NCBI GenBank assembly: GCA_964487045.1
Contig: CAZAOT010000003.1
Span: 72,983-136,982 of the forward strand
Direction: 5' to 3'
DNA length: 64,000 bases
From: an uncultured Candidatus Saccharibacteria bacterium
Lineage (GTDB): Bacteria > Patescibacteriota > UBA1384 > DTJR01
The translations under genes were made by a program, and so were the position numbers. Below the pieces are notes generated by a model that was not told the origin of the DNA, searched no databases, and saw nothing but the letters and a program-made list of their open reading frames with translations. Below, one piece after another: positions 1 to 64,000 of this stretch (its first letter is position 1; each line of letters starts with the position of its first letter).

Positions 1-1011
1 ATTCAATTCCCCAAAAAATTTAAGCTCGTAAGGTATTTCAATCACAAAAGCGAGGAATAATTTTGTAAGTAAAATGAAAAAGATACCCCTGACAACCCCG
101 CGAAGCACTTTCTTGCGAATATTATCATTTCTTCTTGTTATCTCAGAGCGGACAAGAGCATTAAATCCATCTTTAGAGTTTAAGTTGTGCTCAAAATTGC
201 TAGTTCCGCGATGAATCGACTCGTAGATTATATTAAAAGCAGGCGAGGTCTTCTTGATATATTTATTAATCGGGGACTTCTTGTTGTAAATGATTTGCTT
301 TTCTACTTGCTCAAAATAACTTGGAAAATTCACTATAAACTCTTGACCTTCATTTTTCGGAACTTTCGGCCAAGACTTATAGTATCTAGAGAGGAGTTTA
401 TAGCGAAGCTGTTCCCAATCTTCTTTTACAATTACTTTTCTAATAGATATTTCGATTTGTATATCAACCAAATCCTCGGGCAATTCTTCGGAAAGATTAA
501 TATTTTGCGAATATATCTGCTTGCAGAAGGTCATATATTCATCTCTCTCGTCTGAATTGGAGAGCAGCTCTTCGATTTCGCAAGCAGCGAAGCTAACAAA
601 AAGGTCGGTAGAGGCTGTTTTAGAAAGATTGAGTTTGGCGTTTTCTCTAAAATAAGTATATTTGCGCAAGATACTGTCGATTTCTTCTGCTAAAGAGATC
701 GGTATAGTTTCGTTTTCGAAATATTTTGCCCAGACTAGCTCCTTGAGAAGAGCCAAGCCATTGCCTTGAGCGCCTAGATAGGTGCGTCTTTTGAGAATTC
801 GCTTTATCGCGTTTTTCAAAAATAAGTGCTCGTCTTGATATTCAATAGCATTTCGAAGTTTTTCGTAGTAAAAGGCCGCTTGGCCGACTGATTCATTTAC
901 TTTAATCTTTGCTTCTTGAGAGTCTTTATACTTAAGTGTCTTTTTTCCCTTGATGGCAGCTATAGTTTTTTGTAGATGGGCGTTCACCCCGTTAGAGAAA
1001 ATATTATTCAT
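1..1011 (-). CDS. hypothetical protein, C-terminal part outside window (at least 337 codons)
   Basis: The minus-strand frame is stop-free from 1011 to the window edge (hand translation MNNIFSNGVNAHLQKTIAAIKGKK...). ATG is at 1011-1009. It is absent from the ORF track because no stop lies in the window. There is a hydrophobic segment near the edge, no SD, and no family recognised. Confidence 0.5.
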   Translation of the reverse strand, partial: MNNIFSNGVNAHLQKTIAAIKGKKTLKYKDSQEAKIKVNESVGQAAFYYEKLRNAIEYQDEHLFLKNAIKRILKRRTYLGAQGNGLALLKELVWAKYFENETIPISLAEEIDSILRKYTYFRENAKLNLSKTASTDLFVSFAACEIEELLSNSDERDEYMTFCKQIYSQNINLSEELPEDLVDIQIEISIRKVIVKEDWEQLRYKLLSRYYKSWPKVPKNEGQEFIVNFPSYFEQVEKQIIYNKKSPINKYIKKTSPAFNIIYESIHRGTSNFEHNLNSKDGFNALVRSEITRRNDNIRKKVLRGVVRGIFFILLTKLFLAFVIEIPYELKFFGELN

Positions 1012-1203
1012 AAGTTTTTTTGATTTATTTATTTTGTATTATATTTGCTGACTTCTCTAACGGGGTTCATTGTTCTATTATTCGCCCCGTTAGAGATTGC
1101 GCAATCATTTTTCCTAACCTTTTGCTATCTTTATAAGATAGGCTTTATAATATGACTATTGGTTTGGTTTTTACGAAAGCTATGCTTTCTATCTCTAACG
1201 GGG
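985..1203. repeat. four copies of CCCCGTTAGAGA arranged as two inverted-repeat pairs in a divergent intergenic region
   Basis: Copies lie at 987-998 (fwd), 1054-1065 (rc), 1085-1096 (fwd) and 1192-1203 (rc). Pair 1 shares ACCCCGTTAGAGAA and pair 2 shares CCCCGTTAGAGAT. Confidence 0.85.
1122..1151 (+). promoter_or_regulatory. candidate sigma70-type promoter for 1211 gene (TTGCTA-18-TATAAT) with CTATCT/AGATAG palindrome in the spacer
   Basis: TTGCTA at 1122-1127 and TATAAT at 1146-1151, with the palindrome CTATCTTTATAAGATAG between the boxes. Confidence 0.45.
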
Positions 1204-1210
1204 TTAAATT

Positions 1211-1747
1211 ATGCTTATTCTATTAATTATTTTAGATTTATTTTGGTCGGGGGCAGCTTGGGTATATGACATGAGCAAACTCATAACACTCTCGCCCTTA
1301 ATTTGGCCGTTTGTGGCAGTCTGCCCGGTCTTTCCGCTTCTACTAGCCCTTGTTCTCCTGCAATTGTATCGCAAAAAATCCCCAAATCAATTTTTACTAG
1401 CTTTTGCGGCAGTTGGGAGTGTCATTTATGGATTGATAGCAATCCTGTTTTATCCAGTTGCAATGATATATCAAGGATTTTCTTGGAATGGTCTTGGGCA
1501 AATATTTTGGGTACTGGTTTATGGCGTGCAAGGAGCTTGGCTGATAAAAAAATACAAAATTAAAAAATTGCCTCTGTACACCTCTACTATTTTTTTTGGA
1601 GTGCAGATAATAGTGATAGATCTCTGGCAGAAAAGCTTTGGTTATTTCGATTTTTCAAATATTCCCTTTTTGATCTTAATTCTTGTAGTAATCTTAAGTT
1701 TTCTATTTTTTTCTATACTCCTTGATGTTTTAATGAGAAAGTGCTAA
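1211..1747 (+). CDS. small polytopic membrane protein (possibly DUF1405-like)
   Basis: 178-aa ORF with several hydrophobic helices. The family assignment is from memory only. Confidence 0.6.
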   Translation: MLILLIILDLFWSGAAWVYDMSKLITLSPLIWPFVAVCPVFPLLLALVLLQLYRKKSPNQFLLAFAAVGSVIYGLIAILFYPVAMIYQGFSWNGLGQIFWVLVYGVQGAWLIKKYKIKKLPLYTSTIFFGVQIIVIDLWQKSFGYFDFSNIPFLILILVVILSFLFFSILLDVLMRKC

Positions 1748-1787
1748 AATTCCCACAGCGATATTATTCTGATTGCGGAGGCCTACT

Positions 1788-2111
1788 ATGTCCGACCTTT
1801 CTGCTGTCGCTAGTCGTGTTGTTGGGGGTGTTCTTCTGACTCGGACTCCAGGCAATATCTTGCGCTGGGGGGCATTCCGGGTCGTAAATGCTACGACCAA
1901 CCCGGTTGGGTCGTTGCAGTTGGAGATTGAAGCAGTAGAGCCCCCTTTCAAGCAGTTTGAAGGGCGCTCGGTGGCGAAGGGGGTTTACGGCATGGGGCGG
2001 ATGTTCCGAAACCGAGGCAATCCGCCCAAGTATGACGGGAAGATAATTCGGCTGGAGGATCCTCTGCTGATCGCTGGCTATGATCCGGCGCCGATGATCT
2101 TTCTGATCTAG
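1788..2111 (+). CDS. hypothetical protein, GC-rich cassette 1
   Basis: ATG at 1788 follows GGAG (1777-1780). The track start at 1773 is TTG. Composition is GC-rich against the AT-rich flanks and a terminator follows. No family recognised. Confidence 0.6.
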   Translation: MSDLSAVASRVVGGVLLTRTPGNILRWGAFRVVNATTNPVGSLQLEIEAVEPPFKQFEGRSVAKGVYGMGRMFRNRGNPPKYDGKIIRLEDPLLIAGYDPAPMIFLI

Positions 2112-2134
2112 GGCAGCACCCGCTGACCTACAAA

Positions 2135-2173
2135 GGGGCATCCGCACTCACGTGTGGATGCCCCTTTCTCTTT
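2135..2173. terminator. intrinsic terminator between convergent genes
   Basis: 13-bp stem GGGGCATCCGCAC / GTGTGGATGCCCC with loop TCAC, followed by TTTCTCTTT. AAA upstream allows use from the other strand. Confidence 0.75.
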
Positions 2174-2185
2174 ATCTTCTAGTAT

Positions 2186-2509
2186 TTACTTCTTTGCGGC
2201 TTTTTTGACTTTGTCGTAGCCTTCTTCTAGCTCTGCCTGAATCTCTTTAGCTTGTTTAATGGTAATTTTCTTACCTTTTTCGTATGTTCCTACTACTTTC
2301 TTGACCGCGTCCTTGTAAGTGTCCTTGGTAAAATCTCCAGCTTTTTCAAGCTCAGCAGCGATTTTATCTTTCATTTCCTCTAGATAGTTAGCGATATCAG
2401 CTCGAGTCTCTTTGCCCGACTTTGGAGCAAACAAAATACCGGCGACTGCTCCGGCCAATGCGCCAACTGCTAGTCCTACTCCTACACCCTTCATCGTTTT
2501 CTTGTCCAT
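2186..2509 (-). CDS. YtxH-domain protein
   Basis: N-terminal Gly/Ala-rich helix GVGVGLAVGALAGAVAGILFAPKSGKETR followed by a K/E-rich helical tail, which is the typical YtxH architecture. Confidence 0.8.
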   Translation of the reverse strand: MDKKTMKGVGVGLAVGALAGAVAGILFAPKSGKETRADIANYLEEMKDKIAAELEKAGDFTKDTYKDAVKKVVGTYEKGKKITIKQAKEIQAELEEGYDKVKKAAKK

Positions 2510-2550
2510 CGTTTCCTTTCGTTAATTGATTTGATTATAGCACAATAGTC

Positions 2551-2583
2551 AAAGGCCGCCTCGTTTATGAAAACTCGGCGGCC
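2551..2583 (-). terminator. hairpin abutting stop of HD-domain gene
   Basis: Arms GGCCGCC (2554-2560) and GGCGGCC (2577-2583). On the minus strand only a short TTT tract follows. Confidence 0.5.
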
Positions 2584-3657
2584 CTAGGATTTGCCCCAAT
2601 CGAGATCGGGGTCTTCGAGGTCGAATGATCGTCCGCGGATGAATGGATAGATGCGGGTGATCGAGAGGTTGAGGTGCTCAATGGTTTCACGGCTGAGGAT
2701 TGGCTTGGGCTTGTTGCGAAGTGCCCCGAACAACCGATGGACTTCATAGTCATTCATCTGCAGCAGCAGAAGCGTTGGATTGGCGTCTTGGAAATGCTCA
2801 GAAGACGAGATGAACTCATAACAGCGTTCAAGCTCGCTGGCAAACGGCTTGCGATTAGCGTTGAGCGGTACGTAACAGTTAGCGTACATCCAATCGCGTA
2901 GTCGCCAGAATTCCTTGGCTTCGTCGCTCTTAGAGAAACTGATCCGACCTACCGATGCCGATTCCCTTACCAGGGCATTTGCGAAGTTGAGCAGCCTCTC
3001 TTCCTTGGTTCGTCCGAAGCACATCGCTTGATGGTCGGCCTCTTCGAAGCCTGCTCCGATCCGCAAACCATCCTCGATGTCAGAGAACATGTAGATTTTG
3101 TCTACGATGTTCACCAGGCGAAACTCCTGAGGAAGCCATATGTACTTCTGCCGAGAAGTGCCTGAGTGGTGGTAGATTCCAAGCAGAGTTTCATAGGCCA
3201 GGTCGAGACCTTTGCCCGAGTGTTCAATTCTCTGTAGGTTCAGGCAGGCGATAATGCGGTGGTCGATCGTCAAACCACACAGCTTCGAGATTGTCTCCTC
3301 TCCAAAATGACCGAAGGGTGCGTGGCCGGTGTCATGCCCTAGCCCAACCGCTTCTGTCAAGTACTCATTTAGCTTGAGGAACCAGGCTATGAGCTTAGCG
3401 AGACTTGCAACCTCCATGATGTGAAGCAGTCGATCATTACTGGTCGATTCTTCTCTTCCGATGAAGACTTGGGTCGTTCCATGCTTGCGAAACAGGGACT
3501 CGCTATTGCCGACCCAGTAAGCATCCTCAATGAAGCCTCGCTTACCGGTTGGTCTCCTTCGCCCTCCCTCTTTCTTTGGTCGTCGTCCGCGACTCATCTC
3601 TTCTTGGAACCGTAGGTGCGCCAAGCACCCACGATATCTCTTGTCGAGGTTTAACAC
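2584..3657 (-). CDS. dGTP triphosphohydrolase-like HD-domain protein, GC-rich cassette 2
   Basis: Motifs TTQVF, HIMEV and GLGHDTGHAPFGH match the dGTPase/SAMHD1-type HD signature. GTG start at 3657 lies 7 nt after GGAGGTG. Composition is GC-rich. Confidence 0.75.
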   Translation of the reverse strand: MLNLDKRYRGCLAHLRFQEEMSRGRRPKKEGGRRRPTGKRGFIEDAYWVGNSESLFRKHGTTQVFIGREESTSNDRLLHIMEVASLAKLIAWFLKLNEYLTEAVGLGHDTGHAPFGHFGEETISKLCGLTIDHRIIACLNLQRIEHSGKGLDLAYETLLGIYHHSGTSRQKYIWLPQEFRLVNIVDKIYMFSDIEDGLRIGAGFEEADHQAMCFGRTKEERLLNFANALVRESASVGRISFSKSDEAKEFWRLRDWMYANCYVPLNANRKPFASELERCYEFISSSEHFQDANPTLLLLQMNDYEVHRLFGALRNKPKPILSRETIEHLNLSITRIYPFIRGRSFDLEDPDLDWGKS

Positions 3658-3690
3658 TAGGACGCACCTCCTTATCGTGGGCTGCCTAGG

Positions 3691-3719
3691 ATTGTAGAGA
3701 ACTTATATTCTTAATTCAA
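3691..3719 (-). promoter_or_regulatory. sigma70-type promoter TTGAAT-17-TACAAT for cassette 2
   Basis: On the minus strand, TTGAAT is at 3719-3714 and TACAAT at 3696-3691, with a 17-nt spacer. Confidence 0.6.
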
Positions 3720-3728
3720 GACCAAGTA

Positions 3729-4154
3729 TTATGAAGCGTCTTCTTTCGTTTCAACGTATCTGCCAAGATCATCACGATCTTCAGCCTTGGCGCCCTTTGG
3801 CAATAGTTTTACTGAAATTTTAAATTTTCGAGTCGAGCCGTCTTGATCGGTGATCATGTCAGTTTTCTTTTCATTATAAAAATCCATCAACTCGACCGAG
3901 AGAATATCTCTTAGGGTCTTTATCTCATCCAGGTTTTCCCTAATGTCTTCGGCGAGCTTGGCATTTCCTTCTTGATTAAAAATTGCATCTCTGACTTCTT
4001 TGCGTTTTTTTGCAGCCGATTTTGCCTCCTCGGCAATTTGAGTGTAGGAGGCATCATTTTCAAGGGCGGAGCGAAGTAGCTCTTTAGCTTTTTTATTTTC
4101 TTCTTCTAGTTTTTCAATAATTCCGATTCTTTCTTTGATGACCGATAAATCCAT
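3729..4154 (-). CDS. hypothetical coiled-coil protein
   Basis: ATG at 4154 lies 5 nt after GGAGCGGAGG. The track start at 4208 falls inside the structured leader. The sequence is K/E-rich and helical. Confidence 0.65.
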   Translation of the reverse strand: MDLSVIKERIGIIEKLEEENKKAKELLRSALENDASYTQIAEEAKSAAKKRKEVRDAIFNQEGNAKLAEDIRENLDEIKTLRDILSVELMDFYNEKKTDMITDQDGSTRKFKISVKLLPKGAKAEDRDDLGRYVETKEDAS

Positions 4155-4290
4155 AATTGCCTCCGCTCCTTGTCCAGCCCTTCGCGAAGGGCTGGACCGG
4201 AAGTCCACCTGGAGCGAAATCTATTTGCAGATTTCTTAAATTAAGAATACTGCAAGAGATTATGCGAAGGTGGACACGCTTATTTTTTAC
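4155..4290 (-). promoter_or_regulatory. structured GC-rich 5' leader (member L3 of GGACTTCCGG...GGAGCGGAGG family)
   Basis: Extended -10 TGTTACAAT lies near 4298-4290. A long-range stem GTCCACCT/AGGTGGAC is present. A 12-bp palindromic hairpin GTCCAGCCCTTC/GAAGGGCTGGAC sits directly before the SD. Confidence 0.5.
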
Positions 4291-4326
4291 CTTAAGATTG
4301 TAACACTATTTTCTTTACGCCAAAAA

Positions 4327-4932
4327 TTATTTTTCTTTTTCTGGCTTTTCGTGTTCCTGATAGTCGATTGGTCTTGAAAGGTCGATTTCTTTCTTGTCTT
4401 CTTCGATCAACTTAATTACTTTTTCAATTAATTTTTTGGGATCATCGTCATAGACAATTTTGGGGTTTGGCCGACCGCATTCCTGAACTATCTCATTGAT
4501 TTCTTCGGCAATTCCCCCGGTACCAGTGAGGATTCCAATCGGTTTATGATCTTCAAAAGCAATCGTAAATTCGTTTAGAGTTCCGATTCTTCCACAGACC
4601 GTTATAACCGCATCAGCTGATCTGATCAGAAGAAGGTTTCTTCCTGAATAGCCAAAGCCGGTGTAAATAATGATATCGAACTCTTCAGTCGGTAATTTAT
4701 ATTTTTTAACATGTTCAAGCTCACTTGAAGCAGGTGAGATCCCGATCGAAAAACCTTCCTTAAGCGACTTACATCCCTTGGCAGCCCAGAGCGGTGCTCC
4801 AATTGTAGCTCCAGTTACCAGCACTCCTTCTTGACGAACGATCTCGCGACCTAGTTCTGTAGTCATCTCTTCAGCTTCCGGCGAGCAAGTTCCGGTTACT
4901 GCTGAACCTGATACACAAATTTTATACTTCAT
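4327..4932 (-). CDS. LOG/TIGR00725-like Rossmann-fold protein
   Basis: Pattern VSGSA...LVTGATIGAPLWAAKG...GYSGRNLLLIRSADAVITVCGRIGTLNEF is typical of the LOG / lysine-decarboxylase-like family. Confidence 0.65.
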   Translation of the reverse strand: MKYKICVSGSAVTGTCSPEAEEMTTELGREIVRQEGVLVTGATIGAPLWAAKGCKSLKEGFSIGISPASSELEHVKKYKLPTEEFDIIIYTGFGYSGRNLLLIRSADAVITVCGRIGTLNEFTIAFEDHKPIGILTGTGGIAEEINEIVQECGRPNPKIVYDDDPKKLIEKVIKLIEEDKKEIDLSRPIDYQEHEKPEKEK

Positions 4933-6298
4933 TGTTCTCCTTTGATTCGCCCGAAAATTCGATCGATTCAGAATTCTTGGGGATATCTATTTCAATATTC
5001 ATCGTTTCTTTAATTTTGGCCATTAAAGCCTCTTTAGCTTCAGGCTCGCCGTGAACTAGAACGATTTTCTTAACATTTTTAATCTGCGAGACCCACTCGA
5101 CAAGTTTTGGTTGGTCAGCATGCGCGGAGTATGATTGTATCGGGATGATTTTTGCTTTGGAGAAAATTTCACTGCCTCTTATTTTAACTTCCTTATCTCC
5201 GTCAAGCAATCTTCGCCCAAGAGTGCCTTTTACCTGATAACCGACGATCAAAAGCGTTGTATTTTCCTTTGGCAAAAATGCTTTTTCGTGCCATTGAATT
5301 CTACCGCCATTCGACATTCCTGAGCCAGCAATGATGATTTTGGTCGATTCGTCCTTATCTAACTTCATTGAATCTTCGCTTTCTTCAATCATCTTTAGAC
5401 CTTTAAACTCGAAGAAGTCGTCGCCTGATTTTAAAAGGGCCGTAGCTTCGGCATTATAATACTGAGGATATTTAGCGTAAACTTCAGTCGCCTTAATCGC
5501 CAGCGGACTATCAAGATAAACAGGTATAAATGGAATGCTTCCGCCTTCAACTAGGCCGTTTAGTTCATATAGGATCTCTTGAGTTCTTTCCATTGCAAAT
5601 GATGGCATTAGAATAGTTCCATTTTCGCTAATCGAGTCTTTGATAATCTTCGTGAGCTGCTCTTTACGTTTTTCCATCGGTTCATGTTCTCGATCGCCAT
5701 AGGTCGATTCCATAATTACTAAGTCTGCTGATTCAATAAATTCAGTTTTCTTAAGCAGGGGAACTGGAGGATTGCCGAGATCACCCGAAAAAATAATTGT
5801 TTTTCCTTCTGCCTGGATTTTGACAATTGCTGATCCAAGAATATGACCCGCATCATAAAATTCGACTTCCACGCCTTCAATAGGTGAGAATTTCTCGTGA
5901 TAATTTTTTTCTTCAATTAAGGCAACTGTTTTAGCGACATCATCTAGATCATATAATGGTTGTTTATTAACGTACTCGGCTTCATTTTCCATTAAGTGGC
6001 ATGAGTCTTCGAGGAAAATTTTGGCAAATTCTTGAGTTGGCCCAGTAGCATAAATTTTTCCGCCAAATCCCATTTTTACCAGGTGTGGTGTTCGACCAAT
6101 GTGGTCAATGTGAGAGTGGGTCATGATCATCGCACCGACGTCTGCTGGGTTATAGGGGAACTCCTGCCAGTTTAAGACTGTTTCATCGTCCCCACCTTGA
6201 AACAGACCGCAGTCGATAATCAGTTTGCCAGCGCTAGTTTCAAGTAGATAATTTGATCCTGTCACACCTTCGGTAGCTCCACAGAATGTAATTTTCAT
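4922..6298 (-). CDS. MBL-fold beta-CASP ribonuclease-like hydrolase
   Basis: HSHIDHIG metallo-beta-lactamase motif, and a length and C-terminal region consistent with a beta-CASP RNA-metabolising enzyme. Confidence 0.8.
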   Translation of the reverse strand: MKITFCGATEGVTGSNYLLETSAGKLIIDCGLFQGGDDETVLNWQEFPYNPADVGAMIMTHSHIDHIGRTPHLVKMGFGGKIYATGPTQEFAKIFLEDSCHLMENEAEYVNKQPLYDLDDVAKTVALIEEKNYHEKFSPIEGVEVEFYDAGHILGSAIVKIQAEGKTIIFSGDLGNPPVPLLKKTEFIESADLVIMESTYGDREHEPMEKRKEQLTKIIKDSISENGTILMPSFAMERTQEILYELNGLVEGGSIPFIPVYLDSPLAIKATEVYAKYPQYYNAEATALLKSGDDFFEFKGLKMIEESEDSMKLDKDESTKIIIAGSGMSNGGRIQWHEKAFLPKENTTLLIVGYQVKGTLGRRLLDGDKEVKIRGSEIFSKAKIIPIQSYSAHADQPKLVEWVSQIKNVKKIVLVHGEPEAKEALMAKIKETMNIEIDIPKNSESIEFSGESKENNEV

Positions 6299-6990
6299 TC
6301 GTTGCTCCCTGCTTTATCTTTTTCTTCTTCCGTCTCAATCCCTATGATCTTGAGCGCCGAGCTTGTTCCAATTCGAGTGGCGCCTGCTTCAATCATACCC
6401 TTAGCCTCTTCGAATGTATGGATTCCGCCCGATGCTTTGACCTTTACCTCGTCCCCCACAGAAGCACGCATCGTCTTAATATCATCGATGGTCGATGGTC
6501 TTGGGCCGTAGCCAGTCGATGATTTCACAAATGCTGCTCCTGCTTTCTCGGCTCTCTTGCATGCTTCGGTTAGCTCTTCTTCTGTTAGAAAGCCAACTTC
6601 CATAATAACTTTGAGGCCAATTGGCTGAATCGCTGTTGCGATTTCCCTGATTTCTTCTTCGATAAAATCAAATTTCTTCTCTTTAATTGCTCCAATGTTA
6701 ACAACCATATCAATCTCGGTTGCGCCATCTTCTACAGCGAGCTTGGCTTCGGCTACTTTAATTTCGGTTTTTGAAATACCAAATGGAAAGCCAATTACAC
6801 TAATTACTTCAATATCGGCTCCTTCGAGATATTCTTTTGCGGCTGCTACGCGGTAGGTAGTGACGCAAACACTATGAAAACCATATTCCTTAGCTTCAGA
6901 GCAAAGCTTTTTGATGTCTTCATTTGTAGCATCTGCTTTGACACAAGTGTGGTCAATATAAGAAACGATATTTTCTTTTGTAATATTCAT
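6295..6990 (-). CDS. deoC: deoxyribose-phosphate aldolase
   Basis: YIDHTCVK, VIGFPFG, EIDMVVNIG and FVKSSTGYG are DeoC class I aldolase motifs. Confidence 0.9.
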   Translation of the reverse strand: MNITKENIVSYIDHTCVKADATNEDIKKLCSEAKEYGFHSVCVTTYRVAAAKEYLEGADIEVISVIGFPFGISKTEIKVAEAKLAVEDGATEIDMVVNIGAIKEKKFDFIEEEIREIATAIQPIGLKVIMEVGFLTEEELTEACKRAEKAGAAFVKSSTGYGPRPSTIDDIKTMRASVGDEVKVKASGGIHTFEEAKGMIEAGATRIGTSSALKIIGIETEEEKDKAGSNE

Positions 6991-7130
6991 TAAATCTCCT
7001 CAAGTTTAGGTCCTTCGATTCCTGCCCCTCTACCTGACGCACTGCAATAACAGGACGGAGTCAGTTTTGCAGTAAGGAATGGTGTGGGGTGGTCAATATA
7101 TTTTCTAATTGATTGTTGATCTAGTTCCAT
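6990..7130 (-). CDS. upstream mini-ORF (46 codons): DeoC-like N-terminus (..YIDH) fused to conserved tail PTPFLTAKLTPSCYCSASGRGA
   Basis: ATG at 7130 lies 4 nt after AAGGAGGG. The ORF is in frame through the 68-nt element. Its TAA overlaps the deoC ATG as TAATG at 6992-6988. Confidence 0.45.
   Translation of the reverse strand: MELDQQSIRKYIDHPTPFLTAKLTPSCYCSASGRGAGIEGPKLEEI
7021..7088 (-). repeat. 68-nt conserved hairpin element, copy 1 (inverted relative to copy at 13990-14057)
   Basis: CCCACACCATTCCTTACTGCAAAACTGACTCCGTCCTGTTATTGCAGTGCGTCAGGTAGAGGGGCAGG. I counted 59 of 66 positions identical to copy 2. The stem is CTGCAAAAC/GTTATTGCAG. Confidence 0.85.
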
Positions 7131-7157
7131 TTTCCCTCCTTATAACGATACAAATGC

Positions 7158-7184
7158 ATTATAACATAATAACTTAAGTGTAAA
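7158..7184 (-). promoter_or_regulatory. candidate promoter for mini-ORF/deoC (TTTACA-15-TGTTATAAT extended -10)
   Basis: Minus-strand TATAAT is at 7163-7158, preceded by TGT, and TTTACA is at 7184-7179. Confidence 0.5.
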
Positions 7185-7185
7185 T

Positions 7186-7226
7186 GAAAAGAGAAAGGGC
7201 CGCCGTGTCGAATGACATGGCGGCCC
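7186..7226 (-). terminator. intrinsic terminator of cassette 3
   Basis: Arms GGGCCGCC (7197-7204) and GGCGGCCC (7219-7226), extendable to about 13 bp. TTTCTCTTTT follows on the minus strand. Confidence 0.8.
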
Positions 7227-7245
7227 TGGTTGTGCAGTGAGAGCT

Positions 7246-7968
7246 CTAGCTTGGTAGCTGAAGCGGAGTTAGATACTCAGCAGCTCTGGGAGTCGCCTTG
7301 ATGTCAGCTTTGTATCCATAGGTTCTCGCTGTCTCCAGATCCCAAGCGTAACTACCAGCGGGCTGAGTGGGCCTTGCGATGATTCGCGGGTCAAACCCTA
7401 TCTCATTTCCGGTCGTTGCCCAGTCGATATATGGGTTGATGTCAACTTCATACCGGAAAGGATCGGTCCGATCGCCGGCAGCAAGTGTAGCCAGCTCATC
7501 TAGACGATCGTCTGGCCAGTAAACCTTGCTTGTTGTCTGGCGGTTTTCGATCTCGACCCATTCATCGCCAACTGAGATGACTTCCGCTTCGTCGAAATGG
7601 ACAAATGCCTCTTGCGGAATCTCAATCTCCGGAAACATCAACTCCTCGGGACAGAGCTGTTCGAAGAAGGTCGTGCCAAGTAGCGTTATGCTGTCATCCC
7701 CACGTGGGATGACAAAGTAGGGCTGGTTTTCGTATGCGCCCCACTTCTGGCCAGGCCAGAGATAGCCAAGCGCCCAATCACCGTCTTTTTGCTGATAGAC
7801 GAGCCATGCCGCGCCGCTTCGAACTTCCCACGCTACTGAGCAAAAGTTGTGAAAAGCTGGTTCGGCTGGCCGCTCCGGTGATATCCTTAGCAGGAAAGAG
7901 CAGCACATGTCGGCTTTGTACATGAACGAGTCGATGATCCTTGGCCTAAACTGAAGCCGGTTTGGCAT
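7246..7968 (-). CDS. hypothetical protein, GC-rich cassette 3
   Basis: ATG at 7968 lies 6 nt after AAAGGAGG. The track start at 7992 is less well placed. 240 aa, no motif recognised. Confidence 0.6.
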   Translation of the reverse strand: MPNRLQFRPRIIDSFMYKADMCCSFLLRISPERPAEPAFHNFCSVAWEVRSGAAWLVYQQKDGDWALGYLWPGQKWGAYENQPYFVIPRGDDSITLLGTTFFEQLCPEELMFPEIEIPQEAFVHFDEAEVISVGDEWVEIENRQTTSKVYWPDDRLDELATLAAGDRTDPFRYEVDINPYIDWATTGNEIGFDPRIIARPTQPAGSYAWDLETARTYGYKADIKATPRAAEYLTPLQLPS

Positions 7969-8028
7969 GTCTGCCTCCTTTTGTTCTTTCAAATGCTACA
8001 GGGTTGCATAAAGCTTGCCACTTTGCAG

Positions 8029-8057
8029 ATAGTAAACGGGTCTTCTTATCTAGTCAA
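8029..8057 (-). promoter_or_regulatory. sigma70-type promoter TTGACT-17-TACTAT for cassette 3
   Basis: Minus-strand TTGACT is at 8057-8052 and TACTAT at 8034-8029. Confidence 0.6.
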
Positions 8058-8059
8058 GA

Positions 8060-8581
8060 TTATTTATAAATATAGATCTTCGGAGAAGTATTCTTTTTTA
8101 ATGGTTTGCGCCCTGTGAAATTAAAGGTTAGGGACACAACGGAAGCATTTCGCTTTAAATTTTTAAAAATAATAGGTTCAATCTTAGCTAAGAGTTTTTC
8201 AAGTAGATAGACATAAATCAAATCAGCTTTGTTTATTAGGTTTTCGTATTTTAATATATTGCCGTAATAAATTTTAATATTTTTGGTTTGATGGTGAAGC
8301 GCAACATTTAATTTGGCGAGTATGAAATAGAAAGGGGAGATTTCGATGCCGATACCTTTTGCTCCAAACTCTTTGGCAGCAATAATCAAGCTTCGCGCAT
8401 TGCCACAGCCGAGATCGATGACCACTTGTCCAGATTTTAAGTAGGCCATCTCAAAAGCCTTTTTAATAATTTTTTCTTTAGCGTAAACCGTCGGTGCACC
8501 TGAAAAGGCGGAGATTAACAGAGAAATTTGCCAAATAAGTGCGATCAAAGCTAGAGTGATAAATAATATAGAAATAGTCAT
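8060..8581 (-). CDS. class I SAM-dependent methyltransferase with N-terminal membrane anchor
   Basis: VIDLGCGNARSLIIAA is the motif I glycine loop. An N-terminal hydrophobic helix is present. Confidence 0.75.
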   Translation of the reverse strand: MTISILFITLALIALIWQISLLISAFSGAPTVYAKEKIIKKAFEMAYLKSGQVVIDLGCGNARSLIIAAKEFGAKGIGIEISPFYFILAKLNVALHHQTKNIKIYYGNILKYENLINKADLIYVYLLEKLLAKIEPIIFKNLKRNASVVSLTFNFTGRKPLKKNTSPKIYIYK

Positions 8582-8611
8582 ATTTATCTAAGATTAACAT
8601 TTTGTTTCATA

Positions 8612-8656
8612 AATAAAAAAGAAAGCCCGGGCGCTCCACTGGGGAGGGCTCGGGCT
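8612..8656 (-). terminator. intrinsic terminator of cassette 4
   Basis: Arms AGCCCGGGC (8624-8632) and GCTCGGGCT (8648-8656). TTTCTTTTTT follows on the minus strand. Confidence 0.8.
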
Positions 8657-8678
8657 TGATGAGGCGTGGTAGCGGGTG

Positions 8679-8939
8679 CTACCGGAGGTTTCGGCGCTGA
8701 TCCGCGGTGGGGTTCTTGCCCACGTTTGAGTTGCCGACCGTCCGCTTTCGCACGATCCAGTCGGCAAGGAGCACGAAGGCGCTGATCGTGGCAGTGATGG
8801 CAGTCATGTAGAGCGTCGGCTTGCTCTTAAACATGATGCCAAAAGCGATGAAAAGCGGGGTAGTGGGGAAGAGGAAGAATTTGAACAATCTCCTCTTTCC
8901 CTTGGTGAGAAAAGACTTCGGCTTGAGTGACTTCATCAT
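8679..8939 (-). CDS. small membrane protein (2 predicted TM), GC-rich cassette 4
   Basis: 86 aa with two hydrophobic stretches and basic termini. GC-rich, last gene before the terminator. Confidence 0.55.
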   Translation of the reverse strand: MMKSLKPKSFLTKGKRRLFKFFLFPTTPLFIAFGIMFKSKPTLYMTAITATISAFVLLADWIVRKRTVGNSNVGKNPTADQRRNLR

Positions 8940-8953
8940 AGTCCTCCCTGTTT

Positions 8954-9523
8954 CTAGCCCTTGCAGTCAGGGCATACGATCGTGATTTGGTTTCCTACGC
9001 CGGACCCTGTGTCCGGAATGAAGGGATCTCCACAGCGGAAGCAGTATCTGGGTTCACCTGCAACCAGCTTCTTGTCTGCATCCGAGCAGACCTTGCACTT
9101 GCGGGGATTCCAGAGGTTGCGTCTGCTTGGGGTATAAGCACCGCAATGTGGGCAGTAGAAGTGTGTCATTAGGCGTTGCCCAGTGCTCTTGGCGACAGGC
9201 GGGATCCAGCGCTTGATCGTGAAGCGCTGCTCCAAACCAGGGTGCAACTCTACCGTAGCGCCGTGGCCGCTGGTAGCTCGGACAGCAAAGCCGTTTTCCA
9301 GAAAGAGGTTCGCTATCTGCGCGAGTTCGCCCAGAGGTTCCTGGTTGAGGGCAGTTGCCAACTCAACATAGCATAGTTCTTCTGGAATGCTAGCGGCAGG
9401 CTGGTTGATTTCGACAGCGATACGAGCTTGCTGCTCCTCGGGTAGATTTGCCAATAAGGCAGTAATCCGCCCCTTGAGCGCGTCTGCTTCTTGGCTTGTA
9501 CTGGTGACTCGGGCGCGGATCAT
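8954..9523 (-). CDS. double zinc-ribbon protein, GC-rich cassette 4
   Basis: The C-terminal 70 aa carry four CxxC pairs (CPHC, CKVC, CFRC, CPDC). The N-terminal about 110 aa are unassigned. SD AGGGAG is upstream. Confidence 0.65.
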   Translation of the reverse strand: MIRARVTSTSQEADALKGRITALLANLPEEQQARIAVEINQPAASIPEELCYVELATALNQEPLGELAQIANLFLENGFAVRATSGHGATVELHPGLEQRFTIKRWIPPVAKSTGQRLMTHFYCPHCGAYTPSRRNLWNPRKCKVCSDADKKLVAGEPRYCFRCGDPFIPDTGSGVGNQITIVCPDCKG

Positions 9524-9571
9524 GGTTGCTCCCTATCCTTTTTGGTATGTAAAGGTTCGAACGAACGTTTG

Positions 9572-9600
9572 ATTATATTTGAATTACGTCCGAATGTCAA
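9572..9600 (-). promoter_or_regulatory. perfect consensus promoter TTGACA-17-TATAAT
   Basis: Minus-strand TTGACA is at 9600-9595 and TATAAT at 9577-9572, with a 17-nt spacer, upstream of the zinc-ribbon gene. Confidence 0.7.
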
Positions 9601-9613
9601 TAATTAAGTACAA

Positions 9614-9634
9614 GGGACGCCGGAGGGGCGTCCC
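9614..9634 (-). terminator. hairpin after 9638..9919 gene
   Basis: Arms GGGACGCC and GGCGTCCC. The downstream T tract is weak. Confidence 0.5.
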
Positions 9635-9637
9635 TGA

Positions 9638-9919
9638 TCAGAGCCAGCAGTCGTGGCGAGTGATGATATTTCCGTCATCGCCAATACTGCCAACTTTGCA
9701 TGTTCTTCCGAGACGGCGAAAGCCTCTCATTGCAGGAGCAAATGCGGCTGCACCTAACAATATATAGAAGCTGGTACCAGATATGCCCGAGATGGTAGCG
9801 AAAAGCCAGAACATCTTGGGGTAGCAGATCGCTACAGTCGTTGAAGTGTACGCAACCCCTTTGAGAAGGGGAGCGAGAACGATCGGTCGTGAAACTAATG
9901 ACAGAATTCGACTGATCAT
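9638..9919 (-). CDS. small membrane protein, GC-rich cassette 4
   Basis: 93 aa with hydrophobic helices. SD GGAAGGAG lies 6 nt before the ATG. Confidence 0.55.
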   Translation of the reverse strand: MISRILSLVSRPIVLAPLLKGVAYTSTTVAICYPKMFWLFATISGISGTSFYILLGAAAFAPAMRGFRRLGRTCKVGSIGDDGNIITRHDCWL

Positions 9920-9984
9920 GCGCTTCTCCTTCCGAGGGATATGGTTAAATTATCCTAAAACAAGTTTGTTTTCAACCTGATAGA

Positions 9985-10013
9985 TTGATTTTTTGTCTCA
10001 TTTGGGCTATAAT
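9985..10013 (+). promoter_or_regulatory. promoter TTGATT-17-TATAAT for tRNA-Lys
   Basis: TTGATT at 9985-9990 and TATAAT at 10008-10013. Confidence 0.65.
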
Positions 10014-10021
10014 AATAAGTG

Positions 10022-10041
10022 CCTGCCTGCCGGTAGGCAGG
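10022..10041. repeat. GC-rich palindromic hairpin CCTGCCTGCCGGTAGGCAGG
   Basis: Its reverse complement matches 18 nt at 12387-12404. Confidence 0.7.
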
Positions 10042-10074
10042 GCTTTCCGCCTGTTCTTTTCTGTTATAAAGTTT

Positions 10075-10149
10075 GGGCCTGTAGCTCAGTGGTAGAGCAG
10101 TTGCCTTTTAAGCAACGTGTCGTGGGTTCGATACCCACCAGGCCCTCCA
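10075..10149 (+). tRNA. tRNA-Lys (anticodon UUU), CCA encoded
   Basis: Hand-folded cloverleaf. Acceptor stem GGGCCTG/CAGGCCC, D stem GCTC/GAGC, anticodon stem GTTGC/GCAAC with loop CTTTTAA, T arm GTGGG-TTCGATA-CCCAC. 75 nt in total. Confidence 0.92.
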
Positions 10150-10161
10150 ATGAAAAAAAAT

Positions 10162-10187
10162 ATCCACCCGTGCGGTGGATGTTTTTG
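10162..10187 (+). terminator. intrinsic terminator after tRNA
   Basis: ATCCACC/GGTGGAT stem followed by GTTTTTG. Confidence 0.8.
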
Positions 10188-10341
10188 TTATTTGGAGTCA
10201 CTTAAGAGCGCGAAAGGCGTAGGCCGAGCTAAGGTCGAGAAAAAAAATCAGCAAAAATTGTCCAACATCTTGATTTTTTGAAAAATAAGTGAATAATGTA
10301 TTATTAATTTGGAATACGTACATTGAAAGAGGTAGGTAGCG

Positions 10342-10761
10342 ATGAGTAAGCGCATCCTGGTGGTTGATGATGAGCGCCACATCGTCCGTCTGGTTAAGCT
10401 CAACCTGGAACGCGCCGGCGGCTATGACGTCCTGACAGCGTACGACGGGATCGAGGCTCTGGGCAAAGTCAAGACCGAGAGCCCCGATATGGTGGTGCTC
10501 GACATCATGATGCCCCGGATGGACGGTTACGAAGTACTGCGTAACTTGCAAGCAGATCCCAGCTGCCAGAACATACCCGTGATCATGCTGACCGGCAAGG
10601 ACCAGGACGCCGACTTCTTCAAGGCCTGGGCCAGTGGGTTGAGGGCATATATGACAAAGCCCTTTGATCCCCAAGAATTGCTGACATTCATCCAACGGAT
10701 CTTCGAGGCCGATCAAATCGGGTATGGGGATGATACAGATGATTCGTGCTTTGAAGTGTAA
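10342..10761 (+). CDS. stand-alone response-regulator receiver (CheY-like), GC-rich cassette 5
   Basis: The acidic pocket and phospho-acceptor pattern ILVVDDE...DMVVLDIMMPRMDG...MLTGK...KPF is present. No output domain and no kinase nearby. Confidence 0.9.
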   Translation: MSKRILVVDDERHIVRLVKLNLERAGGYDVLTAYDGIEALGKVKTESPDMVVLDIMMPRMDGYEVLRNLQADPSCQNIPVIMLTGKDQDADFFKAWASGLRAYMTKPFDPQELLTFIQRIFEADQIGYGDDTDDSCFEV

Positions 10762-10785
10762 TGTAGCTTGCCCCTCTCGATTCCC

Positions 10786-10827
10786 ATGCCCGCATCTGCT
10801 CCGGAGGCTTTGCGGGCATTCTTTTTC
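10786..10827 (+). terminator. intrinsic terminator of cassette 5
   Basis: ATGCCCGCA/TGCGGGCAT stem followed by TCTTTTTC. Confidence 0.85.
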
Positions 10828-11003
10828 TAAATAGTTAACACCCATTTTATAAAGTCCAAACACAAATTTTTCAAAATTAGTTCAATCTGAGCCACAGGTG
10901 AAATTTCGCGTTCCACCCGCGAAATCCCCAGAAATAAAATTGCCCCGTTAGGGGCTATTTTAATTATTTAGAGATGTTTCCAGTCGTGTGATATATTAGT
11001 CCT

Positions 11004-11453
11004 ATGGTCAAATCTCATCCAAAAGTAGGTGTTGGCATTATCGTCATCAAGAAAGAAAATGGCAAAGATTTTGTAATGCTCCATCAGCGCAAAGGAAGAA
11101 ATGGGCTAGGCAAGGACTATTGGGGCAGTGGTGGAGGACACCTGGAATTGGGTGAATCGCTGGAGGCCGGTGCGCTTCGGGAGCTCAAAGAGGAAGCAGG
11201 AGGCAAACTGAAGGTAAAAAATGTGAGATTCTTAGGTGTGATTAACTTTACCGAAATGAATCCAAAACACTATGTCGATGTCAGTTTTGTAGCCGATTGG
11301 GTGTCCGGGGAACCAATTAACAATGCTCCCGAGGAAACAACCGACTGGAAGTGGTTTGCGCTGGATGAGCTACCAAGCCCGCTCTTTCCGCCAGTAGAGC
11401 ATTATCTGGAAGCGCTCGAGACAGGGCAAAGTTTTTTTGATTCGTCGTTTTAG
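11004..11453 (+). CDS. NUDIX hydrolase
   Basis: Nudix box GGGHLELGESLEAGALRELKEEAG. Confidence 0.9.
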   Translation: MVKSHPKVGVGIIVIKKENGKDFVMLHQRKGRNGLGKDYWGSGGGHLELGESLEAGALRELKEEAGGKLKVKNVRFLGVINFTEMNPKHYVDVSFVADWVSGEPINNAPEETTDWKWFALDELPSPLFPPVEHYLEALETGQSFFDSSF

Positions 11454-11466
11454 TTAAAGGTGCAAC

Positions 11467-12216
11467 ATGAAAATGCTTGAGTCAATTACAATCCGTCTAC
11501 CTCGAAAAGATCGAGATTTTGAGAATAAATTTCTTAACTTTTTGGGTCAATTTGGAATAAAAAAGGGCGATAAAATCACTTTTCAGCGTTCCAGTGATAA
11601 ATATCTTCCAAGAACTGCCTTTGAATTTAGCGATTGCCAGACTGCTGAAGCGATATTTTGTAGTTCGACAGAGCATAAGGTTAAGATTGCCAATACTACC
11701 GGTCAGGAGAAAAAGAGCCCTCTTGCATATACTCCAATCAAGCTAGGAGAATTTTTAGAACGCGTGAAGAATCTGAATTTTGAATTTGTGGATCATATTG
11801 GTTTTGACATTTTTTGGCCTAGGGGTGCTCATCCGGCAATTCAACAAGCCAGAGAGGTTTTATCCAAGGAGTGTTTGTATTATCTTTATCCAACAGGAGA
11901 AGACTGGGATTTTATTATTCCCGCCACTCCAGAAGAGATTGTTTCAAAAGCGTTAGATTACAAAGCCATTCGCAGGCCAAAATTCGAAATAGTCTCGCTC
12001 GACTATACTTCAACCCCGATTATCCAATTTGATATATCGGTTAAAGAAAATTTTGATCAAATTAAAGGTTTATTTCCTGAAGGTTATCCGGATAATTATT
12101 TGAAAAATGTTTGGGTTTATATAGAGAACCCCTACGAATTATTTATTTGTGTGGTAATTGGTCATCGCAACAAAGGCGACTGGTACCGATTTCTTAAAAA
12201 AGGACTAATCAAGTAG
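11467..12216 (+). CDS. hypothetical protein
   Basis: 249-aa ORF with backbone composition. No motif recognised. Confidence 0.6.
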   Translation: MKMLESITIRLPRKDRDFENKFLNFLGQFGIKKGDKITFQRSSDKYLPRTAFEFSDCQTAEAIFCSSTEHKVKIANTTGQEKKSPLAYTPIKLGEFLERVKNLNFEFVDHIGFDIFWPRGAHPAIQQAREVLSKECLYYLYPTGEDWDFIIPATPEEIVSKALDYKAIRRPKFEIVSLDYTSTPIIQFDISVKENFDQIKGLFPEGYPDNYLKNVWVYIENPYELFICVVIGHRNKGDWYRFLKKGLIK

Positions 12217-12386
12217 GACGACTCTGTTTTAAAAGTGAAGATTACGGAACTTTTTTTATAATAATTAGGATTGACTTTTTTGTAATAAACACAAGAATTG
12301 GGATATCATTAAGTTATTAGTAATAATAAAATATCCCAGTCACATTTCACCCTCTCGCAATATTCTTAATCTAAGAAATTTGCGAA

Positions 12387-12404
12387 CCTGCCTACCGGCA
12401 GGCA
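12387..12404. repeat. GC-rich palindromic hairpin CCTGCCTACCGGCAGGCA (inverted copy of 10022-10041)
   Basis: 18-nt match to the reverse complement of 10022-10041. Confidence 0.7.
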
Positions 12405-12422
12405 AGTAGGGATCAAAGTGAC

Positions 12423-12477
12423 GGGACTTCCGGAATTGCTTCCTGCCTTGGAGCGCAATTCTCGGAGCGGAGGAAAT
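12423..12477 (+). promoter_or_regulatory. SD-sequestering 5' leader L1 (GGGACTTCCGGAATTGC...GCAATTCTCGGAGCGGAGG)
   Basis: CCGGAATTGC pairs with GCAATTC-N-CGG, and the stem runs into the first GGAG of the SD. About 85% identical to leader L2 at 21435-21490. Confidence 0.55.
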
Positions 12478-12975
12478 ATGGCAAAGCCAACTAAATACGC
12501 AACTCTAATCTGTTTTGTGCTCATGATAGTCGCTGCGATATGCGCCTATATTGGTTATCGCAATCAATCAGCGATTGTTATTGTCCTAGGTCTATTGCCA
12601 ACGGTTATTTATGAAGTCTATCGAACAGAAGGCGAATCAACCCGTGCTTCAAGTTGGCTGATGTTGTTTGTGCTGGTAGCCGAAGCAATCTTAATTTTGT
12701 TTAAGATCAATTTTGATCTCGGGCAATATCTTGGACAATCTGATGCAATAATTGGTGGATCAGTAGTGCCACTTGGCGATATAAAGATTTTGGCTCCAGC
12801 AATTATGGCTCTACTCTCAGTAATTTTATTTACCCGAACAGCCGGAATATATACAAAGTGGTTATCGGTGATAATTTTTGCAGTATCTTTCGTGCTTATT
12901 TATGTTATTTCTCCCGAAGGGTTTTCGGGACTTATAAAATCTGCCATTAATCAGGTTATTTATTGGGGATTCTAA
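12478..12975 (+). CDS. small polytopic membrane protein
   Basis: ATG at 12478 lies 4 nt after GGAGCGGAGG. The track start at 12418 lies inside the leader. Five hydrophobic helices. Confidence 0.65.
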   Translation: MAKPTKYATLICFVLMIVAAICAYIGYRNQSAIVIVLGLLPTVIYEVYRTEGESTRASSWLMLFVLVAEAILILFKINFDLGQYLGQSDAIIGGSVVPLGDIKILAPAIMALLSVILFTRTAGIYTKWLSVIIFAVSFVLIYVISPEGFSGLIKSAINQVIYWGF

Positions 12976-13773
12976 TTATCTTACAGCGAAATAGTAACCC
13001 TTGTAGGAAAAATAATTGCCTCGAGGGCTTTGGGCCGGCTTGGATAGGTCTAGTTTTCCGTAAATTTTAAATTTATTGGCAATGGCAAAATGATATTCGG
13101 TAAGTGAATCAACCGCTGAACCATTTTCAATGAAAGTTCCTCCAGTTAGGCCGAATAAAAACAATGCTTTGATTCCACTCTCAATGCAGATGTTGTCAGT
13201 GCTGATAAATTTATAGTCTTCGTCTAATAACATTTTATAAGTCTTTGAGTCAGTCTTTTGCGGGCCAAGTTTGCCGGGTCTGTCCCAGTAGGTAATTAAT
13301 TTTGTTGCATCTTCAACCTGCATTTTTATTTCTGGAGATTTTCCGAGATACTCAATTTTATCTTCAACAATTTTTATTCCATATTTGATCGCCGGATAAT
13401 AACAGAAAGTGTAAATAGGTTTTTTCTTGTCGTGGATAGTGACAACGACTGAAAACATTTTCTTTCCTTCGGCATACAACTTAGTTCCATCTATTGGGTC
13501 TAGAGTCAAAACATATTTAGACGTTTTTGCAAATAAATGGGCGCTTGGAGTTTCTTCCTCGCCAATAAGCTCACACTCCTTTAGATCGCTTTGAATTAGG
13601 CGACTGAGAATGAACTCCTGCACCGCAAGATCGGCGGAGGTAACTATATCAACTTCGCTAAAACCGGTATTATGTTTCTGATTGGAAGTAAAACTGCTAC
13701 GCATCTTTAATGCTAATTCTCCTGCCTTGATAAAGTCTTGTTCAAATTTTTGAACTTCTTCTATTATATTCAT
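12976..13773 (-). CDS. inositol monophosphatase/FBPase-family phosphatase
   Basis: GEEE and LDPIDGTKLY metal-binding motifs. Confidence 0.75.
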   Translation of the reverse strand: MNIIEEVQKFEQDFIKAGELALKMRSSFTSNQKHNTGFSEVDIVTSADLAVQEFILSRLIQSDLKECELIGEEETPSAHLFAKTSKYVLTLDPIDGTKLYAEGKKMFSVVVTIHDKKKPIYTFCYYPAIKYGIKIVEDKIEYLGKSPEIKMQVEDATKLITYWDRPGKLGPQKTDSKTYKMLLDEDYKFISTDNICIESGIKALFLFGLTGGTFIENGSAVDSLTEYHFAIANKFKIYGKLDLSKPAQSPRGNYFSYKGYYFAVR

Positions 13774-13816
13774 AAGCCAATCATATCTAATCTAGATTGA
13801 GAGTAAAGATTGAAGA

Positions 13817-13845
13817 TTGACTAATCGGCGAAAATAGTGTATATT
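13817..13845 (+). promoter_or_regulatory. promoter TTGACT-17-TATATT for the typA leader
   Basis: TTGACT at 13817-13822 and TATATT at 13840-13845. A leader of about 108 nt with two hairpins follows. Confidence 0.6.
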
Positions 13846-13953
13846 CTATTGGTTGTAAACAGCCAAAGAAGGCTTTTTGATCTATTTCGCATAGCGAAGA
13901 GATCAACCCTTCCATAGCTCTTTGAGCGAAGGAGGGTATTCTTTTTAAAAATT

Positions 13954-14070
13954 ATGATTCGAAACGTTGCGATTATTGCTCATGTAGACCCCACACCGCT
14001 CCTTACTGCAAAACGGATTCCATCCTGTTATTGCAGTGCGTCAGGTCGAGGGGCGAGAGATGACAAATAA
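13954..14070 (+). CDS. upstream mini-ORF (38 codons): TypA-like N-terminus (MIRNVAIIAHVD) fused to conserved tail PTPLLTAKRIPSCYCSASGRGA
   Basis: In frame through the 68-nt element, with TAA at 14068-14070. The nearest GGAGG is 17 nt upstream, so translation is uncertain. Confidence 0.35.
   Translation: MIRNVAIIAHVDPTPLLTAKRIPSCYCSASGRGARDDK
13990..14057 (+). repeat. 68-nt conserved hairpin element, copy 2
   Basis: CCCACACCGCTCCTTACTGCAAAACGGATTCCATCCTGTTATTGCAGTGCGTCAGGTCGAGGGGCGAG. The stem is 14006-14014 paired with 14027-14036. Confidence 0.85.
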
Positions 14071-14081
14071 AATTTTGCCAA

Positions 14082-15902
14082 ATGGATATGAATAAAATTA
14101 GAAATGTAGCTATCATAGCTCATGTAGACCACGGAAAGACCACGCTTGTCGATGGTCTATTAAAGCAGTCCCATACTTTTCGTGACAACCAAGCCGAGAT
14201 GAATCAGACGCTCATTATGGACTCAAACGATCAGGAGAGAGAGCGCGGAATTACAATTTTGGCTAAAAATACCGCAGTAAATTACAAAGATACTAAAATT
14301 AATATTATTGATACTCCTGGCCACGCCGATTTCGGTGGGGAGGTGGAGCGAACGCTCAATATGGCAGATGGCGCGATCCTTGTAGTTGATGCTCAAGAAG
14401 GACCAATGCCTCAAACAAAGTTTGTTTTGAAAAAAGCGCTTGATTTAGGGCTAAAGATTATTGTAGTAATAAACAAAATTGATAAGAAAAATGCGCAAGT
14501 TGAAAGTGTTATAGAAAGAACTTCAGATCTATTTCTTGATTTAGCTTCTGATGAGTCACAGCTCGAATTTCCAATTTTGTTTTCAATTGCCAAGCAAGGT
14601 AAGGCTTGGAGCGAAATGCCACAGAATTTTGAAGAAGACGGTGATCTTTCGAAAATTTTTGAAGCAATTTTGCAGTATATTCCTGCGCCAAAAGTCGAAG
14701 AGGGTCCATTTCAGATGCTTGTATCGGCCTTGGATTGGGATAGCTATCAGGGAAAATACGCAATCGGAAAAATTTCAAGAGGAAAAGCGATGGCTGGTCT
14801 TCAGGTGAGTTTGGTAAATGAAGATGGCGTAAAAGAAAATACTCGAATTGATAAGATTTTTGTTAGCAGCGGTTTGGTCAAACAAGAAGTTAAGGAAGCC
14901 GTGTGTGGCGACATTGTTTCAATTACCGGAATTAAGAACGCTGGAATTGGCGAAACAATCGCTGATCAGACGAGTCCCGAGGCTCTGCCGGGCATAAGTA
15001 TAGAAGAGCCGACCCTTTCGATGGCAATTTCAGCCAATACTTCGCCATTTGCTGGCAAGGAAGGTAAGTTTGTTACTGGCCGACAAATTTTAGACAGAAT
15101 TAAAAAAGAACTAGAGACAAACGTTTCGCTAAAATTTAAACAGGGCGAGGAAGGCGAATATATTCTCTCTGGCCGAGGCGAACTTCACTTGTCCGTCTTT
15201 ATTGAAACTCTTCGTAGAGAAGGTTTTGAGCTTCAAGTTGGTAAGCCACAGGTTATTATCAAAGAGATTGATGGCATTAAGAGCGAACCACTTGAAGAAT
15301 TAACGGTTGATGTCGAAGATCAGTATGTAAATAACGTGATCGCCGAGGTTATAAGACGAAAAGGTGTTTTGCATCATCAGAACCCACTTCTTGATGGCAC
15401 GACCAGGCTTATTTTTGAAATTACAACGCGTGGAATGCTCGGTCTTAGAAGCCAACTAATGACTCTTTCGCGCGGAACAGCTGTCGCTAACTCGATATTT
15501 TTAAGATTTGAAAAAGTTATGAGCGAAATTCCAAGACTTCGAAACGGAGTTTTGATCGCTTCTGAAGATGGCAAGGCTGTAACTTATGGGCTTGATATAG
15601 CTCAGGGCCGAGGAATCACATTTATCGAGCCACAACAGCAAGTCTATAAAGGTATGATTATCGGGCTTAATTCAAAAGAGTCTGATATCGAAATCAATGT
15701 AGCCAAAGAGAAGCATTTGACCAATATTCGAGCTGCTTCTTCTGATATGACCACGGTTTTGACCCCAGCAACAATTTTGTCACTTGAACAATGTATTGAC
15801 TTTTTGGAAGATGACGAGCTTCTTGAGGTTACTCCAACGTCACTTCGACTTCGAAAGAAGATACTCGATCCAACGCAGCGAAATAGAGCTAGAATTCGCT
15901 AA
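14082..15902 (+). CDS. typA: translational GTPase TypA/BipA
   Basis: G1 motif AHVDHGKTT, then DTPGHADF and NKID. Length and C-terminal domains are typical of BipA. The start could also be the ATG at 14088. Confidence 0.95.
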   Translation: MDMNKIRNVAIIAHVDHGKTTLVDGLLKQSHTFRDNQAEMNQTLIMDSNDQERERGITILAKNTAVNYKDTKINIIDTPGHADFGGEVERTLNMADGAILVVDAQEGPMPQTKFVLKKALDLGLKIIVVINKIDKKNAQVESVIERTSDLFLDLASDESQLEFPILFSIAKQGKAWSEMPQNFEEDGDLSKIFEAILQYIPAPKVEEGPFQMLVSALDWDSYQGKYAIGKISRGKAMAGLQVSLVNEDGVKENTRIDKIFVSSGLVKQEVKEAVCGDIVSITGIKNAGIGETIADQTSPEALPGISIEEPTLSMAISANTSPFAGKEGKFVTGRQILDRIKKELETNVSLKFKQGEEGEYILSGRGELHLSVFIETLRREGFELQVGKPQVIIKEIDGIKSEPLEELTVDVEDQYVNNVIAEVIRRKGVLHHQNPLLDGTTRLIFEITTRGMLGLRSQLMTLSRGTAVANSIFLRFEKVMSEIPRLRNGVLIASEDGKAVTYGLDIAQGRGITFIEPQQQVYKGMIIGLNSKESDIEINVAKEKHLTNIRAASSDMTTVLTPATILSLEQCIDFLEDDELLEVTPTSLRLRKKILDPTQRNRARIR

Positions 15903-15917
15903 AACGCACTATCTCGA

Positions 15918-15946
15918 TTGACCTTTTTTGAAAAAATAGGTATAAT
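15918..15946 (+). promoter_or_regulatory. promoter TTGACC-17-TATAAT for cassette 6 operon
   Basis: TTGACC at 15918-15923 and TATAAT at 15941-15946. Confidence 0.65.
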
Positions 15947-15988
15947 TTTCTATTGCTCTTTAACAAACAGGGAAAACGAAAGGAAGAC

Positions 15989-16219
15989 ATGCCGACGTCA
16001 ATCGAGACTAAGGCGAGGAATATCGATAGACACTTGCCGGAGATGATGTGCTTGGCGCACTCGTCCGGCTTGCCTTCGATCATCCTTCCGTTTGGCACTT
16101 TTGACCAGCCAACTCAGGAGAAGCTGCGTGACCTAGTGGCCGAGTACGCCAAAGGCAAGGGCCACAAGACGCGCAAGTTCTTGCATCAGACGCGCCTCTA
16201 TCTCGAGGTGAGTATCTAA
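15989..16219 (+). CDS. hypothetical protein (76 aa), GC-rich cassette 6 gene 1
   Basis: ATG at 15989 after AAAGGAAG. GC-rich. No family recognised. Confidence 0.55.
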   Translation: MPTSIETKARNIDRHLPEMMCLAHSSGLPSIILPFGTFDQPTQEKLRDLVAEYAKGKGHKTRKFLHQTRLYLEVSI

Positions 16220-16226
16220 GGAGGGC

Positions 16227-16448
16227 ATGATGCCCAGGATAACCAGAACTGATTCGGCCGGCAATGCTTTGGAGATCGACGGCGCCAAGGTCGTCGCCGG
16301 GCCTTACGGCTCTCGGGCTGAGGTTGTTGTTGCGCACGCAGAGGTTGGGATGGAGTTGGCTTGTCGTTCGGGACGAATTTCAAGCGGGGTCTTTATTGAG
16401 CTCAATGGAAAGCACTATGCTGTCGAGGTCGCGACACAATTGATGTAA
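16227..16448 (+). CDS. hypothetical protein (73 aa), cassette 6 gene 2
   Basis: AAGGAGGG lies 2 nt before the ATG. There is a 7-nt gap to gene 1. Confidence 0.55.
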   Translation: MMPRITRTDSAGNALEIDGAKVVAGPYGSRAEVVVAHAEVGMELACRSGRISSGVFIELNGKHYAVEVATQLM

Positions 16449-16473
16449 GTTGGCCAAAATAGGGAGGCAGATT

Positions 16474-17739
16474 GTGGACAAAGAAGCGATCCAAGGCGCC
16501 CGCAGGGCGCTTCTGCTCAAGAAGCTTGAAGTAGCATCAACGACCAAGGAATGCACCCTTGCGTTCCAGGGTCTCAAGCTCTACAGAGATGACCTTTCGA
16601 TTGTCGCCACTCGTAAGAGAGCGATTGAGCTCGCAGCTTCGGCAGGCGACATGGATGAGGTTCGTCGCTTTCCGTATGATGTGGGTATCTTCTCTCTGGG
16701 AGATCAGGCTTCCGAGTTCTTTCGTAAGGCCATGCTGCTTTGCAGGCCTGAAGAAGTATACGACTTCACAGGCAACTTCGGCTATTACGCCGATGAAGTT
16801 GTTAGCTTCCTTGTCGAGGGGCTTACCGATCCGCTCAAGCTGACTCGACTAGCGATGCGACTCGGAGCGGAGGGTCTGCTTGAGCGCGGACAGGAAGTGA
16901 TCGCTCGGGCTGCTGAACTGGCTGCAAGCTGGGAAGTGTGCGGTTATGTCGGGACGATACACTATGCGCCGCTTCCGACAGGGTTTCTGACCATGGCCGT
17001 CCTTCTCGCTGAGGGGCAGAAGGGTTACGATGCTCCTCTCGAAGTTTGTGGGTGGATGAAGGCTTCGCTCAACGACCCGCTCGAATTCAGACAAGCAGCG
17101 GCTGTTGCCGAGCTGCTTGATGCGCCAAACAAGCGTATCAGGCGGGTAGCCGGAGAGCGGATCAGGCAGGCTTACCAGGAGAAACTGAGCGGCCAAGATG
17201 GCGACTTCTATATCCAAAGCGCCTGGAACGTCGTTTGCGATGCCCGCGATGCGCTTCCGGAACTGGCTGCAGAGCTGACCGCTGATCTCGTGGTGCGTCT
17301 GACAGATGCGGTACCAGCCTGTCAGGACTTTTCGGAGGCAAAGTCGCATCTTGAAGTCGCTTCCGCAATGGAGGACTTCGGGATCGATGGAGTCTACTGG
17401 CCGGCAGCCATGCGTGCGATGGAGCTGGCAGAGGGCTGTGATGATATCCTGGCGTTGGTGCGCCTTGGCATTCATGTCCAGGAGCTCACCGAGGCTGTCC
17501 TGGTAATGGCTGCAACCGAAGATGATATCATTGCAGTCATACAGCGCAACCCGAACTTCTCTGGTGAGTGGACGTTGCCTCTTTGCGAGCGGATCTTCGA
17601 CTATCGGCGCCAGAGGGCGCAGACGATCGAGGACTTCATGATTCTGCATCACCTGACCAAGGACCCGGTCAAACTGGCCGAGGTCGAGGATCGCATCCAG
17701 GAGCTCATCGCTCCATACCATACCGAGCCTGAGGAGTAA
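16474..17739 (+). CDS. hypothetical all-alpha protein (about 421 aa), cassette 6 gene 3
   Basis: GTG at 16474 lies 6 nt after GGGAGG and is in frame with the track start at 16450. The sequence is acidic and Leu/Ala-rich. A terminator follows. Confidence 0.65.
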   Translation: MDKEAIQGARRALLLKKLEVASTTKECTLAFQGLKLYRDDLSIVATRKRAIELAASAGDMDEVRRFPYDVGIFSLGDQASEFFRKAMLLCRPEEVYDFTGNFGYYADEVVSFLVEGLTDPLKLTRLAMRLGAEGLLERGQEVIARAAELAASWEVCGYVGTIHYAPLPTGFLTMAVLLAEGQKGYDAPLEVCGWMKASLNDPLEFRQAAAVAELLDAPNKRIRRVAGERIRQAYQEKLSGQDGDFYIQSAWNVVCDARDALPELAAELTADLVVRLTDAVPACQDFSEAKSHLEVASAMEDFGIDGVYWPAAMRAMELAEGCDDILALVRLGIHVQELTEAVLVMAATEDDIIAVIQRNPNFSGEWTLPLCERIFDYRRQRAQTIEDFMILHHLTKDPVKLAEVEDRIQELIAPYHTEPEE

Positions 17740-17763
17740 CTTCCCCTGGTTCATGGCTCTACA

Positions 17764-17800
17764 ACGGCTCCCGGCCTAGTGCTTGGGAGCCGTTTTCTTT
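17764..17800 (+). terminator. intrinsic terminator of cassette 6
   Basis: ACGGCTCCC/GGGAGCCGT stem followed by TTTTCTTT. Confidence 0.85.
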
Positions 17801-17852
17801 ACCCTATTACCTTGACAAATGATTCTGATCAGCTAGAATCATACTCGTCTAT

Positions 17853-18962
17853 ATGGATAATATTCTCGAGCCTCCCAGTACGCATAGGCGAGGCCTAAAA
17901 ATAAATAGAATACGACAAAGCGCTCCAAGCGCTTTTGCCGGTTTTGGATTAAAAATCCTCAATAATTTGGAAAACTTGCGTCTATCGATCAGGAAACTGA
18001 TCTTTTTTATTAGGGGTCATATTATTTCGTTTAAAGAATTTGCTAAATTGCACGGTGTTAACCGCTCGCTTGCTTATAAATTTGCGATTGTAGCGGCCAT
18101 TGCACTTCTTCCAGTTCTCTCTAAAGTCACAGCTGAAGATCAGGCTTATGAAGATGTAATTCACTATAGTCAGACAATTGACCCGGTTGAGTCTGCTCGA
18201 TTCGCAGTTTATTTTTCCGGCTATACTCCTGGGCTTTATATTGATGCCGACCAAGTTGCCCTAAATGCAGTTACTAATAACGAGTCATATACTCTGGAGC
18301 AGCAGTTAGCGGTGAATCAAGGTAAGGATTACGCGGTTGAGGGTCGTCAGGAACCGACATATGTTCTAAAATCAGGCGAAACGATTGCTGACGTTGCTTC
18401 TAAGTTTGACTTACATGTCGGAACTCTAGTTGATGCCAACGGACTTGATCCGGTGAATTTGAAGAATGTGAGACCAGGTACAACCTTGATGATTCCTTCA
18501 TCGGATACCAATACTTCAAATGACTGGCTGATTGCAATCAACAAAGATGAAGCTGAGAAGAAGCAAAAAGCGGCTGAGGAAGCAGCCAAAAAGAAAGCGG
18601 AACAGGCCAAGAAGGTAGCTTCAGCGAGCAACAATGTAACAGCTACTGGAACGGTTGCCGGAGCAACGACAAGAAGGCAGGTCAGTTCTGAAGTGACCGT
18701 TATCGGAACTTCTTATTCACAGTGTGTTCCTTGGGCGAGAGAAAATTCCGGAATTGCAATTCAAGGATATGCGGGCAATATTTCTGCTACTCAATCAGAG
18801 CCGAGGGTTGGGGGAGTAGCTCTTGATCGATTTTATGGCCATGCCTCGGTGGTAGTAGAGGTTGGCTCTGATTATATAGTTGTACATGAAGCCAACTGGA
18901 TCCATGGCAAGATTACCAAAAGAAAAGTTTCTAAAGATGCTATCCGCGGATACGTGTATTAG
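17853..18962 (+). CDS. LysM + CHAP-domain peptidoglycan hydrolase, membrane anchored
   Basis: LysM segment YVLKSGETIADVASKFDLHVGTLVDANG...LMIP. C-terminal CHAP-like segment QCVPWARE...GHASVV...HEANW. TTGACA-16-TAGAAT lies upstream at 17811-17838. Confidence 0.75.
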   Translation: MDNILEPPSTHRRGLKINRIRQSAPSAFAGFGLKILNNLENLRLSIRKLIFFIRGHIISFKEFAKLHGVNRSLAYKFAIVAAIALLPVLSKVTAEDQAYEDVIHYSQTIDPVESARFAVYFSGYTPGLYIDADQVALNAVTNNESYTLEQQLAVNQGKDYAVEGRQEPTYVLKSGETIADVASKFDLHVGTLVDANGLDPVNLKNVRPGTTLMIPSSDTNTSNDWLIAINKDEAEKKQKAAEEAAKKKAEQAKKVASASNNVTATGTVAGATTRRQVSSEVTVIGTSYSQCVPWARENSGIAIQGYAGNISATQSEPRVGGVALDRFYGHASVVVEVGSDYIVVHEANWIHGKITKRKVSKDAIRGYVY

Positions 18963-19009
18963 TAAGTTTTCAGTAAAAATTAAGAAATTACCTGGTATAA
19001 TCAAGCTCG

Positions 19010-20209
19010 ATGAAAAAAATTGCTTTAAGTTTACTTGCGATATTTGTATTATTTTCTTTTGTTGCAATTAAGCCAGTTCTAGCCGAGGATAGCCAAAATA
19101 CGATAAAGATCTATGAATTTTGGAGTAAATATTGTCCTCACTGCAAGGCCGAAAATGAATTTTTAACTAAGATTTCTAAGGAGAGAGGGGACTTTGAAGT
19201 AATTTCTTATGAAGTTACCTCAGATCAAGGTAGCGCAGCTTTATTTAAAAAATTCTCCGATGCGTGTGGTAACAAGGGCTATGGTGTCCCAGCGCTCTAT
19301 ATTGGAGATCGATCGGTAATAGGATTTGAGAGTGCCGAAACAACGGGTAAGGAGATCGTTACGGTGCTTGATTCATTTAAAGGCAAAGATTATCCAGATC
19401 CACTGAAAATTGTCGAGAGTGGGGGAGGCTTCAAGTCGGGGAGTGAGCTCTGCAGCAAAGAATCTATTGAGACAAAAAGAAAAATTCCGCTACTTGGCGA
19501 GGTGGATTTAGCTAAATTTTCTGCACCGGCTTTAGCGGTGGTTCTTGGAACGGTCGATGGATTTAACCCATGCGCAATGTGGGCGCTAGTGGCTCTGCTT
19601 ACTCTGCTCGTCTCGCTTGGTAGCCGAAAAAGGTTATTACTGGTCGGAGGTACTTTCCTAATCACCTCTTGGCTGATCACCTTCTTCTTCTTGTCGGCCT
19701 TTATGAATGCATTTACATTTGTAAAATTTGATTTAGCGATGAGGATTGTGATTGGGGTTGTAGCGATCTATACCTCATATCAATTATTTAAAAGTTATCA
19801 GAAAGAAACCGAAGAGTGTAAAGTTAATTCAGGCAAGGGAAGAATTTATAAACAGATAGAAAAGCTCTCTAGCTCCAAGGTGATCCCCTTCTTGATCTTT
19901 GGTGCGATCGCTCTTGCGCTGATGGTCAATGTCGTAGAATTTATGTGCTCGATCAATCTTCCGGTTGTTTTCACTAAAGTTCTCTCAATGGTGAATGTTA
20001 GTCCTCTGGGACGATATCTGTATATCGCTCTGTACGACGTTTTTTATATGCTCGACGATATCATCGTATTCTTGATCGCTCTTTTCTCGATGAAGGCTTT
20101 TACTGGATTTAATCAAAAATACACCCGTTTTACGAAATTAGTGGGTGCTATCGTGATGTTTATTTTGGCTGTGATGTTACTGTTCTTTCCGAGGCTATTG
20201 GCGTTTTAG
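19010..20209 (+). CDS. thioredoxin-fold (CPHC) domain fused to DsbD/CcdA-like membrane domain
   Basis: Signal peptide, then WSKYCPHCKAE, then six hydrophobic helices including FNPCAMW. Confidence 0.6.
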   Translation: MKKIALSLLAIFVLFSFVAIKPVLAEDSQNTIKIYEFWSKYCPHCKAENEFLTKISKERGDFEVISYEVTSDQGSAALFKKFSDACGNKGYGVPALYIGDRSVIGFESAETTGKEIVTVLDSFKGKDYPDPLKIVESGGGFKSGSELCSKESIETKRKIPLLGEVDLAKFSAPALAVVLGTVDGFNPCAMWALVALLTLLVSLGSRKRLLLVGGTFLITSWLITFFFLSAFMNAFTFVKFDLAMRIVIGVVAIYTSYQLFKSYQKETEECKVNSGKGRIYKQIEKLSSSKVIPFLIFGAIALALMVNVVEFMCSINLPVVFTKVLSMVNVSPLGRYLYIALYDVFYMLDDIIVFLIALFSMKAFTGFNQKYTRFTKLVGAIVMFILAVMLLFFPRLLAF

Positions 20210-20336
20210 TACTATCTTAAAAATTTTTATTTATTATTTTCAATTTTTAATTGATTGGCCCATTTAGCTATTGAAATATTTAAAATAAGTCAATAACTCA
20301 ATCAATAACAAATATAAAATATTAAATCTTAAATAA

Positions 20337-20368
20337 AGAGAAGCGCATGATGTGCTTCTCTTCTTCCC
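20337..20368 (+). terminator. GC-rich hairpin upstream of cassette 7
   Basis: AGAGAAGCGCA/TGTGCTTCTCT stem followed by TCTTCCC. It lies 130 nt after the previous stop. Confidence 0.5.
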
Positions 20369-20389
20369 GAAGTTGTTATCGTTCTAACA

Positions 20390-20418
20390 TTGACTTGTCT
20401 GCTGATTTTGTCTAATAT
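20390..20418 (+). promoter_or_regulatory. promoter TTGACT-17-TAATAT for cassette 7
   Basis: TTGACT at 20390-20395 and TAATAT at 20413-20418. Confidence 0.6.
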
Positions 20419-20476
20419 CTGCTTATCGGAGGCTTTGATCCTTCGGTATTTCTTCAAATCGGCAGGAGGGAGCGTC

Positions 20477-20851
20477 ATGCCGAGGGATTCGATTCTCTAC
20501 GAAAAAGCCAGGGCGAGGTGGGAGTATGCTTCACATCTTCCATCTCGCAGTACAGTCAGGCAGTATTCGCTCAAGTGTTTCGCATTAGTATACCCGGTCG
20601 AAGTTTTGCGGGAATACTGGCGTGTAGACGCGTTGTCGCGCCAGAGTCTAATGGTATCGTCTCACAGCTTTGCCCCTTCTCCCGCTGAACTTGCAGCCAT
20701 GGCAGAAGGGCGTGACCGTAATGAACGGCGCGCAAATCAAGCCAGGGCGAGACTCGAAAGGATGGCGACGGAGCACGGGGTGGACCTAGATGCGATGGCT
20801 GATGATATCGCATTCGTTTGGCACAACTGGAGTCTGCTTGAGCTCGAGTAG
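20477..20851 (+). CDS. hypothetical protein (124 aa), GC-rich cassette 7
   Basis: ATG at 20477 lies 6 nt after GGAGGGAG. The C-terminal half is Arg/Ala-rich. Confidence 0.55.
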   Translation: MPRDSILYEKARARWEYASHLPSRSTVRQYSLKCFALVYPVEVLREYWRVDALSRQSLMVSSHSFAPSPAELAAMAEGRDRNERRANQARARLERMATEHGVDLDAMADDIAFVWHNWSLLELE

Positions 20852-20870
20852 CTCAAACCAGTTGCGTCTC

Positions 20871-20902
20871 AAGGCGAGCGCTATGCGTTCGCCTTCATTT
20901 TT
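20871..20902 (+). terminator. intrinsic terminator of cassette 7
   Basis: AAGGCGAGCG/GCGTTCGCCTT stem followed by CATTTTT. Confidence 0.7.
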
Positions 20903-20918
20903 AGTAGATGATAAAAAG

Positions 20919-21434
20919 TTATATTCTTCTTCTGGAGCTTAGAATAACAATTACGATAATCGGTGCGAGGAGCCAAAGGGTATAATAATCTTTTAGGAAA
21001 TGAACGAAGTGAGTTTGGGAGATAATTTGTGCTTGTGAGGCATCTGGCATGTATTTAAAGATTGTGGCAGAGATTAAAATGCCAGTAATGACTGAATAGA
21101 AGAAGGTCTCGAGCGGTGCCATTAAGGAGTGATCTCTTCCTACTGAGATATCAGCTTTAGAGGCTACCAAGGATACTACGAGCAGAAATAATACTATTTT
21201 GATTGTTGCTGGCGATGCGTCAGAAGTGATCCAGGTATTAGCAACGGTGAGCTTGCCTTCAAAAAACTGCTTGATCGGGTCCGCCCATACCGAAACGATC
21301 ACCATTCCCATATAACAGGCTAGAAGAGCGGACATAATCTTGTCCCGCTGCATCATAAAACCATATAAAACGGTGATAGCAACAAATATACCTAAAAACA
21401 AATCCCAAGTTGGTACGGTTGACGCTACTTGAAT
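20919..21434 (-). CDS. small polytopic membrane protein; start uncertain (ATT 21434 after GGAGCGGAGG, or TTG 21476 as in track)
   Basis: Five hydrophobic helices. There is no ATG/GTG/TTG at SD distance. An in-frame ATT lies 5 nt after GGAGG. Confidence 0.6.
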   Translation of the reverse strand: MQVASTVPTWDLFLGIFVAITVLYGFMMQRDKIMSALLACYMGMVIVSVWADPIKQFFEGKLTVANTWITSDASPATIKIVLFLLVVSLVASKADISVGRDHSLMAPLETFFYSVITGILISATIFKYMPDASQAQIISQTHFVHFLKDYYTLWLLAPIIVIVILSSRRRI

Positions 21435-21590
21435 ATTCCCCTCCGCTCCGTGAATTGCGCTCTTCGTCGGAAGCAATTCCGGAAGCCCCGCATCAATTCA
21501 CGAAGCGAAACACGAATGAATAATTCGAGTGGAGCATTCGAGAATTCGGTGCTGGGGCATTTCATTATTTTCCCTAACAAAAACATTATA
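21435..21590 (-). promoter_or_regulatory. long structured 5' leader (L2) with SD-sequestering stem; riboswitch/attenuator candidate
   Basis: Extended -10 TGGTATAAT near 21592-21584. GCCCC...GGGGC closing stem and CGAATG/CATTCG hairpin. CGCTTCGTGAATTG pairs with CAATTCACGGAGCG, which overlaps the SD. Confidence 0.5.
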
Positions 21591-21620
21591 CCAAATTCTT
21601 ATATAACTTTTACAATAGTG

Positions 21621-23942
21621 CTATTTAGATTCAATAAATATTGGTGATTGAGTGATGTTTATTGATTTTGAATTGGCTTCTTTTATGTTGCCTAGCTTGT
21701 CGGTTATTGTAACTAGTCCGCTTAAAACGCTGGATAGATCGATATCTGTAGAACAAGTTCGATCTTCATATCTCCATGCTTTGTTGATCTCGTTGTGAGC
21801 ATCGCTGTCTGTTGGGTTTTTAACATTCCAATACGGTTCACACCAAGCAGAGTATTTTTTCTTACCATCGTTGTCGGTAATTTTTATGATAAATAACGGG
21901 TTAACTTCCTCGTGGTTATTTGCAGGTTTCTGGATAAATTCAATTTTTGAAGCATATTTTATATTATTAGCTAAGATCCTATATGCATCAAATGATAACT
22001 TTTTCTGATAACCGTTATTTTGAATCGAATATATACCTTTTAGGAGGTGGTGGCATAATGAATTCTGATTGTTGATTTCGTAATATCCTTCGGAATTTGT
22101 TTGAGATGGGCACGTTCTTTCTTGTATTGTGTCAGCAGAACTATTGCGATATCCATTCCATGATAATCCGCTTATCCCAAGCGATGAAATTGTTAAAAAT
22201 CTTTTAATTAGATCATCTGATTGAAAATTTTGCGAAAATGTCATCGAAAAACCAGTTGCTACACCATTATTATCATCGATATATTTACTATCGCTTGGAG
22301 ACCCGATTTCTGTAGCGAATATTGGCTTATTGCAATTATTTCTTCCTGAGCAAAGGGTGTCGTAAATTTCCATATTTTTCTGCGTTCTATCCCAATATTG
22401 TGTATAGCCCATGAATCTATTTGGATGAAGGTTGATATGAAATTCATGAGCATCGACAAAGTTATTGTATGAATTTTGTTTTAATACTTCGAAATATGAA
22501 AGGTTATTCATACTAGTCTTGTCCGGGTTCATAAATCCGGCGCTTACCACCCGACAGTCACTGCACATTTTTTTGACAACTGAGCGCAGGCCCTGGCTGA
22601 GATCATAAGCTACTCCTTCATAAATGACTTGCTCTCCCTCCAGGCTAGCTAGTATATTTCCTTGAGTATCTTTGTATGAGCCTGTAGTGATAAGCGAAAG
22701 TGCTTCTGCCGGTATGCCAAAGGCGCTGTCGGAATTAAAGTTGCCATCGGGTTCGTTCCATATTTGCCAATACTTGATGCTATCTTTATATAAATTAAGT
22801 CTAGGTAAAACCATTCCCTTAAAATAATGCTCTCTTACTAATGCCTCTAACTTATTCCAGTCGGCGTTTGCTGGTCGAGTGTTGATATTCCCGTTTGGAG
22901 AATACCCACTATATAGCCTAATATCTTGCCTAACCTTGTCGTAATGTGTATATTTTTGTCCTGAACTGTCCAGAATATCGCTACCCCTATCGGTTTGAAT
23001 TGTAATTCGAGGGAGGAAGTTTCCCATCAAAATCCGTCCATCTCGTTTAAAATTTTGGGCGGCAGCTAGGTCATTATTTCTTTCTGATCTTTTTTCGTCA
23101 AAGTTGATATATCTTAAAAAATTTACTTGTAGCTCTGAAATGTCGCTAGTGAAATTTGTTCCTTGGGTGTCAGTATTGAGTACGGGGGAAGGGTTGAACC
23201 CAATTAAATATTTACGATTTAAGTATGATTCAGATGCATCTGATATTTCTGTTATTTTTACATTTGGCGTAAAGAAATAAACCCAAACATTAGATGCGCT
23301 AGTCAGTCTCTGAGCGTTATATTCGTTTGCAATTGTAATCTTTTTAAAAACAATTGACTTATTTTCGCTAACTGCGCTGTAAATATTTGAAGAAATTGCT
23401 TTTTGATCAATAAGGGCATCTGCTGAGAAGATATTTCCACTGGATAATTTAAAGCTGGTTTTTTTAAGGAAATCCTGTTTTGTTTCTGGCTTAGAGGGAG
23501 AAACTATATGCCAACCAGGTCGATAGTTACTCTGAATATTAGATAGAGTTGTTTTATTTATCTTTGGAAAAGTCCGACCAGAATTTTTATTATATGTTAG
23601 ATATGAGAGTTTAGGATTTAGGCCAATATCTGAGATACAGGGCATCTCCTGAACTACGGCATAACCCTGGCAGTTATTTGATAGATAAGTCCACCCGGTG
23701 TTGTTAGTATTTGGATCGTTGTAAGTGTATATTAAAACGCCTGAATCAAGAACCTCTCTTTGCGTAATAGAATTTAGATCCTGCCCGTTTATCACGCTCC
23801 ACCCAGGTGGAATAGATACAGAGTTGGAGTCTGAATCAGCAAAGATATTGTTTTTTAACAAGAAATGAATCCCGATTAAAAGAATTAGGACGACAGAAGC
23901 CAATAAAACCGATTTCCTAAAAATTTTCTTTTTAACTATCAC
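21621..23942 (-). CDS. signal-anchored protein with putative glycoside-hydrolase (TIM-barrel, NEP motif) domain
   Basis: N-terminal anchor. YWQIWNEPDG resembles the acid/base motif of clan GH-A enzymes. The rest is unassigned. Confidence 0.5.
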   Translation of the reverse strand: MIVKKKIFRKSVLLASVVLILLIGIHFLLKNNIFADSDSNSVSIPPGWSVINGQDLNSITQREVLDSGVLIYTYNDPNTNNTGWTYLSNNCQGYAVVQEMPCISDIGLNPKLSYLTYNKNSGRTFPKINKTTLSNIQSNYRPGWHIVSPSKPETKQDFLKKTSFKLSSGNIFSADALIDQKAISSNIYSAVSENKSIVFKKITIANEYNAQRLTSASNVWVYFFTPNVKITEISDASESYLNRKYLIGFNPSPVLNTDTQGTNFTSDISELQVNFLRYINFDEKRSERNNDLAAAQNFKRDGRILMGNFLPRITIQTDRGSDILDSSGQKYTHYDKVRQDIRLYSGYSPNGNINTRPANADWNKLEALVREHYFKGMVLPRLNLYKDSIKYWQIWNEPDGNFNSDSAFGIPAEALSLITTGSYKDTQGNILASLEGEQVIYEGVAYDLSQGLRSVVKKMCSDCRVVSAGFMNPDKTSMNNLSYFEVLKQNSYNNFVDAHEFHINLHPNRFMGYTQYWDRTQKNMEIYDTLCSGRNNCNKPIFATEIGSPSDSKYIDDNNGVATGFSMTFSQNFQSDDLIKRFLTISSLGISGLSWNGYRNSSADTIQERTCPSQTNSEGYYEINNQNSLCHHLLKGIYSIQNNGYQKKLSFDAYRILANNIKYASKIEFIQKPANNHEEVNPLFIIKITDNDGKKKYSAWCEPYWNVKNPTDSDAHNEINKAWRYEDRTCSTDIDLSSVLSGLVTITDKLGNIKEANSKSINITQSPIFIESK

Positions 23943-23966
23943 TTATCTAATAGTAACAGACTAGAT

Positions 23967-24599
23967 TTATCTCTGCCACCAAGATGATTTCTTTTGTTTA
24001 TCGAGATCTTTGAGCTTTTGCCATAAATCTTTTTGTTCTTTAGTAAGACGCTCTGGGAAACGGATTCTAATAATTATAATTAAATCACCTTTCTGACCAT
24101 TTCTGGTTGCTCGTCCTTTTTCTTTGATTCGGTATTGTGTTCCGTCTTGAGTCCCAGGATGTATCTGGAGGGTGATTTTCTCGTCCCCTACTTGAAGGTC
24201 GAATTCATCTCCAAGTACAGCTTGGGCAGGAGAGATTTCAACTTCTGCTTGTACGGTAGCGAAAGCATTTGAAAAAAAGTCTCCGAAAATGTCGCCTAAG
24301 CCACCCATATTGCCAAAATTGAATTCAAAACCTTCACCGCCAAAGTCATAACCACCAGATTGATAACCACTAAATCCGCCTTGGCCGCCGCTACCAGAGA
24401 AGCCACTTTGGCCAAAACGATCATATTGGGCTCTTTTTTGGGGATCGGAAAGAACCTGGTATGCTTCGTTAATTTTTTTAAATTCGGCCTCATCGCCTCC
24501 TTTATCCGGATGATGCTTCAAAGCAAGCTTTCGATAAGCTTTTTTTATCTCGTCTGCGGAGGCGTTTTTGTCTATGCCGAGTAGTTTGTAGTAATCCAT
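23967..24599 (-). CDS. J-domain co-chaperone (short DnaJ/CbpA-like, no zinc finger)
   Basis: YYKLLGI...[14 protein letters not shown] is followed by a G/F-rich region. The Cys-rich domain is absent. Confidence 0.88.
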
Positions 24600-24708
24600 T
24601 TTTATATTATTTTTGGGTGTTAAAATTAATTAATCCGCATCTGCGGATAACCTACTGCCAAAGCTAATTTTACCTATTTAGGAGCGGGATGTAAAGAGGG
24701 CTTTACTT

Positions 24709-25512
24709 TTAGAACATATCTTCTTGACGGGTAGGGGTCTCGCTTAGCAACGCCTGAGCAGTTGAAGTTGCAGTGGCCTGAGCATTGGCCGCTACTGATC
24801 CAGAAACTGATGGCTGAGTGTTTAGAATCTCATTAGCAGCGGTATTTCCGGCATTATCGATAACATTTATGCTCCAGCCAGTATCCATAGGATAAAGCTT
24901 AGTCTGAGCAATTATTCCAGGATCGATGAGTTTAAATTTCTCAGTCTGAGTAAATTGCTCATAAGCTGCTGAGAATAGATTTAAGCTACCCGTTTGGTTT
25001 GTCTGACACTTAAGATCGGATGCAATGTCACGTCTAGCGATAAAACTTCTAGTTTTTTTAACCGAACCATAGGAATTAAGTTCAACTAACCAATAATAAT
25101 CCTTAGAAAAATCGTCGTTATAGAATAGGAAACCCTGAATATTCTGGCTTGTTAATTGTGCGCCGTAGAATGTAATAATCGTTCCACAATATTTTGCTCC
25201 ACCCTTTAAAGCTCTCTGCGCGTCTTCTAGGGCTAATTGATAATTTGTCTTGTAAGTATCGTCAATTTGAGTCTTCTCTTCGACAAAACTATCAATTTGC
25301 TGATAGCTTTTAGGCTGACTAGAATTCTGATTGCTTGCATTAGAAACGGAGGAGCTTGTCGCCGTTGCCGCCAGGCTGCCGGCTGCAGCAGGCAGAGCTT
25401 CAGAAGCAATATTAGAACTATTAACCTTGGACGTCGTATCTGATTTTTTAGTGCAGGCGCTCAAAGAAAGCGATATCACTACTACAGCAAAAACAAACAC
25501 AAATTTTTTCAT
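24709..25512 (-). CDS. lipoprotein, unknown function
   Basis: Lipobox LSLSAC, followed by a Ser/Ala-rich linker. Confidence 0.65.
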   Translation of the reverse strand: MKKFVFVFAVVVISLSLSACTKKSDTTSKVNSSNIASEALPAAAGSLAATATSSSVSNASNQNSSQPKSYQQIDSFVEEKTQIDDTYKTNYQLALEDAQRALKGGAKYCGTIITFYGAQLTSQNIQGFLFYNDDFSKDYYWLVELNSYGSVKKTRSFIARRDIASDLKCQTNQTGSLNLFSAAYEQFTQTEKFKLIDPGIIAQTKLYPMDTGWSINVIDNAGNTAANEILNTQPSVSGSVAANAQATATSTAQALLSETPTRQEDMF

Positions 25513-25613
25513 TATTTATATTCTACCAAAAGACCCCGGAACCTGCACACGGCCTGGAAGCGGCTACAACCAGCTCGATAATGCAGGATTCCGGGGTCTT
25601 TCTTTTAAAGAAC

Positions 25614-27512
25614 TTACTTTTCTTCTTTGGTTTCCTCAGTCTTTTCTTCTGCTTTGTCAGATTTTTCCTCTGACTCTTCAGCCTTCTCCTCTGCTTTTTC
25701 TTCAGGAGCAGCGGCTGAGTAAAGCTCTTGCCCAACCTTCTGGATAGTTTCAGAAAGTGCATCTGTTGCCGACTTGATCTTGTCGGACTCTTCGCCCTTC
25801 AAAGCTTCTTTAACTGCTTCAACTTTCTCTTCAACTTCCTTCTTGGTTTCGGCTTTGACTTTATCGCCAGCGTCTTTTAGGGCTTTTTCACTAGAATAGA
25901 CAAGTGTCTCGGCAGTATTTCTAGTTTCTATCTCTTCCCTTTTCTTTTTATCTTCCTCGGCGTGGGTTTCAGCATCTTTGCGCATTTTTTCTACTTCTTC
26001 TTCTGAGAGACCACTTGAAGCGGTAATGGTAATTTTTTGTTCTTTTCCGGTTGCCTTATCCTTGGCCTTAACGTTTAGGATTCCATTTGCGTCTATATCG
26101 AAGCTGACCTCAATTTGTGGTACACCACGAGGTGCTGGGGGAATGCCATCGAGAGTGAATCTTCCTAGAGTCCTATTGTCAGCAGCCATCTCTCTTTCAC
26201 CTTGAAGGACATGGATTTCTACTTGTGGTTGATTGTCAGCTGCAGTAGAAAAGACCTGGCTTTTCGATGTTGGGATGGTTGTATTTCTCTCAATAAGCTT
26301 AGTCATAACTGATCCTAGAGTCTCAATTCCAAGCGATAGAGGAGTGACATCTAGTAGGAGGATATCTTTAACTTCTCCTGCTAAGACTCCACCCTGAATG
26401 GCAGCACCGAGGGCAACTGCTTCGTCTGGGTCAACGCCCTTAGATGGTTCTTTGCCGAATATTTCCTTAACCTTGTCTTGAACTGCTGGCATTCTAGTCA
26501 TACCTCCGACCAAGATTACCTCATCGATATCCTTGGCTTCGACACCGGCATCTTTCATTGCTTTCTGGCAAGGTTTGGTGGTTTTTTCAATGAGGTCGCC
26601 AACTAGAGAAAGAAGCTTGGCTCTATTGATAGTCATGACCAAATGTTTTGGTCCAGAAGCGTCAGCGGTGATAAATGGAAGGTTTATTTCGGCTTCTTGC
26701 TTGCTTGAAAGCTCAATCTTGGCTTTTTCGGCTGCTTCTCTGATTCTTTGAAGTGATGCGGCATCAGCTGTTAGGTCGACACCTTGATCTTTTTTGAACT
26801 CATCAACAATGAAGTCCATAATCTTTTGGTCAAAGTCATCTCCTCCTAAGTGAGTGTCTCCGTTAGTTGCTTTGACTTCTAGGACATCGCCGCCAACTTC
26901 TAGAATAGTGATATCGAAAGTTCCGCCTCCAAGGTCGAAGACAGCTACTTTACCTTCTTGTTTCTTATCAAGTCCATATGCAAGAGCTGCAGCAGTTGGT
27001 TCGTTTATAATTCTCTTTACATCAAAACCAGCAATTTTACCTGCATCTTTGGTAGCTTGACGCTGAGAGTCATTGAAATAGGCCGGTACGGTGATAACTG
27101 CTTCTGTTACCGCCTCACCCAAGTAGTCCTCTGCGTCCTTTTTAATTTTTTGCAAAATAAAGGCTGAGACCTCCTGAGGTGAATAGTCCTTACCAGCAAT
27201 TTTTACTTCAACCGAATTGTTCTTGCCTTCTACGATTTCATAAGGCATTAATTTTTTGTCTCTTGTCACCTCTTCGTCGTCAAAACGTCGTCCGATCAAA
27301 CGCTTGACCGAAGACACGGTGTTTTTTGGGTTGGTAACTGCTTGGCGCTTAGCTAGTTGGCCAACCAGTCTTTCTCCCGACTTAGTTTCCGCGACCATAG
27401 AAGGAACCAGCTTCCCGCCTTCTGCTGATGGCATGAGCTTGGGCTTTCCGCCTTCGATAACAGCGGCAGCCGAGTTGGTCGTTCCGAGGTCGATTCCGAT
27501 TATTTTACCCAT
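25614..27512 (-). CDS. dnaK: molecular chaperone DnaK (Hsp70)
   Basis: [17 protein letters not shown] and the other Hsp70 signatures. ATG at 27512 follows AAAGGAAG. The track start at 27560 adds 16 unlikely residues. Confidence 0.97.
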
Positions 27513-27639
27513 ATTGCTTCCTTTCTTCGCTTTAGGATTAGGTTTGCGCTGCTTATGCAACCCACCTATAAATTTTTATTAACTAAAATAATTGTAAAGT
27601 AGACTTTACATTTTGTCAAGAGTCAGTTACTTAATAGGT

Positions 27640-28551
27640 TTAAATTCTTTCGAGTTCAATTGAACTAGCACCAGCTTTGATGGTAAGTTCAATTTTTTTA
27701 CTAGATGAGTCAAAATTGTCAGAAGTATAATCGTCACCCGACTTCTTTAGTCCAACTTCAGTGAAATTATTAGAGCTGGCACCAGATTTTGAGTTTACTT
27801 TAAGCCCAGAGGACTTTGGCACTTTGATTTTAAGAGAGCTTGCTCCAATATCAAACTGACCAGAAAGCTTATCTAGCTTATCGCCAAGCCTAATATTGTA
27901 TGAAGATACTCCGCTTTTTACGATCAGATTTTCCAGATTTACTTCTTGAAGTTCAAGATTTCCGTCGACCGCTCCAGTGTTTAGCTCGAGGGAGGTTCGC
28001 AATGACTTATTAAGGCTTAGTTGCCAATCATTTTTAATTCGATTAAAGAAGCTAATTCTATTTGATGAAGTGCTAAGCTCAATATTTTCTTCGCCATCAC
28101 TAATACTTCGATTAACGTCAACAGGAAAATTTCCATCGATAGTTCCACTGATCAGTTGATCGGAATCTCCATCAATGTTTAATTTTGCCGCTCCTGTTTT
28201 GATGGTTACCTTGGCGCTTTTGGACTGATCGGAGGCACTTTCATCAATATATTGGGTAGCTGAAGCTTGGTTGTAAGTAGATGAATTCTTATCAAAGGAG
28301 TAATTGCCGGAAGTAATGACCCAAGCAAGTCCAGCGATAATCATAATTACTACAACAATATTTAAGATGATTTGACCAATAGTTGAGAGGGATTTAGAGA
28401 TTATTGAGAGTCCGGCAACAATTAAGATAAGTGGCCAAAGCTTCCAGATACTAGCCCAAATTGTTGGACTCAAAACGCCATAATTTATAAGCAGGAAGAT
28501 CAGTCCTATGAAGATGACTATTAGGCCCCAAATTAATTTGCCTATGTTCAT
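27640..28551 (-). CDS. membrane protein with beta-rich C-terminal domain (LiaF/DUF4097 toastrack-like)
   Basis: Three N-terminal TM helices, then a repetitive Ser/Asn/Gly beta-strand region. It overlaps the PspC gene by 4 nt. Confidence 0.55.
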   Translation of the reverse strand: MNIGKLIWGLIVIFIGLIFLLINYGVLSPTIWASIWKLWPLILIVAGLSIISKSLSTIGQIILNIVVVIMIIAGLAWVITSGNYSFDKNSSTYNQASATQYIDESASDQSKSAKVTIKTGAAKLNIDGDSDQLISGTIDGNFPVDVNRSISDGEENIELSTSSNRISFFNRIKNDWQLSLNKSLRTSLELNTGAVDGNLELQEVNLENLIVKSGVSSYNIRLGDKLDKLSGQFDIGASSLKIKVPKSSGLKVNSKSGASSNNFTEVGLKKSGDDYTSDNFDSSSKKIELTIKAGASSIELERI

Positions 28552-29015
28552 TTCTTCTCCTTTTTTGATTTTTCTTCTATTTTTTTATTAGGTGACTTTG
28601 ACAAGATTGCGATTCCTACGGCGATGATAATTAGAGGCCAGAGTTTATCAAACCCCACGTGCCAGAAAGGAAAGAATTCTTGAAGAAGAAACGAAACACC
28701 AAGCAAGATGATAATTAATCCGCCCACTAGCCTAAAATTGTTTGTTCCCGAAGCTTCTTTGAGCTCGGAAGCCATTTTGTCGGCACCTGATTTAATATTT
28801 TCACCGACTTCTTTGGATCTTTTTTCTCCTTTTTCAGGAATTAGGATCCACATAACTAGGTAGACGACGACTCCGCTAGCACCAAATACGGCAAGCAAAA
28901 TAAAAATTAATCTAAATACTATCGGGTCGATCTCAAAATATTCACCAAGTCCGCCACAAACACCTCCAATTACTCGGTCAGTGCTTGATCGATAAAGTTT
29001 TTTATCTTCCTGCAT
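28548..29015 (-). CDS. PspC-domain membrane protein
   Basis: RVIGGVCGGLGEYFEIDPIVFRLIFIL is the PspC signature. Confidence 0.88.
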   Translation of the reverse strand: MQEDKKLYRSSTDRVIGGVCGGLGEYFEIDPIVFRLIFILLAVFGASGVVVYLVMWILIPEKGEKRSKEVGENIKSGADKMASELKEASGTNNFRLVGGLIIILLGVSFLLQEFFPFWHVGFDKLWPLIIIAVGIAILSKSPNKKIEEKSKKEKK

Positions 29016-29023
29016 ATTGTTCC

Positions 29024-29485
29024 TTATTTTTTGCCCGAGGATGTTATCACCTGGGCTGCTCTTATAATTTTATCGCCAATTTTATAGCCTGGCTTTTGAA
29101 TTCTTACAATTGATTCTTCTGGTAAATCAGATGGTTCGACAGCAATTGCCTCGTGGTTATTTGGGTCAAAGGCAGAGCCAATCTCGGGTGCTATCTTTAC
29201 AATATTCTGGTCCGATAGAGTCGTTTCAATTTGACCCACTATGATATCGACACCTTTAACCCACCCGTTTTCTTTGAGCTCTTCAGGGGTATGGTGGGTC
29301 ATCAAGGTCAGATTGTCGAGAAGTGGAATAATCTGCGAAAGCAAATCGATCTTGGCTTGGTCGGTCCAGTTTTTTTTATCAGACTCGGTTCTTTTTTTGT
29401 AATTTTCAAAATCAGCAGAGACTCTTAAGTAAAGCTTCTGAAAATCATCTTGTTTAATATCTTGAGATTTTTTTGTTTTTTCCAT
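29024..29485 (-). CDS. grpE: nucleotide exchange factor GrpE
   Basis: DFENYKKRTE motif, with size and position next to dnaK. Confidence 0.88.
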   Translation of the reverse strand: MEKTKKSQDIKQDDFQKLYLRVSADFENYKKRTESDKKNWTDQAKIDLLSQIIPLLDNLTLMTHHTPEELKENGWVKGVDIIVGQIETTLSDQNIVKIAPEIGSAFDPNNHEAIAVEPSDLPEESIVRIQKPGYKIGDKIIRAAQVITSSGKK

Positions 29486-29540
29486 GCTTATTACCTCGAC
29501 AGAAATACTAGCATATTAACAAAAAAAAGAAAGTTTCGAA

Positions 29541-30113
29541 CTAGAGAATTTGAAGATCGCCAGGAGTTACAATTGTGCCAGTTTGAGTAGTATCAGCCGC
29601 AGGTGTTTGTGTGGTAGTAGGCGATTCATATACAATAGATTCTTCTGCAACAGGTGTAGTGTAGCTGTCAGCACTGTTACCTGGTTCTGTAGAAGGTTCG
29701 CCCAAGTTGAGTTCGAATTCGGCGGTTTCATTTACTTGATCGTTTATAAAATTAACTTCGACAGGAGAGCCAGAAAGTTCATTGTTGGCCGAATAAAGAG
29801 TTACCCTATACTGCCCTTGAGGAATTTTTCTGATATACCACTCTACTGTGTTTAGTCCAGCTGTTTCGAAGGTAAAACTACGATTTTTAAAATAATAATT
29901 AGCTCCTCCATTTACAGGAGTAAATCTAATCGCGAAGGGGATGCTTCTGGCGTCTGGAACGGTGACGTTTAGTCCGACATGAGCGGTAGCGTAGCCGGGT
30001 AAGATAGTATCTGCTTGAATTTTTGACTGATAGGCAAAATAGCCCAAGGCTAGCACTCCGATCGCAAGTAAGCCGGCAATTGAAAGATTAGATATTTTCT
30101 TAATATTTTTCAT
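29541..30113 (-). CDS. signal-anchored secreted protein, Thr/Pro-rich C-terminus
   Basis: N-terminal anchor, a beta-rich domain, and a TTPVAEE...TTTQTPAADTTQT tail. Confidence 0.55.
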   Translation of the reverse strand: MKNIKKISNLSIAGLLAIGVLALGYFAYQSKIQADTILPGYATAHVGLNVTVPDARSIPFAIRFTPVNGGANYYFKNRSFTFETAGLNTVEWYIRKIPQGQYRVTLYSANNELSGSPVEVNFINDQVNETAEFELNLGEPSTEPGNSADSYTTPVAEESIVYESPTTTQTPAADTTQTGTIVTPGDLQIL

Positions 30114-30137
30114 AAATACTGCTTATAATTATAGTAA

Positions 30138-31556
30138 ATGAAAAAAGGTTTAGCGTCAAAGCTTAATCTATTGGCGCACCCTACTTATTTGTTGATCTTT
30201 TTGACTCTAGGGTTGATTGTCAGTGTAAATTTACCCTTATGGCTAATTTATTTATCTTTTTACCTCACTTTTATTGGCATTTTGTTGGTTCTATTTAAAA
30301 TTAAAAGTGGTGCTTGTTTAGTTTTTCTTGGTTTTGGAATTTTGATCGGAAGCTATCATTTATATAGTGTCGATCATCCCCTTCCAAGCGGTTGTGATGA
30401 TGCGAAAGTTCTTTCAAGGGCAAAGAAATTTAAGACAGGGTTTGTATATAAAATCAAGGGTTCTAAAGAAGTTCTTCTCTACAGCCAAAGCGATGATTTC
30501 AAGATCGCTGATAAAGTGCGAGTATGTTTTGGTAAGCCACTTTTACTCGAGGCAAGGGATCGCAGATATCTTCTATCTCAACTACATAGCCAAAACCTGA
30601 TGGATGCAAGTGAAATAAAGTTACTTGAGCCGGGCAAGGGGGTGAAGAATTATTTAGAACTTCTTAGCGATAAATTTGCAGGCGATGCTGCAAAACTTTT
30701 CTCGGGAGATCAGGGCACTTTAGCTTATGGTGTGATTTTTGGCGGCGGTGATTTTTCAAAAGAGCTCAAGAATGACTTTAAGCGAAGTGGCACAACTCAC
30801 ATCGTTGCAGTCTCGGGTTACAACGTATCGATTATCACTGCTTGGATGTTTGATTTTCTGCGCCAAATAAGTAAGAATTTTTCGGGAATATTTTCTGTCT
30901 TGGCGCTAGTGGGGTTTTATTTTATTACTGGCGGATCGGCTTCGGTTCTTCGCGCTTCGGTCATGGGAGTGATTATTCTTCTTACTAAATTTATAGGTCG
31001 CAAGGTTTCGCCTCTTCATTTATTAATGCTAGCGGCGAGTTTGATTTTAGCTTTTAATCCTTTTGCTCTTTATGATTGGGGATTTCAACTTTCCTTCTTG
31101 GCAACAGCCGGATTATTTTTTCTTGCACCTGCGATTGAAAGCTTGCTCTCTAGAGTAAAATTCAATAAAAGTTTAATTAAGACTTTTAGCGAAACGATCG
31201 GTGCACAAATTTTTGTCCTGCCGATACTTGTGGCAAATTTTGGTTCATTTTCTATCATCTCGCCACTTACTAATCTTTTGATCCTGCCCCTTATTCCCCT
31301 TTTAATGAGCTTAGTCTTTATTTCACTTATAGGTTTTACCCTCTATCATCCGCTGGGAATATTTTTATCTGGAATAACAAAAATATTATTAGCTTATGTA
31401 ATTTGGATCGTAAAATTAAGTTCACTGCTGCCGTTTGCGAGTCTTAATTATAAACTTGATCCCTTGATCGCTATTCCTTTTGGATATGGCATAATCATAC
31501 TATTAACTTATTACTTAAGAAGAAGATATCTTGTTAAATCAAAACAAAATATTTGA
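30138..31556 (+). CDS. comEC: ComEC/Rec2 DNA-uptake channel, membrane (competence) domain only
   Basis: GTTHIVAVSGYNVSI motif and multiple TM helices. The MBL domain is missing. Confidence 0.82.
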   Translation: MKKGLASKLNLLAHPTYLLIFLTLGLIVSVNLPLWLIYLSFYLTFIGILLVLFKIKSGACLVFLGFGILIGSYHLYSVDHPLPSGCDDAKVLSRAKKFKTGFVYKIKGSKEVLLYSQSDDFKIADKVRVCFGKPLLLEARDRRYLLSQLHSQNLMDASEIKLLEPGKGVKNYLELLSDKFAGDAAKLFSGDQGTLAYGVIFGGGDFSKELKNDFKRSGTTHIVAVSGYNVSIITAWMFDFLRQISKNFSGIFSVLALVGFYFITGGSASVLRASVMGVIILLTKFIGRKVSPLHLLMLAASLILAFNPFALYDWGFQLSFLATAGLFFLAPAIESLLSRVKFNKSLIKTFSETIGAQIFVLPILVANFGSFSIISPLTNLLILPLIPLLMSLVFISLIGFTLYHPLGIFLSGITKILLAYVIWIVKLSSLLPFASLNYKLDPLIAIPFGYGIIILLTYYLRRRYLVKSKQNI

Positions 31557-32394
31557 CTACCTGCTGCTAGCAGTTGTTTTAGTTGGTCTTTTTCTGTATT
31601 CGACAATATATCAAAATGCTCAAGCCAACATTGACCCTGCCTCAGCCAAAATTAGTTTTTTGGATGTCGGCCAAGCGGATTGCGCATTAGTTAATTTGCC
31701 AAATAATAAGCAAATTCTGATCGATGCAGGCAAATCGTCAGACGTTGTCTCGAAAATAAGATCGAGGATGCCGGCCTTTGATTCGGAGATAGAAGCGGTT
31801 TTCTTGAGTCATCCAGATAGTGACCATGTTGGAGGGTTTGTCTCGGTTCTTAATTCTTACAAAGTCGACAAAGTTTATCTGAACACCGATCAATCTGACT
31901 CTAAGACTTTTGACGCGATTTTAGCTGAAATGGATAAGCAAAAAATTTCTCACGAAGTGATCGGCTCTGGACGAGACGTGTATATAGAAGATCTGCGAAT
32001 CAAAACGCTTTGGCCTTCGGAAAATAGTGGTTCCTTAAGTGAAAATAATCGCTCCTTGGTGCTAAAGCTAATGATCAAATCGGGAGTCGCTCTTTTTACG
32101 GGAGATCTCGAGATAGAAGGGCAGAATAAATTAATGAGTGAATATAAGGAAGAAGATCTTTTGGCAGATTTGTATAAAGTTCCACATCACGGAGCCTCTG
32201 GAGCGTGGAATGAAAGCTTTGCCCAGAAGGTTAAACCCAAAAATGCTGTGATTTCGGTAGGTAATAATTCATATGGTCATCCTGGGCAAAGTACAATTAC
32301 GGGACTTGAGAAGATAGGAAGTAAGGTTTATCGCACAGATCAGCTAGGTACGATTGATTTTGTCCTAAGTGAAGCGGGATTTGTGTCAAAATAA
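31531..32394 (+). CDS. ComEC C-terminal MBL-fold domain encoded as separate ORF
   Basis: FLDVGQADC, HPDSDHVGG and VPHHGA motifs. It overlaps the previous ORF by 26 nt in the +1 frame. The start is a TTG. Confidence 0.78.
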   Translation: MLNQNKIFDYLLLAVVLVGLFLYSTIYQNAQANIDPASAKISFLDVGQADCALVNLPNNKQILIDAGKSSDVVSKIRSRMPAFDSEIEAVFLSHPDSDHVGGFVSVLNSYKVDKVYLNTDQSDSKTFDAILAEMDKQKISHEVIGSGRDVYIEDLRIKTLWPSENSGSLSENNRSLVLKLMIKSGVALFTGDLEIEGQNKLMSEYKEEDLLADLYKVPHHGASGAWNESFAQKVKPKNAVISVGNNSYGHPGQSTITGLEKIGSKVYRTDQLGTIDFVLSEAGFVSK

Positions 32395-32398
32395 TACT

Positions 32399-32436
32399 TA
32401 AAAAAGAGGAAAGCCCCCCGCCATGCGGCAGGGGGC
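32399..32436 (-). terminator. intrinsic terminator of cassette 8 (probably bidirectional)
   Basis: GCCCCCCGCC/GGCAGGGGGC stem. TTTCCTCTTTTTT follows on the minus strand. Confidence 0.8.
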
Positions 32437-32461
32437 CTTGTTTCCCGGTGCGATGAAAGTC

Positions 32462-32911
32462 TCACCAGCGTCCCCCCGGGTAGGGGTTGTTGGCGCGCTC
32501 GAAGTTCCGCTGAGCGCGCTCCAGGTCTCGGTAGCCGCTCGACAGGTAGCCGAGCCGCCGCCGCTCCGCTTCGATGGCGGAGATTTGGTTGTTGTACCCA
32601 CCCTGAGGCAGGTACCCGCCTTGGTAGCTGTAGCCACCCTGGGCGACGTAGCCGTTGCCGCAGCCATAGTTGCGCTGCTGGCAACCGCAGATAGTGCCGA
32701 TCGGCCTGATTTGGAAGCAGGCCGAACAGCGGACGAGCTGCGCCTGCGGGGCGAAGTAACCGCCACCGCAGGTGGGCATCGGCATCGGGCGATAGCCCGG
32801 GCCGCACCCACCACCGCTGCCACCGACCGAGAGGATCACGGTGATCCTGGGGCCGGCGCTCGCCGTCGAAACGGCGGCGATTACGACGAGAACGATTGGC
32901 ATCGTCCTCAT
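32462..32911 (-). CDS. secreted Gly/Cys/Tyr-rich low-complexity protein, GC-rich cassette 8
   Basis: ATG at 32911 yields the signal peptide MRTMPIVLVVIAAVSTASA. GGY repeats and 10 Cys. It was chosen over three overlapping ORFs because it has an SD, a promoter and a terminator. Confidence 0.55.
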   Translation of the reverse strand: MRTMPIVLVVIAAVSTASAGPRITVILSVGGSGGGCGPGYRPMPMPTCGGGYFAPQAQLVRCSACFQIRPIGTICGCQQRNYGCGNGYVAQGGYSYQGGYLPQGGYNNQISAIEAERRRLGYLSSGYRDLERAQRNFERANNPYPGGRW

Positions 32912-32956
32912 TTTGGACACCTCTTTCAAAGGTGCTGGAATTGACTGATTCGGGTA

Positions 32957-32985
32957 ACTATACCACAATTACCCGAGAAAGTCAA
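32957..32985 (-). promoter_or_regulatory. promoter TTGACT-17-TATAGT with CGGGTAA/TTACCCG inverted repeat spanning the -10
   Basis: Minus-strand TTGACT is at 32985-32980 and TATAGT at 32962-32957. The inverted repeat is CGGGTAATTGTGGTATAGTTACCCG. Confidence 0.6.
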
Positions 32986-32988
32986 GGT

Positions 32989-33348
32989 TCAGACCCTCAG
33001 CATCGCTCCCACGCTCAGCTCCATCTGAGTCTCGAGCCTATCAAGTGAGCAATATGCCCTCTGGATCGAAACCTCCCGAAGATCTCTCGGCTTTGCCAGG
33101 GAGATGACGTGTATCTCGCCGAGTTCATGCTCCTCAAGTGTATCAACAGCAGTTGTGTGACCTTCATTGCAGATAATCAGGTAAGGTCCTTCGCACTTGA
33201 GAGCGAAGATCTCCCGAATATCTCTTCCGTGGAATTCGTGAAGCAGGTATGTCAGCTCGAGGCGTTCAAGTACCGCCTTTACTTTTGAGCCGATCATCCG
33301 CTGATCCTCGACTGCCACGGCCGATACAACACAGATTTGCCTTTTCAA
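32989..33348 (-). CDS. hypothetical protein (119 aa), GC-rich cassette 8
   Basis: TTG at 33348 lies 7 nt after AAGGAGG. No motif recognised. Confidence 0.5.
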   Translation of the reverse strand: MKRQICVVSAVAVEDQRMIGSKVKAVLERLELTYLLHEFHGRDIREIFALKCEGPYLIICNEGHTTAVDTLEEHELGEIHVISLAKPRDLREVSIQRAYCSLDRLETQMELSVGAMLRV

Positions 33349-33362
33349 ACCCTTCGCCTCCT

Positions 33363-33391
33363 TTGCGAAAGATGTGGTTCTAAGATATAAT
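33363..33391 (+). promoter_or_regulatory. promoter TTGCGA-17-TATAAT for yebC-ruvC
   Basis: TTGCGA at 33363-33368 and TATAAT at 33386-33391. Confidence 0.55.
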
Positions 33392-33425
33392 CTAGTCCGA
33401 AATTAAGGAAAAGCAAGAGGTTTAT

Positions 33426-34139
33426 ATGTCGGGACATTCTAAATGGGCTTCAATCAAACACCAAAAGGCAGCCACTGATAAAAAACGAAGCAATGTTTTT
33501 ACAAAACTTGCCAATAACATTTCGGTTGCCGCCAGGGGTGGTGGCGATCCAGCAATGAACTATTCATTAAGGTTAGCTATCGAGAAGGCCAAAGGGGCTA
33601 ATATGCCCAAGGACAATATCGAGAGGGCAATCAAGAGAGGTACCGGTGAACTCGGTGGGGCTTCTATCAGTGAAGACTTATTTGAAATTTATGGCCCAGC
33701 GCAAACAGCAATCTTGGTTGAAACAATTACTGATAATAAAAATAGAACTTCGGCCGAAATAAAAGCAGTCATCAATAAAATGGGTGGTAAGCTAGCTAGT
33801 GCAAATGCAGTCTCATATATGTTTGATCGAAAGGGTGAAATAAAAGTAAGCATTGATGGTCAAGGTGAGGAAGATTTAGAGCTAAAAATTATTGAATCAG
33901 GCGCTGAAGATTATCAGCTCATCGATGACGGGTATTTGATCTATTGCAAACCAAACGAACTCAAGCAGGTTGCGGATATTCTGCTTGATCAAGGACTAAA
34001 AGTTGAATCATCAGAGTTGGTTTGGTTACCCAAAGAAACTATTTCTGTTCCAGAAGAAGATTCGGCTAAAGTAATTAGGTTGCTTGAGGCACTGGATGAT
34101 CTCGACGATGTTGCAAATGTAAGCTCGAATTTAGGTTAA
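33426..34139 (+). CDS. yebC: YebC/PmpR-family transcriptional regulator
   Basis: MSGHSKWASIKHQKAATDKKR is the hallmark N-terminus. Confidence 0.95.
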   Translation: MSGHSKWASIKHQKAATDKKRSNVFTKLANNISVAARGGGDPAMNYSLRLAIEKAKGANMPKDNIERAIKRGTGELGGASISEDLFEIYGPAQTAILVETITDNKNRTSAEIKAVINKMGGKLASANAVSYMFDRKGEIKVSIDGQGEEDLELKIIESGAEDYQLIDDGYLIYCKPNELKQVADILLDQGLKVESSELVWLPKETISVPEEDSAKVIRLLEALDDLDDVANVSSNLG

Positions 34140-34141
34140 TA

Positions 34142-34618
34142 ATGAAAATTATTGGTATTGATCCGGGTACGGGTCGGCTTGGCTGGGCGGTTGTAGAAAA
34201 AAATAATTCTAAAATTGAACTTTTAGATTGCAGTCTTGTCGAAACTAAAGCAAACACTCCGCTTGCAGATCGGCTGGAAAAAATTTATTTAGTTTTAAAC
34301 GAAGTTATCAAGAAATTCAAACCAGAAGAAATGGCTATCGAAGAACTATTCTTTGTTAAAAATGTAAAAACCGGTATATCTGTGGCACATGCCCGAGGGG
34401 TGGCGATGCTTGTGGCGCGTCTAGCCAAGATGGAAATTTTTGAATACAAACCAAATGAAATAAAACTCGGTATTTGTGGATACGGGCATGCCGACAAGAA
34501 ACAGATGTCAAAGATGGTTGAACTTCATATTAGAGGATGTAAGATAGAACAAGACGACACTGCCGATGCTGTTGCAATTGCTCTTTACCATTTGCAGTGC
34601 CAAAGATATAAAAAATAA
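34142..34618 (+). CDS. ruvC: crossover junction endodeoxyribonuclease RuvC
   Basis: IIGIDPGT...GWAV, EELFF and DTADAVAIAL catalytic-acid motifs. Confidence 0.9.
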   Translation: MKIIGIDPGTGRLGWAVVEKNNSKIELLDCSLVETKANTPLADRLEKIYLVLNEVIKKFKPEEMAIEELFFVKNVKTGISVAHARGVAMLVARLAKMEIFEYKPNEIKLGICGYGHADKKQMSKMVELHIRGCKIEQDDTADAVAIALYHLQCQRYKK

Positions 34619-34626
34619 GGAGGGGT

Positions 34627-35628
34627 ATGCCTCAGCTTAGACAAAATATCATTACTGGTGAATGGGTCGTTTTTGCTCCAGAGCGAGCTAAAAGACCGAC
34701 TGACTATGTTTCTATAAACAAGGAGAGGAAGCAGAAGAAAGAAGATTGCCCGTTTTGTATTGATTCAAAAAATAGTGAATACTCAAAGCAAAAAAAAGAG
34801 TTTGAGACAGATAATACCTATGTAATCACTAATAAATATCCTGTGTTTATTGAACAGCCTGAAGAGAAATCGGCTAAACTTTTCAGACTCGAGGATGAAT
34901 TCTACAAAATGAAAATTGCTCTTGGCGGTCATGATGTTGTGGTAGTTAAGAACCATGACGTTGATCTATGTGATTTTTCCAAGGATACTTTCGCCGATTT
35001 GCTTAGCACCTTTAAACACAGGGCTGAATATTTTAAGAAAAATGAGAACATTGAGTATGTAATGCCGATCTACAACCATGGCCCGGCTGCTGCTGCTTCA
35101 ATAGAGCATCCACACGCTCAAATTGTCGCTTCAGCAGTTGTACCGAACCAAGTTTTAAGGGAAATCCAGTATACTCAAAAGCATTTTGACGAACATAGCA
35201 AATGCGCATTTTGCGAGCTAGTCGCACACGAAATTGAGCAAAATACCCGGGTAGTGGTAGAAAATGAAGATTTCATCGCTTTTAACTTCTATGCTGCACG
35301 ATTCCCATTTGAGACTTGGATTTTACCGAAAAATCATCAGTGTAAATATGAAGACATAACTAAAGAGCAAATATCTTCTCTCGCCTCCTTATGCAAGGAT
35401 TTATTTGGCAAGATGGGTGTGGTACTAAATGATCCAGATCTTAACTTCTTTATTCACTCCGGTCCTCTTAAAGAAGAGAGTTTGAAATCATATCATTGGC
35501 ATATTGAGATTACTCCTCGACTTTCGACTTATGGTGGGTATGAGCTTGGCTCGGGAATGGTTATCGACATCATAACTCCAGAGCAATCAGCCGAGTTTTT
35601 ACGTCAGGGTAAGATAGAGAAAAACTGA
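34627..35628 (+). CDS. GalT-type (HIT superfamily) hexose-1-phosphate nucleotidyltransferase
   Basis: CPFC zinc motif and the active-site sequence HPHAQIVA. Confidence 0.78.
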   Translation: MPQLRQNIITGEWVVFAPERAKRPTDYVSINKERKQKKEDCPFCIDSKNSEYSKQKKEFETDNTYVITNKYPVFIEQPEEKSAKLFRLEDEFYKMKIALGGHDVVVVKNHDVDLCDFSKDTFADLLSTFKHRAEYFKKNENIEYVMPIYNHGPAAAASIEHPHAQIVASAVVPNQVLREIQYTQKHFDEHSKCAFCELVAHEIEQNTRVVVENEDFIAFNFYAARFPFETWILPKNHQCKYEDITKEQISSLASLCKDLFGKMGVVLNDPDLNFFIHSGPLKEESLKSYHWHIEITPRLSTYGGYELGSGMVIDIITPEQSAEFLRQGKIEKN

Positions 35629-35640
35629 ACTATTAAAACC

Positions 35641-35669
35641 TTGAATTTTTATTCTAGTTAGGGTATATT
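35641..35669 (+). promoter_or_regulatory. promoter TTGAAT-17-TATATT for glycosylation cluster
   Basis: TTGAAT at 35641-35646 and TATATT at 35664-35669. Confidence 0.55.
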
Positions 35670-35730
35670 AACAATCAATCAGGTTAAAGTATCAATTAAG
35701 AGACCTTCAGGTTGATTGTTGGGGTGTAAA

Positions 35731-36993
35731 ATGAAAGTGATGATTCTTCTTAAATTTCCTCTATATGGAGGCGGAAGCGGAACGTACACTAGGAAGCTCG
35801 CTGAGCTTCTGGCTAAAGAGAAGGGGTATCAAGTTGCGGTTGTTTCTCCTGATACTAGAACTATAAAAGGTTGCAAGCACTATCAGATTAAACCTGCTTT
35901 CAAAGCGGTATTCGAGGCTCACCCCGAGATGAAGCGAGCCAAAAAATATTCTCGGCTTTCTGGCAGTGAATTTTCGAGACAATATTCGGCCTACTTACGT
36001 GACATTACTAATGCGGTTGCTGATTTTAAACCAGATGTTATTCATGTTAATCACGCTTCATTTTTAACATGGATAGCTTCATTTATTCGCTCAATGTTTG
36101 GAATAGCGTTTGTAACCACTATACATGGGACTGGTGTGTATAATGCAACTATCGATCAAAGATATAGGCTCTTAACAAAACAAGCTCTTGAGAGATCTGA
36201 AAGCTTGATTGCTGTTTCTCCTCATACCAAAAAATGGTTCTTAAAAGTTTTTGGTAAGAGCTTGATCAAAAAAACAAGAATAGTTCCAAATAGTATTGTT
36301 TTGGATGAGTATATTAAGAAACCATCAGTCGTTAAAATTGAGAAAGAATATAATCTAAAGGGTAAAAAAGTGGTTCTCTTTGCGGGAAGGTTGACCTGGG
36401 AAAAAGGTGTCGAATACTTAATTCGAGCAGCAAAGACAATTAAAGGAAATGTTTATATAGTTGGTGGTGGACCCCATGAGAAAGCCCTGAAGAATCTAGT
36501 AAAGCTAACTGGTGTTAAGAACGTTCATTTTCTTGGGTATATCGGCAAAGACAAGTCAGATGTTTTAAAAGCTCTCTTCTATCGTGCCAATGTTTTAGTA
36601 TTACCTTCAGTGGTAGATGAATCTACTGGTTTGGTTTTGCTTGAGGCAATGGCTTGTAAAACACCCGTAGTTGCATCGGACAAAGGTGGAATTCCTATAG
36701 TTATCAAAAATGGACATAATGGTTTTTTGGTCAGAGCTAGAAGCTCAAAGGCAATATCTCAAGCCGTGAATAATATCCTAACCGATGACATACTGGAGCA
36801 GCGGTTAGGTGAAAATGCTCGCATCACTATCGAAAACAAATTTAGATGGAAGGTTATCTTGCCTCAATTTACTGCGATATACGAAAAAGCTGCTGATGTT
36901 ACACACAAACTACAGAATCAGAAATATAGAGCACTATTCGATAAAGAAGATATTATAAGAGAAAAGGAAGAATTGCAGAAGAAAATTGTTTAG
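35731..36993 (+). CDS. GT4-family glycosyltransferase
   Basis: GGSGTY N-terminus and the C-terminal motif ESTGLVLLEAMACKTPVVASDKGG (E-x7-E type). Confidence 0.85.
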   Translation: MKVMILLKFPLYGGGSGTYTRKLAELLAKEKGYQVAVVSPDTRTIKGCKHYQIKPAFKAVFEAHPEMKRAKKYSRLSGSEFSRQYSAYLRDITNAVADFKPDVIHVNHASFLTWIASFIRSMFGIAFVTTIHGTGVYNATIDQRYRLLTKQALERSESLIAVSPHTKKWFLKVFGKSLIKKTRIVPNSIVLDEYIKKPSVVKIEKEYNLKGKKVVLFAGRLTWEKGVEYLIRAAKTIKGNVYIVGGGPHEKALKNLVKLTGVKNVHFLGYIGKDKSDVLKALFYRANVLVLPSVVDESTGLVLLEAMACKTPVVASDKGGIPIVIKNGHNGFLVRARSSKAISQAVNNILTDDILEQRLGENARITIENKFRWKVILPQFTAIYEKAADVTHKLQNQKYRALFDKEDIIREKEELQKKIV

Positions 36994-37009
36994 GATATAG
37001 TTTTGATTG

Positions 37010-37681
37010 ATGAATAAATCACTCAAGCTTAATGGTATCGAAGATATTAATCTACTGGCGGTTTTGGGGCATTCGAATAAGTCGGCAAAAATTGACGATC
37101 CGATGACTTTTGATGCGAGAGTAAGGTGCCGCGCGGCTGGAGTTTTGTATAAAGAAAAGAAGGTTAAGCAAATTGCACTCCTTGGCGGGGGTAACGATAA
37201 GGTTATGAAAGTGGCCGAAGGAGAAAGAATGCGCAATTATCTTAAGGATTCTTTCGACATTCCCGATGATTTGATGACAACCGAAAGTGAAGGCGTTAAC
37301 ACCATTACGGATATTGTTTCAATCCTTTTGAATATAAAAAAAGAGAAGATCGATCCAGAAAAAGTTGTATTTGTAACCTCTGACTACAATTCAGTTAGGG
37401 TCAAAATGGTGCTCGAAATATTAGGCGCTGCTAAGATGGCCGTATTTTCCTCTGAGAGAATATTGCTCGAGTCAGGAGATTATTATTCTCATCAAGCCGG
37501 GGAATATATGGAAAGTAAAGAATATCAAAAACGTCTTTTATATGAATCATACTGGATTGCCAAGACTGTCTTTGATGCAAAATACACCGAACAGGCCAGG
37601 GAAATTCTTGAAATTAAAAAAAATCCGTTAGAACTATACAAAGATTTGCCACGACGAGAGATGGATAACATTGATACTTAG
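37010..37681 (+). CDS. DUF218 (YdcF/ElyC-like) domain protein
   Basis: The pattern RVRCRAAGVLYKEKKVKQIALLGGG is typical of DUF218. A TTG at 37007 is also possible. Confidence 0.5.
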   Translation: MNKSLKLNGIEDINLLAVLGHSNKSAKIDDPMTFDARVRCRAAGVLYKEKKVKQIALLGGGNDKVMKVAEGERMRNYLKDSFDIPDDLMTTESEGVNTITDIVSILLNIKKEKIDPEKVVFVTSDYNSVRVKMVLEILGAAKMAVFSSERILLESGDYYSHQAGEYMESKEYQKRLLYESYWIAKTVFDAKYTEQAREILEIKKNPLELYKDLPRREMDNIDT

Positions 37682-37689
37682 GAGGAATC

Positions 37690-39642
37690 TTGAACAAAGA
37701 ATATGAGGGTATTTCTCCTGAAATTGAAGAAGATGAAAGACGGGAGAGCCAAGCAGATGCACTCATTGTGTTTGGATTTGGAATTAAAGATCCAAACTGG
37801 ATGCAGAAACGCAAAGAAGCTGAAGAAGCCGGTGTTGATCCTGAAACAATTTCAGATCAGTCGGAGGGTTGGATGCTTTCTCTGGGCGCAAAAATGCGAG
37901 TGCAAGCAGCGGCAGAATTATATTTAAAGGGTGCGACTCGAGAAGTTATTTTTACAGGTGGAGCTACTAGAACTAAAGATGGTTTGCAGCAAACGGAAGC
38001 CCAGGTTATGGAAGATTATTTTCTGCATATCCTTCGAAAGCGAAAATTTGAACAATTAAAGGGCGATAGAGTGCAGCTTTCCGAAACGGAAAGACGTGAT
38101 ATTGATGTTGTCTCTACTGCTTATATTCAGGAAGCTAAAACCCATATTATTAAAGAGGATAAAGCCAGCAATACAATCGAAAATTTTTCCAGAACACTTG
38201 CGATGTTTGATAATAATCCTAATAAATATAAAAAAATCGCACTTCTTTCCAGTAAATTTCATATTGACCGGATTGGACAGCTTTCAGAACAATTTTTATT
38301 ACCTGCTGATGAAGAGTATGGTGCCGAAGAGGTAATGGCAGAATCGAGAAAAGGAAAGAGGCATGAAGCTTTATATACTGATGTGTTAAATGATTATCTC
38401 GAATCCGAGGAATATTATAATTTTACTCTGCGAGAGAACCAATGGAGGGGAGGTTTGAGGAAGGTACCTGAATATTTTCTTCCTCAAACTATTTTTGTAG
38501 ATATAGATCGATTTCGAGAAATACTTAGAAGCATGGCATTGCAGGATGAAGTATATGCAAATAAACTTTCTGAGCTTGGTATAAATCCGGATTCTCTAGA
38601 TGATCTTAGCGAAGAGCAGTTAAATGATATCAAGAATAAGATAGAGTCTATTGAAAGAATCCTACCTCCGCAGAGTTGGGCCGAAGTTAATCCCGAGCAA
38701 ATATTTGCTACACCGCCAGCTAGGTTTGAAAAGAGATCCGAGTATACTGATCCTCTTGAAAGAGCAAGGCATTTAGAAACATTGATTTTTAGTGATGTAG
38801 ATGGCACTTTGCGCGGCGAGGGAGCAAATGATCGCCTGGTAGGTGAATACATTAGGCTCGCCGAACGTTGTTCGGGTGAAATAATTTTAACTTCTAGTCG
38901 CTCGAGAGGAGATCTGGAGACGCTTAAGGATCTATACAGGATGAATGAACTTGCCCCGGTTATTTTTGAAAATGGCGCCGGTGTAGCTTTCGATAATAGG
39001 CTAGTTGATATTGGCATGCTAAAACAAATTGCATCTGAAGAGGGTTTTTCTCATGTTAATTTTGTATCAAGCGCAAATACGACAATAGTGGAATTTTCAC
39101 CGAGTCGGCAGAGTTTGAGGCCTGTTTTTGACGAAGTCGCTAAGGAGACGGGGTTGAAATATCATTATGTATTGGATTTACCTGCTCAGGATATAGCTGA
39201 GCTATATAATATCAGTCTCGAGCAAGCTGAGGATATTAAACAGCAAGTTCCTCGCGAGGAAAAATTATTCATGGAAAATATCGTTTTCGAGGAGTCTGCT
39301 TCGGAAGATGAGATCCAGGAATTTGCGCTAAAAGCAAAAGATAGAGGTCTTCACCTAACCAGGGCAAGGATAACTTGGCATTTGATGAGTTCTAATGTCA
39401 ATAAAGGCGAGGCAGTTAGATTTGTACAAAAGGTTTATAAGCATTTGAGTCAAAATTATCGCTTATCGGTAGCGGTTGGAGATGCTCCTAATGATTTTGA
39501 AATGTTTAAACAATGTGATGAGGCGTATTATGTCGGTGATGATAAGTACGTGGTAGAGGGGAGCCATGAGACAGAAAAGAAGAGGTCTGAAGGTGTAATA
39601 GAGTTAATTAGAAATAAATTTCTTAATATGAGGGAACAATGA
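37690..39642 (+). CDS. DUF218 domain fused to HAD-IIB sugar-phosphate phosphatase-like domain
   Basis: N-terminal part ALIVFGFG...RVQAAAELYLKG...IFTGG. C-terminal part FSDVDGTL...TSSR...VGDAPNDFEMF. TTG start lies 4 nt after GGAGG. Confidence 0.62.
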   Translation: MNKEYEGISPEIEEDERRESQADALIVFGFGIKDPNWMQKRKEAEEAGVDPETISDQSEGWMLSLGAKMRVQAAAELYLKGATREVIFTGGATRTKDGLQQTEAQVMEDYFLHILRKRKFEQLKGDRVQLSETERRDIDVVSTAYIQEAKTHIIKEDKASNTIENFSRTLAMFDNNPNKYKKIALLSSKFHIDRIGQLSEQFLLPADEEYGAEEVMAESRKGKRHEALYTDVLNDYLESEEYYNFTLRENQWRGGLRKVPEYFLPQTIFVDIDRFREILRSMALQDEVYANKLSELGINPDSLDDLSEEQLNDIKNKIESIERILPPQSWAEVNPEQIFATPPARFEKRSEYTDPLERARHLETLIFSDVDGTLRGEGANDRLVGEYIRLAERCSGEIILTSSRSRGDLETLKDLYRMNELAPVIFENGAGVAFDNRLVDIGMLKQIASEEGFSHVNFVSSANTTIVEFSPSRQSLRPVFDEVAKETGLKYHYVLDLPAQDIAELYNISLEQAEDIKQQVPREEKLFMENIVFEESASEDEIQEFALKAKDRGLHLTRARITWHLMSSNVNKGEAVRFVQKVYKHLSQNYRLSVAVGDAPNDFEMFKQCDEAYYVGDDKYVVEGSHETEKKRSEGVIELIRNKFLNMREQ

Positions 39643-40727
39643 AGATATTGATGGTAGCACCACTTCGTCGACCAATTGACCCAGATATAACTGCCTCGAG
39701 GCCGAGAGTTATATTGGATTTAATTGAGGGTCTGATAAAAGAGGGTCATGAGGTTTCAGTTCTTGGAACAGGCGACTCCGAAATTCCAAATGCTAAGTTG
39801 ATTCCATTAATTGATAAAGCGATTAATTTTATGCCCGCTTTTGAAAATCCTTTTTATGCAGAAACAGGCTTTTTGGTCAGATGTGCAAAAAAACTTGAGG
39901 AATTATCTGGTGAGTTCGATATTATCCACAATCATCAATTTCCGGAATTTATTAATTTATTAATTGAAGACAAATTAAAATGTCCAATGATAACAACGGT
40001 ACATGCTCAGATGACTCCGGAGATGGATGAAGCACTTGCCTGTTTTCCGGATTCTAATCTTGTAGCAATATCCGAATCTGCAAGTAGCTTGGCTAAAAAA
40101 GCGAAAATGTTAAAAGTCGTTTATAACGGAGTTGACACCAATCTTTATTCTTTTACTGAAGATAAAGAGGACTATCTACTTTGGATTGGAAGGCTTGCAA
40201 AATCAAAGGATGACAATGGTGAGTTTATTGATCCAAAAGGTGTTAAGTGGGCAATAAAATTGGCTGAGGCGACAGGTAGTCGACTAAAATTAGGCGGAAA
40301 TGTAGAAGATCAAGATTTCTATGATCAGGAAGTTAAGCCTCATCTGAACGATAAAATTGAATGGATCGGACCGATTTCCGCAGAGCAACCGCTATCAAAA
40401 GCTGAAGTAGCAGGCCTGATGCAAAAAGCTAAAGCATTTCTAATGACGATAAATTGGGAAGAGCCATTTGGATTAGTTATGGCAGAGTCGATGAGTTGTG
40501 GAACTCCTATTATTGCATTTAGGCGCGGGTCAGTACCTGAGATTATTGAAGATAGGAAAACGGGATTTATTGTGGAGCCTGAAAAAGGAGTTGATGGTCT
40601 AGTCGAAGCTTATGAAAAGATCAAGCAAATAAATCCAACTGATTGCAGAGATCTAGTGCTTAATAAATTCTCAATTCAAAAAATGGTTGAAAATTACGAG
40701 AAGGCATATATTGAACTTGTAAAATAA
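39639..40727 (+). CDS. GT4-family glycosyltransferase
   Basis: EEPFGLVMAESMSCGTPIIAFRRGSVPEII. Confidence 0.85.
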   Translation: MKILMVAPLRRPIDPDITASRPRVILDLIEGLIKEGHEVSVLGTGDSEIPNAKLIPLIDKAINFMPAFENPFYAETGFLVRCAKKLEELSGEFDIIHNHQFPEFINLLIEDKLKCPMITTVHAQMTPEMDEALACFPDSNLVAISESASSLAKKAKMLKVVYNGVDTNLYSFTEDKEDYLLWIGRLAKSKDDNGEFIDPKGVKWAIKLAEATGSRLKLGGNVEDQDFYDQEVKPHLNDKIEWIGPISAEQPLSKAEVAGLMQKAKAFLMTINWEEPFGLVMAESMSCGTPIIAFRRGSVPEIIEDRKTGFIVEPEKGVDGLVEAYEKIKQINPTDCRDLVLNKFSIQKMVENYEKAYIELVK

Positions 40728-40736
40728 AGAAAAAAT

Positions 40737-41807
40737 ATGAAAAAACCAAAAATAGTTTATTATACGACACCGTATGGATACGGGCATGTTGTAAGAGCGA
40801 ACGCAATTATACAGGCGATTGGAGGTCGTGCTGACGTACATTTGATAGCGGCGATTGATATTATTTTTGATCTAGCTAAAAATATTCATTTTCATAAAAT
40901 TGATGAAATTCCTGGCTCGGTAAGGTTTGATTGTCCAATATATTATGAAGATAAAGAGGGGAAAACTCCAAGTACAAGTTCGGGAAAGCATATTGAAGAA
41001 TTTCGAACTCATACGCGAAAATTCGTTGATCTTCTTTGTGATATTAATCCCGATCTAGTCATTATTGATGTAACTCCGGAATTTGCGATTTTTGCGAAGA
41101 TATTGGGTTTTGAAAGCGCCCAGGTTTTAATCACCGGCAAAAGAGATGATTTACGAAATAAAGTGTCTTTGTGCAGCGTTGATCATGTGATAGTTCCATA
41201 CCCGGAAAATTTTGTTGATTTGTCTTACTTACCTGCTGAAGCTCGAAAAAATATATTTTATAGTGGCGCTTTCTCTAGGTTTGATGGCAAGCGAATTATT
41301 TCAAAAGATGATGCAAAAAAGAAACTTGGAATTCCAAGTGATAAGAAATTAGTTGTTTGTGCTTTTGGCCGAGGCGATTTAGGGGGCAAGGTAGTCAAAA
41401 AGGTTGAAGAAATCGCAAAATCTAAAGAATTTGCCGACTGCCAGTTTAAAATATTCGGCAATATTCCGAACGTTGATGAATATCTTAATGCAGCTGATTT
41501 TGCGATTTCAGGTGCTGGAGATAATACAGTGATGGAAAATTGTTATTATCGGGTTCCGATGATAATGATTCCGCTTAAAAGGCGTTATGATGAGCAGGTT
41601 CTCAAAGCTGAAGCGCTAGAGAAAATAGGAGCGGGAAAAATTATTTTAGAGGATGAAATAGATAGCAAGTTACAAGATGAATTACGTCGACTGATATCAG
41701 ACGAGGGGTATCGTGAAGAAGCTGCCAAAGCTGAAGGAAAGTTTGTTGACGGCCATGGAGCTGAGAGACTTGCTGATGAAATAATACGGTGGACTAAGCT
41801 TAGCTAA
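40737..41807 (+). CDS. GT28/MurG-like (GT-B) glycosyltransferase
   Basis: The C-terminal sequence ADFAISGAGDNTVMENCYYRVPMIMIPL resembles the Glyco_tran_28_C motif. Confidence 0.55.
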   Translation: MKKPKIVYYTTPYGYGHVVRANAIIQAIGGRADVHLIAAIDIIFDLAKNIHFHKIDEIPGSVRFDCPIYYEDKEGKTPSTSSGKHIEEFRTHTRKFVDLLCDINPDLVIIDVTPEFAIFAKILGFESAQVLITGKRDDLRNKVSLCSVDHVIVPYPENFVDLSYLPAEARKNIFYSGAFSRFDGKRIISKDDAKKKLGIPSDKKLVVCAFGRGDLGGKVVKKVEEIAKSKEFADCQFKIFGNIPNVDEYLNAADFAISGAGDNTVMENCYYRVPMIMIPLKRRYDEQVLKAEALEKIGAGKIILEDEIDSKLQDELRRLISDEGYREEAAKAEGKFVDGHGAERLADEIIRWTKLS

Positions 41808-41810
41808 TAG

Positions 41811-41839
41811 TTGACTCTTGATTCAATTTGATGTATAGT
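41811..41839 (+). promoter_or_regulatory. internal promoter TTGACT-17-TATAGT before manC-like gene, followed by SD-sequestering hairpin
   Basis: TTGACT at 41811-41816 and TATAGT at 41834-41839. CCTCGGTTAAA pairs with TTTAACC..GAGG. Confidence 0.55.
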
Positions 41840-41901
41840 AATTGCCTCGGTTAAAGTATATGATATTATCATAAATAGTTATTTTAACCTTCGGAGGAAG
41901 T

Positions 41902-42996
41902 ATGAATTATGCCGTTATAATGGCTGGTGGATCTGGTACAAGACTTTGGCCCATGAGCCGAAAACAGAAGCCTAAACAGCTTCATAATTTAGTTTCTGAT
42001 AAAACCCTTATTCAAGAAACATATAATAGATTGCTTAAGGCGTTACCCGAGGAAAATATCTATGTTTCTACGACTAGTTCATATGTAGATGAGATTAGAA
42101 AGCAGCTTCCTAAAATTCCGCGAGAAAATTTTATTATTGAGCCTTCTTCTCGCAATACTGGACCAGCGCTCGCCTATTTGGCAAAAGTTATTGCGATGAA
42201 GGACCCGGAGGCTATTATTGCCACTATTGCTTCTGATCATATAGTTAAAAATATTGATGTTTTCGCCAATACTGTCAAAACGGCTTTTGAAGCAGCTAAA
42301 AAATTTCCTGATCATTTGATTGCGGTTGGGATTAATCCTACTAAACCAGATACCGGACTGGGTTATATCAAAATGGGCTCGATGAAGGTAGAGATTAACG
42401 ATGAGAAGGTTTTTGAAGTCGATACGTTTGTAGAAAAACCAGATCACAAAACAGCGGAAAAGTATTTACAGAGCTGGGAATATTTATGGAATGGTGCTTA
42501 TTATTTCTTCTCGGCCAAATCGATGCTCGGATGGATAAAGAAGTATCGTCCAGAGATGCTCAAGACAATCGAAGAGATCGGCGAGCTTATAGCGCAGGGT
42601 GCTAATGGTACTACGCAAACTAAGATTAAGTCCCTTTATGAGTCACTCGAAAATGAACAATTCGAGAACGCAATTATCGAGCAGGAAGATTTCACTAAAG
42701 TCTTAGTTATTCCTGCAGATCTTGGCTGGTCCGATATTGGCAACTGGGGAACTCTTCACGATGTATTAACTGAAACATATGGAAGTGAGATGATTTCGAG
42801 GGGTTATCATATAGATGTTGATTCGAAAGGTTGCTTGATTTATGGTGGTGAAAAAATGGTTGCTACCCTTGGACTAGAGAATATTATTGTTATTGATACT
42901 CCTGATGTAATGCTGATTGCAGACAAGAGAAGGGCTCAGGACGTTAAAAAGTTACTAGAAAAACTTAAAGACGAAGGTAAGCACTTATATTTGTAA
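41902..42996 (+). CDS. manC: mannose-1-phosphate guanylyltransferase-like sugar nucleotidyltransferase
   Basis: MAGGSGTRLWPMSR nucleotide-binding motif and ManC-like length, without the isomerase domain. Confidence 0.85.
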   Translation: MNYAVIMAGGSGTRLWPMSRKQKPKQLHNLVSDKTLIQETYNRLLKALPEENIYVSTTSSYVDEIRKQLPKIPRENFIIEPSSRNTGPALAYLAKVIAMKDPEAIIATIASDHIVKNIDVFANTVKTAFEAAKKFPDHLIAVGINPTKPDTGLGYIKMGSMKVEINDEKVFEVDTFVEKPDHKTAEKYLQSWEYLWNGAYYFFSAKSMLGWIKKYRPEMLKTIEEIGELIAQGANGTTQTKIKSLYESLENEQFENAIIEQEDFTKVLVIPADLGWSDIGNWGTLHDVLTETYGSEMISRGYHIDVDSKGCLIYGGEKMVATLGLENIIVIDTPDVMLIADKRRAQDVKKLLEKLKDEGKHLYL

Positions 42997-42997
42997 G

Positions 42998-43864
42998 ATG
43001 AAGATTCTTGTTCACCGAGTCCCGCTATGCGTAAAAAATGACAAGTTAGTTGAAAGCGGTGAATTGAACTCTCCAGAGTTTGATTTTAAGGGTCATTTTG
43101 CGAAAGAGACGATTGTCACTCTTGGTAGGTTTATGGTTTGCTACAAAGCCAAACCTTGGATGATTAATGATCTCATGATTATCGATGGTGACAAGGAGTA
43201 TGTAAAAAGTCCATCCGAGCTTGATGAGGAAGACTCAAATATTTTGAATTCTATTATTAATATTGCTATTGCGGAATTATCTAGTAATTCACAGATTAGC
43301 AAGATCGTCGTCGGAGCCAATATTAATCCCCTTCCTGAGAAAGAAGATCATGAATCGATCTGGCGTCTTCATGTGCATGTTTGTGGTTTGACAAAGGGTG
43401 AAGTCGAAAAAATGGAGATTTTAGACGAAGAAACAAATATTTATGAAGATGAAATAATCGAGCAATTTAAAAAAGAAATCGCCCAGCTCGATGGTTTTGA
43501 AGAATATGCCTATGGGGCAAGAAAAGATTTGGAAAATATAAAAGATGGTAATTTTATGGATGAAATTAAGTACATAGATATCAAGGTTAAAGAAATACTT
43601 TCTAAATTTGTAAGTAAATTTTCAGTAATTTCTTATTCTTTTTCTATAATAATAGAAGACGACCGGGCAAGTATGTACGTTTCCCCTAAGTCCAGAGATG
43701 GACGAGGGGTGCTTGAAGCAGTTGGAATTATACTTGATCGAGAAGAAAATCTTGAAATTGATAAAGATTTTATTGATGGAAGGAATAAATTTTTGAAAAG
43801 AGTGCAGGACAAACTAATTCAAATAGATGGCGCCAAAATTGGAAAGCTAAAATTGGAGGAATAA
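42998..43864 (+). CDS. hypothetical protein (possible HIT-like motif LHVHVCG)
   Basis: 288-aa ORF tightly packed in the cluster. The only cue is an H-phi-H-phi motif. Confidence 0.5.
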   Translation: MKILVHRVPLCVKNDKLVESGELNSPEFDFKGHFAKETIVTLGRFMVCYKAKPWMINDLMIIDGDKEYVKSPSELDEEDSNILNSIINIAIAELSSNSQISKIVVGANINPLPEKEDHESIWRLHVHVCGLTKGEVEKMEILDEETNIYEDEIIEQFKKEIAQLDGFEEYAYGARKDLENIKDGNFMDEIKYIDIKVKEILSKFVSKFSVISYSFSIIIEDDRASMYVSPKSRDGRGVLEAVGIILDREENLEIDKDFIDGRNKFLKRVQDKLIQIDGAKIGKLKLEE

Positions 43865-45756
43865 TGAAAAGCAGTGAAAATCTTATAAATATTGTTAAGA
43901 AACTTGGCCGAAGAGGAGAAGAAGTAATTCCAGTTGGCGAGGATCTTACTGACGTTTTTGGTAGGAGACTGAAATTCGAAGGGCAGGCAATTGATCTTGA
44001 GAAGAACCAGTTGAACAAGGCGGCGCAAGATTTGCTCAAAGAGCTTCAAACTGAGGGCTCGGAGATAGAGAAAGTTCTTAGAGGACAAGTAATGTGGTAT
44101 GACGTTCGGTCTTCGGTTTGGAAAGAGCATCCTGAACTTTCTGCTCTTATGGCACTTGCCTACGCTAAAGTCTTGATTGAAAGAACTGGAAAAACTACTG
44201 GTCATACGCTTAATATCGCGGTTGATTGTTACAAGAAGCATTATGAGTCAATGTCGGTGTTTGCGGATACAATTATTAGAACTGGAATCGTACGAGATGG
44301 TGGTGGCGTGATTTATTGGGGCGTTCAAAATGGAGGGTCTATTAGAAATGTTGCTCAGGCAGAGCGAGCATTTACTGGTGAAAATGGAAACTGGATTTTT
44401 GGAACAATGAGTCATAGAGCCGAGGATTATGTCGGTGCTAAATTTGGAATGCAGGGCAAGGTTTTTTGCGGTCCTGATCTAATGAATGATTTATATGGAA
44501 AAATAATTTCTGGAGACTTTCCTGAATTAATTGAGATAGCATCTCCTGAAGAATATGCTGTTACGGTTGGTGATTTAACTGCAAATAATATTGATATTGT
44601 TGAGGACTTGGTCAGAGCTAGAACTGGTACGAAAAAGCCGAAAGAAGAAATTCTTGCTGGTATGAAGGTTGGTATGAATATGTGCGGTAGCCCAGTTGGC
44701 AAAAACCTACTTGATATTCTCAAGGCGTTTGGAGCGGATGTAGTAGCTATGAATGATGTTTTGAATGAGAATTATTCAACTGCTAATATTGTTGACCCAA
44801 ATGAACATGAATCTGAAGCGATGGAGGATATGAAAGAAAAAGCTAAAGAAAATGGAAGAATCTATCTAGCGCTTGACCCAGACGGAGATAGGGGGACTGT
44901 GATTGCGCTTGATTCAAATGGTAAGCCAGAGTCGTTGACAGGTACTGAGCTACTTCTTCTGGCGACTGAGAATCTTGCTACTTATAATCCAAATAAACTA
45001 CAGGCGGACGTTATCTACGACATGAGAACTGGTATTTCAATCTCTATGCTCCAAGAAGCACTCACTAAAGCTGGATTTCCGATAAAGACTCTCGCGGCCG
45101 AACCTGGATATCCATTCTTTATGGAAATGATGGGAAATAACGAAGGGGCAGTTATAGCTGTTGAGAATACTAGCCATCAATTTCTTACGCCGATGACCAA
45201 TCCAATCTGGGGTGCACCAAAATATTATCCTGGGGTTCAAGGTGGAGACGATGGTGCAATCTTCTTGGTTTATATTCTCTCGCTTTGTCATGAAAAGTGG
45301 GAAGGAAGAAATCCGATTGAACAACTTGAGTTCTTGAGAGAGAAGTATAAAATGCCGAAAACTTTGATCCGGGAGTTCAAACCGACAGTGGATAAAAAAG
45401 ATGCTATGAGAAAATATGATCTTGCTGAGGCGATGTGCAACATTGTAAATGATGAGATCGATGGTAGTAAATATCAGATCGATACTATGAATAGTGGAGT
45501 AAGGTTAACCGATCATAGCAAGCAAGCGATGGTTCTTATCAGATACTCTAACACCGGTCCATCGTTTACCGCTTCAGGAGAAGCGGTGAGCAAGGAGGAT
45601 AGTGATTTCATGTTCTCTTTAGGTGGGGCGATTATGGCCAAAGCTGTCGCAAAAGTAAAAAAAGAAAAAGGTGACTTTGAATTTGACTTTGCTAACTATA
45701 GCGAATTCGGTAATATCGATGAAGCTAAGTACAATAAAATAATTAGCGAGGTATAA
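43864..45756 (+). CDS. alpha-D-phosphohexomutase family (PMM/PGM-like), long form
   Basis: GTMSHRAED (catalytic Ser-His) and the metal loop ALDPDGDRG. Confidence 0.78.
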   Translation: MKSSENLINIVKKLGRRGEEVIPVGEDLTDVFGRRLKFEGQAIDLEKNQLNKAAQDLLKELQTEGSEIEKVLRGQVMWYDVRSSVWKEHPELSALMALAYAKVLIERTGKTTGHTLNIAVDCYKKHYESMSVFADTIIRTGIVRDGGGVIYWGVQNGGSIRNVAQAERAFTGENGNWIFGTMSHRAEDYVGAKFGMQGKVFCGPDLMNDLYGKIISGDFPELIEIASPEEYAVTVGDLTANNIDIVEDLVRARTGTKKPKEEILAGMKVGMNMCGSPVGKNLLDILKAFGADVVAMNDVLNENYSTANIVDPNEHESEAMEDMKEKAKENGRIYLALDPDGDRGTVIALDSNGKPESLTGTELLLLATENLATYNPNKLQADVIYDMRTGISISMLQEALTKAGFPIKTLAAEPGYPFFMEMMGNNEGAVIAVENTSHQFLTPMTNPIWGAPKYYPGVQGGDDGAIFLVYILSLCHEKWEGRNPIEQLEFLREKYKMPKTLIREFKPTVDKKDAMRKYDLAEAMCNIVNDEIDGSKYQIDTMNSGVRLTDHSKQAMVLIRYSNTGPSFTASGEAVSKEDSDFMFSLGGAIMAKAVAKVKKEKGDFEFDFANYSEFGNIDEAKYNKIISEV

Positions 45757-45758
45757 CT

Positions 45759-46394
45759 GTGGGTAAGACGAAAGTATTTATAGATCTTGACGATACGTTG
45801 ATTGACACCGCTCAGATCAAGCATGATATTTTTGGCAAAATCGCTCTTATGGGTGTGCCTATGGCAGAAATAGCGTCAAGCTACAGCGAAGCGCGCAAAC
45901 AATTCGGCGCTGACTATCTTAAGCCTTTTGCTGAGTCATTTCAGGAATTTGGGATTGATGGCGAGATTTTGTACAATGGTCTGCAGCAAATGATTCTGCA
46001 ACATATGGATAAATATTTACTAGAAGATCGTCTTGTGTGGCTAGATCGGTTTCAGAGTGATCAATATGAAATGTACTTGCTCACTCACGGTAACCCTGAT
46101 ATTCAGGAGAGAAAGGTTCAGGGCCTTCATTTAGAAAATCTCTTTGAAGATAGAGTGATTTATGTGCAAGACAATAAGGCCGACTACATAAAGAAACTTC
46201 TAGGGCCTGGTGAGAAATTTATTTTGGTTGATGATAAAAAGGAAGTACTGGATGAAATTATCAATGAATACCCAGAACAAGCCGAAGTTTGGGAAGCAAC
46301 CAAAAGCGTAGACGATCAAGGCGAAATTACATACAATGATCCAGAAGGGTATTATAGTCCGCTTGATATTGCCCGAGAAGGAAAAAATTATTAA
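45759..46394 (+). CDS. HAD-superfamily hydrolase
   Basis: FIDLDDTLIDT motif I. GTG start. Confidence 0.75.
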   Translation: MGKTKVFIDLDDTLIDTAQIKHDIFGKIALMGVPMAEIASSYSEARKQFGADYLKPFAESFQEFGIDGEILYNGLQQMILQHMDKYLLEDRLVWLDRFQSDQYEMYLLTHGNPDIQERKVQGLHLENLFEDRVIYVQDNKADYIKKLLGPGEKFILVDDKKEVLDEIINEYPEQAEVWEATKSVDDQGEITYNDPEGYYSPLDIAREGKNY

Positions 46395-46406
46395 TAAGGA
46401 GTCTTT

Positions 46407-47330
46407 ATGGCAAAAATTTTAGTTACCGGTGGAGCTGGCTTTATTGGTTCGAACTTTTCCAATCTAATGAGTCAAAAAGGGCATGAAGTTGTTGCTTTTG
46501 ATAACCTTTCTCTTGGAAAAAAGGACAATCTTTCCGAAAAAGTAAAATTTGTTGAAGGTGACGTTAATAAAGAAGAAGATCTGCTTAGTGCTGGAGAAGA
46601 TTTTGATTATATTATTCATTTAGCTGCTTCCTCCTCTGCTCCAATGTTCGCCGAAAATATGTACTGGGCTTATCAGAATAATGTTTCGGGTCATGTCAGG
46701 GTCATGCAATATGCGAAAAAAATTGGTGTTAAGAAAATGTTGTTTGCCTCTACTTCTTCAATTTACGGCAACAATCCGACACCACTTACCGAAGACCAAG
46801 AAGTGATTCCTCCGAACCATTATTCGGTGACAAAGTTTGCTCAAGAAGGTGCTTCCCGTGTTTTTTCTAAAGCGGAGGGCTTAGAGATAATTGCTTTCAG
46901 ATTTATGTCGATTTACGGGTTAAACGAAGGTCACAAAACATATTTCGCTAATCTAGTTTCGCAATTTATTTGGTCAATGGCTAAAGACGAAGAGCCGGTT
47001 CTGTATGGTGATGGTACGCAGGAGAGGGATTTTACTAACGTAAAAGACGTTTGCCAGGGTATTGAAAAGGCGATGGAAACAGAAAAAAAATACGGATTTA
47101 CAATCTTCAATATCGGTACGCACAAGGCGATTAATCTATTGGAATTAGTTGAAATGATCAATAAGGCGCTTGGCAAAAATATTAAGCCGAAACTTATCCC
47201 GAATCCAGTTAAGGAAGGTTATGTGAAAAGCCAACTTGCCAGTATTGATAAGATATCAAGTGAACTTGGGTATGAACCGACGGTAGAACTCGAGGACGGA
47301 ATTAAAGAAATTGTTGATAACCTAAAGTAA
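46407..47330 (+). CDS. NAD-dependent sugar epimerase/dehydratase (SDR)
   Basis: VTGGAGFIGSN and YSVTK catalytic motif. Confidence 0.9.
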   Translation: MAKILVTGGAGFIGSNFSNLMSQKGHEVVAFDNLSLGKKDNLSEKVKFVEGDVNKEEDLLSAGEDFDYIIHLAASSSAPMFAENMYWAYQNNVSGHVRVMQYAKKIGVKKMLFASTSSIYGNNPTPLTEDQEVIPPNHYSVTKFAQEGASRVFSKAEGLEIIAFRFMSIYGLNEGHKTYFANLVSQFIWSMAKDEEPVLYGDGTQERDFTNVKDVCQGIEKAMETEKKYGFTIFNIGTHKAINLLELVEMINKALGKNIKPKLIPNPVKEGYVKSQLASIDKISSELGYEPTVELEDGIKEIVDNLK

Positions 47331-47387
47331 ACTTGTTTCGCACTAATAATTAGGTTAGAATTTAACTGAACAATAACAGGAGGGTTT

Positions 47388-48710
47388 TTGCGTAAAGGCA
47401 AAACAAGAGTTCTCTTTCTAGCTTTGGTTGGGGTTGTTGTTTTAGTAAGTCTTTTTGCAATTTTTAGGAAGCAGATCTTTGCTGACACCATCACGATGCC
47501 AAGCTGGATTGATAGCGCCACGGTAACTAAATATAATACCTGGACTGCAGGCCAGAAACTTTCTTTTGACAGATGTGCGTCGAATGGTGTTAATACTAAA
47601 TCCACCCTTACTCCTCAGGAGATCAATCAGTTCGGTTCGAGTTCGGTAGCTTTTAATATTAGACCAATCGTAAATGTATCTTCGAGTAGTCCTTACTGGC
47701 CATGGTATCAGAGTAGCTATAGGTTAATTGTCACACCTCTAAAATACGATCTTCAAGCCGATGGATCACGAACTCTGAAAATGAGGCTAACGCTTGGTAA
47801 TCCTGGCACTAGTCCTGTGATTGTTGCTAATCCAGAAGCTCGCTATTATTTCTGGTCTTTTAGCAACTCAGTTCCAAAAGTTGGCAATGTAATATTTACA
47901 AGGGGAGTTGATTATACCTATACATTGTTGCCTGGCGAATATGTGAGTCAAGATACGCTTGAACTCAGCGGAGTAAAGGATCCGGCTTACTGGGGAATCG
48001 AGTTCTCGAATATGAAATATACCTTATCTGGAACGACGCCAAATTTTGAGCAGCCAATTTGGGATCCAGTGGCGCAAAAAACTGATGCTACGCTTAGTTG
48101 TATAATCAATCCTCTTCCCTTAGCAGGGTTGGTTCCAGGCTCAATTCCGTCAGTAACTCCTTCGACAGAAGTTCCTGGTAGTAGAGCGGTTACCTTTAGA
48201 AGAGGATTTTCGACTTTTGGTAATAGTGGAATGACGAACGGCACAATGTTTAAAGACGCTGGATTATTTCTCTATGCTTTTGATGGACCAACTAATTCTT
48301 GGAAAATTTATCCTGGGGGACCGGAGATAAATACTGATTTAAAAAAAGGCTATTACGTTTATAATCCTAGTGCTGAGAAAACTATTAGGTTCGGTTTCGG
48401 TAATCCTACAGTGACTACTTTTGAGCTCACCAAGGGTTGGAATATGCTTTGGACTGCGATGGACAAAAGATTAAGCGATTTAAATTTATTTTATAACGGT
48501 CAGACTTTGTCCGCTCAAGATATGATTAATCTAAGGACGATTAGCAATAACATATTTATCATTCAGGATGATACTGCCACTACGGCTTGTACCTACTTTA
48601 AACTTCTGTCTAATACCGATACTCAAGCGACATGCTCTGGTGGATCTGCAGGACTCGGAAGTTCTAGCAAGATTCCAGGTGGTAAAGCATTCTGGATTTA
48701 TGTCAATTAA
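47388..48710 (+). CDS. signal-anchored secreted protein, unknown family, paralog A
   Basis: TTG lies 3 nt after GGAGGG. It shares the N-terminal PSWIDSATVTKYN block and a C-terminal module (LTKGWNMLW...CTYFKLL...KAFWIYV) of about 120 aa with the next gene. Confidence 0.7.
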   Translation: MRKGKTRVLFLALVGVVVLVSLFAIFRKQIFADTITMPSWIDSATVTKYNTWTAGQKLSFDRCASNGVNTKSTLTPQEINQFGSSSVAFNIRPIVNVSSSSPYWPWYQSSYRLIVTPLKYDLQADGSRTLKMRLTLGNPGTSPVIVANPEARYYFWSFSNSVPKVGNVIFTRGVDYTYTLLPGEYVSQDTLELSGVKDPAYWGIEFSNMKYTLSGTTPNFEQPIWDPVAQKTDATLSCIINPLPLAGLVPGSIPSVTPSTEVPGSRAVTFRRGFSTFGNSGMTNGTMFKDAGLFLYAFDGPTNSWKIYPGGPEINTDLKKGYYVYNPSAEKTIRFGFGNPTVTTFELTKGWNMLWTAMDKRLSDLNLFYNGQTLSAQDMINLRTISNNIFIIQDDTATTACTYFKLLSNTDTQATCSGGSAGLGSSSKIPGGKAFWIYVN

Positions 48711-48786
48711 TTTTTTTAAATTGTTTTTGATTGTTAAAAAAGTAAAATTGTAATAGTAGTTTGATTACTTATCATTAGGAGGATGT

Positions 48787-50217
48787 GTGAAGACAAAAAA
48801 TAACCAAAAGCTTAAATTAATAGTATTTTTGGTGCTAGTTATTGGTCTTGCAGCACTTGCAGGTTTCTATATATATAAAAGGACGGTATCTGCTGATACT
48901 ACTCTTCCTTCTTGGATAGATTCGGCTACAGCTACTAAATATAATAGCGTTTGGTCGACTGCTCAGAAACAGCAGTTTCTTGGTTGTATGTCGAATGGTT
49001 ATACTACCAAAAGCACTTTGACTGCCGCCGAACAGTCGCAGTTTGGTGCAAATTCGGTAGTATTTGAGGGTCAGGCAGCTCCTCCAAATGACCCTGCTTA
49101 TCAGATACCATTCTATCAAAGTAAATATCGAATAGTTGTAACTCCCCAAATGTATACAACTAATAATGGATCTACGAGTGCTAAATTTAAATTTAATGTT
49201 TCTAATCCTACTTCAAGCACCTACCCAATGAGAAAGACTTCGATCAGGTTAAGCTTTTGGCATGTCGAGCAATTCGACTATTATGTCGATGGAGTCACTC
49301 CGCATTATTGGGCTGCCGATCAGGTATTATATTTCCCGAATCAGGACAATCAATCATCGCTTGCGCCTGGCCAACAGATGACAATTGAATCAAACGTCTT
49401 AAATATGACTAATGAAAGTTTTTATACCGTTAGCTTTGCTACAGAGATGTATGGTGTTAATACCTCAACCGGGGCAATTACATGGACCGGAGGGGGAACG
49501 GCAAGCTCGGTAAATTGTATAGTAAACCCAATTCCTATTGCATCGCTTAGGACTATGGCTTTTGCCTCTGTCACGCCGACTCAAACTACAACAAGCACCG
49601 CCACTTCCACGGTGACAGCAAGTGCAACTAGGACGGTTGCGCCTCCAACTGTAACGCCAACTCCTTCGGTCACATCAACTACCGCGGGACCGGGAGACTC
49701 TACTTATAATTTTCCTCGTGGTTTTAGTGTATTTGGAGCTACAGCTAATTTCCCATCAAGTCGGTTTGCTGATAATGGGTTATATGTCTACAAGTTTGAT
49801 GGTGTCTCGAACAGCTGGGTATATTGGCCGGGTATGACTCAATTTAATTTAGAAACAGGCAAGGGTTATTATGCCTATGCTGCTTCAGCGAAGTCCGCAA
49901 GCCTTCCTCTAGCCGCTGTTCCTACGGGTACGTATTCGCTGACAAAGGGTTGGAATATGCTTTATAACATTGGGGATAAATCGCTTAGTTCATTGCAGCT
50001 TAGCTATAACGGGGTAACCAAGTCAGCCCAGGAGATGATAAATAGTGGCACGATCCATTCAAGAGTTTTTATTATTGATAACGATCAAGCTACTCAGGCT
50101 TGCAGCTACTTTAAGCTACTTGGGTCAACTAACTCTGTTGCTAATTGTAGCTCAAACACTTTAGCGGTAACGGCTACTTTAAATTCCGCCAAGGCCTTCT
50201 GGGTTTACGTATTCTGA
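48787..50217 (+). CDS. signal-anchored secreted protein, unknown family, paralog B with Thr/Ser/Pro linker
   Basis: GTG lies 4 nt after GGAGG. The linker is TPTQTTTSTATSTVTASATRTVAPPTVTPTPSVTSTT. Confidence 0.7.
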   Translation: MKTKNNQKLKLIVFLVLVIGLAALAGFYIYKRTVSADTTLPSWIDSATATKYNSVWSTAQKQQFLGCMSNGYTTKSTLTAAEQSQFGANSVVFEGQAAPPNDPAYQIPFYQSKYRIVVTPQMYTTNNGSTSAKFKFNVSNPTSSTYPMRKTSIRLSFWHVEQFDYYVDGVTPHYWAADQVLYFPNQDNQSSLAPGQQMTIESNVLNMTNESFYTVSFATEMYGVNTSTGAITWTGGGTASSVNCIVNPIPIASLRTMAFASVTPTQTTTSTATSTVTASATRTVAPPTVTPTPSVTSTTAGPGDSTYNFPRGFSVFGATANFPSSRFADNGLYVYKFDGVSNSWVYWPGMTQFNLETGKGYYAYAASAKSASLPLAAVPTGTYSLTKGWNMLYNIGDKSLSSLQLSYNGVTKSAQEMINSGTIHSRVFIIDNDQATQACSYFKLLGSTNSVANCSSNTLAVTATLNSAKAFWVYVF

Positions 50218-50259
50218 TCTATAGGTTGATAATTGTCAGTTTTGAGCTAAAATCTTTTC

Positions 50260-52026
50260 GTGGCTAAGAAAAAGAAGAAAACTACAAGGCAGCGCTCACC
50301 CTTATTGACACCAAGGGTTCGGCTATTGGTTATCTATGCGGTAATTGGTGTAATTTTTTTATCTTTAGCTGTCTGGCTAACCTGGCCTCTTAGTAAGTTC
50401 ATTAATTCTGCTATCATCTCCCAACCCGACTTTACTGACGGACCGTTTTTTATTTGGAATCTGTGGTGGGTGAAAAAAGCGATTTTGAATCTATCAAATC
50501 CATTCTTTAGTGATTTTGTATATTTTCCCTCGCGATCTAATCTTGCTCTTCATACCCTTACATTTACTTCAGGGATAATCTATTTGCCACTTAGTCTTTT
50601 TTTCAGGCCTCTTACTTCGTTGAATATAATTCAGCTCTTGTCTTTTATAGCGAGTGGGCTAGGGATTGTTTTATTTTCGAGTTATCTAACTAAACCAAAA
50701 TCAATATTGGAATATTTAAGCCTAGTGCCAGGGGCCATTATTTTCGCTTTCTCCCCTTTCGTTTTTTCTCACCTTCTGGCGGGACACTATAACTTAAGTA
50801 TGATTTGGCCGATTCCATTTGTCGCATATTTCTTGATAAGGACACTAGATGAGAAAAAATATACGCCGGCAATAGGCTTAGGGATATTTGCTTCAGCTCT
50901 CGCCTATCTTGACTTGCAACTGATATTCTTTGCTGGCATTGTATGTCTGCCGATTTTTTTCTCACACATGATTTTTAAGTGGAGAGAATTTTTTACCAAG
51001 CAATCGGTGCTCAGTTTGGCTCTAGCTGTTTTAGTTTTTGCAATTATTTTTGCTCTTCCATATGGATATCTGATGAGCGAATTCTGGGGGACGAAAGATG
51101 CATTTTCTACATATAATAATGGCGATATAAAGATTTTATTTGGTTTTAATCCACTAAATCCACTATTTAAATATCAAAATTACAAACTTCTTCTTTCATT
51201 GATTGGATCATATCGCGAAAACACAATTTCAATCGGTTTTACTGGTCTATTTGTAACTTTAGGAGGGTTTGCGTTGTTTGCGCGGCAACATTGGAAACAG
51301 AAATTTATTTATTTTTTCGTTCTTATCGTTGGAATAGCTTTATCGCTTGGCCCCAACCTTCAATATAACAATCATGTTTATGAGCATATTAGATTGCCCT
51401 ATTATTATCTTCAAAATCTACCATTCTTTAATCTAGGTTTAGTGCCGAGCCGATTTATTTTAATCGCTTATTTTGCTCTAGCTGTGCTTGTGAGTTTGAG
51501 CATGTTCTCTGTCGTAAGATTTTTTCAAAACAAAAAATTGTTTATTCCGGCCATCTGCTTACTTGTGATTGTTCCAATGTTTATTTTAGTCGAAAATTAT
51601 TCTGGCAAAATGATGATTGATCCACTTTATGATATCAAGCAGGTTCAAGAAATTGCACGAGAGGAAGGCGATTTTACTATCTTGCCTTATGAAGCCGGTC
51701 AAAGAGACGCGTATATTCAGGTTCTGCATCAAAAGAAAGTAGTGACGGGATTCTTGGGTAGGAGGATACATGATTATTATATGTCCAAGTATGGTAGCGT
51801 TTATCCAATAAACAAATTTTCTAGAGGACTCGCAGATGAGCTTAATCAATCTGACACTAAGCAATCAGTTGTTTCGGTATTCAGCGAATACAAGATAAGG
51901 TATATAGTTATTGAGAAAAATTTTAAGGATGATCAAGAGCTTGCGAAATTGAGGAGCTATTTAAAAAATATTCAGGCAGATTTGACTTATGAATCTAGCC
52001 AAGTGATGATTTACAAGGTTAATTAA
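50260..52026 (+). CDS. GT-C-fold-like polytopic membrane protein (PMT/ArnT/YfhO-type glycosyltransferase candidate)
   Basis: At least 10 hydrophobic helices followed by a soluble C-terminal domain of about 130 aa. Placement is by architecture only. Confidence 0.5.
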   Translation: MAKKKKKTTRQRSPLLTPRVRLLVIYAVIGVIFLSLAVWLTWPLSKFINSAIISQPDFTDGPFFIWNLWWVKKAILNLSNPFFSDFVYFPSRSNLALHTLTFTSGIIYLPLSLFFRPLTSLNIIQLLSFIASGLGIVLFSSYLTKPKSILEYLSLVPGAIIFAFSPFVFSHLLAGHYNLSMIWPIPFVAYFLIRTLDEKKYTPAIGLGIFASALAYLDLQLIFFAGIVCLPIFFSHMIFKWREFFTKQSVLSLALAVLVFAIIFALPYGYLMSEFWGTKDAFSTYNNGDIKILFGFNPLNPLFKYQNYKLLLSLIGSYRENTISIGFTGLFVTLGGFALFARQHWKQKFIYFFVLIVGIALSLGPNLQYNNHVYEHIRLPYYYLQNLPFFNLGLVPSRFILIAYFALAVLVSLSMFSVVRFFQNKKLFIPAICLLVIVPMFILVENYSGKMMIDPLYDIKQVQEIAREEGDFTILPYEAGQRDAYIQVLHQKKVVTGFLGRRIHDYYMSKYGSVYPINKFSRGLADELNQSDTKQSVVSVFSEYKIRYIVIEKNFKDDQELAKLRSYLKNIQADLTYESSQVMIYKVN

Positions 52027-52064
52027 AATTTGTAAATTGTAAATTAAGAGAATATATTGAATCA

Positions 52065-52928
52065 ATGAGCCATAAGTATTTGATTGGAGCTAGTTTAGGA
52101 TACTCTGGAATTGAAGCGATCACTTCCGATCAAAATTTTAATATACTGGAAAAGAAGTCCAATCCTTTCCCGGGCAAGTTAGGCAAGGATACAATAGTCG
52201 CAAAATTATCTAAAACCATTACTTCGCTTGCTGAATATCACAACTCTTTTGCGGTAGGGATAAGTTTGCCTGCGGTTTTCGATCAAAGTAATAAAAAAAT
52301 CATTTCTTCTCAAATCGAAGGACTTGAAGGTGTGGATATTTATAGTCTGCTCTCGCGAAAAATTGATAAGCCAATTTTTTTCTTCCGAAGAAACTTCTCG
52401 ATTATGCTTTCTGAGCAAGCTTTTGGCGCGGCTAAAGATCTTAAAAACGCAGTATTGGTTGAAATTGGTAGAGATATCTCATGCGCGCTTCTCATCGGCG
52501 GGAAGATCTACAAAGGATCAAATAACGCCGCTGGACTAATTGACGAAACAATAGTCGATATTACTAGGGAAAAGAGGAATGAAGGAGGGACATTCTCAAG
52601 TTTAATTTCCGGTGAGGGTATTGAATCATTAACCGGAAAATCTGTGTATGAAATTCTAAAAGATTCCAAGGACTCAAACTTAGTTAGCAAACAGATAATC
52701 AGAGACCTCAAAGAAACATTACTTACTGGTTTTATTAATGCTAAGCTTTTGCTGGACCCCGAAGCTTTTATAGTAAGTGGGGAAATATTACAAAATTACG
52801 CTTTATTTGAAGCCGCTTTTAAAGACCTTGGAGTAGAGGTAAAAAAAGGAGAAATTGGCTCATCGGCCCCGGCACTTGGTGGGGCAATTGCCCTGTATAA
52901 TAAAGTAAATAAGAAGGACGTTAAATGA
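52065..52928 (+). CDS. ROK-family/sugar-kinase-like protein
   Basis: ASKHA-fold-like pattern and size. The glycine motifs are degenerate. Confidence 0.5.
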   Translation: MSHKYLIGASLGYSGIEAITSDQNFNILEKKSNPFPGKLGKDTIVAKLSKTITSLAEYHNSFAVGISLPAVFDQSNKKIISSQIEGLEGVDIYSLLSRKIDKPIFFFRRNFSIMLSEQAFGAAKDLKNAVLVEIGRDISCALLIGGKIYKGSNNAAGLIDETIVDITREKRNEGGTFSSLISGEGIESLTGKSVYEILKDSKDSNLVSKQIIRDLKETLLTGFINAKLLLDPEAFIVSGEILQNYALFEAAFKDLGVEVKKGEIGSSAPALGGAIALYNKVNKKDVK

Positions 52929-53485
52929 TTGGATACGTTAAAGGAAAGATCATAGCTAAAAGCAGCAACTCATTAATACTAGAGAACCAGGGATTGGGTT
53001 ATAAAATAAACACTGGCAATTTTCCCAAGGGCGAGATCGGTCAAGAGGCGGAATTTTATTGTTATCACTATGTCAGAGAAGACATAAATGATTTATTCGG
53101 TTTTCAAAATTATGAATCGCTCGAATTCTTTGAGCTTTTACTAAGTGTTTCAGGAGTTGGGCCAAAGGTTGCACAAACGATACTTAATAATTTATCTAAA
53201 CAGAAAATAATTCAGGCAATCGATACTAATGATCTGAATTTATTTAAAAGTATTCCCGGAATTGGCACTAAAGTAGCCGCTAAAATCATAGTCGAACTCA
53301 AAAGTAAGCTTAGTAAGAATGATATAGATCTCAATTCGATTGAAAATGACGAGACGGTTGATGCTCTTTTGGCTCTTGGACTTAAAAAAGCAGAAATTCT
53401 TCCCGCTCTTAAAAATATACCACCAGATATGGATAGCGTTCAGGAAAAAGTTAAATTCGTTCTCAAGAATGTCTCCAAATCCTGA
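52925..53485 (+). CDS. ruvA: Holliday junction DNA helicase subunit RuvA
   Basis: MIGYVKGKI N-terminus and two HhH motifs (VSGVGPKVAQ, IPGIGTKVAAKI). Confidence 0.9.
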   Translation: MIGYVKGKIIAKSSNSLILENQGLGYKINTGNFPKGEIGQEAEFYCYHYVREDINDLFGFQNYESLEFFELLLSVSGVGPKVAQTILNNLSKQKIIQAIDTNDLNLFKSIPGIGTKVAAKIIVELKSKLSKNDIDLNSIENDETVDALLALGLKKAEILPALKNIPPDMDSVQEKVKFVLKNVSKS

Positions 53486-55463
53486 AATAGAGTTAAAAAA
53501 TATTTCTGGAATTGGACCTAAGTATCAACTAGCCTTAAATAAACTCGGTATTTTTAGCGTGCATGATTTGATCTATTTTTTGCCAAAAAGAATAATTGAT
53601 CTTACGAATATAACCCCAATTGATAAAGTTAAATCTTTAGTTGACAAAGAAGTGGTGATCGAGGCTAGGGTTAGAAGTGTTAACGTCGTTAGAACTAAAA
53701 TTAAAAAGATGTGGGTTGTCGAAGCGATTCTGGAAGATGAATCCTCGGCGATCCAGGCGATTTGGTTTAATCAGCCATATCTTTTTAAATTCCTCAAGCA
53801 AAATAAAGACTTAAAGATCTATAAAGCAACTGTTAATCTCTCTAGCAAGAAAATATTTTTAAATAATCCGGAAATTTATCCTAAAAAAGGTCTCTATCCA
53901 ATATATAGACAGACTAAGAATTTATCTTCCAGGATTATTAGCAGAATAATCAATAAAATTTTAATCGAAAGTCTTTTGAAAAAAGATCTCTTGCCAGCAC
54001 CTGTTCGCAAAAAAAATAATTTGCCAATATTGTTTGATGCTGCGAAACTCGTACACTTTCCTGGCAGTATTGCTGATTATAAATTAGGAAAATATCGTTT
54101 TTTGTTTGAAGAATTATTTCTGTTTATGTTAGTTAATCTAAAAATTAAGACAGAATTTGATAGCCAAAAGTCCCCAGTAATTAAAAGCTCTGGAGAGCTA
54201 AAAAAACTTTCTGAAAAACTTCCATTTAAACTTACTCAAGATCAAAATGAAACACTAGCAGATATTCTGGAAGATTTTAAGAAGAAACGTCCAATGAATA
54301 GAATAATTCAGGGAGATGTGGGCTCTGGGAAAACGGTGGTTGCGTTTTTGGCGGCGCTAGAGGCTGTATTGTCTGGTTTTCAAGTTGCGGTTCTGGCTCC
54401 TACTGAAATATTGGCGATGCAACACTTTGAAACGTTTCAATCTTTGGCTACAGGTCTTAATTTCAAAATTAATCTAAGTCTAGTTACATCCAAAACAAAA
54501 AAGATAGCCAGTAATGAAAATATAATTATAGGTACTCACTCGCTTTTTAATTATAAATTCAAAAATCTTGGTCTAATCATTATTGACGAACAGCAGCGAT
54601 TTGGGGTCGAGCAGCGTTCCCTATTGCTCGAGTCACATGGTTATATGCCACATTATTTAAGTTTGTCCGCTACGCCAATTCCAAGAACACTTGCCCACGT
54701 AGTTTTTGCTAATTGTGATTTGTCGGTAATTAAGGAAAAACCTAAGGGCCGCCAGAAAGTAGATAGTTTCTTGATTCCGGAAAACAAGAGGCAATCAGCG
54801 TACGAATTTGTAGATAAATTGTTAGCAAGGGGCCAACAAGCTTTTGTTATCTGTCCTTTAATTGTCGCTGACGGTCTATACGACGATAAGAAATCTGTGG
54901 AGTCAGAGATGCGTAATATTAAGAAGTCTATTCTCGGAAAAAGAAGGATCGCTTCGCTGCACGGCAAGATGAAAATAAAAGACAAGGAAAAAGTTATCCT
55001 AGACTTTAGACGAGGAGAAATAGATATATTGGTTTCCACGAGTGTAGTTGAGGTTGGAGTAGATATTCCAAAGGCTACTGCAATGATAATCGAAGATGCT
55101 CAAATGTTTGGACTTTCTCAACTCCATCAATTTAGAGGGAGGGTGGGTAGGTCGGATTTGAAGTCATATTGTTTTTTATTTGCAAAAATTGAAAATGAAA
55201 TTACCAAAAAACGCTTAAAAGCTTTTATCCAAAATGATGATGGATTCGAGCTATCAAGCTATGATTTAAAGCTAAGGGGTCCTGGATCAATGTTTGATAT
55301 AAGTCAATCAGGATTTTCAAATATTAATCCTTTATGGTTTGAGAATTCTAAATTACTTGATGAGTGCTCTAGGTCAGCCAAGGAAGTTTTAGATGAACTT
55401 GATAAATATCCTAATCTTAAAGAAGAAATTAATTCTAAAATATCAGTTACGCATCTTGACTAA
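53469..55463 (+). CDS. recG: ATP-dependent DNA helicase RecG
   Basis: Helicase motifs GDVGSGKT, DEQQRFGV and SATPIPRT, plus the wedge region. The ATG at 53469 is preferred to the track start at 53340, which lies inside ruvA. Confidence 0.9.
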   Translation: MSPNPEIELKNISGIGPKYQLALNKLGIFSVHDLIYFLPKRIIDLTNITPIDKVKSLVDKEVVIEARVRSVNVVRTKIKKMWVVEAILEDESSAIQAIWFNQPYLFKFLKQNKDLKIYKATVNLSSKKIFLNNPEIYPKKGLYPIYRQTKNLSSRIISRIINKILIESLLKKDLLPAPVRKKNNLPILFDAAKLVHFPGSIADYKLGKYRFLFEELFLFMLVNLKIKTEFDSQKSPVIKSSGELKKLSEKLPFKLTQDQNETLADILEDFKKKRPMNRIIQGDVGSGKTVVAFLAALEAVLSGFQVAVLAPTEILAMQHFETFQSLATGLNFKINLSLVTSKTKKIASNENIIIGTHSLFNYKFKNLGLIIIDEQQRFGVEQRSLLLESHGYMPHYLSLSATPIPRTLAHVVFANCDLSVIKEKPKGRQKVDSFLIPENKRQSAYEFVDKLLARGQQAFVICPLIVADGLYDDKKSVESEMRNIKKSILGKRRIASLHGKMKIKDKEKVILDFRRGEIDILVSTSVVEVGVDIPKATAMIIEDAQMFGLSQLHQFRGRVGRSDLKSYCFLFAKIENEITKKRLKAFIQNDDGFELSSYDLKLRGPGSMFDISQSGFSNINPLWFENSKLLDECSRSAKEVLDELDKYPNLKEEINSKISVTHLD

Positions 55464-55501
55464 CTTGAAACTAAGTAAGATTAGGCACATAATTTTAATA
55501 A

Positions 55502-55996
55502 ATGAGGTCTTCAAAAAAAGTAGGATCTGAGTTATCGAGAGTAAAACTTTATCTTTTAATTTTTCTTGGTCTAGCCATTATGTTTGGTAGTGGAATATTA
55601 TTTTGGCAGATTCAGAAACAGAACTCAGCTTCTTCGAATACCGAGAATTTAGCGTTAAAAAATCAAATAGATGATCTAAATAAAAGGATCGACGAGTTAA
55701 ATAAAACCATTTTAGAAGCAAAAAATGCTTCACCGATAGTGGAGACTCGCTCTTACACAAAATCTTCTGGTCAGGTAGCTGGCGAACAATCGAGTAGGGT
55801 TAATGGAAAAATAAATATAAATTCTGCCAGTAGCTCTGAGCTTGACTCCCTGCCTGGAATAGGCGCTTCTTATGCTGCGCGAATTATCGAATATCGTGAA
55901 TCAAATGGCGGATTTAAGTCAATTGATGAGATAAAAAATATTAAAGGTATCGGGGATAAGACTTTTGATAAATTAAAAGATCTAATTAGCGTTTGA
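55502..55996 (+). CDS. comEA: ComEA-type HhH DNA-binding competence protein
   Basis: N-terminal anchor and a C-terminal tandem HhH (LPGIGASYAARII...IKGIGDKTFDKL). Confidence 0.88.
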   Translation: MRSSKKVGSELSRVKLYLLIFLGLAIMFGSGILFWQIQKQNSASSNTENLALKNQIDDLNKRIDELNKTILEAKNASPIVETRSYTKSSGQVAGEQSSRVNGKININSASSSELDSLPGIGASYAARIIEYRESNGGFKSIDEIKNIKGIGDKTFDKLKDLISV

Positions 55997-56067
55997 TAGT
56001 GCCTTGGGGCTATAGCTAGAATGCCTTCTTTGATTTATAATGTGATAGTGATAAGTAAGGAGGGAAA

Positions 56068-59000
56068 ATTAGAAATAATTTTCTAGTTATTGTATTAGGT
56101 CTATCTTTTGTGGCATTTACTTCTTGTATTTCTGTTTCTCAAGCCGCAGCCGATGAAGATATAACAATTTCTTCAAATACTACCTGGGTTGCTGGGACAT
56201 ATACTTATAGAGATATCACTGTCACCAACAATGCAACATTAACTCTAGGTGGAACTTATACAACCGATACCAACGGTACGGGTGTAATTATTAATGCTAG
56301 GAGCGTTACTGTAAATTCAGGCTCTACAATCTCCGCTACCGGTCAGGGTTATGCTGCTAATGCTGGAATTGGTAAGGGAACGAATGTTAGTGCTTATGGC
56401 GGCGGCGGCAGCCACGCTAACAATGGTGGAAATCATGCTATTGGCTCTGGTGGTGGTACTACTTTATACGGCTCAACAACTGCTCCGACAACACTCGGCT
56501 CTGGCGGCGGAAATGGAGGAGCAGGTGGAGGGGCGATTCAGCTTAATTTATCTGGAAATTTATCTCTTGCTGGGAATATATACGCAAAAGGAAATAATGG
56601 TGGCACTAATACTGGTTCAGGTGCTGGCGGTTCAATTTATATAAGCGCTGTCGATTTATCTGGCGCTGGAAATATTAGTGTTAATGGGGGTAGCTCAGGA
56701 TCAGGTGGCGGCGGCGGTAGCGGCGGAAGAATTATGATTTATCACACAGGAACAAATTCTTTAACTGATGGTAACATTACAGCCGCTGGCGGAACTGGTT
56801 ACGCATCTGGCGGAGTTGGTTCTAAGCTGATCTATAACAAGACAACTAAAGACGTAACAATTGCTTCTGATATTACAATCGATTCGACAATGGGAATTGA
56901 TGAAAATGGAGACCCATCAACAGACGGAATATTTCACTTTAATGATTTAACTATTAATAATAATGCAAACCTATATTCAAAAGCTTATTACACTACTGAC
57001 ACAAACGGAACAGGTATTGAGCTAAGTTTGACTGGCGACTTGAATGTTGCCTCTGGGGCAAAAATTAATGGTATCGGTAAGGGTTATGCCTATCAGGCAG
57101 GGGACGGAAAGCCTACTGGAGTAAGCAATACTTATGGCGGAGGTGGAGCTCACGGGGGTAATGGTGGACGTGGCGATCCTGCTGGAAGCGGCGGAACAAA
57201 ATACGATTCAACCCTTTTTCCTGTAAAACCTGGGAGTGGAGGTTACACTACTCGTGGAGGTGCAGGAGGAAGTGCAGTTAAGATCACGGCAAGTGCGATA
57301 ACGGTAGATGGCTCGATCGACCAATCTGGCGCGGTTGTTGTGGCGAATGCTTCAAATAACGGTGGTGGTGGTGCTGGTGGATCGGTATATGTTGTTGCTG
57401 ACTCGCTTTCTGGTGCTGGTACGATCAAAGCTGATGGGACAAATGGTTATGGATATAGTGGCGGTGGCGGTGGAGGAAGGATTGCGATTTATGCTGACAC
57501 TTCCGGATTTAATACTAACAATATAACTGCAGCCAAGGGTATCAAGGGTGGATCTGGTCTTTCTGCTGATGGAGATGTCGGGACTATCTTTTTATACGAT
57601 ACTGCATCCGGAAATGTTTCAGCTTCAAGCGATGTAACTTTTAATGCGGATCAAGGTGTGAGTCGTGATGGTTCAGCTAGAACTGACGGAGTTTTTTATT
57701 TTAATAATTTGACTGTTACGAATAATGCTACTGTGACAATTGGTGGTTACTATACCGATGACACTAATGGTCGCGGAGTAACTATAAATCTCGATGGAAG
57801 CTTAACGATAGATTCTGGATCAACTGTAACAGCAAGCGGACAGGGATACACGGCTGGAGCTGGTCCGGGCAAGGGTTCGGGAGGTTCTTCTACTTCTGGA
57901 TCAGGTGGTAGCTATGGAGGTGTCGGCGGCCAGTCGTACAACAACAACTTAGCCCCAGCGGTTTACGGTACCACCGAAGCTAATTTTCCTTATAAACTTG
58001 GTTCAAGTGGCGGCGCTGGTGATCAGGTCACGGGCCCTGCAGGCGGAGGGGCGGTGACATTCCGTGTTCTGGGAAATATTGTAAATAACGGAACTATTTC
58101 TGCTGACGGCTCAGTTGCTAAGGCCAGTCCAATTCCGGGTTGGTACACTGGGGGTGGATCTGGAGGAAGCGTCTTTCTTGTTTGTAACACCCTATCTGGC
58201 AGTGGAACGATAACCGCTAAAGGTGGCAATGGTGCAGGAACTGATTATGGATCTGGTGGCGGTGGAGGAGGAAGAATATCAGTTGTTTATTCAACTAGTC
58301 AAAATATCGCACTAGGAAACTTCTCAGCATCAGGCGGCACTGGCGGTGGCGGAGTATCTAACCGAAATGGAGCAGAAGGATCTGTTAACATTACGCAGAA
58401 AGTGTTGCCTGCCGCTGAATTTACTTTAAAAAATCCTAATAATGATTCAACCCAATTCACTAACACAGAGAACGTAGAAATTGTGCCGACTGATGAGACT
58501 GTCGAAAAATATAAGGAAGCCGCGTCAGTAAATGAATTAGTCCCTGCGTTTTACGCCGACGGTTGGGCAAATATCACGGATGGTAAGGATGTTGGAGCTT
58601 CAGAGGGGGCAAAAACTGTTAGAGCATGGTTTAAAGATTCAAATGAATTAATCTCGAGCTCTGTGGGAAGCGCTACAATTACGCTTGATAAAACTCAACC
58701 AGATATTACGATCTCAAATAATAATCAGTCAGTTTCAAATGCTTCAACTACAGTTCAGCTTGATTTATCCGATAATACTTCCGGAATAGATTACCTATTG
58801 ATCAATGGTCAAAGAGTTGAGGTTAGTGCTCTATCCATTGTTTCCAGGGTTCAACCCTCAAGTATAAAAGCCTATGCTGATAATATTACTTACGAGGCAA
58901 CCGTCTCTCTTGCTGAAGGAGAAAATTCAATTCCAATTGTTGTATATGATAAAGCTGGCAATTCTACTCAAACTACATTTATCGCGACAAGGACGACCCC

Positions 59001-59367
59001 AGTTGTCCCTTCGCCTACGCCAACTCCAGTTAACTCCAGCTTGCCTTCTAGCTCGGCTACCTCGACAGCATCTTCATCCGGTGAATCTTCATCAAGCGTA
59101 ACTGCCAGTGGCTCATCTACAGATTCGTCTGAAACCACAGAAGCTGAAGCTGGTGAAGGACTTATGTCATCTTTAGCCGAAAACATACAATCAGCGACAG
59201 AAAAAATTGCTGATGCCCTCAACCCATTTTCAAATAAATCTAGCATTGATGAGTCTGAAAATTCTGGATTGGAAAAATCTCCTTATTCTTCTCTAAAAAT
59301 CATTATTCTCATCATTCTTATGTTAACTGTTATCTTTAGCTACTTTGTCTTGAAGAATAAAAAGTAG
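56068..59367 (+). CDS. giant Gly-rich beta-helix-like surface protein with C-terminal TM anchor; probable ATT start
   Basis: The frame is open from 56059. An ATT at 56068 lies 4 nt after AAGGAGGG and restores the signal peptide (I/M)RNNFLVIVLGLSFVAFTSCISVSQA. The GTG at 56110 (track) would truncate it. Three internal repeats, a Ser/Thr linker and a terminal TM helix are present. Confidence 0.75.
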   Translation: MRNNFLVIVLGLSFVAFTSCISVSQAAADEDITISSNTTWVAGTYTYRDITVTNNATLTLGGTYTTDTNGTGVIINARSVTVNSGSTISATGQGYAANAGIGKGTNVSAYGGGGSHANNGGNHAIGSGGGTTLYGSTTAPTTLGSGGGNGGAGGGAIQLNLSGNLSLAGNIYAKGNNGGTNTGSGAGGSIYISAVDLSGAGNISVNGGSSGSGGGGGSGGRIMIYHTGTNSLTDGNITAAGGTGYASGGVGSKLIYNKTTKDVTIASDITIDSTMGIDENGDPSTDGIFHFNDLTINNNANLYSKAYYTTDTNGTGIELSLTGDLNVASGAKINGIGKGYAYQAGDGKPTGVSNTYGGGGAHGGNGGRGDPAGSGGTKYDSTLFPVKPGSGGYTTRGGAGGSAVKITASAITVDGSIDQSGAVVVANASNNGGGGAGGSVYVVADSLSGAGTIKADGTNGYGYSGGGGGGRIAIYADTSGFNTNNITAAKGIKGGSGLSADGDVGTIFLYDTASGNVSASSDVTFNADQGVSRDGSARTDGVFYFNNLTVTNNATVTIGGYYTDDTNGRGVTINLDGSLTIDSGSTVTASGQGYTAGAGPGKGSGGSSTSGSGGSYGGVGGQSYNNNLAPAVYGTTEANFPYKLGSSGGAGDQVTGPAGGGAVTFRVLGNIVNNGTISADGSVAKASPIPGWYTGGGSGGSVFLVCNTLSGSGTITAKGGNGAGTDYGSGGGGGGRISVVYSTSQNIALGNFSASGGTGGGGVSNRNGAEGSVNITQKVLPAAEFTLKNPNNDSTQFTNTENVEIVPTDETVEKYKEAASVNELVPAFYADGWANITDGKDVGASEGAKTVRAWFKDSNELISSSVGSATITLDKTQPDITISNNNQSVSNASTTVQLDLSDNTSGIDYLLINGQRVEVSALSIVSRVQPSSIKAYADNITYEATVSLAEGENSIPIVVYDKAGNSTQTTFIATRTTPVVPSPTPTPVNSSLPSSSATSTASSSGESSSSVTASGSSTDSSETTEAEAGEGLMSSLAENIQSATEKIADALNPFSNKSSIDESENSGLEKSPYSSLKIIILIILMLTVIFSYFVLKNKK
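56152..58400 (+). repeat. three tandem coding repeats (about 230-260 codons each) inside the surface protein
   Basis: Units begin near 56152, 56851 and 57611. Each has the order ...NN(A)T(L/V)T..GG.YTTDTNG.GV...SG(S)T(I/V).A.GQGY...G.GKG...GGGG..., ending in runs of GGGG. Confidence 0.75.
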
Positions 59368-59431
59368 TTTTTCTTATTTATTTTACGCAATAATCTGCTA
59401 AAATTATATTTCTAATTGTTTAGGAGAATAT

Positions 59432-60631
59432 ATGGAAATATTAAGAAACATGTGGCGAAGAAAATTCAGAACACTTTTGACGATTTTCGGGATTGTTATA
59501 GGAATTTTTGCTTTTACGGTGATGGGATCGATGGCGCTCAAGCTAAACAAAATGATAGATGGTGGAAAAAAATACGTAACCGGGCAGATTACCATTTCTC
59601 CTAAGGGTTCCGCTGGATATGGCGCTGCAACAGGAACACTGCCAATAGATACTATTAACAAAATTTCTCAAATAGATGGTGTGGATAAAATTGCTCCAAT
59701 GGCTTCCCTGTTGGTAGAAGAGCCAGACTTAGACAATCCGTCGATGAATTTTGGTGAGCCACCAACTATTTATGGTGAGGATCTTGAGTCTGGGTTTAAA
59801 AATCGCAACTGGGCGAATATGTCAATGAAATCTGGAAAGATGCTTGATAATAGTTCATCTGACAATGAGATTGCGATTGGGATAACTATCGCAACTGACA
59901 AAAAGCTTAATGTGGGTGATTCATATACAATCAGAGGCCGTGAATTTAAAGTAATCGGAATTGTGGATAAGACCATGACGGGTCCAGATAGTTATGTATT
60001 TATGAATATAACTCCTGCCAGGGAAATGCTGATTGAGTCAAGCCCATTTATGAAATCTCTTTACCAGGGCGGAAGGCTAAAGATGGAAGATGTTAACTCG
60101 ATGGCGGGTGTTTCTTGGAAGGACGGTTATGACTCCGAAAAGGTAGCCAATGACATAAAGGATCAGTTTGGTAAGGACGTAAGTGTTATGTCGCCGGTTA
60201 AAATGGGTGAAATGATAGATAAAGCATCTAGCACAATGAATGCAATTATACTTGGGTCAGCAATGCTGGCACTTATAGTTGGGCTTTTCTCGATCGTCAA
60301 CACGATGGTAATGAGTATTTCAGAAAGAACTAAGGAAATTGGTATCAAGAAAGCGATGGGTGCTTCACCTGCTTCGATTGCCTGGGAATATACGATGGAG
60401 GCCGGAGTTATAGGTTTAGTTGGAGGAGCGATCGGCATGGGCTTCGGAGTACTGGCTGCGACACTAGTTAATAATAAAATGGCTGAAAAAGGCGCAGAGA
60501 TATTTCTACTCGAGTCAAACTTTCTAATCGCTGTTGTAGCATTTTCGTTCGTGATAGGAATAATCGCAGGTGTGATTCCAGCAATAAGAGCTTCTCGGTT
60601 AAAGGTTGTAGAAGCAATTAGAGAACTCTAA
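59432..60631 (+). CDS. ABC transporter permease, FtsX/MacB-type
   Basis: N-terminal TM helix, a large periplasmic domain, and the C-terminal FtsX 3-TM bundle with EIGIKKAMGA. Confidence 0.88.
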   Translation: MEILRNMWRRKFRTLLTIFGIVIGIFAFTVMGSMALKLNKMIDGGKKYVTGQITISPKGSAGYGAATGTLPIDTINKISQIDGVDKIAPMASLLVEEPDLDNPSMNFGEPPTIYGEDLESGFKNRNWANMSMKSGKMLDNSSSDNEIAIGITIATDKKLNVGDSYTIRGREFKVIGIVDKTMTGPDSYVFMNITPAREMLIESSPFMKSLYQGGRLKMEDVNSMAGVSWKDGYDSEKVANDIKDQFGKDVSVMSPVKMGEMIDKASSTMNAIILGSAMLALIVGLFSIVNTMVMSISERTKEIGIKKAMGASPASIAWEYTMEAGVIGLVGGAIGMGFGVLAATLVNNKMAEKGAEIFLLESNFLIAVVAFSFVIGIIAGVIPAIRASRLKVVEAIREL

Positions 60632-60643
60632 ATAAGGAATATT

Positions 60644-61327
60644 ATGAATAAAATAATTGTTCAAGCAAAAAAGATTGAAAAGACCTACAAGATGTCTAAA
60701 AAGAATATCGTTAAGGCCCTTGATGGGGTTGACCTGGAAGTTTTAGAAGGAGATTTTTCGGCAATAATTGGTCCTTCTGGCTGTGGCAAGTCAACATTGA
60801 TGCATATCCTAGGACTCCTCGATCGACCCGACTCTGGTTCTCTGATTATCGACGGAGTTGATATGACTAAGCTACCAGAGAAAAAAGCTTATAAAATGAG
60901 AGCTAAAAAAATAGGATTTATTTTTCAAGGATTTAATCTTATCCCTACTCTGACAGCTCTTGAAAATGTTGTCTTGGCCGGAAGATATGGTGGTCTGAGA
61001 AAACGAGAAAGAACTAGCCGAGCCAAGGAGCTTTTAAAGATGCTGGGCTTAGAAGGTAGAATGAACCATAAGCCCAATGAGCTTTCAGGTGGGCAGCAAC
61101 AGAGAGTAGCTATTGCTAGGGCGCTTATGAATGACCCTGCTATTATTCTGGCTGATGAGCCTACAGGCGAACTTGATACCAAGACGTCGTTAGAGATTAT
61201 GGATATTCTAAAAAAATTAAATAAAGAAAAAAATAAGACATTCGTGATTGTTACTCACAATATGGAAGTAGCTGAATCTTGCAAAAAAATCATACGCTTG
61301 AGGGACGGCAAGAACGTCAGCAAATAA
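60644..61327 (+). CDS. ABC transporter ATP-binding protein (MacB/LolD-like)
   Basis: Walker A GPSGCGKST, signature LSGGQQQRVAIARAL, Walker B ILADEPTG. Confidence 0.95.
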   Translation: MNKIIVQAKKIEKTYKMSKKNIVKALDGVDLEVLEGDFSAIIGPSGCGKSTLMHILGLLDRPDSGSLIIDGVDMTKLPEKKAYKMRAKKIGFIFQGFNLIPTLTALENVVLAGRYGGLRKRERTSRAKELLKMLGLEGRMNHKPNELSGGQQQRVAIARALMNDPAIILADEPTGELDTKTSLEIMDILKKLNKEKNKTFVIVTHNMEVAESCKKIIRLRDGKNVSK

Positions 61328-61338
61328 GGAAGAATAAT

Positions 61339-61686
61339 ATGATCGACCTACATAGTGCGATCCTCTACTCAAAAGATATAAAAAAGATAGTAGATTTCTA
61401 TCAAAATAAACTAGGTCTAGAGTTAGAATATAACGAAAATGATTATTTCGTGTCATTTATTTTTCCATCAGGCGGAAGGTTGGGCATTAGGCAGGAAAAG
61501 GGCGAGCGAGAAAAGGCTGGACACCAAACGGTCTTTTTGAGAGTTGAAAATATCGATGATTACTATAAAAAGATATCCCAAAGTGGGGAATACAATATCT
61601 ATCGTAAATTAGAAAAACATTCTTGGGGCAAAGCTTTCGCAATCCTTGATCCAGATCATAACAAAGTCGAATTTATCGAAAAATGA
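61339..61686 (+). CDS. VOC/glyoxalase-family protein
   Basis: ATG at 61339 after AAGGAAG. The beta-alpha-beta-beta-beta module pattern is present. The track start at 61279 overlaps the ABC gene. Confidence 0.7.
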   Translation: MIDLHSAILYSKDIKKIVDFYQNKLGLELEYNENDYFVSFIFPSGGRLGIRQEKGEREKAGHQTVFLRVENIDDYYKKISQSGEYNIYRKLEKHSWGKAFAILDPDHNKVEFIEK

Positions 61687-62501
61687 GAAAAATTTATAAT
61701 AAGCTCATTAGAGATAATATTCCTGAGATTATTGCATCAAATGGCTCTACCCCAAAAATCCACAAGCTCAAGAAGTCGGAGTTTATCAGTGCACTCAAAC
61801 TAAAGCTTAGAGAAGAAGTGGATGAGCTTTTAGAGGCTAAGGGTGCTAATGAGATTATGAATGAGCTTACTGATATTTCAGAGGTTCTTGATACTATCCT
61901 AAAACTTAACAACATTTCTAAAAATAAATTGTACGGCGAGCAAAAACGAAAGAATGCGAAGCGGGGTGCTTTTGGCAAGCGTTTATTTTTAGAGTATGTA
62001 GATGAAGAAGAGGATATAGAAATTATCGATGTTATTGATAAAAACGACGAAGTTATTAAGAGTGTGCCTACAAATGAAATATATAAAAATAAATTATCTC
62101 ATCGGATCGTGCATGTGTTGATTTTTGATGAAAAGGATAGGCTAGCCTGCCAGGTCAGGTCTAAAGATAAGAGTTTCTGCCCAGGATGTATTTCTACATC
62201 AGTTGGTGGACACGTCCAGTCAGGAGAGTTACCCGAAGACGCCGCAAAAAGAGAAATGAAAGAAGAAATTGGTAAGTCGGGGAAACTTGAATTTATGTTT
62301 TCCGAGTGGTTCGAAGGAAGGGGCATAAAAAAGCTTCTTTATGTTTTTAGATCGAAAGTGAAGCCGCCCTTCAAATTAAATCCTAGAGAGGTTGAGTCGA
62401 TGAAACATCTATCTTATGATGAGATAGGCAAATTTAAAAATACAAAGATTCACCCGGAATTAAAATTTATTATTAATTTTTTAAAAGATGCCAAAAGTTA
62501 G
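61683..62501 (+). CDS. MazG-like NTP pyrophosphohydrolase domain fused to NUDIX domain
   Basis: N-terminal KLIRDNIPEII...EEVDELLEA (MazG/PRA-PH-like). C-terminal Nudix box GGHVQSGELPEDAAKREMKEEIG. Confidence 0.72.
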   Translation: MRKIYNKLIRDNIPEIIASNGSTPKIHKLKKSEFISALKLKLREEVDELLEAKGANEIMNELTDISEVLDTILKLNNISKNKLYGEQKRKNAKRGAFGKRLFLEYVDEEEDIEIIDVIDKNDEVIKSVPTNEIYKNKLSHRIVHVLIFDEKDRLACQVRSKDKSFCPGCISTSVGGHVQSGELPEDAAKREMKEEIGKSGKLEFMFSEWFEGRGIKKLLYVFRSKVKPPFKLNPREVESMKHLSYDEIGKFKNTKIHPELKFIINFLKDAKS

Positions 62502-62910
62502 AATATGCTCAGCTTGTCTGCTTGGCGTGAATTGCCGATATAATGGTAAGTGCAAGCCTTGCGAAAAAGTGATTGGTCTGGCAAAAAAAGAAATCTTGAT
62601 TCCTGTCTGTCCGGAAATACTAGGAGGTCAACCAACTCCCAGGCCTAATGCTGAGATTAAGGACGGGAAAGATAAAGTGTTTGAGCCAGATGGAACTGAT
62701 GTAACTGAGTTTTTTGAAAAAGGAGCTGAGGAAGTTTTGAAGATAGCAAAGCTGTATAATCGCTGTGAAGCAATCTTAAAACAACGCAGCCCTTCGTGCG
62801 GATCGGGCCAATTGAAGCAGATGGATGGTTCGATAATTAAAGGAGATGGAATTACTACGAGACTGCTTAAAAAGAATGGGATAAAAGTAATTTCCGAGGA
62901 AGATTTATGA
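62488..62910 (+). CDS. DUF523 family protein
   Basis: SACLLGVNCRYNG and SPSCGS motifs. Confidence 0.75.
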   Translation: MPKVRICSACLLGVNCRYNGKCKPCEKVIGLAKKEILIPVCPEILGGQPTPRPNAEIKDGKDKVFEPDGTDVTEFFEKGAEEVLKIAKLYNRCEAILKQRSPSCGSGQLKQMDGSIIKGDGITTRLLKKNGIKVISEEDL

Positions 62911-63425
62911 AATTAATTTGCGAAATAACCAATAAGGAGGTTGGTGAGGTGAGTGAAGTTTCAAATAAACCTTGTCTTGATCGTCACGCGGCTAGGGCGA
63001 TACTTATAGATGAAGATAAGAAAGTTGCGATAATCGAAGCTAAAAATATTAAAATTCATAAAATTTTAGGCGGTGGAATAGAAGAGGGTGAGGACATTGA
63101 GCTAGCTTTAGAGCGTGAAATTATGGAAGAGTCAGGTTGTAAGGGCGAAGTTTTCGAAGAGGTGGGAACGATAATTGAGCATCGCACAAACAGAAACTTC
63201 AAACAAACCAATTATTGTTATCTTGCAAAATTAGTTGGTGAAAAAGGAACCCCGACATTCACCGATAAAGAAATTGAAGAAGGTTTTAAATTAGTTTGGA
63301 TTGATTTAGATGATGCCATTAAGCGTTTTGAGATGGATGATCCCGACCAGTATTCGGCTAAATTTCAGGGTTACCGCGACCGTATTTTTTTGCAGACAGC
63401 TAAGGAAATATTGGAAAAGCAATAA
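62907..63425 (+). CDS. NUDIX hydrolase
   Basis: Nudix box GGGIEEGEDIELALEREIMEESG. Confidence 0.85.
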   Translation: MKLICEITNKEVGEVSEVSNKPCLDRHAARAILIDEDKKVAIIEAKNIKIHKILGGGIEEGEDIELALEREIMEESGCKGEVFEEVGTIIEHRTNRNFKQTNYCYLAKLVGEKGTPTFTDKEIEEGFKLVWIDLDDAIKRFEMDDPDQYSAKFQGYRDRIFLQTAKEILEKQ

Positions 63426-64000
63426 TGAAGCTGATTATCGTTCGTCATGGTGAGACGCCGGATAATATAAATGATATTTCTCAAGGTCAAAGAGATACTA
63501 TTTTGACCGAAGAGGGGAGAAGACAGGCTGTAAAGCTTGGCGAAAGACTAAAAAATGAAAAAATTGATTTCATCTATTCGAGTGATCTTACTAGGACAAA
63601 ACAGACTCTTCAGGAAATTTTAAAATATCACGACTCCCCTGTTGTTTATGATCAGCTTCTTAGGGAGAGAGCAAATGGTCATTACGAAGGAGGGTCGCGA
63701 AAAATTTTTATTAAAGAAAGAGAAAATAGCGGAATGTCTAAACTCGAGTTTAAATCCCCTTCTGGTGAAAGTGTAAATGACATGCTTGAGAGGATAAAAA
63801 TATTTTGGCAGAGATTAGAAAAAGATCATAAGCAAGGAGAGTCGATACTTATCTGCTCGCATGCGCTTTGGATTAATACTTTTCTAGCTTTTATATTTGA
63901 TAAGGTTAGCGAAGAAGAGATTTTCAAACCCATTTCAAATTGTTCAGTTTCTATTGTAGAAGTATCGGGAAGTCCAAAATCGATTCTTTCTAATTGCGTA
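63425..64000 (+). CDS. histidine phosphatase (phosphoglycerate mutase-like) family protein, 3' end outside window
   Basis: The ATG overlaps the previous stop (TAATG). The catalytic motif is LIIVRHGETPDN. The frame is open to the window edge. Confidence 0.8.
   Translation, partial: MKLIIVRHGETPDNINDISQGQRDTILTEEGRRQAVKLGERLKNEKIDFIYSSDLTRTKQTLQEILKYHDSPVVYDQLLRERANGHYEGGSRKIFIKERENSGMSKLEFKSPSGESVNDMLERIKIFWQRLEKDHKQGESILICSHALWINTFLAFIFDKVSEEEIFKPISNCSVSIVEVSGSPKSILSNCV

Follow-up and report, generated by a model that had tools for sequence, protein, structure and literature searches.

A packed block of sugar genes between ruvC and ruvA

The window analysed here is a 64-kb stretch of DNA from an ultra-small Patescibacteria/CPR bacterium, in which a block of 15 plus-strand ORFs (34627–52928), each of at least 200 aa, is flanked by ruvC and ruvA, both of them DNA-repair genes. 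The block genes are spaced by −4 to 94 bp with a coding fraction of 97.6%, leaving no room for a 16th gene; the shared strand and tight gaps described in the first-pass annotation therefore stand, whereas its count of 16 genes does not. The first block gene begins 8 bp past the ruvC stop, and at the other end the last gene shares 4 bp with the start of ruvA. The yebC/ruvC upstream flank (33426–34618) is also found in the related loci L009 and L010, and the ruvA/recG downstream flank (52925–55463) is common to every related locus. Because plus-strand genes continue without a break from 30138 to 63425, the common strand cannot be used to set the limits of the block, and our scan found promoter-like and terminator-like sites at chance frequency. 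The features are:

33426–34139, plus strand: yebC (Pfam TACO1/YebC), upstream flank
34142–34618, plus strand: ruvC (Pfam RuvC), upstream flank
34627–35628, plus strand: GalT-type (class I HIT) hexose-1-phosphate nucleotidyltransferase, 333 aa (TIGR00209; Pfam GalP_UDP_transf N and C domains)
35716–36993, plus strand: glycosyltransferase GT4a, 425 aa (Pfam Glycos_transf_1, Glyco_transf_4)
37007–37681, plus strand: soluble DUF218 protein, 224 aa (Pfam DUF218)
37690–39642, plus strand: DUF218 and HAD-IIB phosphatase fusion, 650 aa (Pfam DUF218, Hydrolase_3)
39639–40727, plus strand: glycosyltransferase GT4b, 362 aa (Pfam GT4)
40737–41807, plus strand: GT-B glycosyltransferase with GT28_C/GT1-like C-terminal domain, 356 aa (Glyco_tran_28_C)
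41902–42996, plus strand: ManC, mannose-1-phosphate guanylyltransferase without PMI domain, 364 aa (NTP_transferase, ManC_GMP_beta-helix)
42998–43864, plus strand: soluble protein with HVHVC (HIT-like) motif, 288 aa (motif only)
43864–45756, plus strand: divergent long phosphohexomutase, presumed phosphomannomutase, 630 aa (PGM_PMM_II)
45759–46394, plus strand: small HAD hydrolase, 211 aa (Pfam Hydrolase/HAD_2; DLDDT motif)
46407–47330, plus strand: GalE-like SDR nucleotide-sugar epimerase, 307 aa (Pfam Epimerase)
47388–48710, plus strand: exported paralog A, 440 aa (identity to paralog B)
48787–50217, plus strand: exported paralog B, 476 aa, with a linker at about residues 255–302 (nt ~49549–49692)
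50260–52026, plus strand: membrane glycosyltransferase of predicted GT-C fold, unclassified family, 588 aa (predicted structure)
52065–52928, plus strand: ROK-fold protein, 287 aa (Pfam ROK, 76 bits)
52925–53485, plus strand: ruvA (Pfam), downstream flank
53340–55463, plus strand: recG (Pfam), downstream flank
56110–59367, plus strand: large Gly-rich repeat surface protein, 1085 aa, with Ser/Thr/Pro stalk and C-terminal membrane anchor

Sugar-nucleotide supply

The family calls previously made for the block genes were all upheld by Pfam and NCBIfam. The GalT-type transferase scored 128.4 bits against the TIGR00209 cut-off of 102.1, carries the CPFC and HPH motifs and likewise comes first behind ruvC in L009 (63% identity) and L010 (55%). 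ManC matched TIGR01479 with 284 bits over positions 3–350 of 467, and its copies are 60–80% identical in all full-length relatives. For the 630-aa phosphohexomutase PGM_PMM_II was the sole Pfam match, with the Ser-His (183), DPDGDR (338) and ENTSH (434) motifs kept; L003 and L009 contain copies of 70–74% identity, and canonical PGM/PMM proteins of 444–468 aa occupy its position in L007, L008 and L010. With ManC and the presumed phosphomannomutase the block contains the enzymes that would supply GDP-mannose, as had been proposed for it, and both are conserved. The GalE-like epimerase, 74–84% identical among relatives and with UDP-hexose 4-epimerases as best solved relatives (e.g. 4zrm, 1e-40), would together with the GalT-type transferase interconvert UDP-hexoses. 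Searches of Pfam, NCBIfam and the PDB returned no match for the 288-aa HVHVC protein, longer homologs of which follow ManC in L007 (465 aa) and L013 (421 aa). The 211-aa HAD hydrolase is not kept in relatives, a PRK-type kinase taking its place in L003.

A membrane protein of predicted GT-C fold

The 588-aa protein, which contains about 10 TM segments according to hydropathy, had been described as GT-C-like. Its AF2 model (pLDDT 91.7) bears this out, showing a TM bundle with a C-terminal outer alpha/beta domain, for which Foldseek placed STT3, AglB, PglB, DPY19, AftD and ArnT in the top ranks; the protein-modifying Pmt4, AglB, STT3B, PglB and DPY19 are among the best structural matches. All 32 homologs, distant ones included, retain D60 and R398. 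Asp60 (codon nt 50437–50439) lies in the first extracytoplasmic loop, which the Lys/Arg-rich N-terminus of the protein places outside the cell. Given the predicted structure and the invariant acidic loop residue, the objection that the protein might lack GT-C catalytic loops, raised in advance by the first-pass annotation, does not hold. Based on the model, the protein is a predicted GT-C fold glycosyltransferase of a previously unclassified family. DUF6311, DUF2079 and PTPS_related proteins are true homologs (E 1e-37 to 1e-16), uncharacterised GT-Cs of Chloroflexota and Acidobacteriota that share D60, W69, P90, N122, R398 and Y548, although at 22–28% identity and in other genomic contexts; our literature search found no paper mentioning DUF6311. 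The superfamily comprises 15,453 representatives at E ≤ 1e-3.

An identity as a PMT was rejected, as the window protein has no Pfam match and just 3 of 32 relatives gave weak matches to PMT_2. Actinobacterial protein O-mannosylation combines a Ppm1 GT2 with a PMT/GT39 enzyme, such as M. tuberculosis Rv1002c or Streptomyces Pmt. Judged by general knowledge of that system, the block resembles it in a GT-C whose first outer loop contains an acidic residue, in the GDP-mannose supply (ManC, PMM) and in exported Thr/Ser/Pro-rich candidate acceptors. It differs in that the GT-C lacks a PMT or PMT_2 HMM match, has TD60G where PMT has an Asp-Glu pair and carries a C-terminal globular outer domain, that the window lacks a Ppm1-like GT2 and that the block adds three cytoplasmic GT-B enzymes. 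The GT66 enzymes STT3/AglB/PglB are the best Foldseek matches (E 7e-10, TM about 0.5) and share the TM bundle and C-terminal outer alpha/beta domain, but the window protein is about 10–12% identical to them, does not match the STT3 Pfam model and has no WWDYG motif, ENYSG standing after the last TM segment. Like the Pgl and Alg pathways, in which GT4 and GT28-like enzymes build a lipid-linked oligosaccharide, the block has GT4 and GT28_C-like enzymes and a GDP-mannose supply, but it lacks a priming phosphoglycosyltransferase and a flippase. Neither of these nor a GT2 polyprenyl-phosphate sugar synthase is present in the 64-kb window or the conserved core, so that the synthase gap pointed out earlier persists across the window; the GT2 of L003 is generic.

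The ROK-like gene lies directly downstream of the GT-C gene in every instance. Its description as a ROK kinase holds for the family (Pfam) but not for the canonical kinase motifs, which were not recognisable by eye in 7 aligned orthologs (46–74% identity); all NCBIfam kinase equivalog cut-offs were missed.

Exported proteins with Ser/Thr/Pro-rich linkers

As described, the two secreted proteins are genuinely paralogous (36% identity, E 3e-74), and each has a single hydrophobic segment, located at the N-terminus. In paralog A this segment is followed by '..FAD', then come a short P/S/T linker and a C-terminal domain that is conserved and contains two invariant Cys; all family members have a P/T/S linker before this domain, and one of them, P0127, gave a CBM_4_9 match. 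The Thr/Ser/Pro linker of about 40 aa in paralog B was recovered at residues 260–299, 70% Ser/Thr/Pro and disordered in the model, as was the S/T tract of the nearby giant surface protein (residues 967–1006, 72% S/T/P), immediately before its C-terminal membrane anchor. This 1085-aa protein had no match in a Pfam search; a 1091-aa homolog of 70% identity is found in the same place in L013 and none in L008 or L003. A screen of 56 window ORFs for tracts of at least 55% S/T/P returned just these two, both at most 6 kb from the GT-C gene. The stalked protein is a possible second acceptor. S/T/P linkers are frequent in exported multidomain proteins, glycosylated or not.

Conservation among CPR relatives

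At least 8 CPR loci (L003, L006, L007, L008, L009, L010, L013 and the P0002 contig), Berkelbacteria (L007) and Saccharibacteria among them, have a core consisting of the GT4s, ManC, phosphomannomutase, GT-C and ROK-like genes in the ruvC–ruvA interval. Its order is kept, ending with GT-C, ROK-like and ruvA, with GT-C identity down to 34–40% among named CPR classes, and mid-cluster content varies between relatives (DUF218, HAD, GH130, PRK-type kinase, GT2). The exported paralogs are confined to the closest relatives. For paralog-family genes with long context known (window, L003/L005, L008, P0002 contig), the position is always directly upstream of GT-C. The same slot in L013 holds an exported protein of 736 aa (beta-helix/Big_9) that has a 68% S/T/P linker and is unrelated to the paralogs, its leader sequence being the sole part shared with them. 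The supposed tie between exported linker proteins and GT-C is supported, as proteins of two unrelated families lie directly upstream of it in 5 of 9 related loci.

In L007, L009 and L010 there was no exported protein beside GT-C, nor was one recognised in L006. The core without an exported paralog in the first three of these loci indicates that the system is not dedicated to the paralogs; their expected co-occurrence with GT-C holds in the window, L003/L005, L008 and P0002 but fails there, and the notion of a system dedicated to its own secreted substrates is weakened. The first-pass annotation had counted against itself a cluster conserved with a known teichoic-acid or EPS pathway without the secreted paralogs, and these loci are partly, in spirit, such a case. 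The exported proteins were added to an older conserved core in particular lineages and stand outside the core machinery.

Surface glycosylation and the nature of the acceptor

The best explanation for these data is a surface-glycosylation locus that is conserved in a Patescibacteria (CPR) clade and embedded in the ruvC–ruvA operon. Its likely product, formed through the GT-C, is an extracytoplasmic glycoconjugate. On the cytoplasmic side the GT-B enzymes would assemble a glycoside containing mannose or hexose. With the help of genes beyond the window, namely a carrier-loading transferase and a flippase, a sugar or short glycan linked to polyprenyl phosphate would be made, and the GT-C would transfer it on the membrane's outer face. 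The most likely acceptors here would be the Thr/Ser/Pro-rich linkers of paralogs A and B, perhaps also the 1085-aa stalked protein. We put forward a protein acceptor, and with it the explanation as a whole, tentatively and at somewhat short of an even chance: the original protein O-glycosylation hypothesis retains the GT-C, the GDP-mannose and the adjacent linker proteins and loses a PMT as its enzyme and the dedicated substrates.

The acceptor could almost as well be a glycan or lipid. The same GT-C chemistry would then act on an envelope component other than protein: the GT4 and GT28-like enzymes would start a mannose-containing glycolipid or lipid-linked glycan from GDP-mannose, and outside the membrane the GT-C would extend or decorate a wall polysaccharide or lipoglycan, with actinobacterial lipomannan/LAM or teichoic-acid glycosylation as precedent. 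The paralogs would be passengers or binders of that glycan, in line with the CBM_4_9 match of P0127. The only sequence-level links of the GT-C lead to AftD, namely its sole sequence-profile link, a marginal match against the PDB (E = 1, below significance, FAFSP region), and a match of one relative to PF11847 GT-C_AftD. The core without exported proteins in L007, L009 and L010 fits this possibility, as do the two or three GT-B enzymes and GDP-mannose, which suit a glycolipid/lipoglycan pathway and would be superfluous for a PMT-type single-mannose system. The matches of GT4a include PimA and PimB, and the block pairs GT4, GDP-mannose and GT-C much as lipomannan/LAM synthesis pairs GT4 PimA/PimB with a GT-C. 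However, AftD has about 1,400 aa and carbohydrate-binding modules, phosphatidylinositol and arabinose genes are absent here, and a CPR bacterium has no mycolata envelope. The cluster also contains no lipid-anchor or polymer-export genes, PMT and OST structures fit the GT-C nearly as well as AftD, and the two unrelated Thr/Pro-linker families upstream of GT-C in 5 of 9 loci would be left unexplained.

Cytoplasmic GT-B enzymes

The three soluble GT-B enzymes of the block, two GT4 and one GT28_C-like, most resemble by sequence soluble-acceptor enzymes (SPS, BshA, glucosylsucrose synthase and small-molecule UGTs), which weakens the earlier model of a lipid-linked glycan. We consider it unlikely, though worth weighing, that the 5' half (GalT-type, GT4a, DUF218, DUF218-HAD, GT4b, GT28-like) forms a separate cytoplasmic pathway whose product, a soluble glycoside or oligosaccharide, would serve as osmolyte or storage sugar and be made by a synthase–phosphatase–elongase logic modelled on cyanobacterial sucrose/glucosylsucrose, mannosylfructose or mannosylglycerate. 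The GT-C would be a mere neighbour on a shared nucleotide-sugar supply, compatible with either acceptor model. The best solved relatives of GT4a are T. elongatus sucrose-phosphate synthase (tll1590; 6kih, 8e-28) and BshA (2e-26); GT4b matches the glucosylsucrose synthase TeGSS (tll1591; 7fg9/8x3q, E 6e-47) over its full length and retains the donor-site residues R179, K184 and E265. The closest solved relatives of GT4a and GT4b are thus exactly a pair that is adjacent in T. elongatus (PMC9909042), and here an HAD-IIB phosphatase of MPGP/SPP type lies between the two. This DUF218-HAD fusion has a DVDGT motif at residue 369 and YedP/MPGP-like 1xvi as top PDB match (8e-9); in L009 an S6PP-family HAD occupies its position directly after a GT4. 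The same stretch of L010 holds a mannose-6-P isomerase cupin and a gene of GH130, the mannoside phosphorylase family. For the GT28_C-like enzyme (Glyco_tran_28_C 60 bits; homolog in L007) the PDB relatives are small-molecule UGTs, matched in the C-terminal domain alone, and the MurG and MJ1255 models stayed under their cut-offs. The 224-aa DUF218 protein is 78% identical to its L008 copy, and hydropathy gave zero TM segments for the DUF218 proteins of the block.

The curated NCBIfam cut-offs are nevertheless all missed by far (sucr_P_syn_N 45 vs 576 bits, SPP subfamily 44 vs 107, MPGP family TIGR01486 87 vs 165), every equivalog cut-off in the case of GT4a, to which BshA is as close as SPS. 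Furthermore, the acceptor/catalytic residues W10 and Y18 of TeGSS are R and T in GT4b, and the phosphatase is missing from L008 and L010. Unlike the cyanobacterial system, the block revolves around GDP-mannose and terminates in a GT-C, with which these genes are packed into one conserved unit even where the GT-C of relatives is down to 34% identical.

It is improbable that no dedicated system exists and that syntenic housekeeping genes for sugar activation (Leloir-type GalT/GalE, PMM, ManC) simply stay together with various glycosyltransferases in gene-dense CPR genomes, next to exported proteins by chance: the long plus-strand run, the chance-level promoter and terminator scans and the variable mid-cluster would agree with this, but the ordered core persists at 34–40% GT-C identity, the GT-C/ROK-like pair is tightly coupled and S/T/P-linker proteins of two families recur in one slot.

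Whichever the acceptor, the GT-C probably decorates some cell-surface target, in a CPR group in which glycosylation has been described as unexplored (bioRxiv 10.1101/2024.11.25.624915).

Gene block inserted within the ruv genes

The block at 34627–52928 of the window comprises 15 plus-strand ORFs of 211–650 aa. It is 97.6% coding, with intergenic distances of −4 to 94 bp that leave no room for the sixteenth gene counted in the first-pass annotation. The block starts 8 bp after the end of ruvC (yebC–ruvC, 33426–34618), and at the far end its last gene and ruvA share 4 bp (ruvA–recG, 52925–55463). As it is flanked by ruvC and ruvA, and the ruv genes are usually contiguous, the block represents an insertion within them. 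The co-directionality noted earlier holds for all block genes, but the plus-strand run is wider (30138–63425), and strand alone therefore sets no block boundaries. Scans for promoter-like and terminator-like motifs found them at a frequency not above chance.

Genes of the block (start or range, strand, assignment)
34627, plus, GalT-type HIT nucleotidyltransferase passing TIGR00209
35716, plus, glycosyltransferase GT4a
37007, plus, soluble DUF218 protein
37690, plus, DUF218 fused to a HAD-IIB phosphatase with a DVDGT motif (nearest families MPGP and SPP, below cut-offs)
39639, plus, glycosyltransferase GT4b
40737, plus, GT-B enzyme with a GT28_C-like C-terminal domain
41902, plus, ManC lacking the PMI domain
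42998–43864, plus, 288-aa protein with an HVHVC (HIT-like) motif, no family match
43864–45756, plus, 630-aa long phosphohexomutase-like protein (long PGM), only PGM_PMM domain II recognised
45759, plus, small HAD protein
46407, plus, SDR epimerase, closest solved relatives GalE-type UDP-hexose 4-epimerases
47388 and 48787, plus, exported paralogs A and B
50260–52026, plus, 588-aa membrane protein, predicted GT-C
52065–52928, plus, ROK-fold protein, always directly after the GT-C gene

Two regions upstream of the block stand out by composition. At 32400–32950, an island of about 550 bp has 65–68% GC against about 38% for the window. It contains a minus-strand ORF (32462..32968) predicted to encode a small exported Gly/Cys/Tyr-rich protein, with a ribosome-binding site GAAAGAGGTG, an ATG start, a signal-peptide-like segment MRTMPIVLVVIAAVSTASA and, past the stop codon, a hairpin rich in G+C. 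The island matched nothing in Rfam above threshold and is missing from the related loci; its appearance suggests foreign DNA or an artefact of assembly. At 16450–17739, a plus-strand 429-aa ORF of locally high GC content (~0.55) is overlapped by an antisense 301-aa ORF (16849–17754, minus strand); the 429-aa ORF has no Pfam match and the region no Rfam match.

Conservation of the locus across CPR lineages

The window comes from a CPR/Patescibacteria genome. A profile scan of the genome collection with a 19-sequence alignment of the GT-C protein returned only three loci, and among named genomes the locus has its nearest relatives in a MAG of Saccharibacteria and one of Berkelbacteria. The arrangement recurs in at least eight other loci, always ending in GT-C, ROK-like gene, ruvA and recG. 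The ruvC/ruvA–recG neighbourhood is a fixed and unusual address across CPR classes, found in every relative examined. The conserved core consists of at least two GT4 enzymes, ManC, a phosphomannomutase, the GT-C and the ROK-like protein, usually together with the epimerase and the GalT-type enzyme.

Related loci (GT-C identity to the window protein; gene order)
L009, 46%; ruvC / GalT, GT4, S6PP-type HAD, GT1-family, GT4, ManC, long PGM, epimerase, GT-C, ROK
L010, 40%; yebC, ruvC / GalT, GT4, GH130, GT4, MPI cupin, ManC, PMM, GT-C, ROK
L007 (Berkelbacteria), 40%; GT28-like, GT4, GT4, HIT-like, ManC, HIT-like, PMM, epimerase, GT-C, ROK
L008, 47%; GT4, DUF218, DUF218, GT4, GT4, ManC, PMM, epimerase, paralog, GT-C, ROK
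L003, 55%; GT2, GT4, ManC, long PGM, kinase, epimerase, two paralogs, GT-C, ROK
P0002 contig, 59%; epimerase, several exported proteins including a paralog, GT-C, ROK
L013, 34%; ManC, HIT-like, long PGM, epimerase, unrelated exported protein, GT-C, ROK
L006 (Saccharibacteria), 38%; epimerase, gap of ~0.9 kb, GT-C, ROK

The membrane protein is predicted to be a GT-C glycosyltransferase of an unclassified family

The 588-aa protein matched no family in NCBIfam or Pfam (none at E ≤ 0.1 for the latter), and its sequence returned nothing meaningful among PDB chains. Its AlphaFold2 model, obtained from an alignment of 32 homologs, reached a pLDDT of 91.7 and a pTM of 0.91. Compared with solved structures, this model scored 17.1 for Pmt4, 16.8 for AglB, 15.7 for STT3B, 15.4 for ArnT, 15.2 for AftA and 14.9 for PglB, followed by ALG12, Pmt2 and DPY19; in Foldseek, STT3, AglB and PglB took the top ranks (E ~1e-9, TM ~0.5). 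The protein is thus a polytopic membrane protein whose predicted structure superposes on solved GT-C enzymes, and it carries a conserved acidic residue, D60 (FTDGPFF), in the first extracytoplasmic loop. After TM1 (helix 18–40) the sequence reads FTDGPFFxWNLWW, and the Lys/Arg-rich amino terminus places the D60 loop outside the membrane. D60 is invariant in the 32 homologs and, together with R398, even in distant ones, and is the predicted catalytic residue. On the strength of the model we assign the protein to the GT-C fold glycosyltransferases, as an unclassified family. The first-pass annotation had already called it GT-C-like and had named a lack of GT-C catalytic loops as fatal to its glycosylation hypothesis, an objection that these results remove; in the structural comparison that it had proposed, Pmt4, ArnT and PglB were all among the matches.

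The known families fitted less well. PMT enzymes, which move mannose from polyprenyl-phosphate-mannose onto Ser/Thr of exported proteins, carry an Asp-Glu pair in loop 1. This pair is missing from loop 1 of the GT-C (F-T-D60-G-P), the only DE dipeptides of the whole protein being at residues 197 and 526, and neither the PMT nor the PMT_2 profile matched the protein, PMT_2 recognising just three of the 32 relatives (best E 1.4e-4). Together, these two results place the protein outside the PMT family (GT39) by sequence. Membership of the oligosaccharyltransferases (OST; STT3/AglB/PglB, GT66) is ruled out by the absence of the WWDYG motif: the protein contains no WWD anywhere, the equivalent position reads V-E-N-Y-S-G, and with no Pfam or NCBIfam match for STT3 the likeness to GT66 is at the fold level only. 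A profile of the 32 homologs retrieved AftD alone from the PDB (E = 1, 11 bits), a non-significant match that is the sole sequence-level hint. The AftD-type profile PF11847 (DUF3367) matches one of the 32 relatives (0.0029), and for lack of a significant profile match we did not assign the GT-C to that type.

The wider superfamily comprises 15,453 representative clusters at E ≤ 1e-3 and overlaps, by precomputed annotation, with DUF6311, DUF2079 and PTPS_related, for whose members we found no functions in the literature. Gene contexts of distant homologs, from a Roseiflexus-like locus (L014) and a Vicinamibacteria locus (L015), were uninformative.

Exported proteins with Ser/Thr/Pro linkers adjoin the GT-C gene

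Paralogs A and B share 36% identity (E 3e-74), have no Pfam or NCBIfam match and belong to a tiny family with eight database matches. Its members begin with a leader that closes on a conserved (S/F)-A-D, after which come one or two N-terminal β-sandwich modules. All of them then have a Pro/Thr/Ser linker, variable in length, and a conserved C-terminal domain (~170 aa) in which two cysteines are invariant. The linker is disordered in the AlphaFold2 model (pLDDT 72), and the folds were uninformative.

Wherever the context suffices, the family lies between the epimerase and the GT-C gene (window, L003/L005, L008 and the P0002 contig), and on short contigs it forms tandem arrays. The co-occurrence of paralogs and GT-C, proposed earlier as a check, holds for these loci but does not extend to L007, L009 and L010, where paralogs are missing; since the core exists without them, a cluster dedicated to the paralogs is rejected. 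In L013, the same slot is occupied by a non-homologous 736-aa exported protein (beta-helix/Big_9) with a linker of 68% S/T/P, whose similarity to the paralogs in hhalign is confined to the leader and which was not counted in their family.

Strong S/T/P tracts occur in two of the 56 window ORFs, paralog B and a 1085-aa surface protein (56110–59367), both less than 6 kb from the GT-C gene. The latter, without Pfam match, combines Gly-rich, β-helix-like repeats with a stalk of Ser/Thr/Pro and a membrane anchor at the C terminus. A 1091-aa homolog, 70% identical and likewise located after comEA, is encoded in L013 (15724–18999); L008 and L003 have no counterpart. The recurrent adjacency of linker proteins to the GT-C is the best, if circumstantial, evidence for a protein acceptor.

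Sugar-activation enzymes and the ROK-fold protein

The GalT-type protein scored 128.4 against a TIGR00209 cut-off of 102.1 and retains the active-site HPH at residue 161 and the zinc motif CxxC (CPFC) at residue 41. By sequence it belongs to the galactose-1-phosphate uridylyltransferase family (class I HIT), as a putative hexose-1-phosphate nucleotidyltransferase. ManC exceeded the cut-offs for NTP_transferase (134 bits) and the ManC β-helix (72 bits); its TIGR01479 score of 284 against 373 reflects the absent C-terminal PMI domain. The long PGM keeps the Ser-His, DPDGDR and ENTSH motifs, and Pfam sees only domain II of the four-domain profile. A canonical PMM takes its position in L007, L008 and L010, which favours a role as phosphomannomutase for the long PGM as well. 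The long PGM has an N-terminal extension of ~130 aa and is 70–74% identical in L003 and L009.

The 288-aa protein has no match in Pfam, NCBIfam or the PDB. It represents a family of soluble proteins conserved next to ManC (L007, 6098–7495 and 3551–4891; L013, 2991–4256), with the HIT-like motif H-x-H-x-(C/V/Q), HVHVC in the window copy, whose members may form a new kind of nucleotidyl-transferase or hydrolase.

The ROK-like protein, tightly coupled to the GT-C, scored 76 bits with the Pfam ROK profile and missed all kinase equivalog cut-offs. ROK kinases are marked by DxGxT, a catalytic Asp (NDAN) and Zn-binding cysteines. By eye, seven orthologs show ASLGxSG in place of DxGxT and RRNF/L in place of NDAN, and have no Cys cluster; these orthologs are 46–74% identical across loci (window, L003, L006, L007, L008, L009 and L010). 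The ROK-like protein may not be a sugar kinase.

Cytoplasmic GT-B enzymes and a soluble-glycoside alternative

The solved relatives nearest to GT4a are the sucrose-phosphate synthase (SPS) of T. elongatus and BshA, GT4b matches glucosylsucrose synthase (GSS) over its full length (6e-47), and the GT28-like enzyme resembles small-molecule UGTs, so that the nearest solved relatives of all three use soluble acceptors. This makes a soluble-glycoside module in the 5′ half of the block a serious rival. The SPS and GSS genes adjoin in T. elongatus (PMC9909042), matching the resemblance of GT4a and GT4b, and a HAD-IIB phosphatase lies between the two GT4 genes in the block and directly after a GT4 in L009. 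However, the curated cut-offs were missed (sucr_P_syn_N, 45 against 576; SPP subfamily, 43.9 against 107; MPGP family, 87 against 165), and GT4a and the phosphatase do not qualify as a sucrose-phosphate synthase/SPP pair; nor is the phosphatase universal among related loci. In TeGSS, Tyr18 and Arg179 are important by mutagenesis and Trp10 stacks on sucrose (PMC9909042). GT4b keeps R179 but, in the HMMER alignment, has Thr for Y18 and Arg for W10, and for this reason was rejected as a genuine glucosylsucrose synthase.

In L010, a GH130 gene and a small mannose-6-P isomerase cupin (4818–5765 and 7021–7374) replace the phosphatase/DUF218 stretch. GH130 is a mannoside phosphorylase family, and its presence together with the cupin hints at a role in mannoside metabolism for the soluble part of the locus.

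Lipid-carrier enzymes

The first-pass annotation saw no polyprenyl-phosphate GT2, and Pfam agrees for the whole 64-kb window. Neither there nor in the conserved core did we find a polyprenyl-phosphate sugar synthase, priming transferase or flippase, and Pfam scans of 40 further window ORFs returned no GT2, Bac_transf, MraY/WecA-type transferase or flippase. The only GT2 encountered, that of L003, has no homolog in the window; by NCBIfam it is a generic enzyme with more likeness to MftF, EpsD and AglG than to Ppm1. In L009, a separate minus-strand cluster 5 kb downstream of the locus (16996–21734) encodes a Bac_transf priming transferase, a WecG-type transferase, an epimerase and several methyltransferases; these organisms therefore have lipid-linked glycan priming enzymes elsewhere.

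Discussion

The locus probably produces an extracytoplasmic glycoconjugate. Nucleotide-sugar supply and the GT-B steps would take place in the cytoplasm, a lipid-phosphate carrier would be loaded and flipped by the products of genes elsewhere, and the new GT-C would perform the final transfer. This differs from a PMT-type system, which needs no cytoplasmic GT-B enzyme, whereas two or three are conserved here; a carrier synthase, priming transferase or flippase is likewise absent from window and core.

As to the acceptor, we tentatively place the linkers of the exported proteins first, at somewhat less than an even chance. A glycan or lipid acceptor is nearly as likely, in line with the AftD affinity of the GT-C and with the existence of the core without paralogs; the remaining probability falls to other options. 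A hitherto unrecognised OST-like pathway of en bloc protein glycosylation native to this Patescibacteria clade, with the GT-C as its transferase, appears unlikely. In such a pathway, Alg/Pgl-like GT28- and GT4-type enzymes would build a lipid-linked, mannose-containing oligosaccharide from GDP-mannose, which would be flipped and moved by the STT3-shaped, WWDYG-less GT-C to the Thr/Ser/Pro linkers (O-linked) or to other sites on surface proteins. If true, it would give CPR bacteria their first defined machinery for protein glycosylation. The ordinary outcome, a GT-C acting on a wall glycan, is about as likely as the protein-glycosylation outcome, and would make the enzyme a more ordinary new GT-C family.

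The component superfamilies and the logic of sugar activation, GT-B and then GT-C are already known. New are the GT-C family itself, its fixed ruvC–ruvA location in different CPR lineages, the invariable presence beside it of a ROK-fold protein without recognisable kinase motifs, and a slot repeatedly taken by surface proteins with Thr/Pro linkers. Our search of the literature on CPR/Saccharibacteria GT-C enzymes, protein glycosylation, S-layers and DUF6311 found no description of the locus.

Much of bacterial diversity belongs to the Patescibacteria/CPR, which grow attached to host cells, and very little, to our knowledge, has been learned about their surface chemistry. A recent pilus study called glycosylation in Saccharibacteria unexplored (bioRxiv 10.1101/2024.11.25.624915). 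The compact locus described here, common to Berkelbacteria, Saccharibacteria and unclassified CPR lineages at its fixed position from ruvC to ruvA, joins mannose activation to a GT-C that was modelled with confidence and falls outside all curated families; in some lineages it also names candidate acceptor proteins. It offers a testable entry point into CPR envelope glycobiology and a way into a large GT-C superfamily, so far uncharacterised, that numbers about 15,000 sequence clusters.

Follow-up and report, generated by a model that had tools for sequence, protein, structure and literature searches.

Tandem paralogous genes for rare secreted modular proteins beside a sugar-nucleotide cluster in an uncultured Saccharibacteria bacterium

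Gene organization of the locus

The window analyzed here, a 64,000-nucleotide stretch of DNA from an uncultured Candidatus Saccharibacteria bacterium, contains two tandem genes, gene 1 and gene 2, that code for members of one secreted protein family (Table 1). Both open reading frames of the original prediction are present in the ORF list, and they use the expected TTG (gene 1) and GTG (gene 2) start codons, each preceded by a strong AGGAGG Shine-Dalgarno sequence. A segment ahead of gene 2 (48748–48775) is promoter-like by consensus match only. The two products, proposed earlier to be tandem paralogs, align over approximately their full length in BLASTP (36% identity, 52% positives, E=3e-74); the similarity is far above chance, and the two are true paralogs.

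Table 1. Coordinates of the two genes, their encoded modules and the flanking genes in the window
Feature	Position	Strand	Basis
Upstream sugar cluster (context)	34627..47330	+	Pfam scans
Shine-Dalgarno AGGAGG, gene 1	47378..47383	+	Read in sequence; 4 nt before TTG at 47388
Gene 1, 440-aa family member	47388..48710	+	TTG start; ORF list
Gene 1 signal peptide, aa 1–32, predicted cut IFA↓DT	47388..47483	+	Basic n-region, hydrophobic run, c-region
Gene 1 N-module ('PSWIDS'), aa 35–248	47490..48131	+	HMM envelope 35–248, E=6e-85
Gene 1 short Pro/Ser/Thr spacer, aa 249–263	48132..48176	+	Sequence LAGLVPGSIPSVTPSTEVPG
Gene 1 C-module, aa 264–440	48177..48707	+	HMM envelope 264–440, E=1e-83, zero-residue tail
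Shine-Dalgarno AGGAGG, gene 2	48777..48782	+	Read in sequence
Gene 2, 476-aa family member	48787..50217	+	GTG start; ORF list
Gene 2 signal peptide, aa 1–36, predicted cut VSA↓DT	48787..48894	+	Basic n-region, hydrophobic run, c-region; predicted cleavage
Gene 2 N-module, aa 38–254	48898..49548	+	Short helical/β lead-in, then Ig-like β-sandwich
Gene 2 Pro/Thr/Ser-rich disordered linker, aa 255–302	49549..49692	+	pLDDT <50, composition
Gene 2 C-module, aa 303–476, reaching the C-terminus	49693..50214	+	
588-aa polytopic membrane protein, GT-C-like, non-family (context)	50260..52026	+	Downstream neighbour

The ORF list and Pfam scans also place the pair where it had been located, between sugar-nucleotide genes and the gene for a polytopic membrane protein. 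The upstream cluster contains GalT-like, GT4, DUF218, DUF218+HAD, GT4, GT28-like, ManC, orphan, PMM-like, HAD and NAD-epimerase genes, and its backbone is common to the window, contigs L004, L009, L010 and L011, and the contig that carries family member P0004. The downstream gene, coding for a 588 residue membrane protein, is syntenic in every related contig. This protein has no direct match in Pfam, NCBIfam or the PDB, and a PDB profile search returned AftD alone (E=1.5). Its homologs (E 1e-37 to 1e-16), however, carry DUF6311, DUF2079 or PTPS_related domains; one has a weak PMT_2 match (E=1.8e-4), and another is named STT3 by its source. These domain families belong to the GT-C clan. The conserved acidic residue expected of GT-C proteins in the first extracytoplasmic loop after TM1 is present as Asp60, which lies in the motif (D/T)DGPFF.WNLWW and is invariant in 38 homologs.

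Export signals and domain architecture

Both genes code for exported, disulfide-bonded modular proteins composed of a Sec-type signal, an N-module ('PSWIDS') in which a short helical lead-in precedes an Ig-like β-sandwich, a flexible Pro/Thr/Ser-rich spacer and an all-β C-module of ~175 residues. The signals exhibit a basic n-region, an h-region and suitable residues at –3 and –1 (IFA↓D in gene 1, VSA↓D in gene 2). In gene 1, a 19 residue hydrophobic run is followed by I at –3 and A at –1 of the predicted cut, and residues 5–34 form a single helix in the AlphaFold model of the gene 2 product. A cleavable signal peptide is likelier than the signal anchor of the original prediction, because the [IV]-x-A↓D c-region fits signal peptidase I and these genomes also have it on secreted ORFs unrelated to the family. 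The cleavage motif is present in 67/84 full-length family members, typically four residues past the hydrophobic run. The possibility that [IV][SF]AD is a family-specific N-terminal sorting motif was rejected, since it also occurs on non-family secreted ORFs in the window (21621..23942 and 29541..30113) and in L008 (3035..3727); it is the general predicted signal-peptide cleavage region of the lineage.

The anticipated N-terminal block, ADT.T[ML]PSWIDSAT..KYN...C.SNG..TKSTLT..E..QFG..SV.F, is found in the BLASTP alignment, and the gene 1 N-module is a homolog of the gene 2 N-module, for which a model exists. The stretch ahead of the gene 2 C-module has a P+T+S fraction of 0.65, and AlphaFold assigns a pLDDT <50 to residues 261–302. 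The C-terminal module carries the expected motifs LTKGWNML, FII.(N/D)D.AT.AC.YFKLL and KAFW.YV, but it begins further upstream, at F.RGFS.FG, and so spans ~175 residues rather than the ~120 first proposed. The two proteins end in ...KAFWIYVN (gene 1) and ...KAFWVYVF (gene 2), and neither C-terminus has a sorting motif, hydrophobic helix or basic tail of the sortase (LPXTG) or PEP-CTERM type.

The C-module family

The family is very rare and is defined by the C-module, its mobile unit. This module occurs as a single copy in 103 of the 104 retrieved proteins, and its end mostly lies 0–2 residues from the protein C-terminus. The passengers ahead of it are mutually unrelated and range from ~50 to >1000 residues, with a P/T/S-rich linker preceding the C-module in 59/85 members. 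Only ~12 of 50 long members have a recognizable passenger, and these are all glycan-related: GH123_N in four, PA14 in two, and further GLEYA, β-helix, CBM_4_9, GH141_M and CarboxypepD_reg. A linker and either one or two Ig-like modules are found in members of the family. Minimal members of 225–263 residues consist of signal, linker and C-module and nothing more.

A conserved, strictly C-terminal module found once per protein on varied cargo, with multiple cargo genes in a genome, recalls the C-terminal domain (CTD) of type IX secretion (NCBIfam TIGR04183), a conserved β-rich domain at the extreme C-terminus of unrelated secreted proteins. The C-module could likewise be a sorting or secretion signal that dedicated machinery recognizes and then either removes or uses to ligate the cargo to a glycan, with the adjoining glycan-synthesis genes supplying the anchor. 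This is improbable for several reasons. First, no Pfam or NCBIfam sorting-domain model, including that of the type IX CTD, matches the C-module. Second, no candidate machinery genes were seen in the window or related loci, and no T9SS/Por-type genes are among their annotated neighbours. Third, at 175 residues with internal disulfides the module exceeds known sorting tags and is about twice the size of the type IX CTD, and the cargo-less minimal members make little sense for a signal.

Conserved cysteine pairs, already noted in the two window proteins, occur throughout the family and vary together among its members. Cys439 and Cys454 are both present in 45 C-modules and both absent in 20, and never is one found alone; the cysteine count is even in 62/65 C-modules. 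The invariant or near-invariant positions are mostly aromatic, Gly or Asn (W344, W389, N390, W472, Y362, Y364 and F442), and they include no conserved enzyme-type His, Asp or Glu. FWVYV, a β-strand at the extreme C-terminus, is highly conserved, and in nearly all pairs compared conservation is higher in the C-module than in the N-module. The predicted model of the C-module is of high confidence and all-β. An internal duplication ('RGFSVFG...GKGYYAY' versus 'KGWNMLY...AKAFWVYV') was considered and rejected, as hhalign of the two halves aligned 11 columns at 5% probability.

Searches for known relatives

Consistent with the earlier statement that no domain was recognizable, neither full protein has a Pfam-A or NCBIfam match better than E=0.037, far below the curated cut-offs. 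When 36 diverse C-modules were scanned against the same collections, which include CBM, lectin, SLH, CWB2, LysM, S-layer and sorting-domain models, no recurrent family was found; each weak match occurred in 1/36 modules, at E≥0.018. A structure search of the C-module revealed no likeness to any CBM, lectin, SLH or CWB2 fold and no counterpart among the solved structures in the PDB. The closest known systems include cupin and double-stranded β-helix folds (ppnP 7eyp, mannose-6-phosphate isomerase 1zx5, EutQ). Nothing relevant was found in the literature on similar modules or on DUF6311 and DUF2079. A phage or mobile-element origin was also rejected: PHROG and PADLOC gave no matches, IMG/VR contigs contain no relatives, tblastn of phage genomes gave no match, and BFVD gave no significant match.

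Two old paralogs in a variable slot

The gene 1 product is identical to P0009 of the protein collection, and that of gene 2 to P0001, whose gene is present on three more independent assemblies at 100% DNA identity. Gene 1 shares 58% identity with P0005 in both the N- and C-modules, versus 37% and 47% with its window neighbour gene 2, which in turn shares 53% and 60% with P0002. Gene 1 belongs to the ortholog group of P0005 and gene 2 to that of P0002. Because a closer ortholog of each paralog is found elsewhere, the duplication is old.

The slot between the sugar cluster and the GT-C-like gene holds from zero to at least two, and probably four, confirmed family members. There are two C-module genes in the window and in L009, at least three in L007, and P0004 and P0018 in the P0004 contig. 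The slot paralogs carry different passengers and adjoin both the glycan-synthesis genes and the GT-C-like gene. In L010 and L011 the slot is empty while the sugar cluster and the GT-C-like gene are kept, which indicates that the glycan genes are independent of the C-module proteins. Clustering of paralogs beside glycan genes is confined to the close clade of the window, L004, L009 and the P0004 contig; distant members occur in unrelated contexts, and the one on L012 lacks such clustering. The two window genes are old paralogs in a chromosomal slot whose number of C-module genes varies among related genomes.

The presence of several paralogs per locus would also be expected if the proteins were subunits of a self-assembling envelope structure, such as an S-layer-like lattice or a fibre, in which the C-module serves protein-protein oligomerization and not glycan binding. 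The minimal members could then be lattice components, and the terminal FWVYV strand could serve strand exchange. Nevertheless, this explanation is quite unlikely, as searches of S-layer and pilin families and folds revealed no likeness, the family is too rare and its copy number too variable (0 to 4 or more) for a main envelope layer, and no assembly genes are among the annotated neighbours.

Possible function of the C-module

It is possible, and tentatively preferred here, that the C-module is a new glycan-binding or surface-attachment module that holds variable passengers on a sugar-coated surface. Following export, signal peptidase I would cut the gene 1 product after A32 and that of gene 2 after A36, and the C-module would bind glycan and thereby fix the variable N-terminal passenger to a polysaccharide surface. 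The likeliest surface would be the producer's own envelope glycan, to whose synthesis the mannose-nucleotide, GT4 and GT-C-like genes on either side would contribute, and the Pro/Thr/Ser spacer is a plausible site of O-glycosylation. The role of the C-module would then be that of SLH, CWB2 or CBM modules in other bacteria. Several lines of evidence support attachment. First, the proteins are exported and modular with paired cysteines, and a single terminal C-module follows diverse passengers that are glycan-related where recognizable. Second, conservation centres on aromatic, Gly and Asn residues with no enzyme-type residues, and is greater in the C-module than in the N-module. Third, paralogs with different passengers cluster by glycan-synthesis genes. 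Against attachment, a pure anchor does not readily account for the minimal members, the fold resembles no CBM, lectin, SLH or CWB2 module, few passengers are recognizable, two related slots are empty, and distant members lie in unrelated contexts.

The same module could instead bind foreign glycans. In this alternative, which is less probable, the proteins are distal adhesins or lectins, either released or tethered by the N-terminal helix, in which Ig-like modules and the Pro/Thr linker form a stalk and the C-module tip binds host-cell or substrate polysaccharide. The hydrophobic runs of the family, at 18–22 residues and often followed by K or R, are of transmembrane length; the one or two Ig-like modules plus linker would give stalk-like geometry; the minimal proteins would be sensible as soluble lectins; and the co-occurring PA14, GLEYA and CBM are adhesin or lectin modules. 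However, the [IV]-x-A↓D motif suits signal peptidase I and is common to unrelated secreted ORFs, conservation of the proteins peaks in the C-module whereas adhesin tips are often the most variable part, and lectins and CBMs less typically occur as a strictly terminal single copy than anchoring or sorting modules do.

Known systems offer partial parallels to the preferred attachment reading. CBM2 of Cellulomonas fimi Cex and CenA is a C-terminal carbohydrate-binding module of ~100 residues behind a Pro/Thr linker. Similar to Cex and CenA, the family comprises secreted modular proteins with a Pro/Thr-rich linker, a C-terminal β-rich module with invariant Trp and a disulfide, and partner domains that are carbohydrate-active where recognizable. 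In the all-β C-module, W344, W389, W472, Y362 and Y364, which are candidates for a solvent-exposed aromatic platform or groove of the CBM kind, show little or no variation. However, unlike CBM2, the C-module is ~175 residues long, has no sequence or structural likeness to any CBM, and is never internal or tandem; the window proteins lack a catalytic domain, and glycan binding is only proposed here.

A second parallel lies in gene order. Genes for cell-wall-anchored proteins cluster beside those for their anchoring polymer in Clostridioides difficile, where cwp genes lie beside the PSII locus, and in Bacillus anthracis, where SLH protein genes (sap-eag) lie beside csaB. The C-module genes resemble these SLH and CWB2 systems in forming a multi-paralog family, with an anchor-like module and variable passengers, beside sugar-nucleotide and glycosyltransferase genes. 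They differ in having one 175 residue domain per protein with no internal duplication, versus three tandem repeats of 55–90 residues, in the lack of homology, and in the persistence of the sugar cluster without the family in L010 and L011.

A more speculative and rather unlikely extension is that the C-module is a hitherto unseen fold forming the surface-display system of the lineage, which docks diverse passengers (Ig-like, lectins and glycosidase-like) on a mannose-containing envelope glycan built by the adjacent GT-C-like enzyme, with the slot as a passenger-swapping cassette site. If so, it would be a new class of envelope anchoring domain beside SLH, CWB2, LysM and GW. Any glycan-binding or anchoring role would make the C-module a structurally distinct addition to the small set of bacterial surface-display modules, and a way into the envelope biology of a lineage for which metagenomes, for example from landfill, are the sole source. 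With no function assigned, the module is still a clear-cut case of a domain that is very rare, is modelled with high confidence and lacks a PDB counterpart. On the other hand, metagenomic 'dark matter' is rich in orphan secreted domain families, and no established idea is overturned. The module is compact, disulfide-stabilized and confidently modelled, and at 175 residues easy to express and test.

In a comparison of paralogs and orthologs for selection, synonymous sites are saturated (pS 0.74–0.84) and the locus is 100% identical in its three other assemblies, so that the comparison is uninformative on positive selection; in the ortholog pair, dN is 0.31 for the C-module versus 0.41 for the N-module.

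Architecture of the paralogous gene pair

Genes 1 and 2 encode exported, disulfide-bonded, modular proteins. Their products align along the whole length at 36% identity (E=3e-74); the paralogy claimed by the original prediction is therefore real, and the features listed there as shared were all found: an N-terminal hydrophobic segment, the ADT..PSWIDS block, the C-terminal motifs and the Cys residues. AGGAGG lies a few bases 5' of the start codon in both genes, in keeping with the TTG and GTG starts and SD sequences described earlier. The locus is present at 100% DNA identity in three independent public assemblies, and an HMM scan of all six frames identified no further family members in the window.

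Alignment with the few homologs, domain HMMs and two AlphaFold models agree on one architecture, alike in both proteins. The signal is followed by an N-terminal module (N-module, 'PSWIDS') whose AlphaFold β-sandwich has roughly 12 strands (block pLDDT about 70-90), a spacer, and the conserved C-terminal module that defines the family (C-module). The C-module had been put at about 120 aa; its extent in the HMMs, alignment and models shows that the conserved module is about 175 aa long. Modeled alone from 36 sequences (AlphaFold; pLDDT 95.8, pTM 0.89), it comes out as an all-β fold of about 14 strands, plus three short helices.

Features of the paralog pair and of other window loci (positions in window nucleotides unless marked as residues; a slash marks the putative cleavage point)
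Feature	Position	Strand	Description
Gene 1	47388..48710	same as gene 2	TTG start, 440 aa
Gene 1 signal			basic n-region, 18-22-aa hydrophobic run, c-region ending IFA/D
Gene 1 N-module	residues 35-248		short helical lead-in, then Ig-like β-sandwich
Gene 1 spacer			Pro/Thr/Ser-rich, disordered, about 15 aa
Gene 1 C-module	residues 264-440		reaches last residue
Gene 2	48787..50217	same as gene 1	GTG start, 476 aa
Gene 2 signal			basic n-region, 18-22-aa hydrophobic run, c-region ending VSA/D
Gene 2 N-module	residues 38-254		short helical lead-in, then Ig-like β-sandwich
Gene 2 spacer			Pro/Thr/Ser-rich, disordered, about 48 aa
Gene 2 C-module	residues 303-476		reaches last residue
Membrane protein gene	50260..52026		588 aa, polytopic
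Orphan ORF	42998..43864	+	288 aa, precedes long PMM-like gene
Long PMM/PGM-like gene	43864..45756	+	630 aa
Secreted orphan ORF	21621..23942	-	773 aa, no Pfam/NCBIfam match
Secreted ORF	29541..30113		outside the family
Large ORF	56110..59367	+	1085 aa, no Pfam match
GC-rich island	16001..18000		54.7% GC, background about 40%
ORF in GC-rich island	16450..17739	+	orphan, 429 aa, no Pfam match
Second GC-rich patch	about 32-34 kb		overlapping ORFs, both strands

The two paralogs share only 37% identity in the N-module and 47% in the C-module. The 476-aa protein is nearest to the retrieved protein P0002 (N-module 53%, C-module 60%) and the 440-aa protein to P0005 (58% in both modules). Each is thus nearer to a protein elsewhere than to its neighbor, and the duplication is older than the divergence of these genomes; the related contig L004 keeps only one of the two paralog types. 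Nearly every pair shows stronger conservation in the C-module than in the N-module. DNA was available for an ortholog pair, in which dN is 0.31 for the C-module versus 0.41 for the N-module; saturation of synonymous sites (pS 0.74-0.84) makes dN/dS uninterpretable as a check for selection.

A rare orphan module with many passengers

Word-indexed searching across 5.8 billion clusters returned 8 family proteins. When 1.84 billion cluster representatives were searched exhaustively with an HMMER profile, 101 matched at E<=1e-3, nearly all in the C-module only. Just one family locus occurs among 185,579 species-representative genomes and seven in JGI metagenomes; viral contigs and phage genomes yielded none. 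A municipal landfill was the source of the metagenome behind one related contig.

The smallest protein with a C-module has 225 aa and the largest about 1750. Every such protein carries a single copy, ending 0-2 residues from the C-terminus in most members, and a P/T/S-rich stretch precedes it in 59 of 85 (mean P+T+S fraction 0.43, vs 0.21 elsewhere in the protein). The N-module is limited to about a dozen representatives, always with a C-module and sometimes twice per protein. Minimal members consist of signal, short linker and C-module (263, 230 and 233 aa at loci L008, L009 and L014). A passenger is recognizable in about 12 of 50 long members, and every one is glycan-related: GH123_N (4), PA14 (2), GLEYA, β-helix, CBM_4_9, GH141_M and CarboxypepD_reg. 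At L008, 5802..7886 encodes a secreted protein of 694 aa that lacks a C-module and is similar to the passenger part of P0008 (802 aa); directly after it, with zero gap, comes the 263-aa minimal protein, which has its own signal peptide (7887..8678). L016 shows the same arrangement. This looks like gene fission or, conversely, fusion in P0008.

As the original prediction anticipated, no domain was recognized: neither window protein matched Pfam or NCBIfam, and searches of PHROGs, PADLOC and, by sequence profile, the PDB also returned nothing. With 36 diverse C-modules, Pfam and NCBIfam gave no weak match (E<=0.1) in more than one member. BFVD yielded no match at E<=1e-3 and one borderline match, an uncultured-phage 'hemin binding protein' (TM 0.47). 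The C-module fits no family described so far, and among solved structures, the set to which 'no known fold' applies here, it has no counterpart. Its architectural logic is familiar: signal, variable passenger, Pro/Thr linker, conserved C-terminal module. Orphan secreted families of this kind are common in uncultured lineages; the C-module is a clean, very rare orphan domain, confidently modeled and with a testable hypothesis.

Export and disulfide bonds

An N-terminal hydrophobic run is present in 84 of 104 retrieved family proteins, the remainder being mostly fragments. In 67 of these 84, [IV]-x-A-[DSN] follows, typically 4 residues on, most commonly as IFAD (16), ISAD (14) or VSAD (8). The hydrophobic segment predicted as a signal anchor is real, but in both products it is more likely a cleavable signal peptide than an anchor. 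Since the motif also occurs on secreted ORFs outside the family (window 21621..23942 and 29541..30113; L008 3035..3727), it is the general signal-peptidase-type site of the lineage rather than a sorting tag specific to the family. Secreted proteins of the lineage (e.g. window 19010, 29541 and 21621; L008 3035; L011 456) have a common, distinctive signal peptide, whose long hydrophobic run, often with K/R or N/Q residues after it, leads to [IV]-x-A/D; it might be used as a secretome predictor specific to the lineage.

The predicted conserved Cys pairs hold up across 65 C-modules, in which Cys439 and Cys454 co-vary (both present in 45, both absent in 20, never single), and the Cys count is even in 62. 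Such a pattern argues strongly, if indirectly, for disulfides and so for a location outside the cytoplasm. The N-module pair behaves likewise when alignment A1 is inspected by eye: the second N-modules of P0004 and P0006 lack both Cys, and all other modules keep both. In alignment A3, the C-modules of one sub-clade (e.g. P0031, P0037-P0043) extend into a C-terminal tail of 15-24 residues that ends in Cys and also have an extra internal Cys ('QC'), which suggests a second disulfide pinning the tail; in the most distant clade no Cys is left.

A variable slot beside glycan genes

The pair lies, as predicted, between a sugar cluster and a polytopic membrane protein gene. Upstream are GalT-like, GT4, DUF218, DUF218+HAD, GT4, GT28-like, ManC, an orphan ORF, a long PMM-like protein, HAD and an NAD-dependent epimerase; ROK, RuvA and RecG follow the membrane protein. 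This backbone is kept in every related contig fetched, and gene number varies in the slot from epimerase (or PMM) to membrane protein: none in L010 and L011, one in L004 (P0002), two in the window, two in L009 (one minimal, one 2xN+C) and four large ORFs in the P0004 contig, where P0004 and P0018, with an unrelated passenger, are confirmed members. Short contigs also carry tandem arrays (at least three members in L007, three in L014, two each in L015 and L012). The distant member P0227 (L012) sits among ATP-synthase and TatD genes, so the link with the sugar cluster is limited to the close clade.

The 588-aa membrane protein has no direct match in Pfam, NCBIfam or the PDB. It is likely, but not proven, to be GT-C-like: its more distant homologs carry DUF6311, DUF2079 or PTPS_related, one homolog matches PMT_2 weakly and one is named STT3 by its source, and Asp60, just after TM1, is invariant. 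In a PDB profile search the sole match was AftD, a GT-C enzyme, with a non-significant E=1.5.

Proposed role of the C-module

A conserved C-terminal module, fixed in position, is common to many unrelated passengers. We tentatively propose that it is a glycan-binding attachment module holding them on a polysaccharide surface. The likeliest surface would be the envelope glycan that the producer itself would make with the flanking genes; O-glycosylation of the P/T/S spacer is a possibility. The proposal draws on the C-terminal position behind a linker, the glycan-related nature of all recognizable passengers, a conservation pattern in which aromatic residues and Asn prevail and residues of catalytic type are missing, stronger conservation than in the passenger, and paralog arrays adjoining glycan genes. 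Such arrays have precedents in the C. difficile cwp/PSII and B. anthracis SLH/csaB loci, where, as in the slot, paralogs lie beside glycan genes.

Against attachment, the C-module shows no fold similarity to known binding modules, and distant members occupy unrelated gene contexts. Members without cargo and empty slots in related genomes also count against attachment. A distal adhesin or lectin, directed at foreign glycans, is conceivable, if rather unlikely. A self-assembling structural subunit seems improbable, and it is very doubtful that the C-terminal placement marks a CTD-like sorting domain. Attachment to glycan is the reading we prefer.

Other features of the window

Pfam recognizes only domain II in the unusually long PMM/PGM-like protein, which has 634-636 aa in relatives; L004 and L011 have a normal 467-468-aa PMM in its place. 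The P0004 contig carries a 294-aa unannotated ORF in the position of the 288-aa orphan. The 773-aa ORF, with the family signal type (LLKNNIFAD/SDS) and no C-module, is another large orphan secreted protein. The sole match of the 1085-aa ORF is weak, to a gliding-motility AgmC N-terminal model (NCBIfam E=4e-6, 25.9 bits vs a cut-off of 275). The GC-rich island, which also has a long antisense ORF, may have been horizontally acquired, and a second GC-rich patch lies elsewhere in the window.
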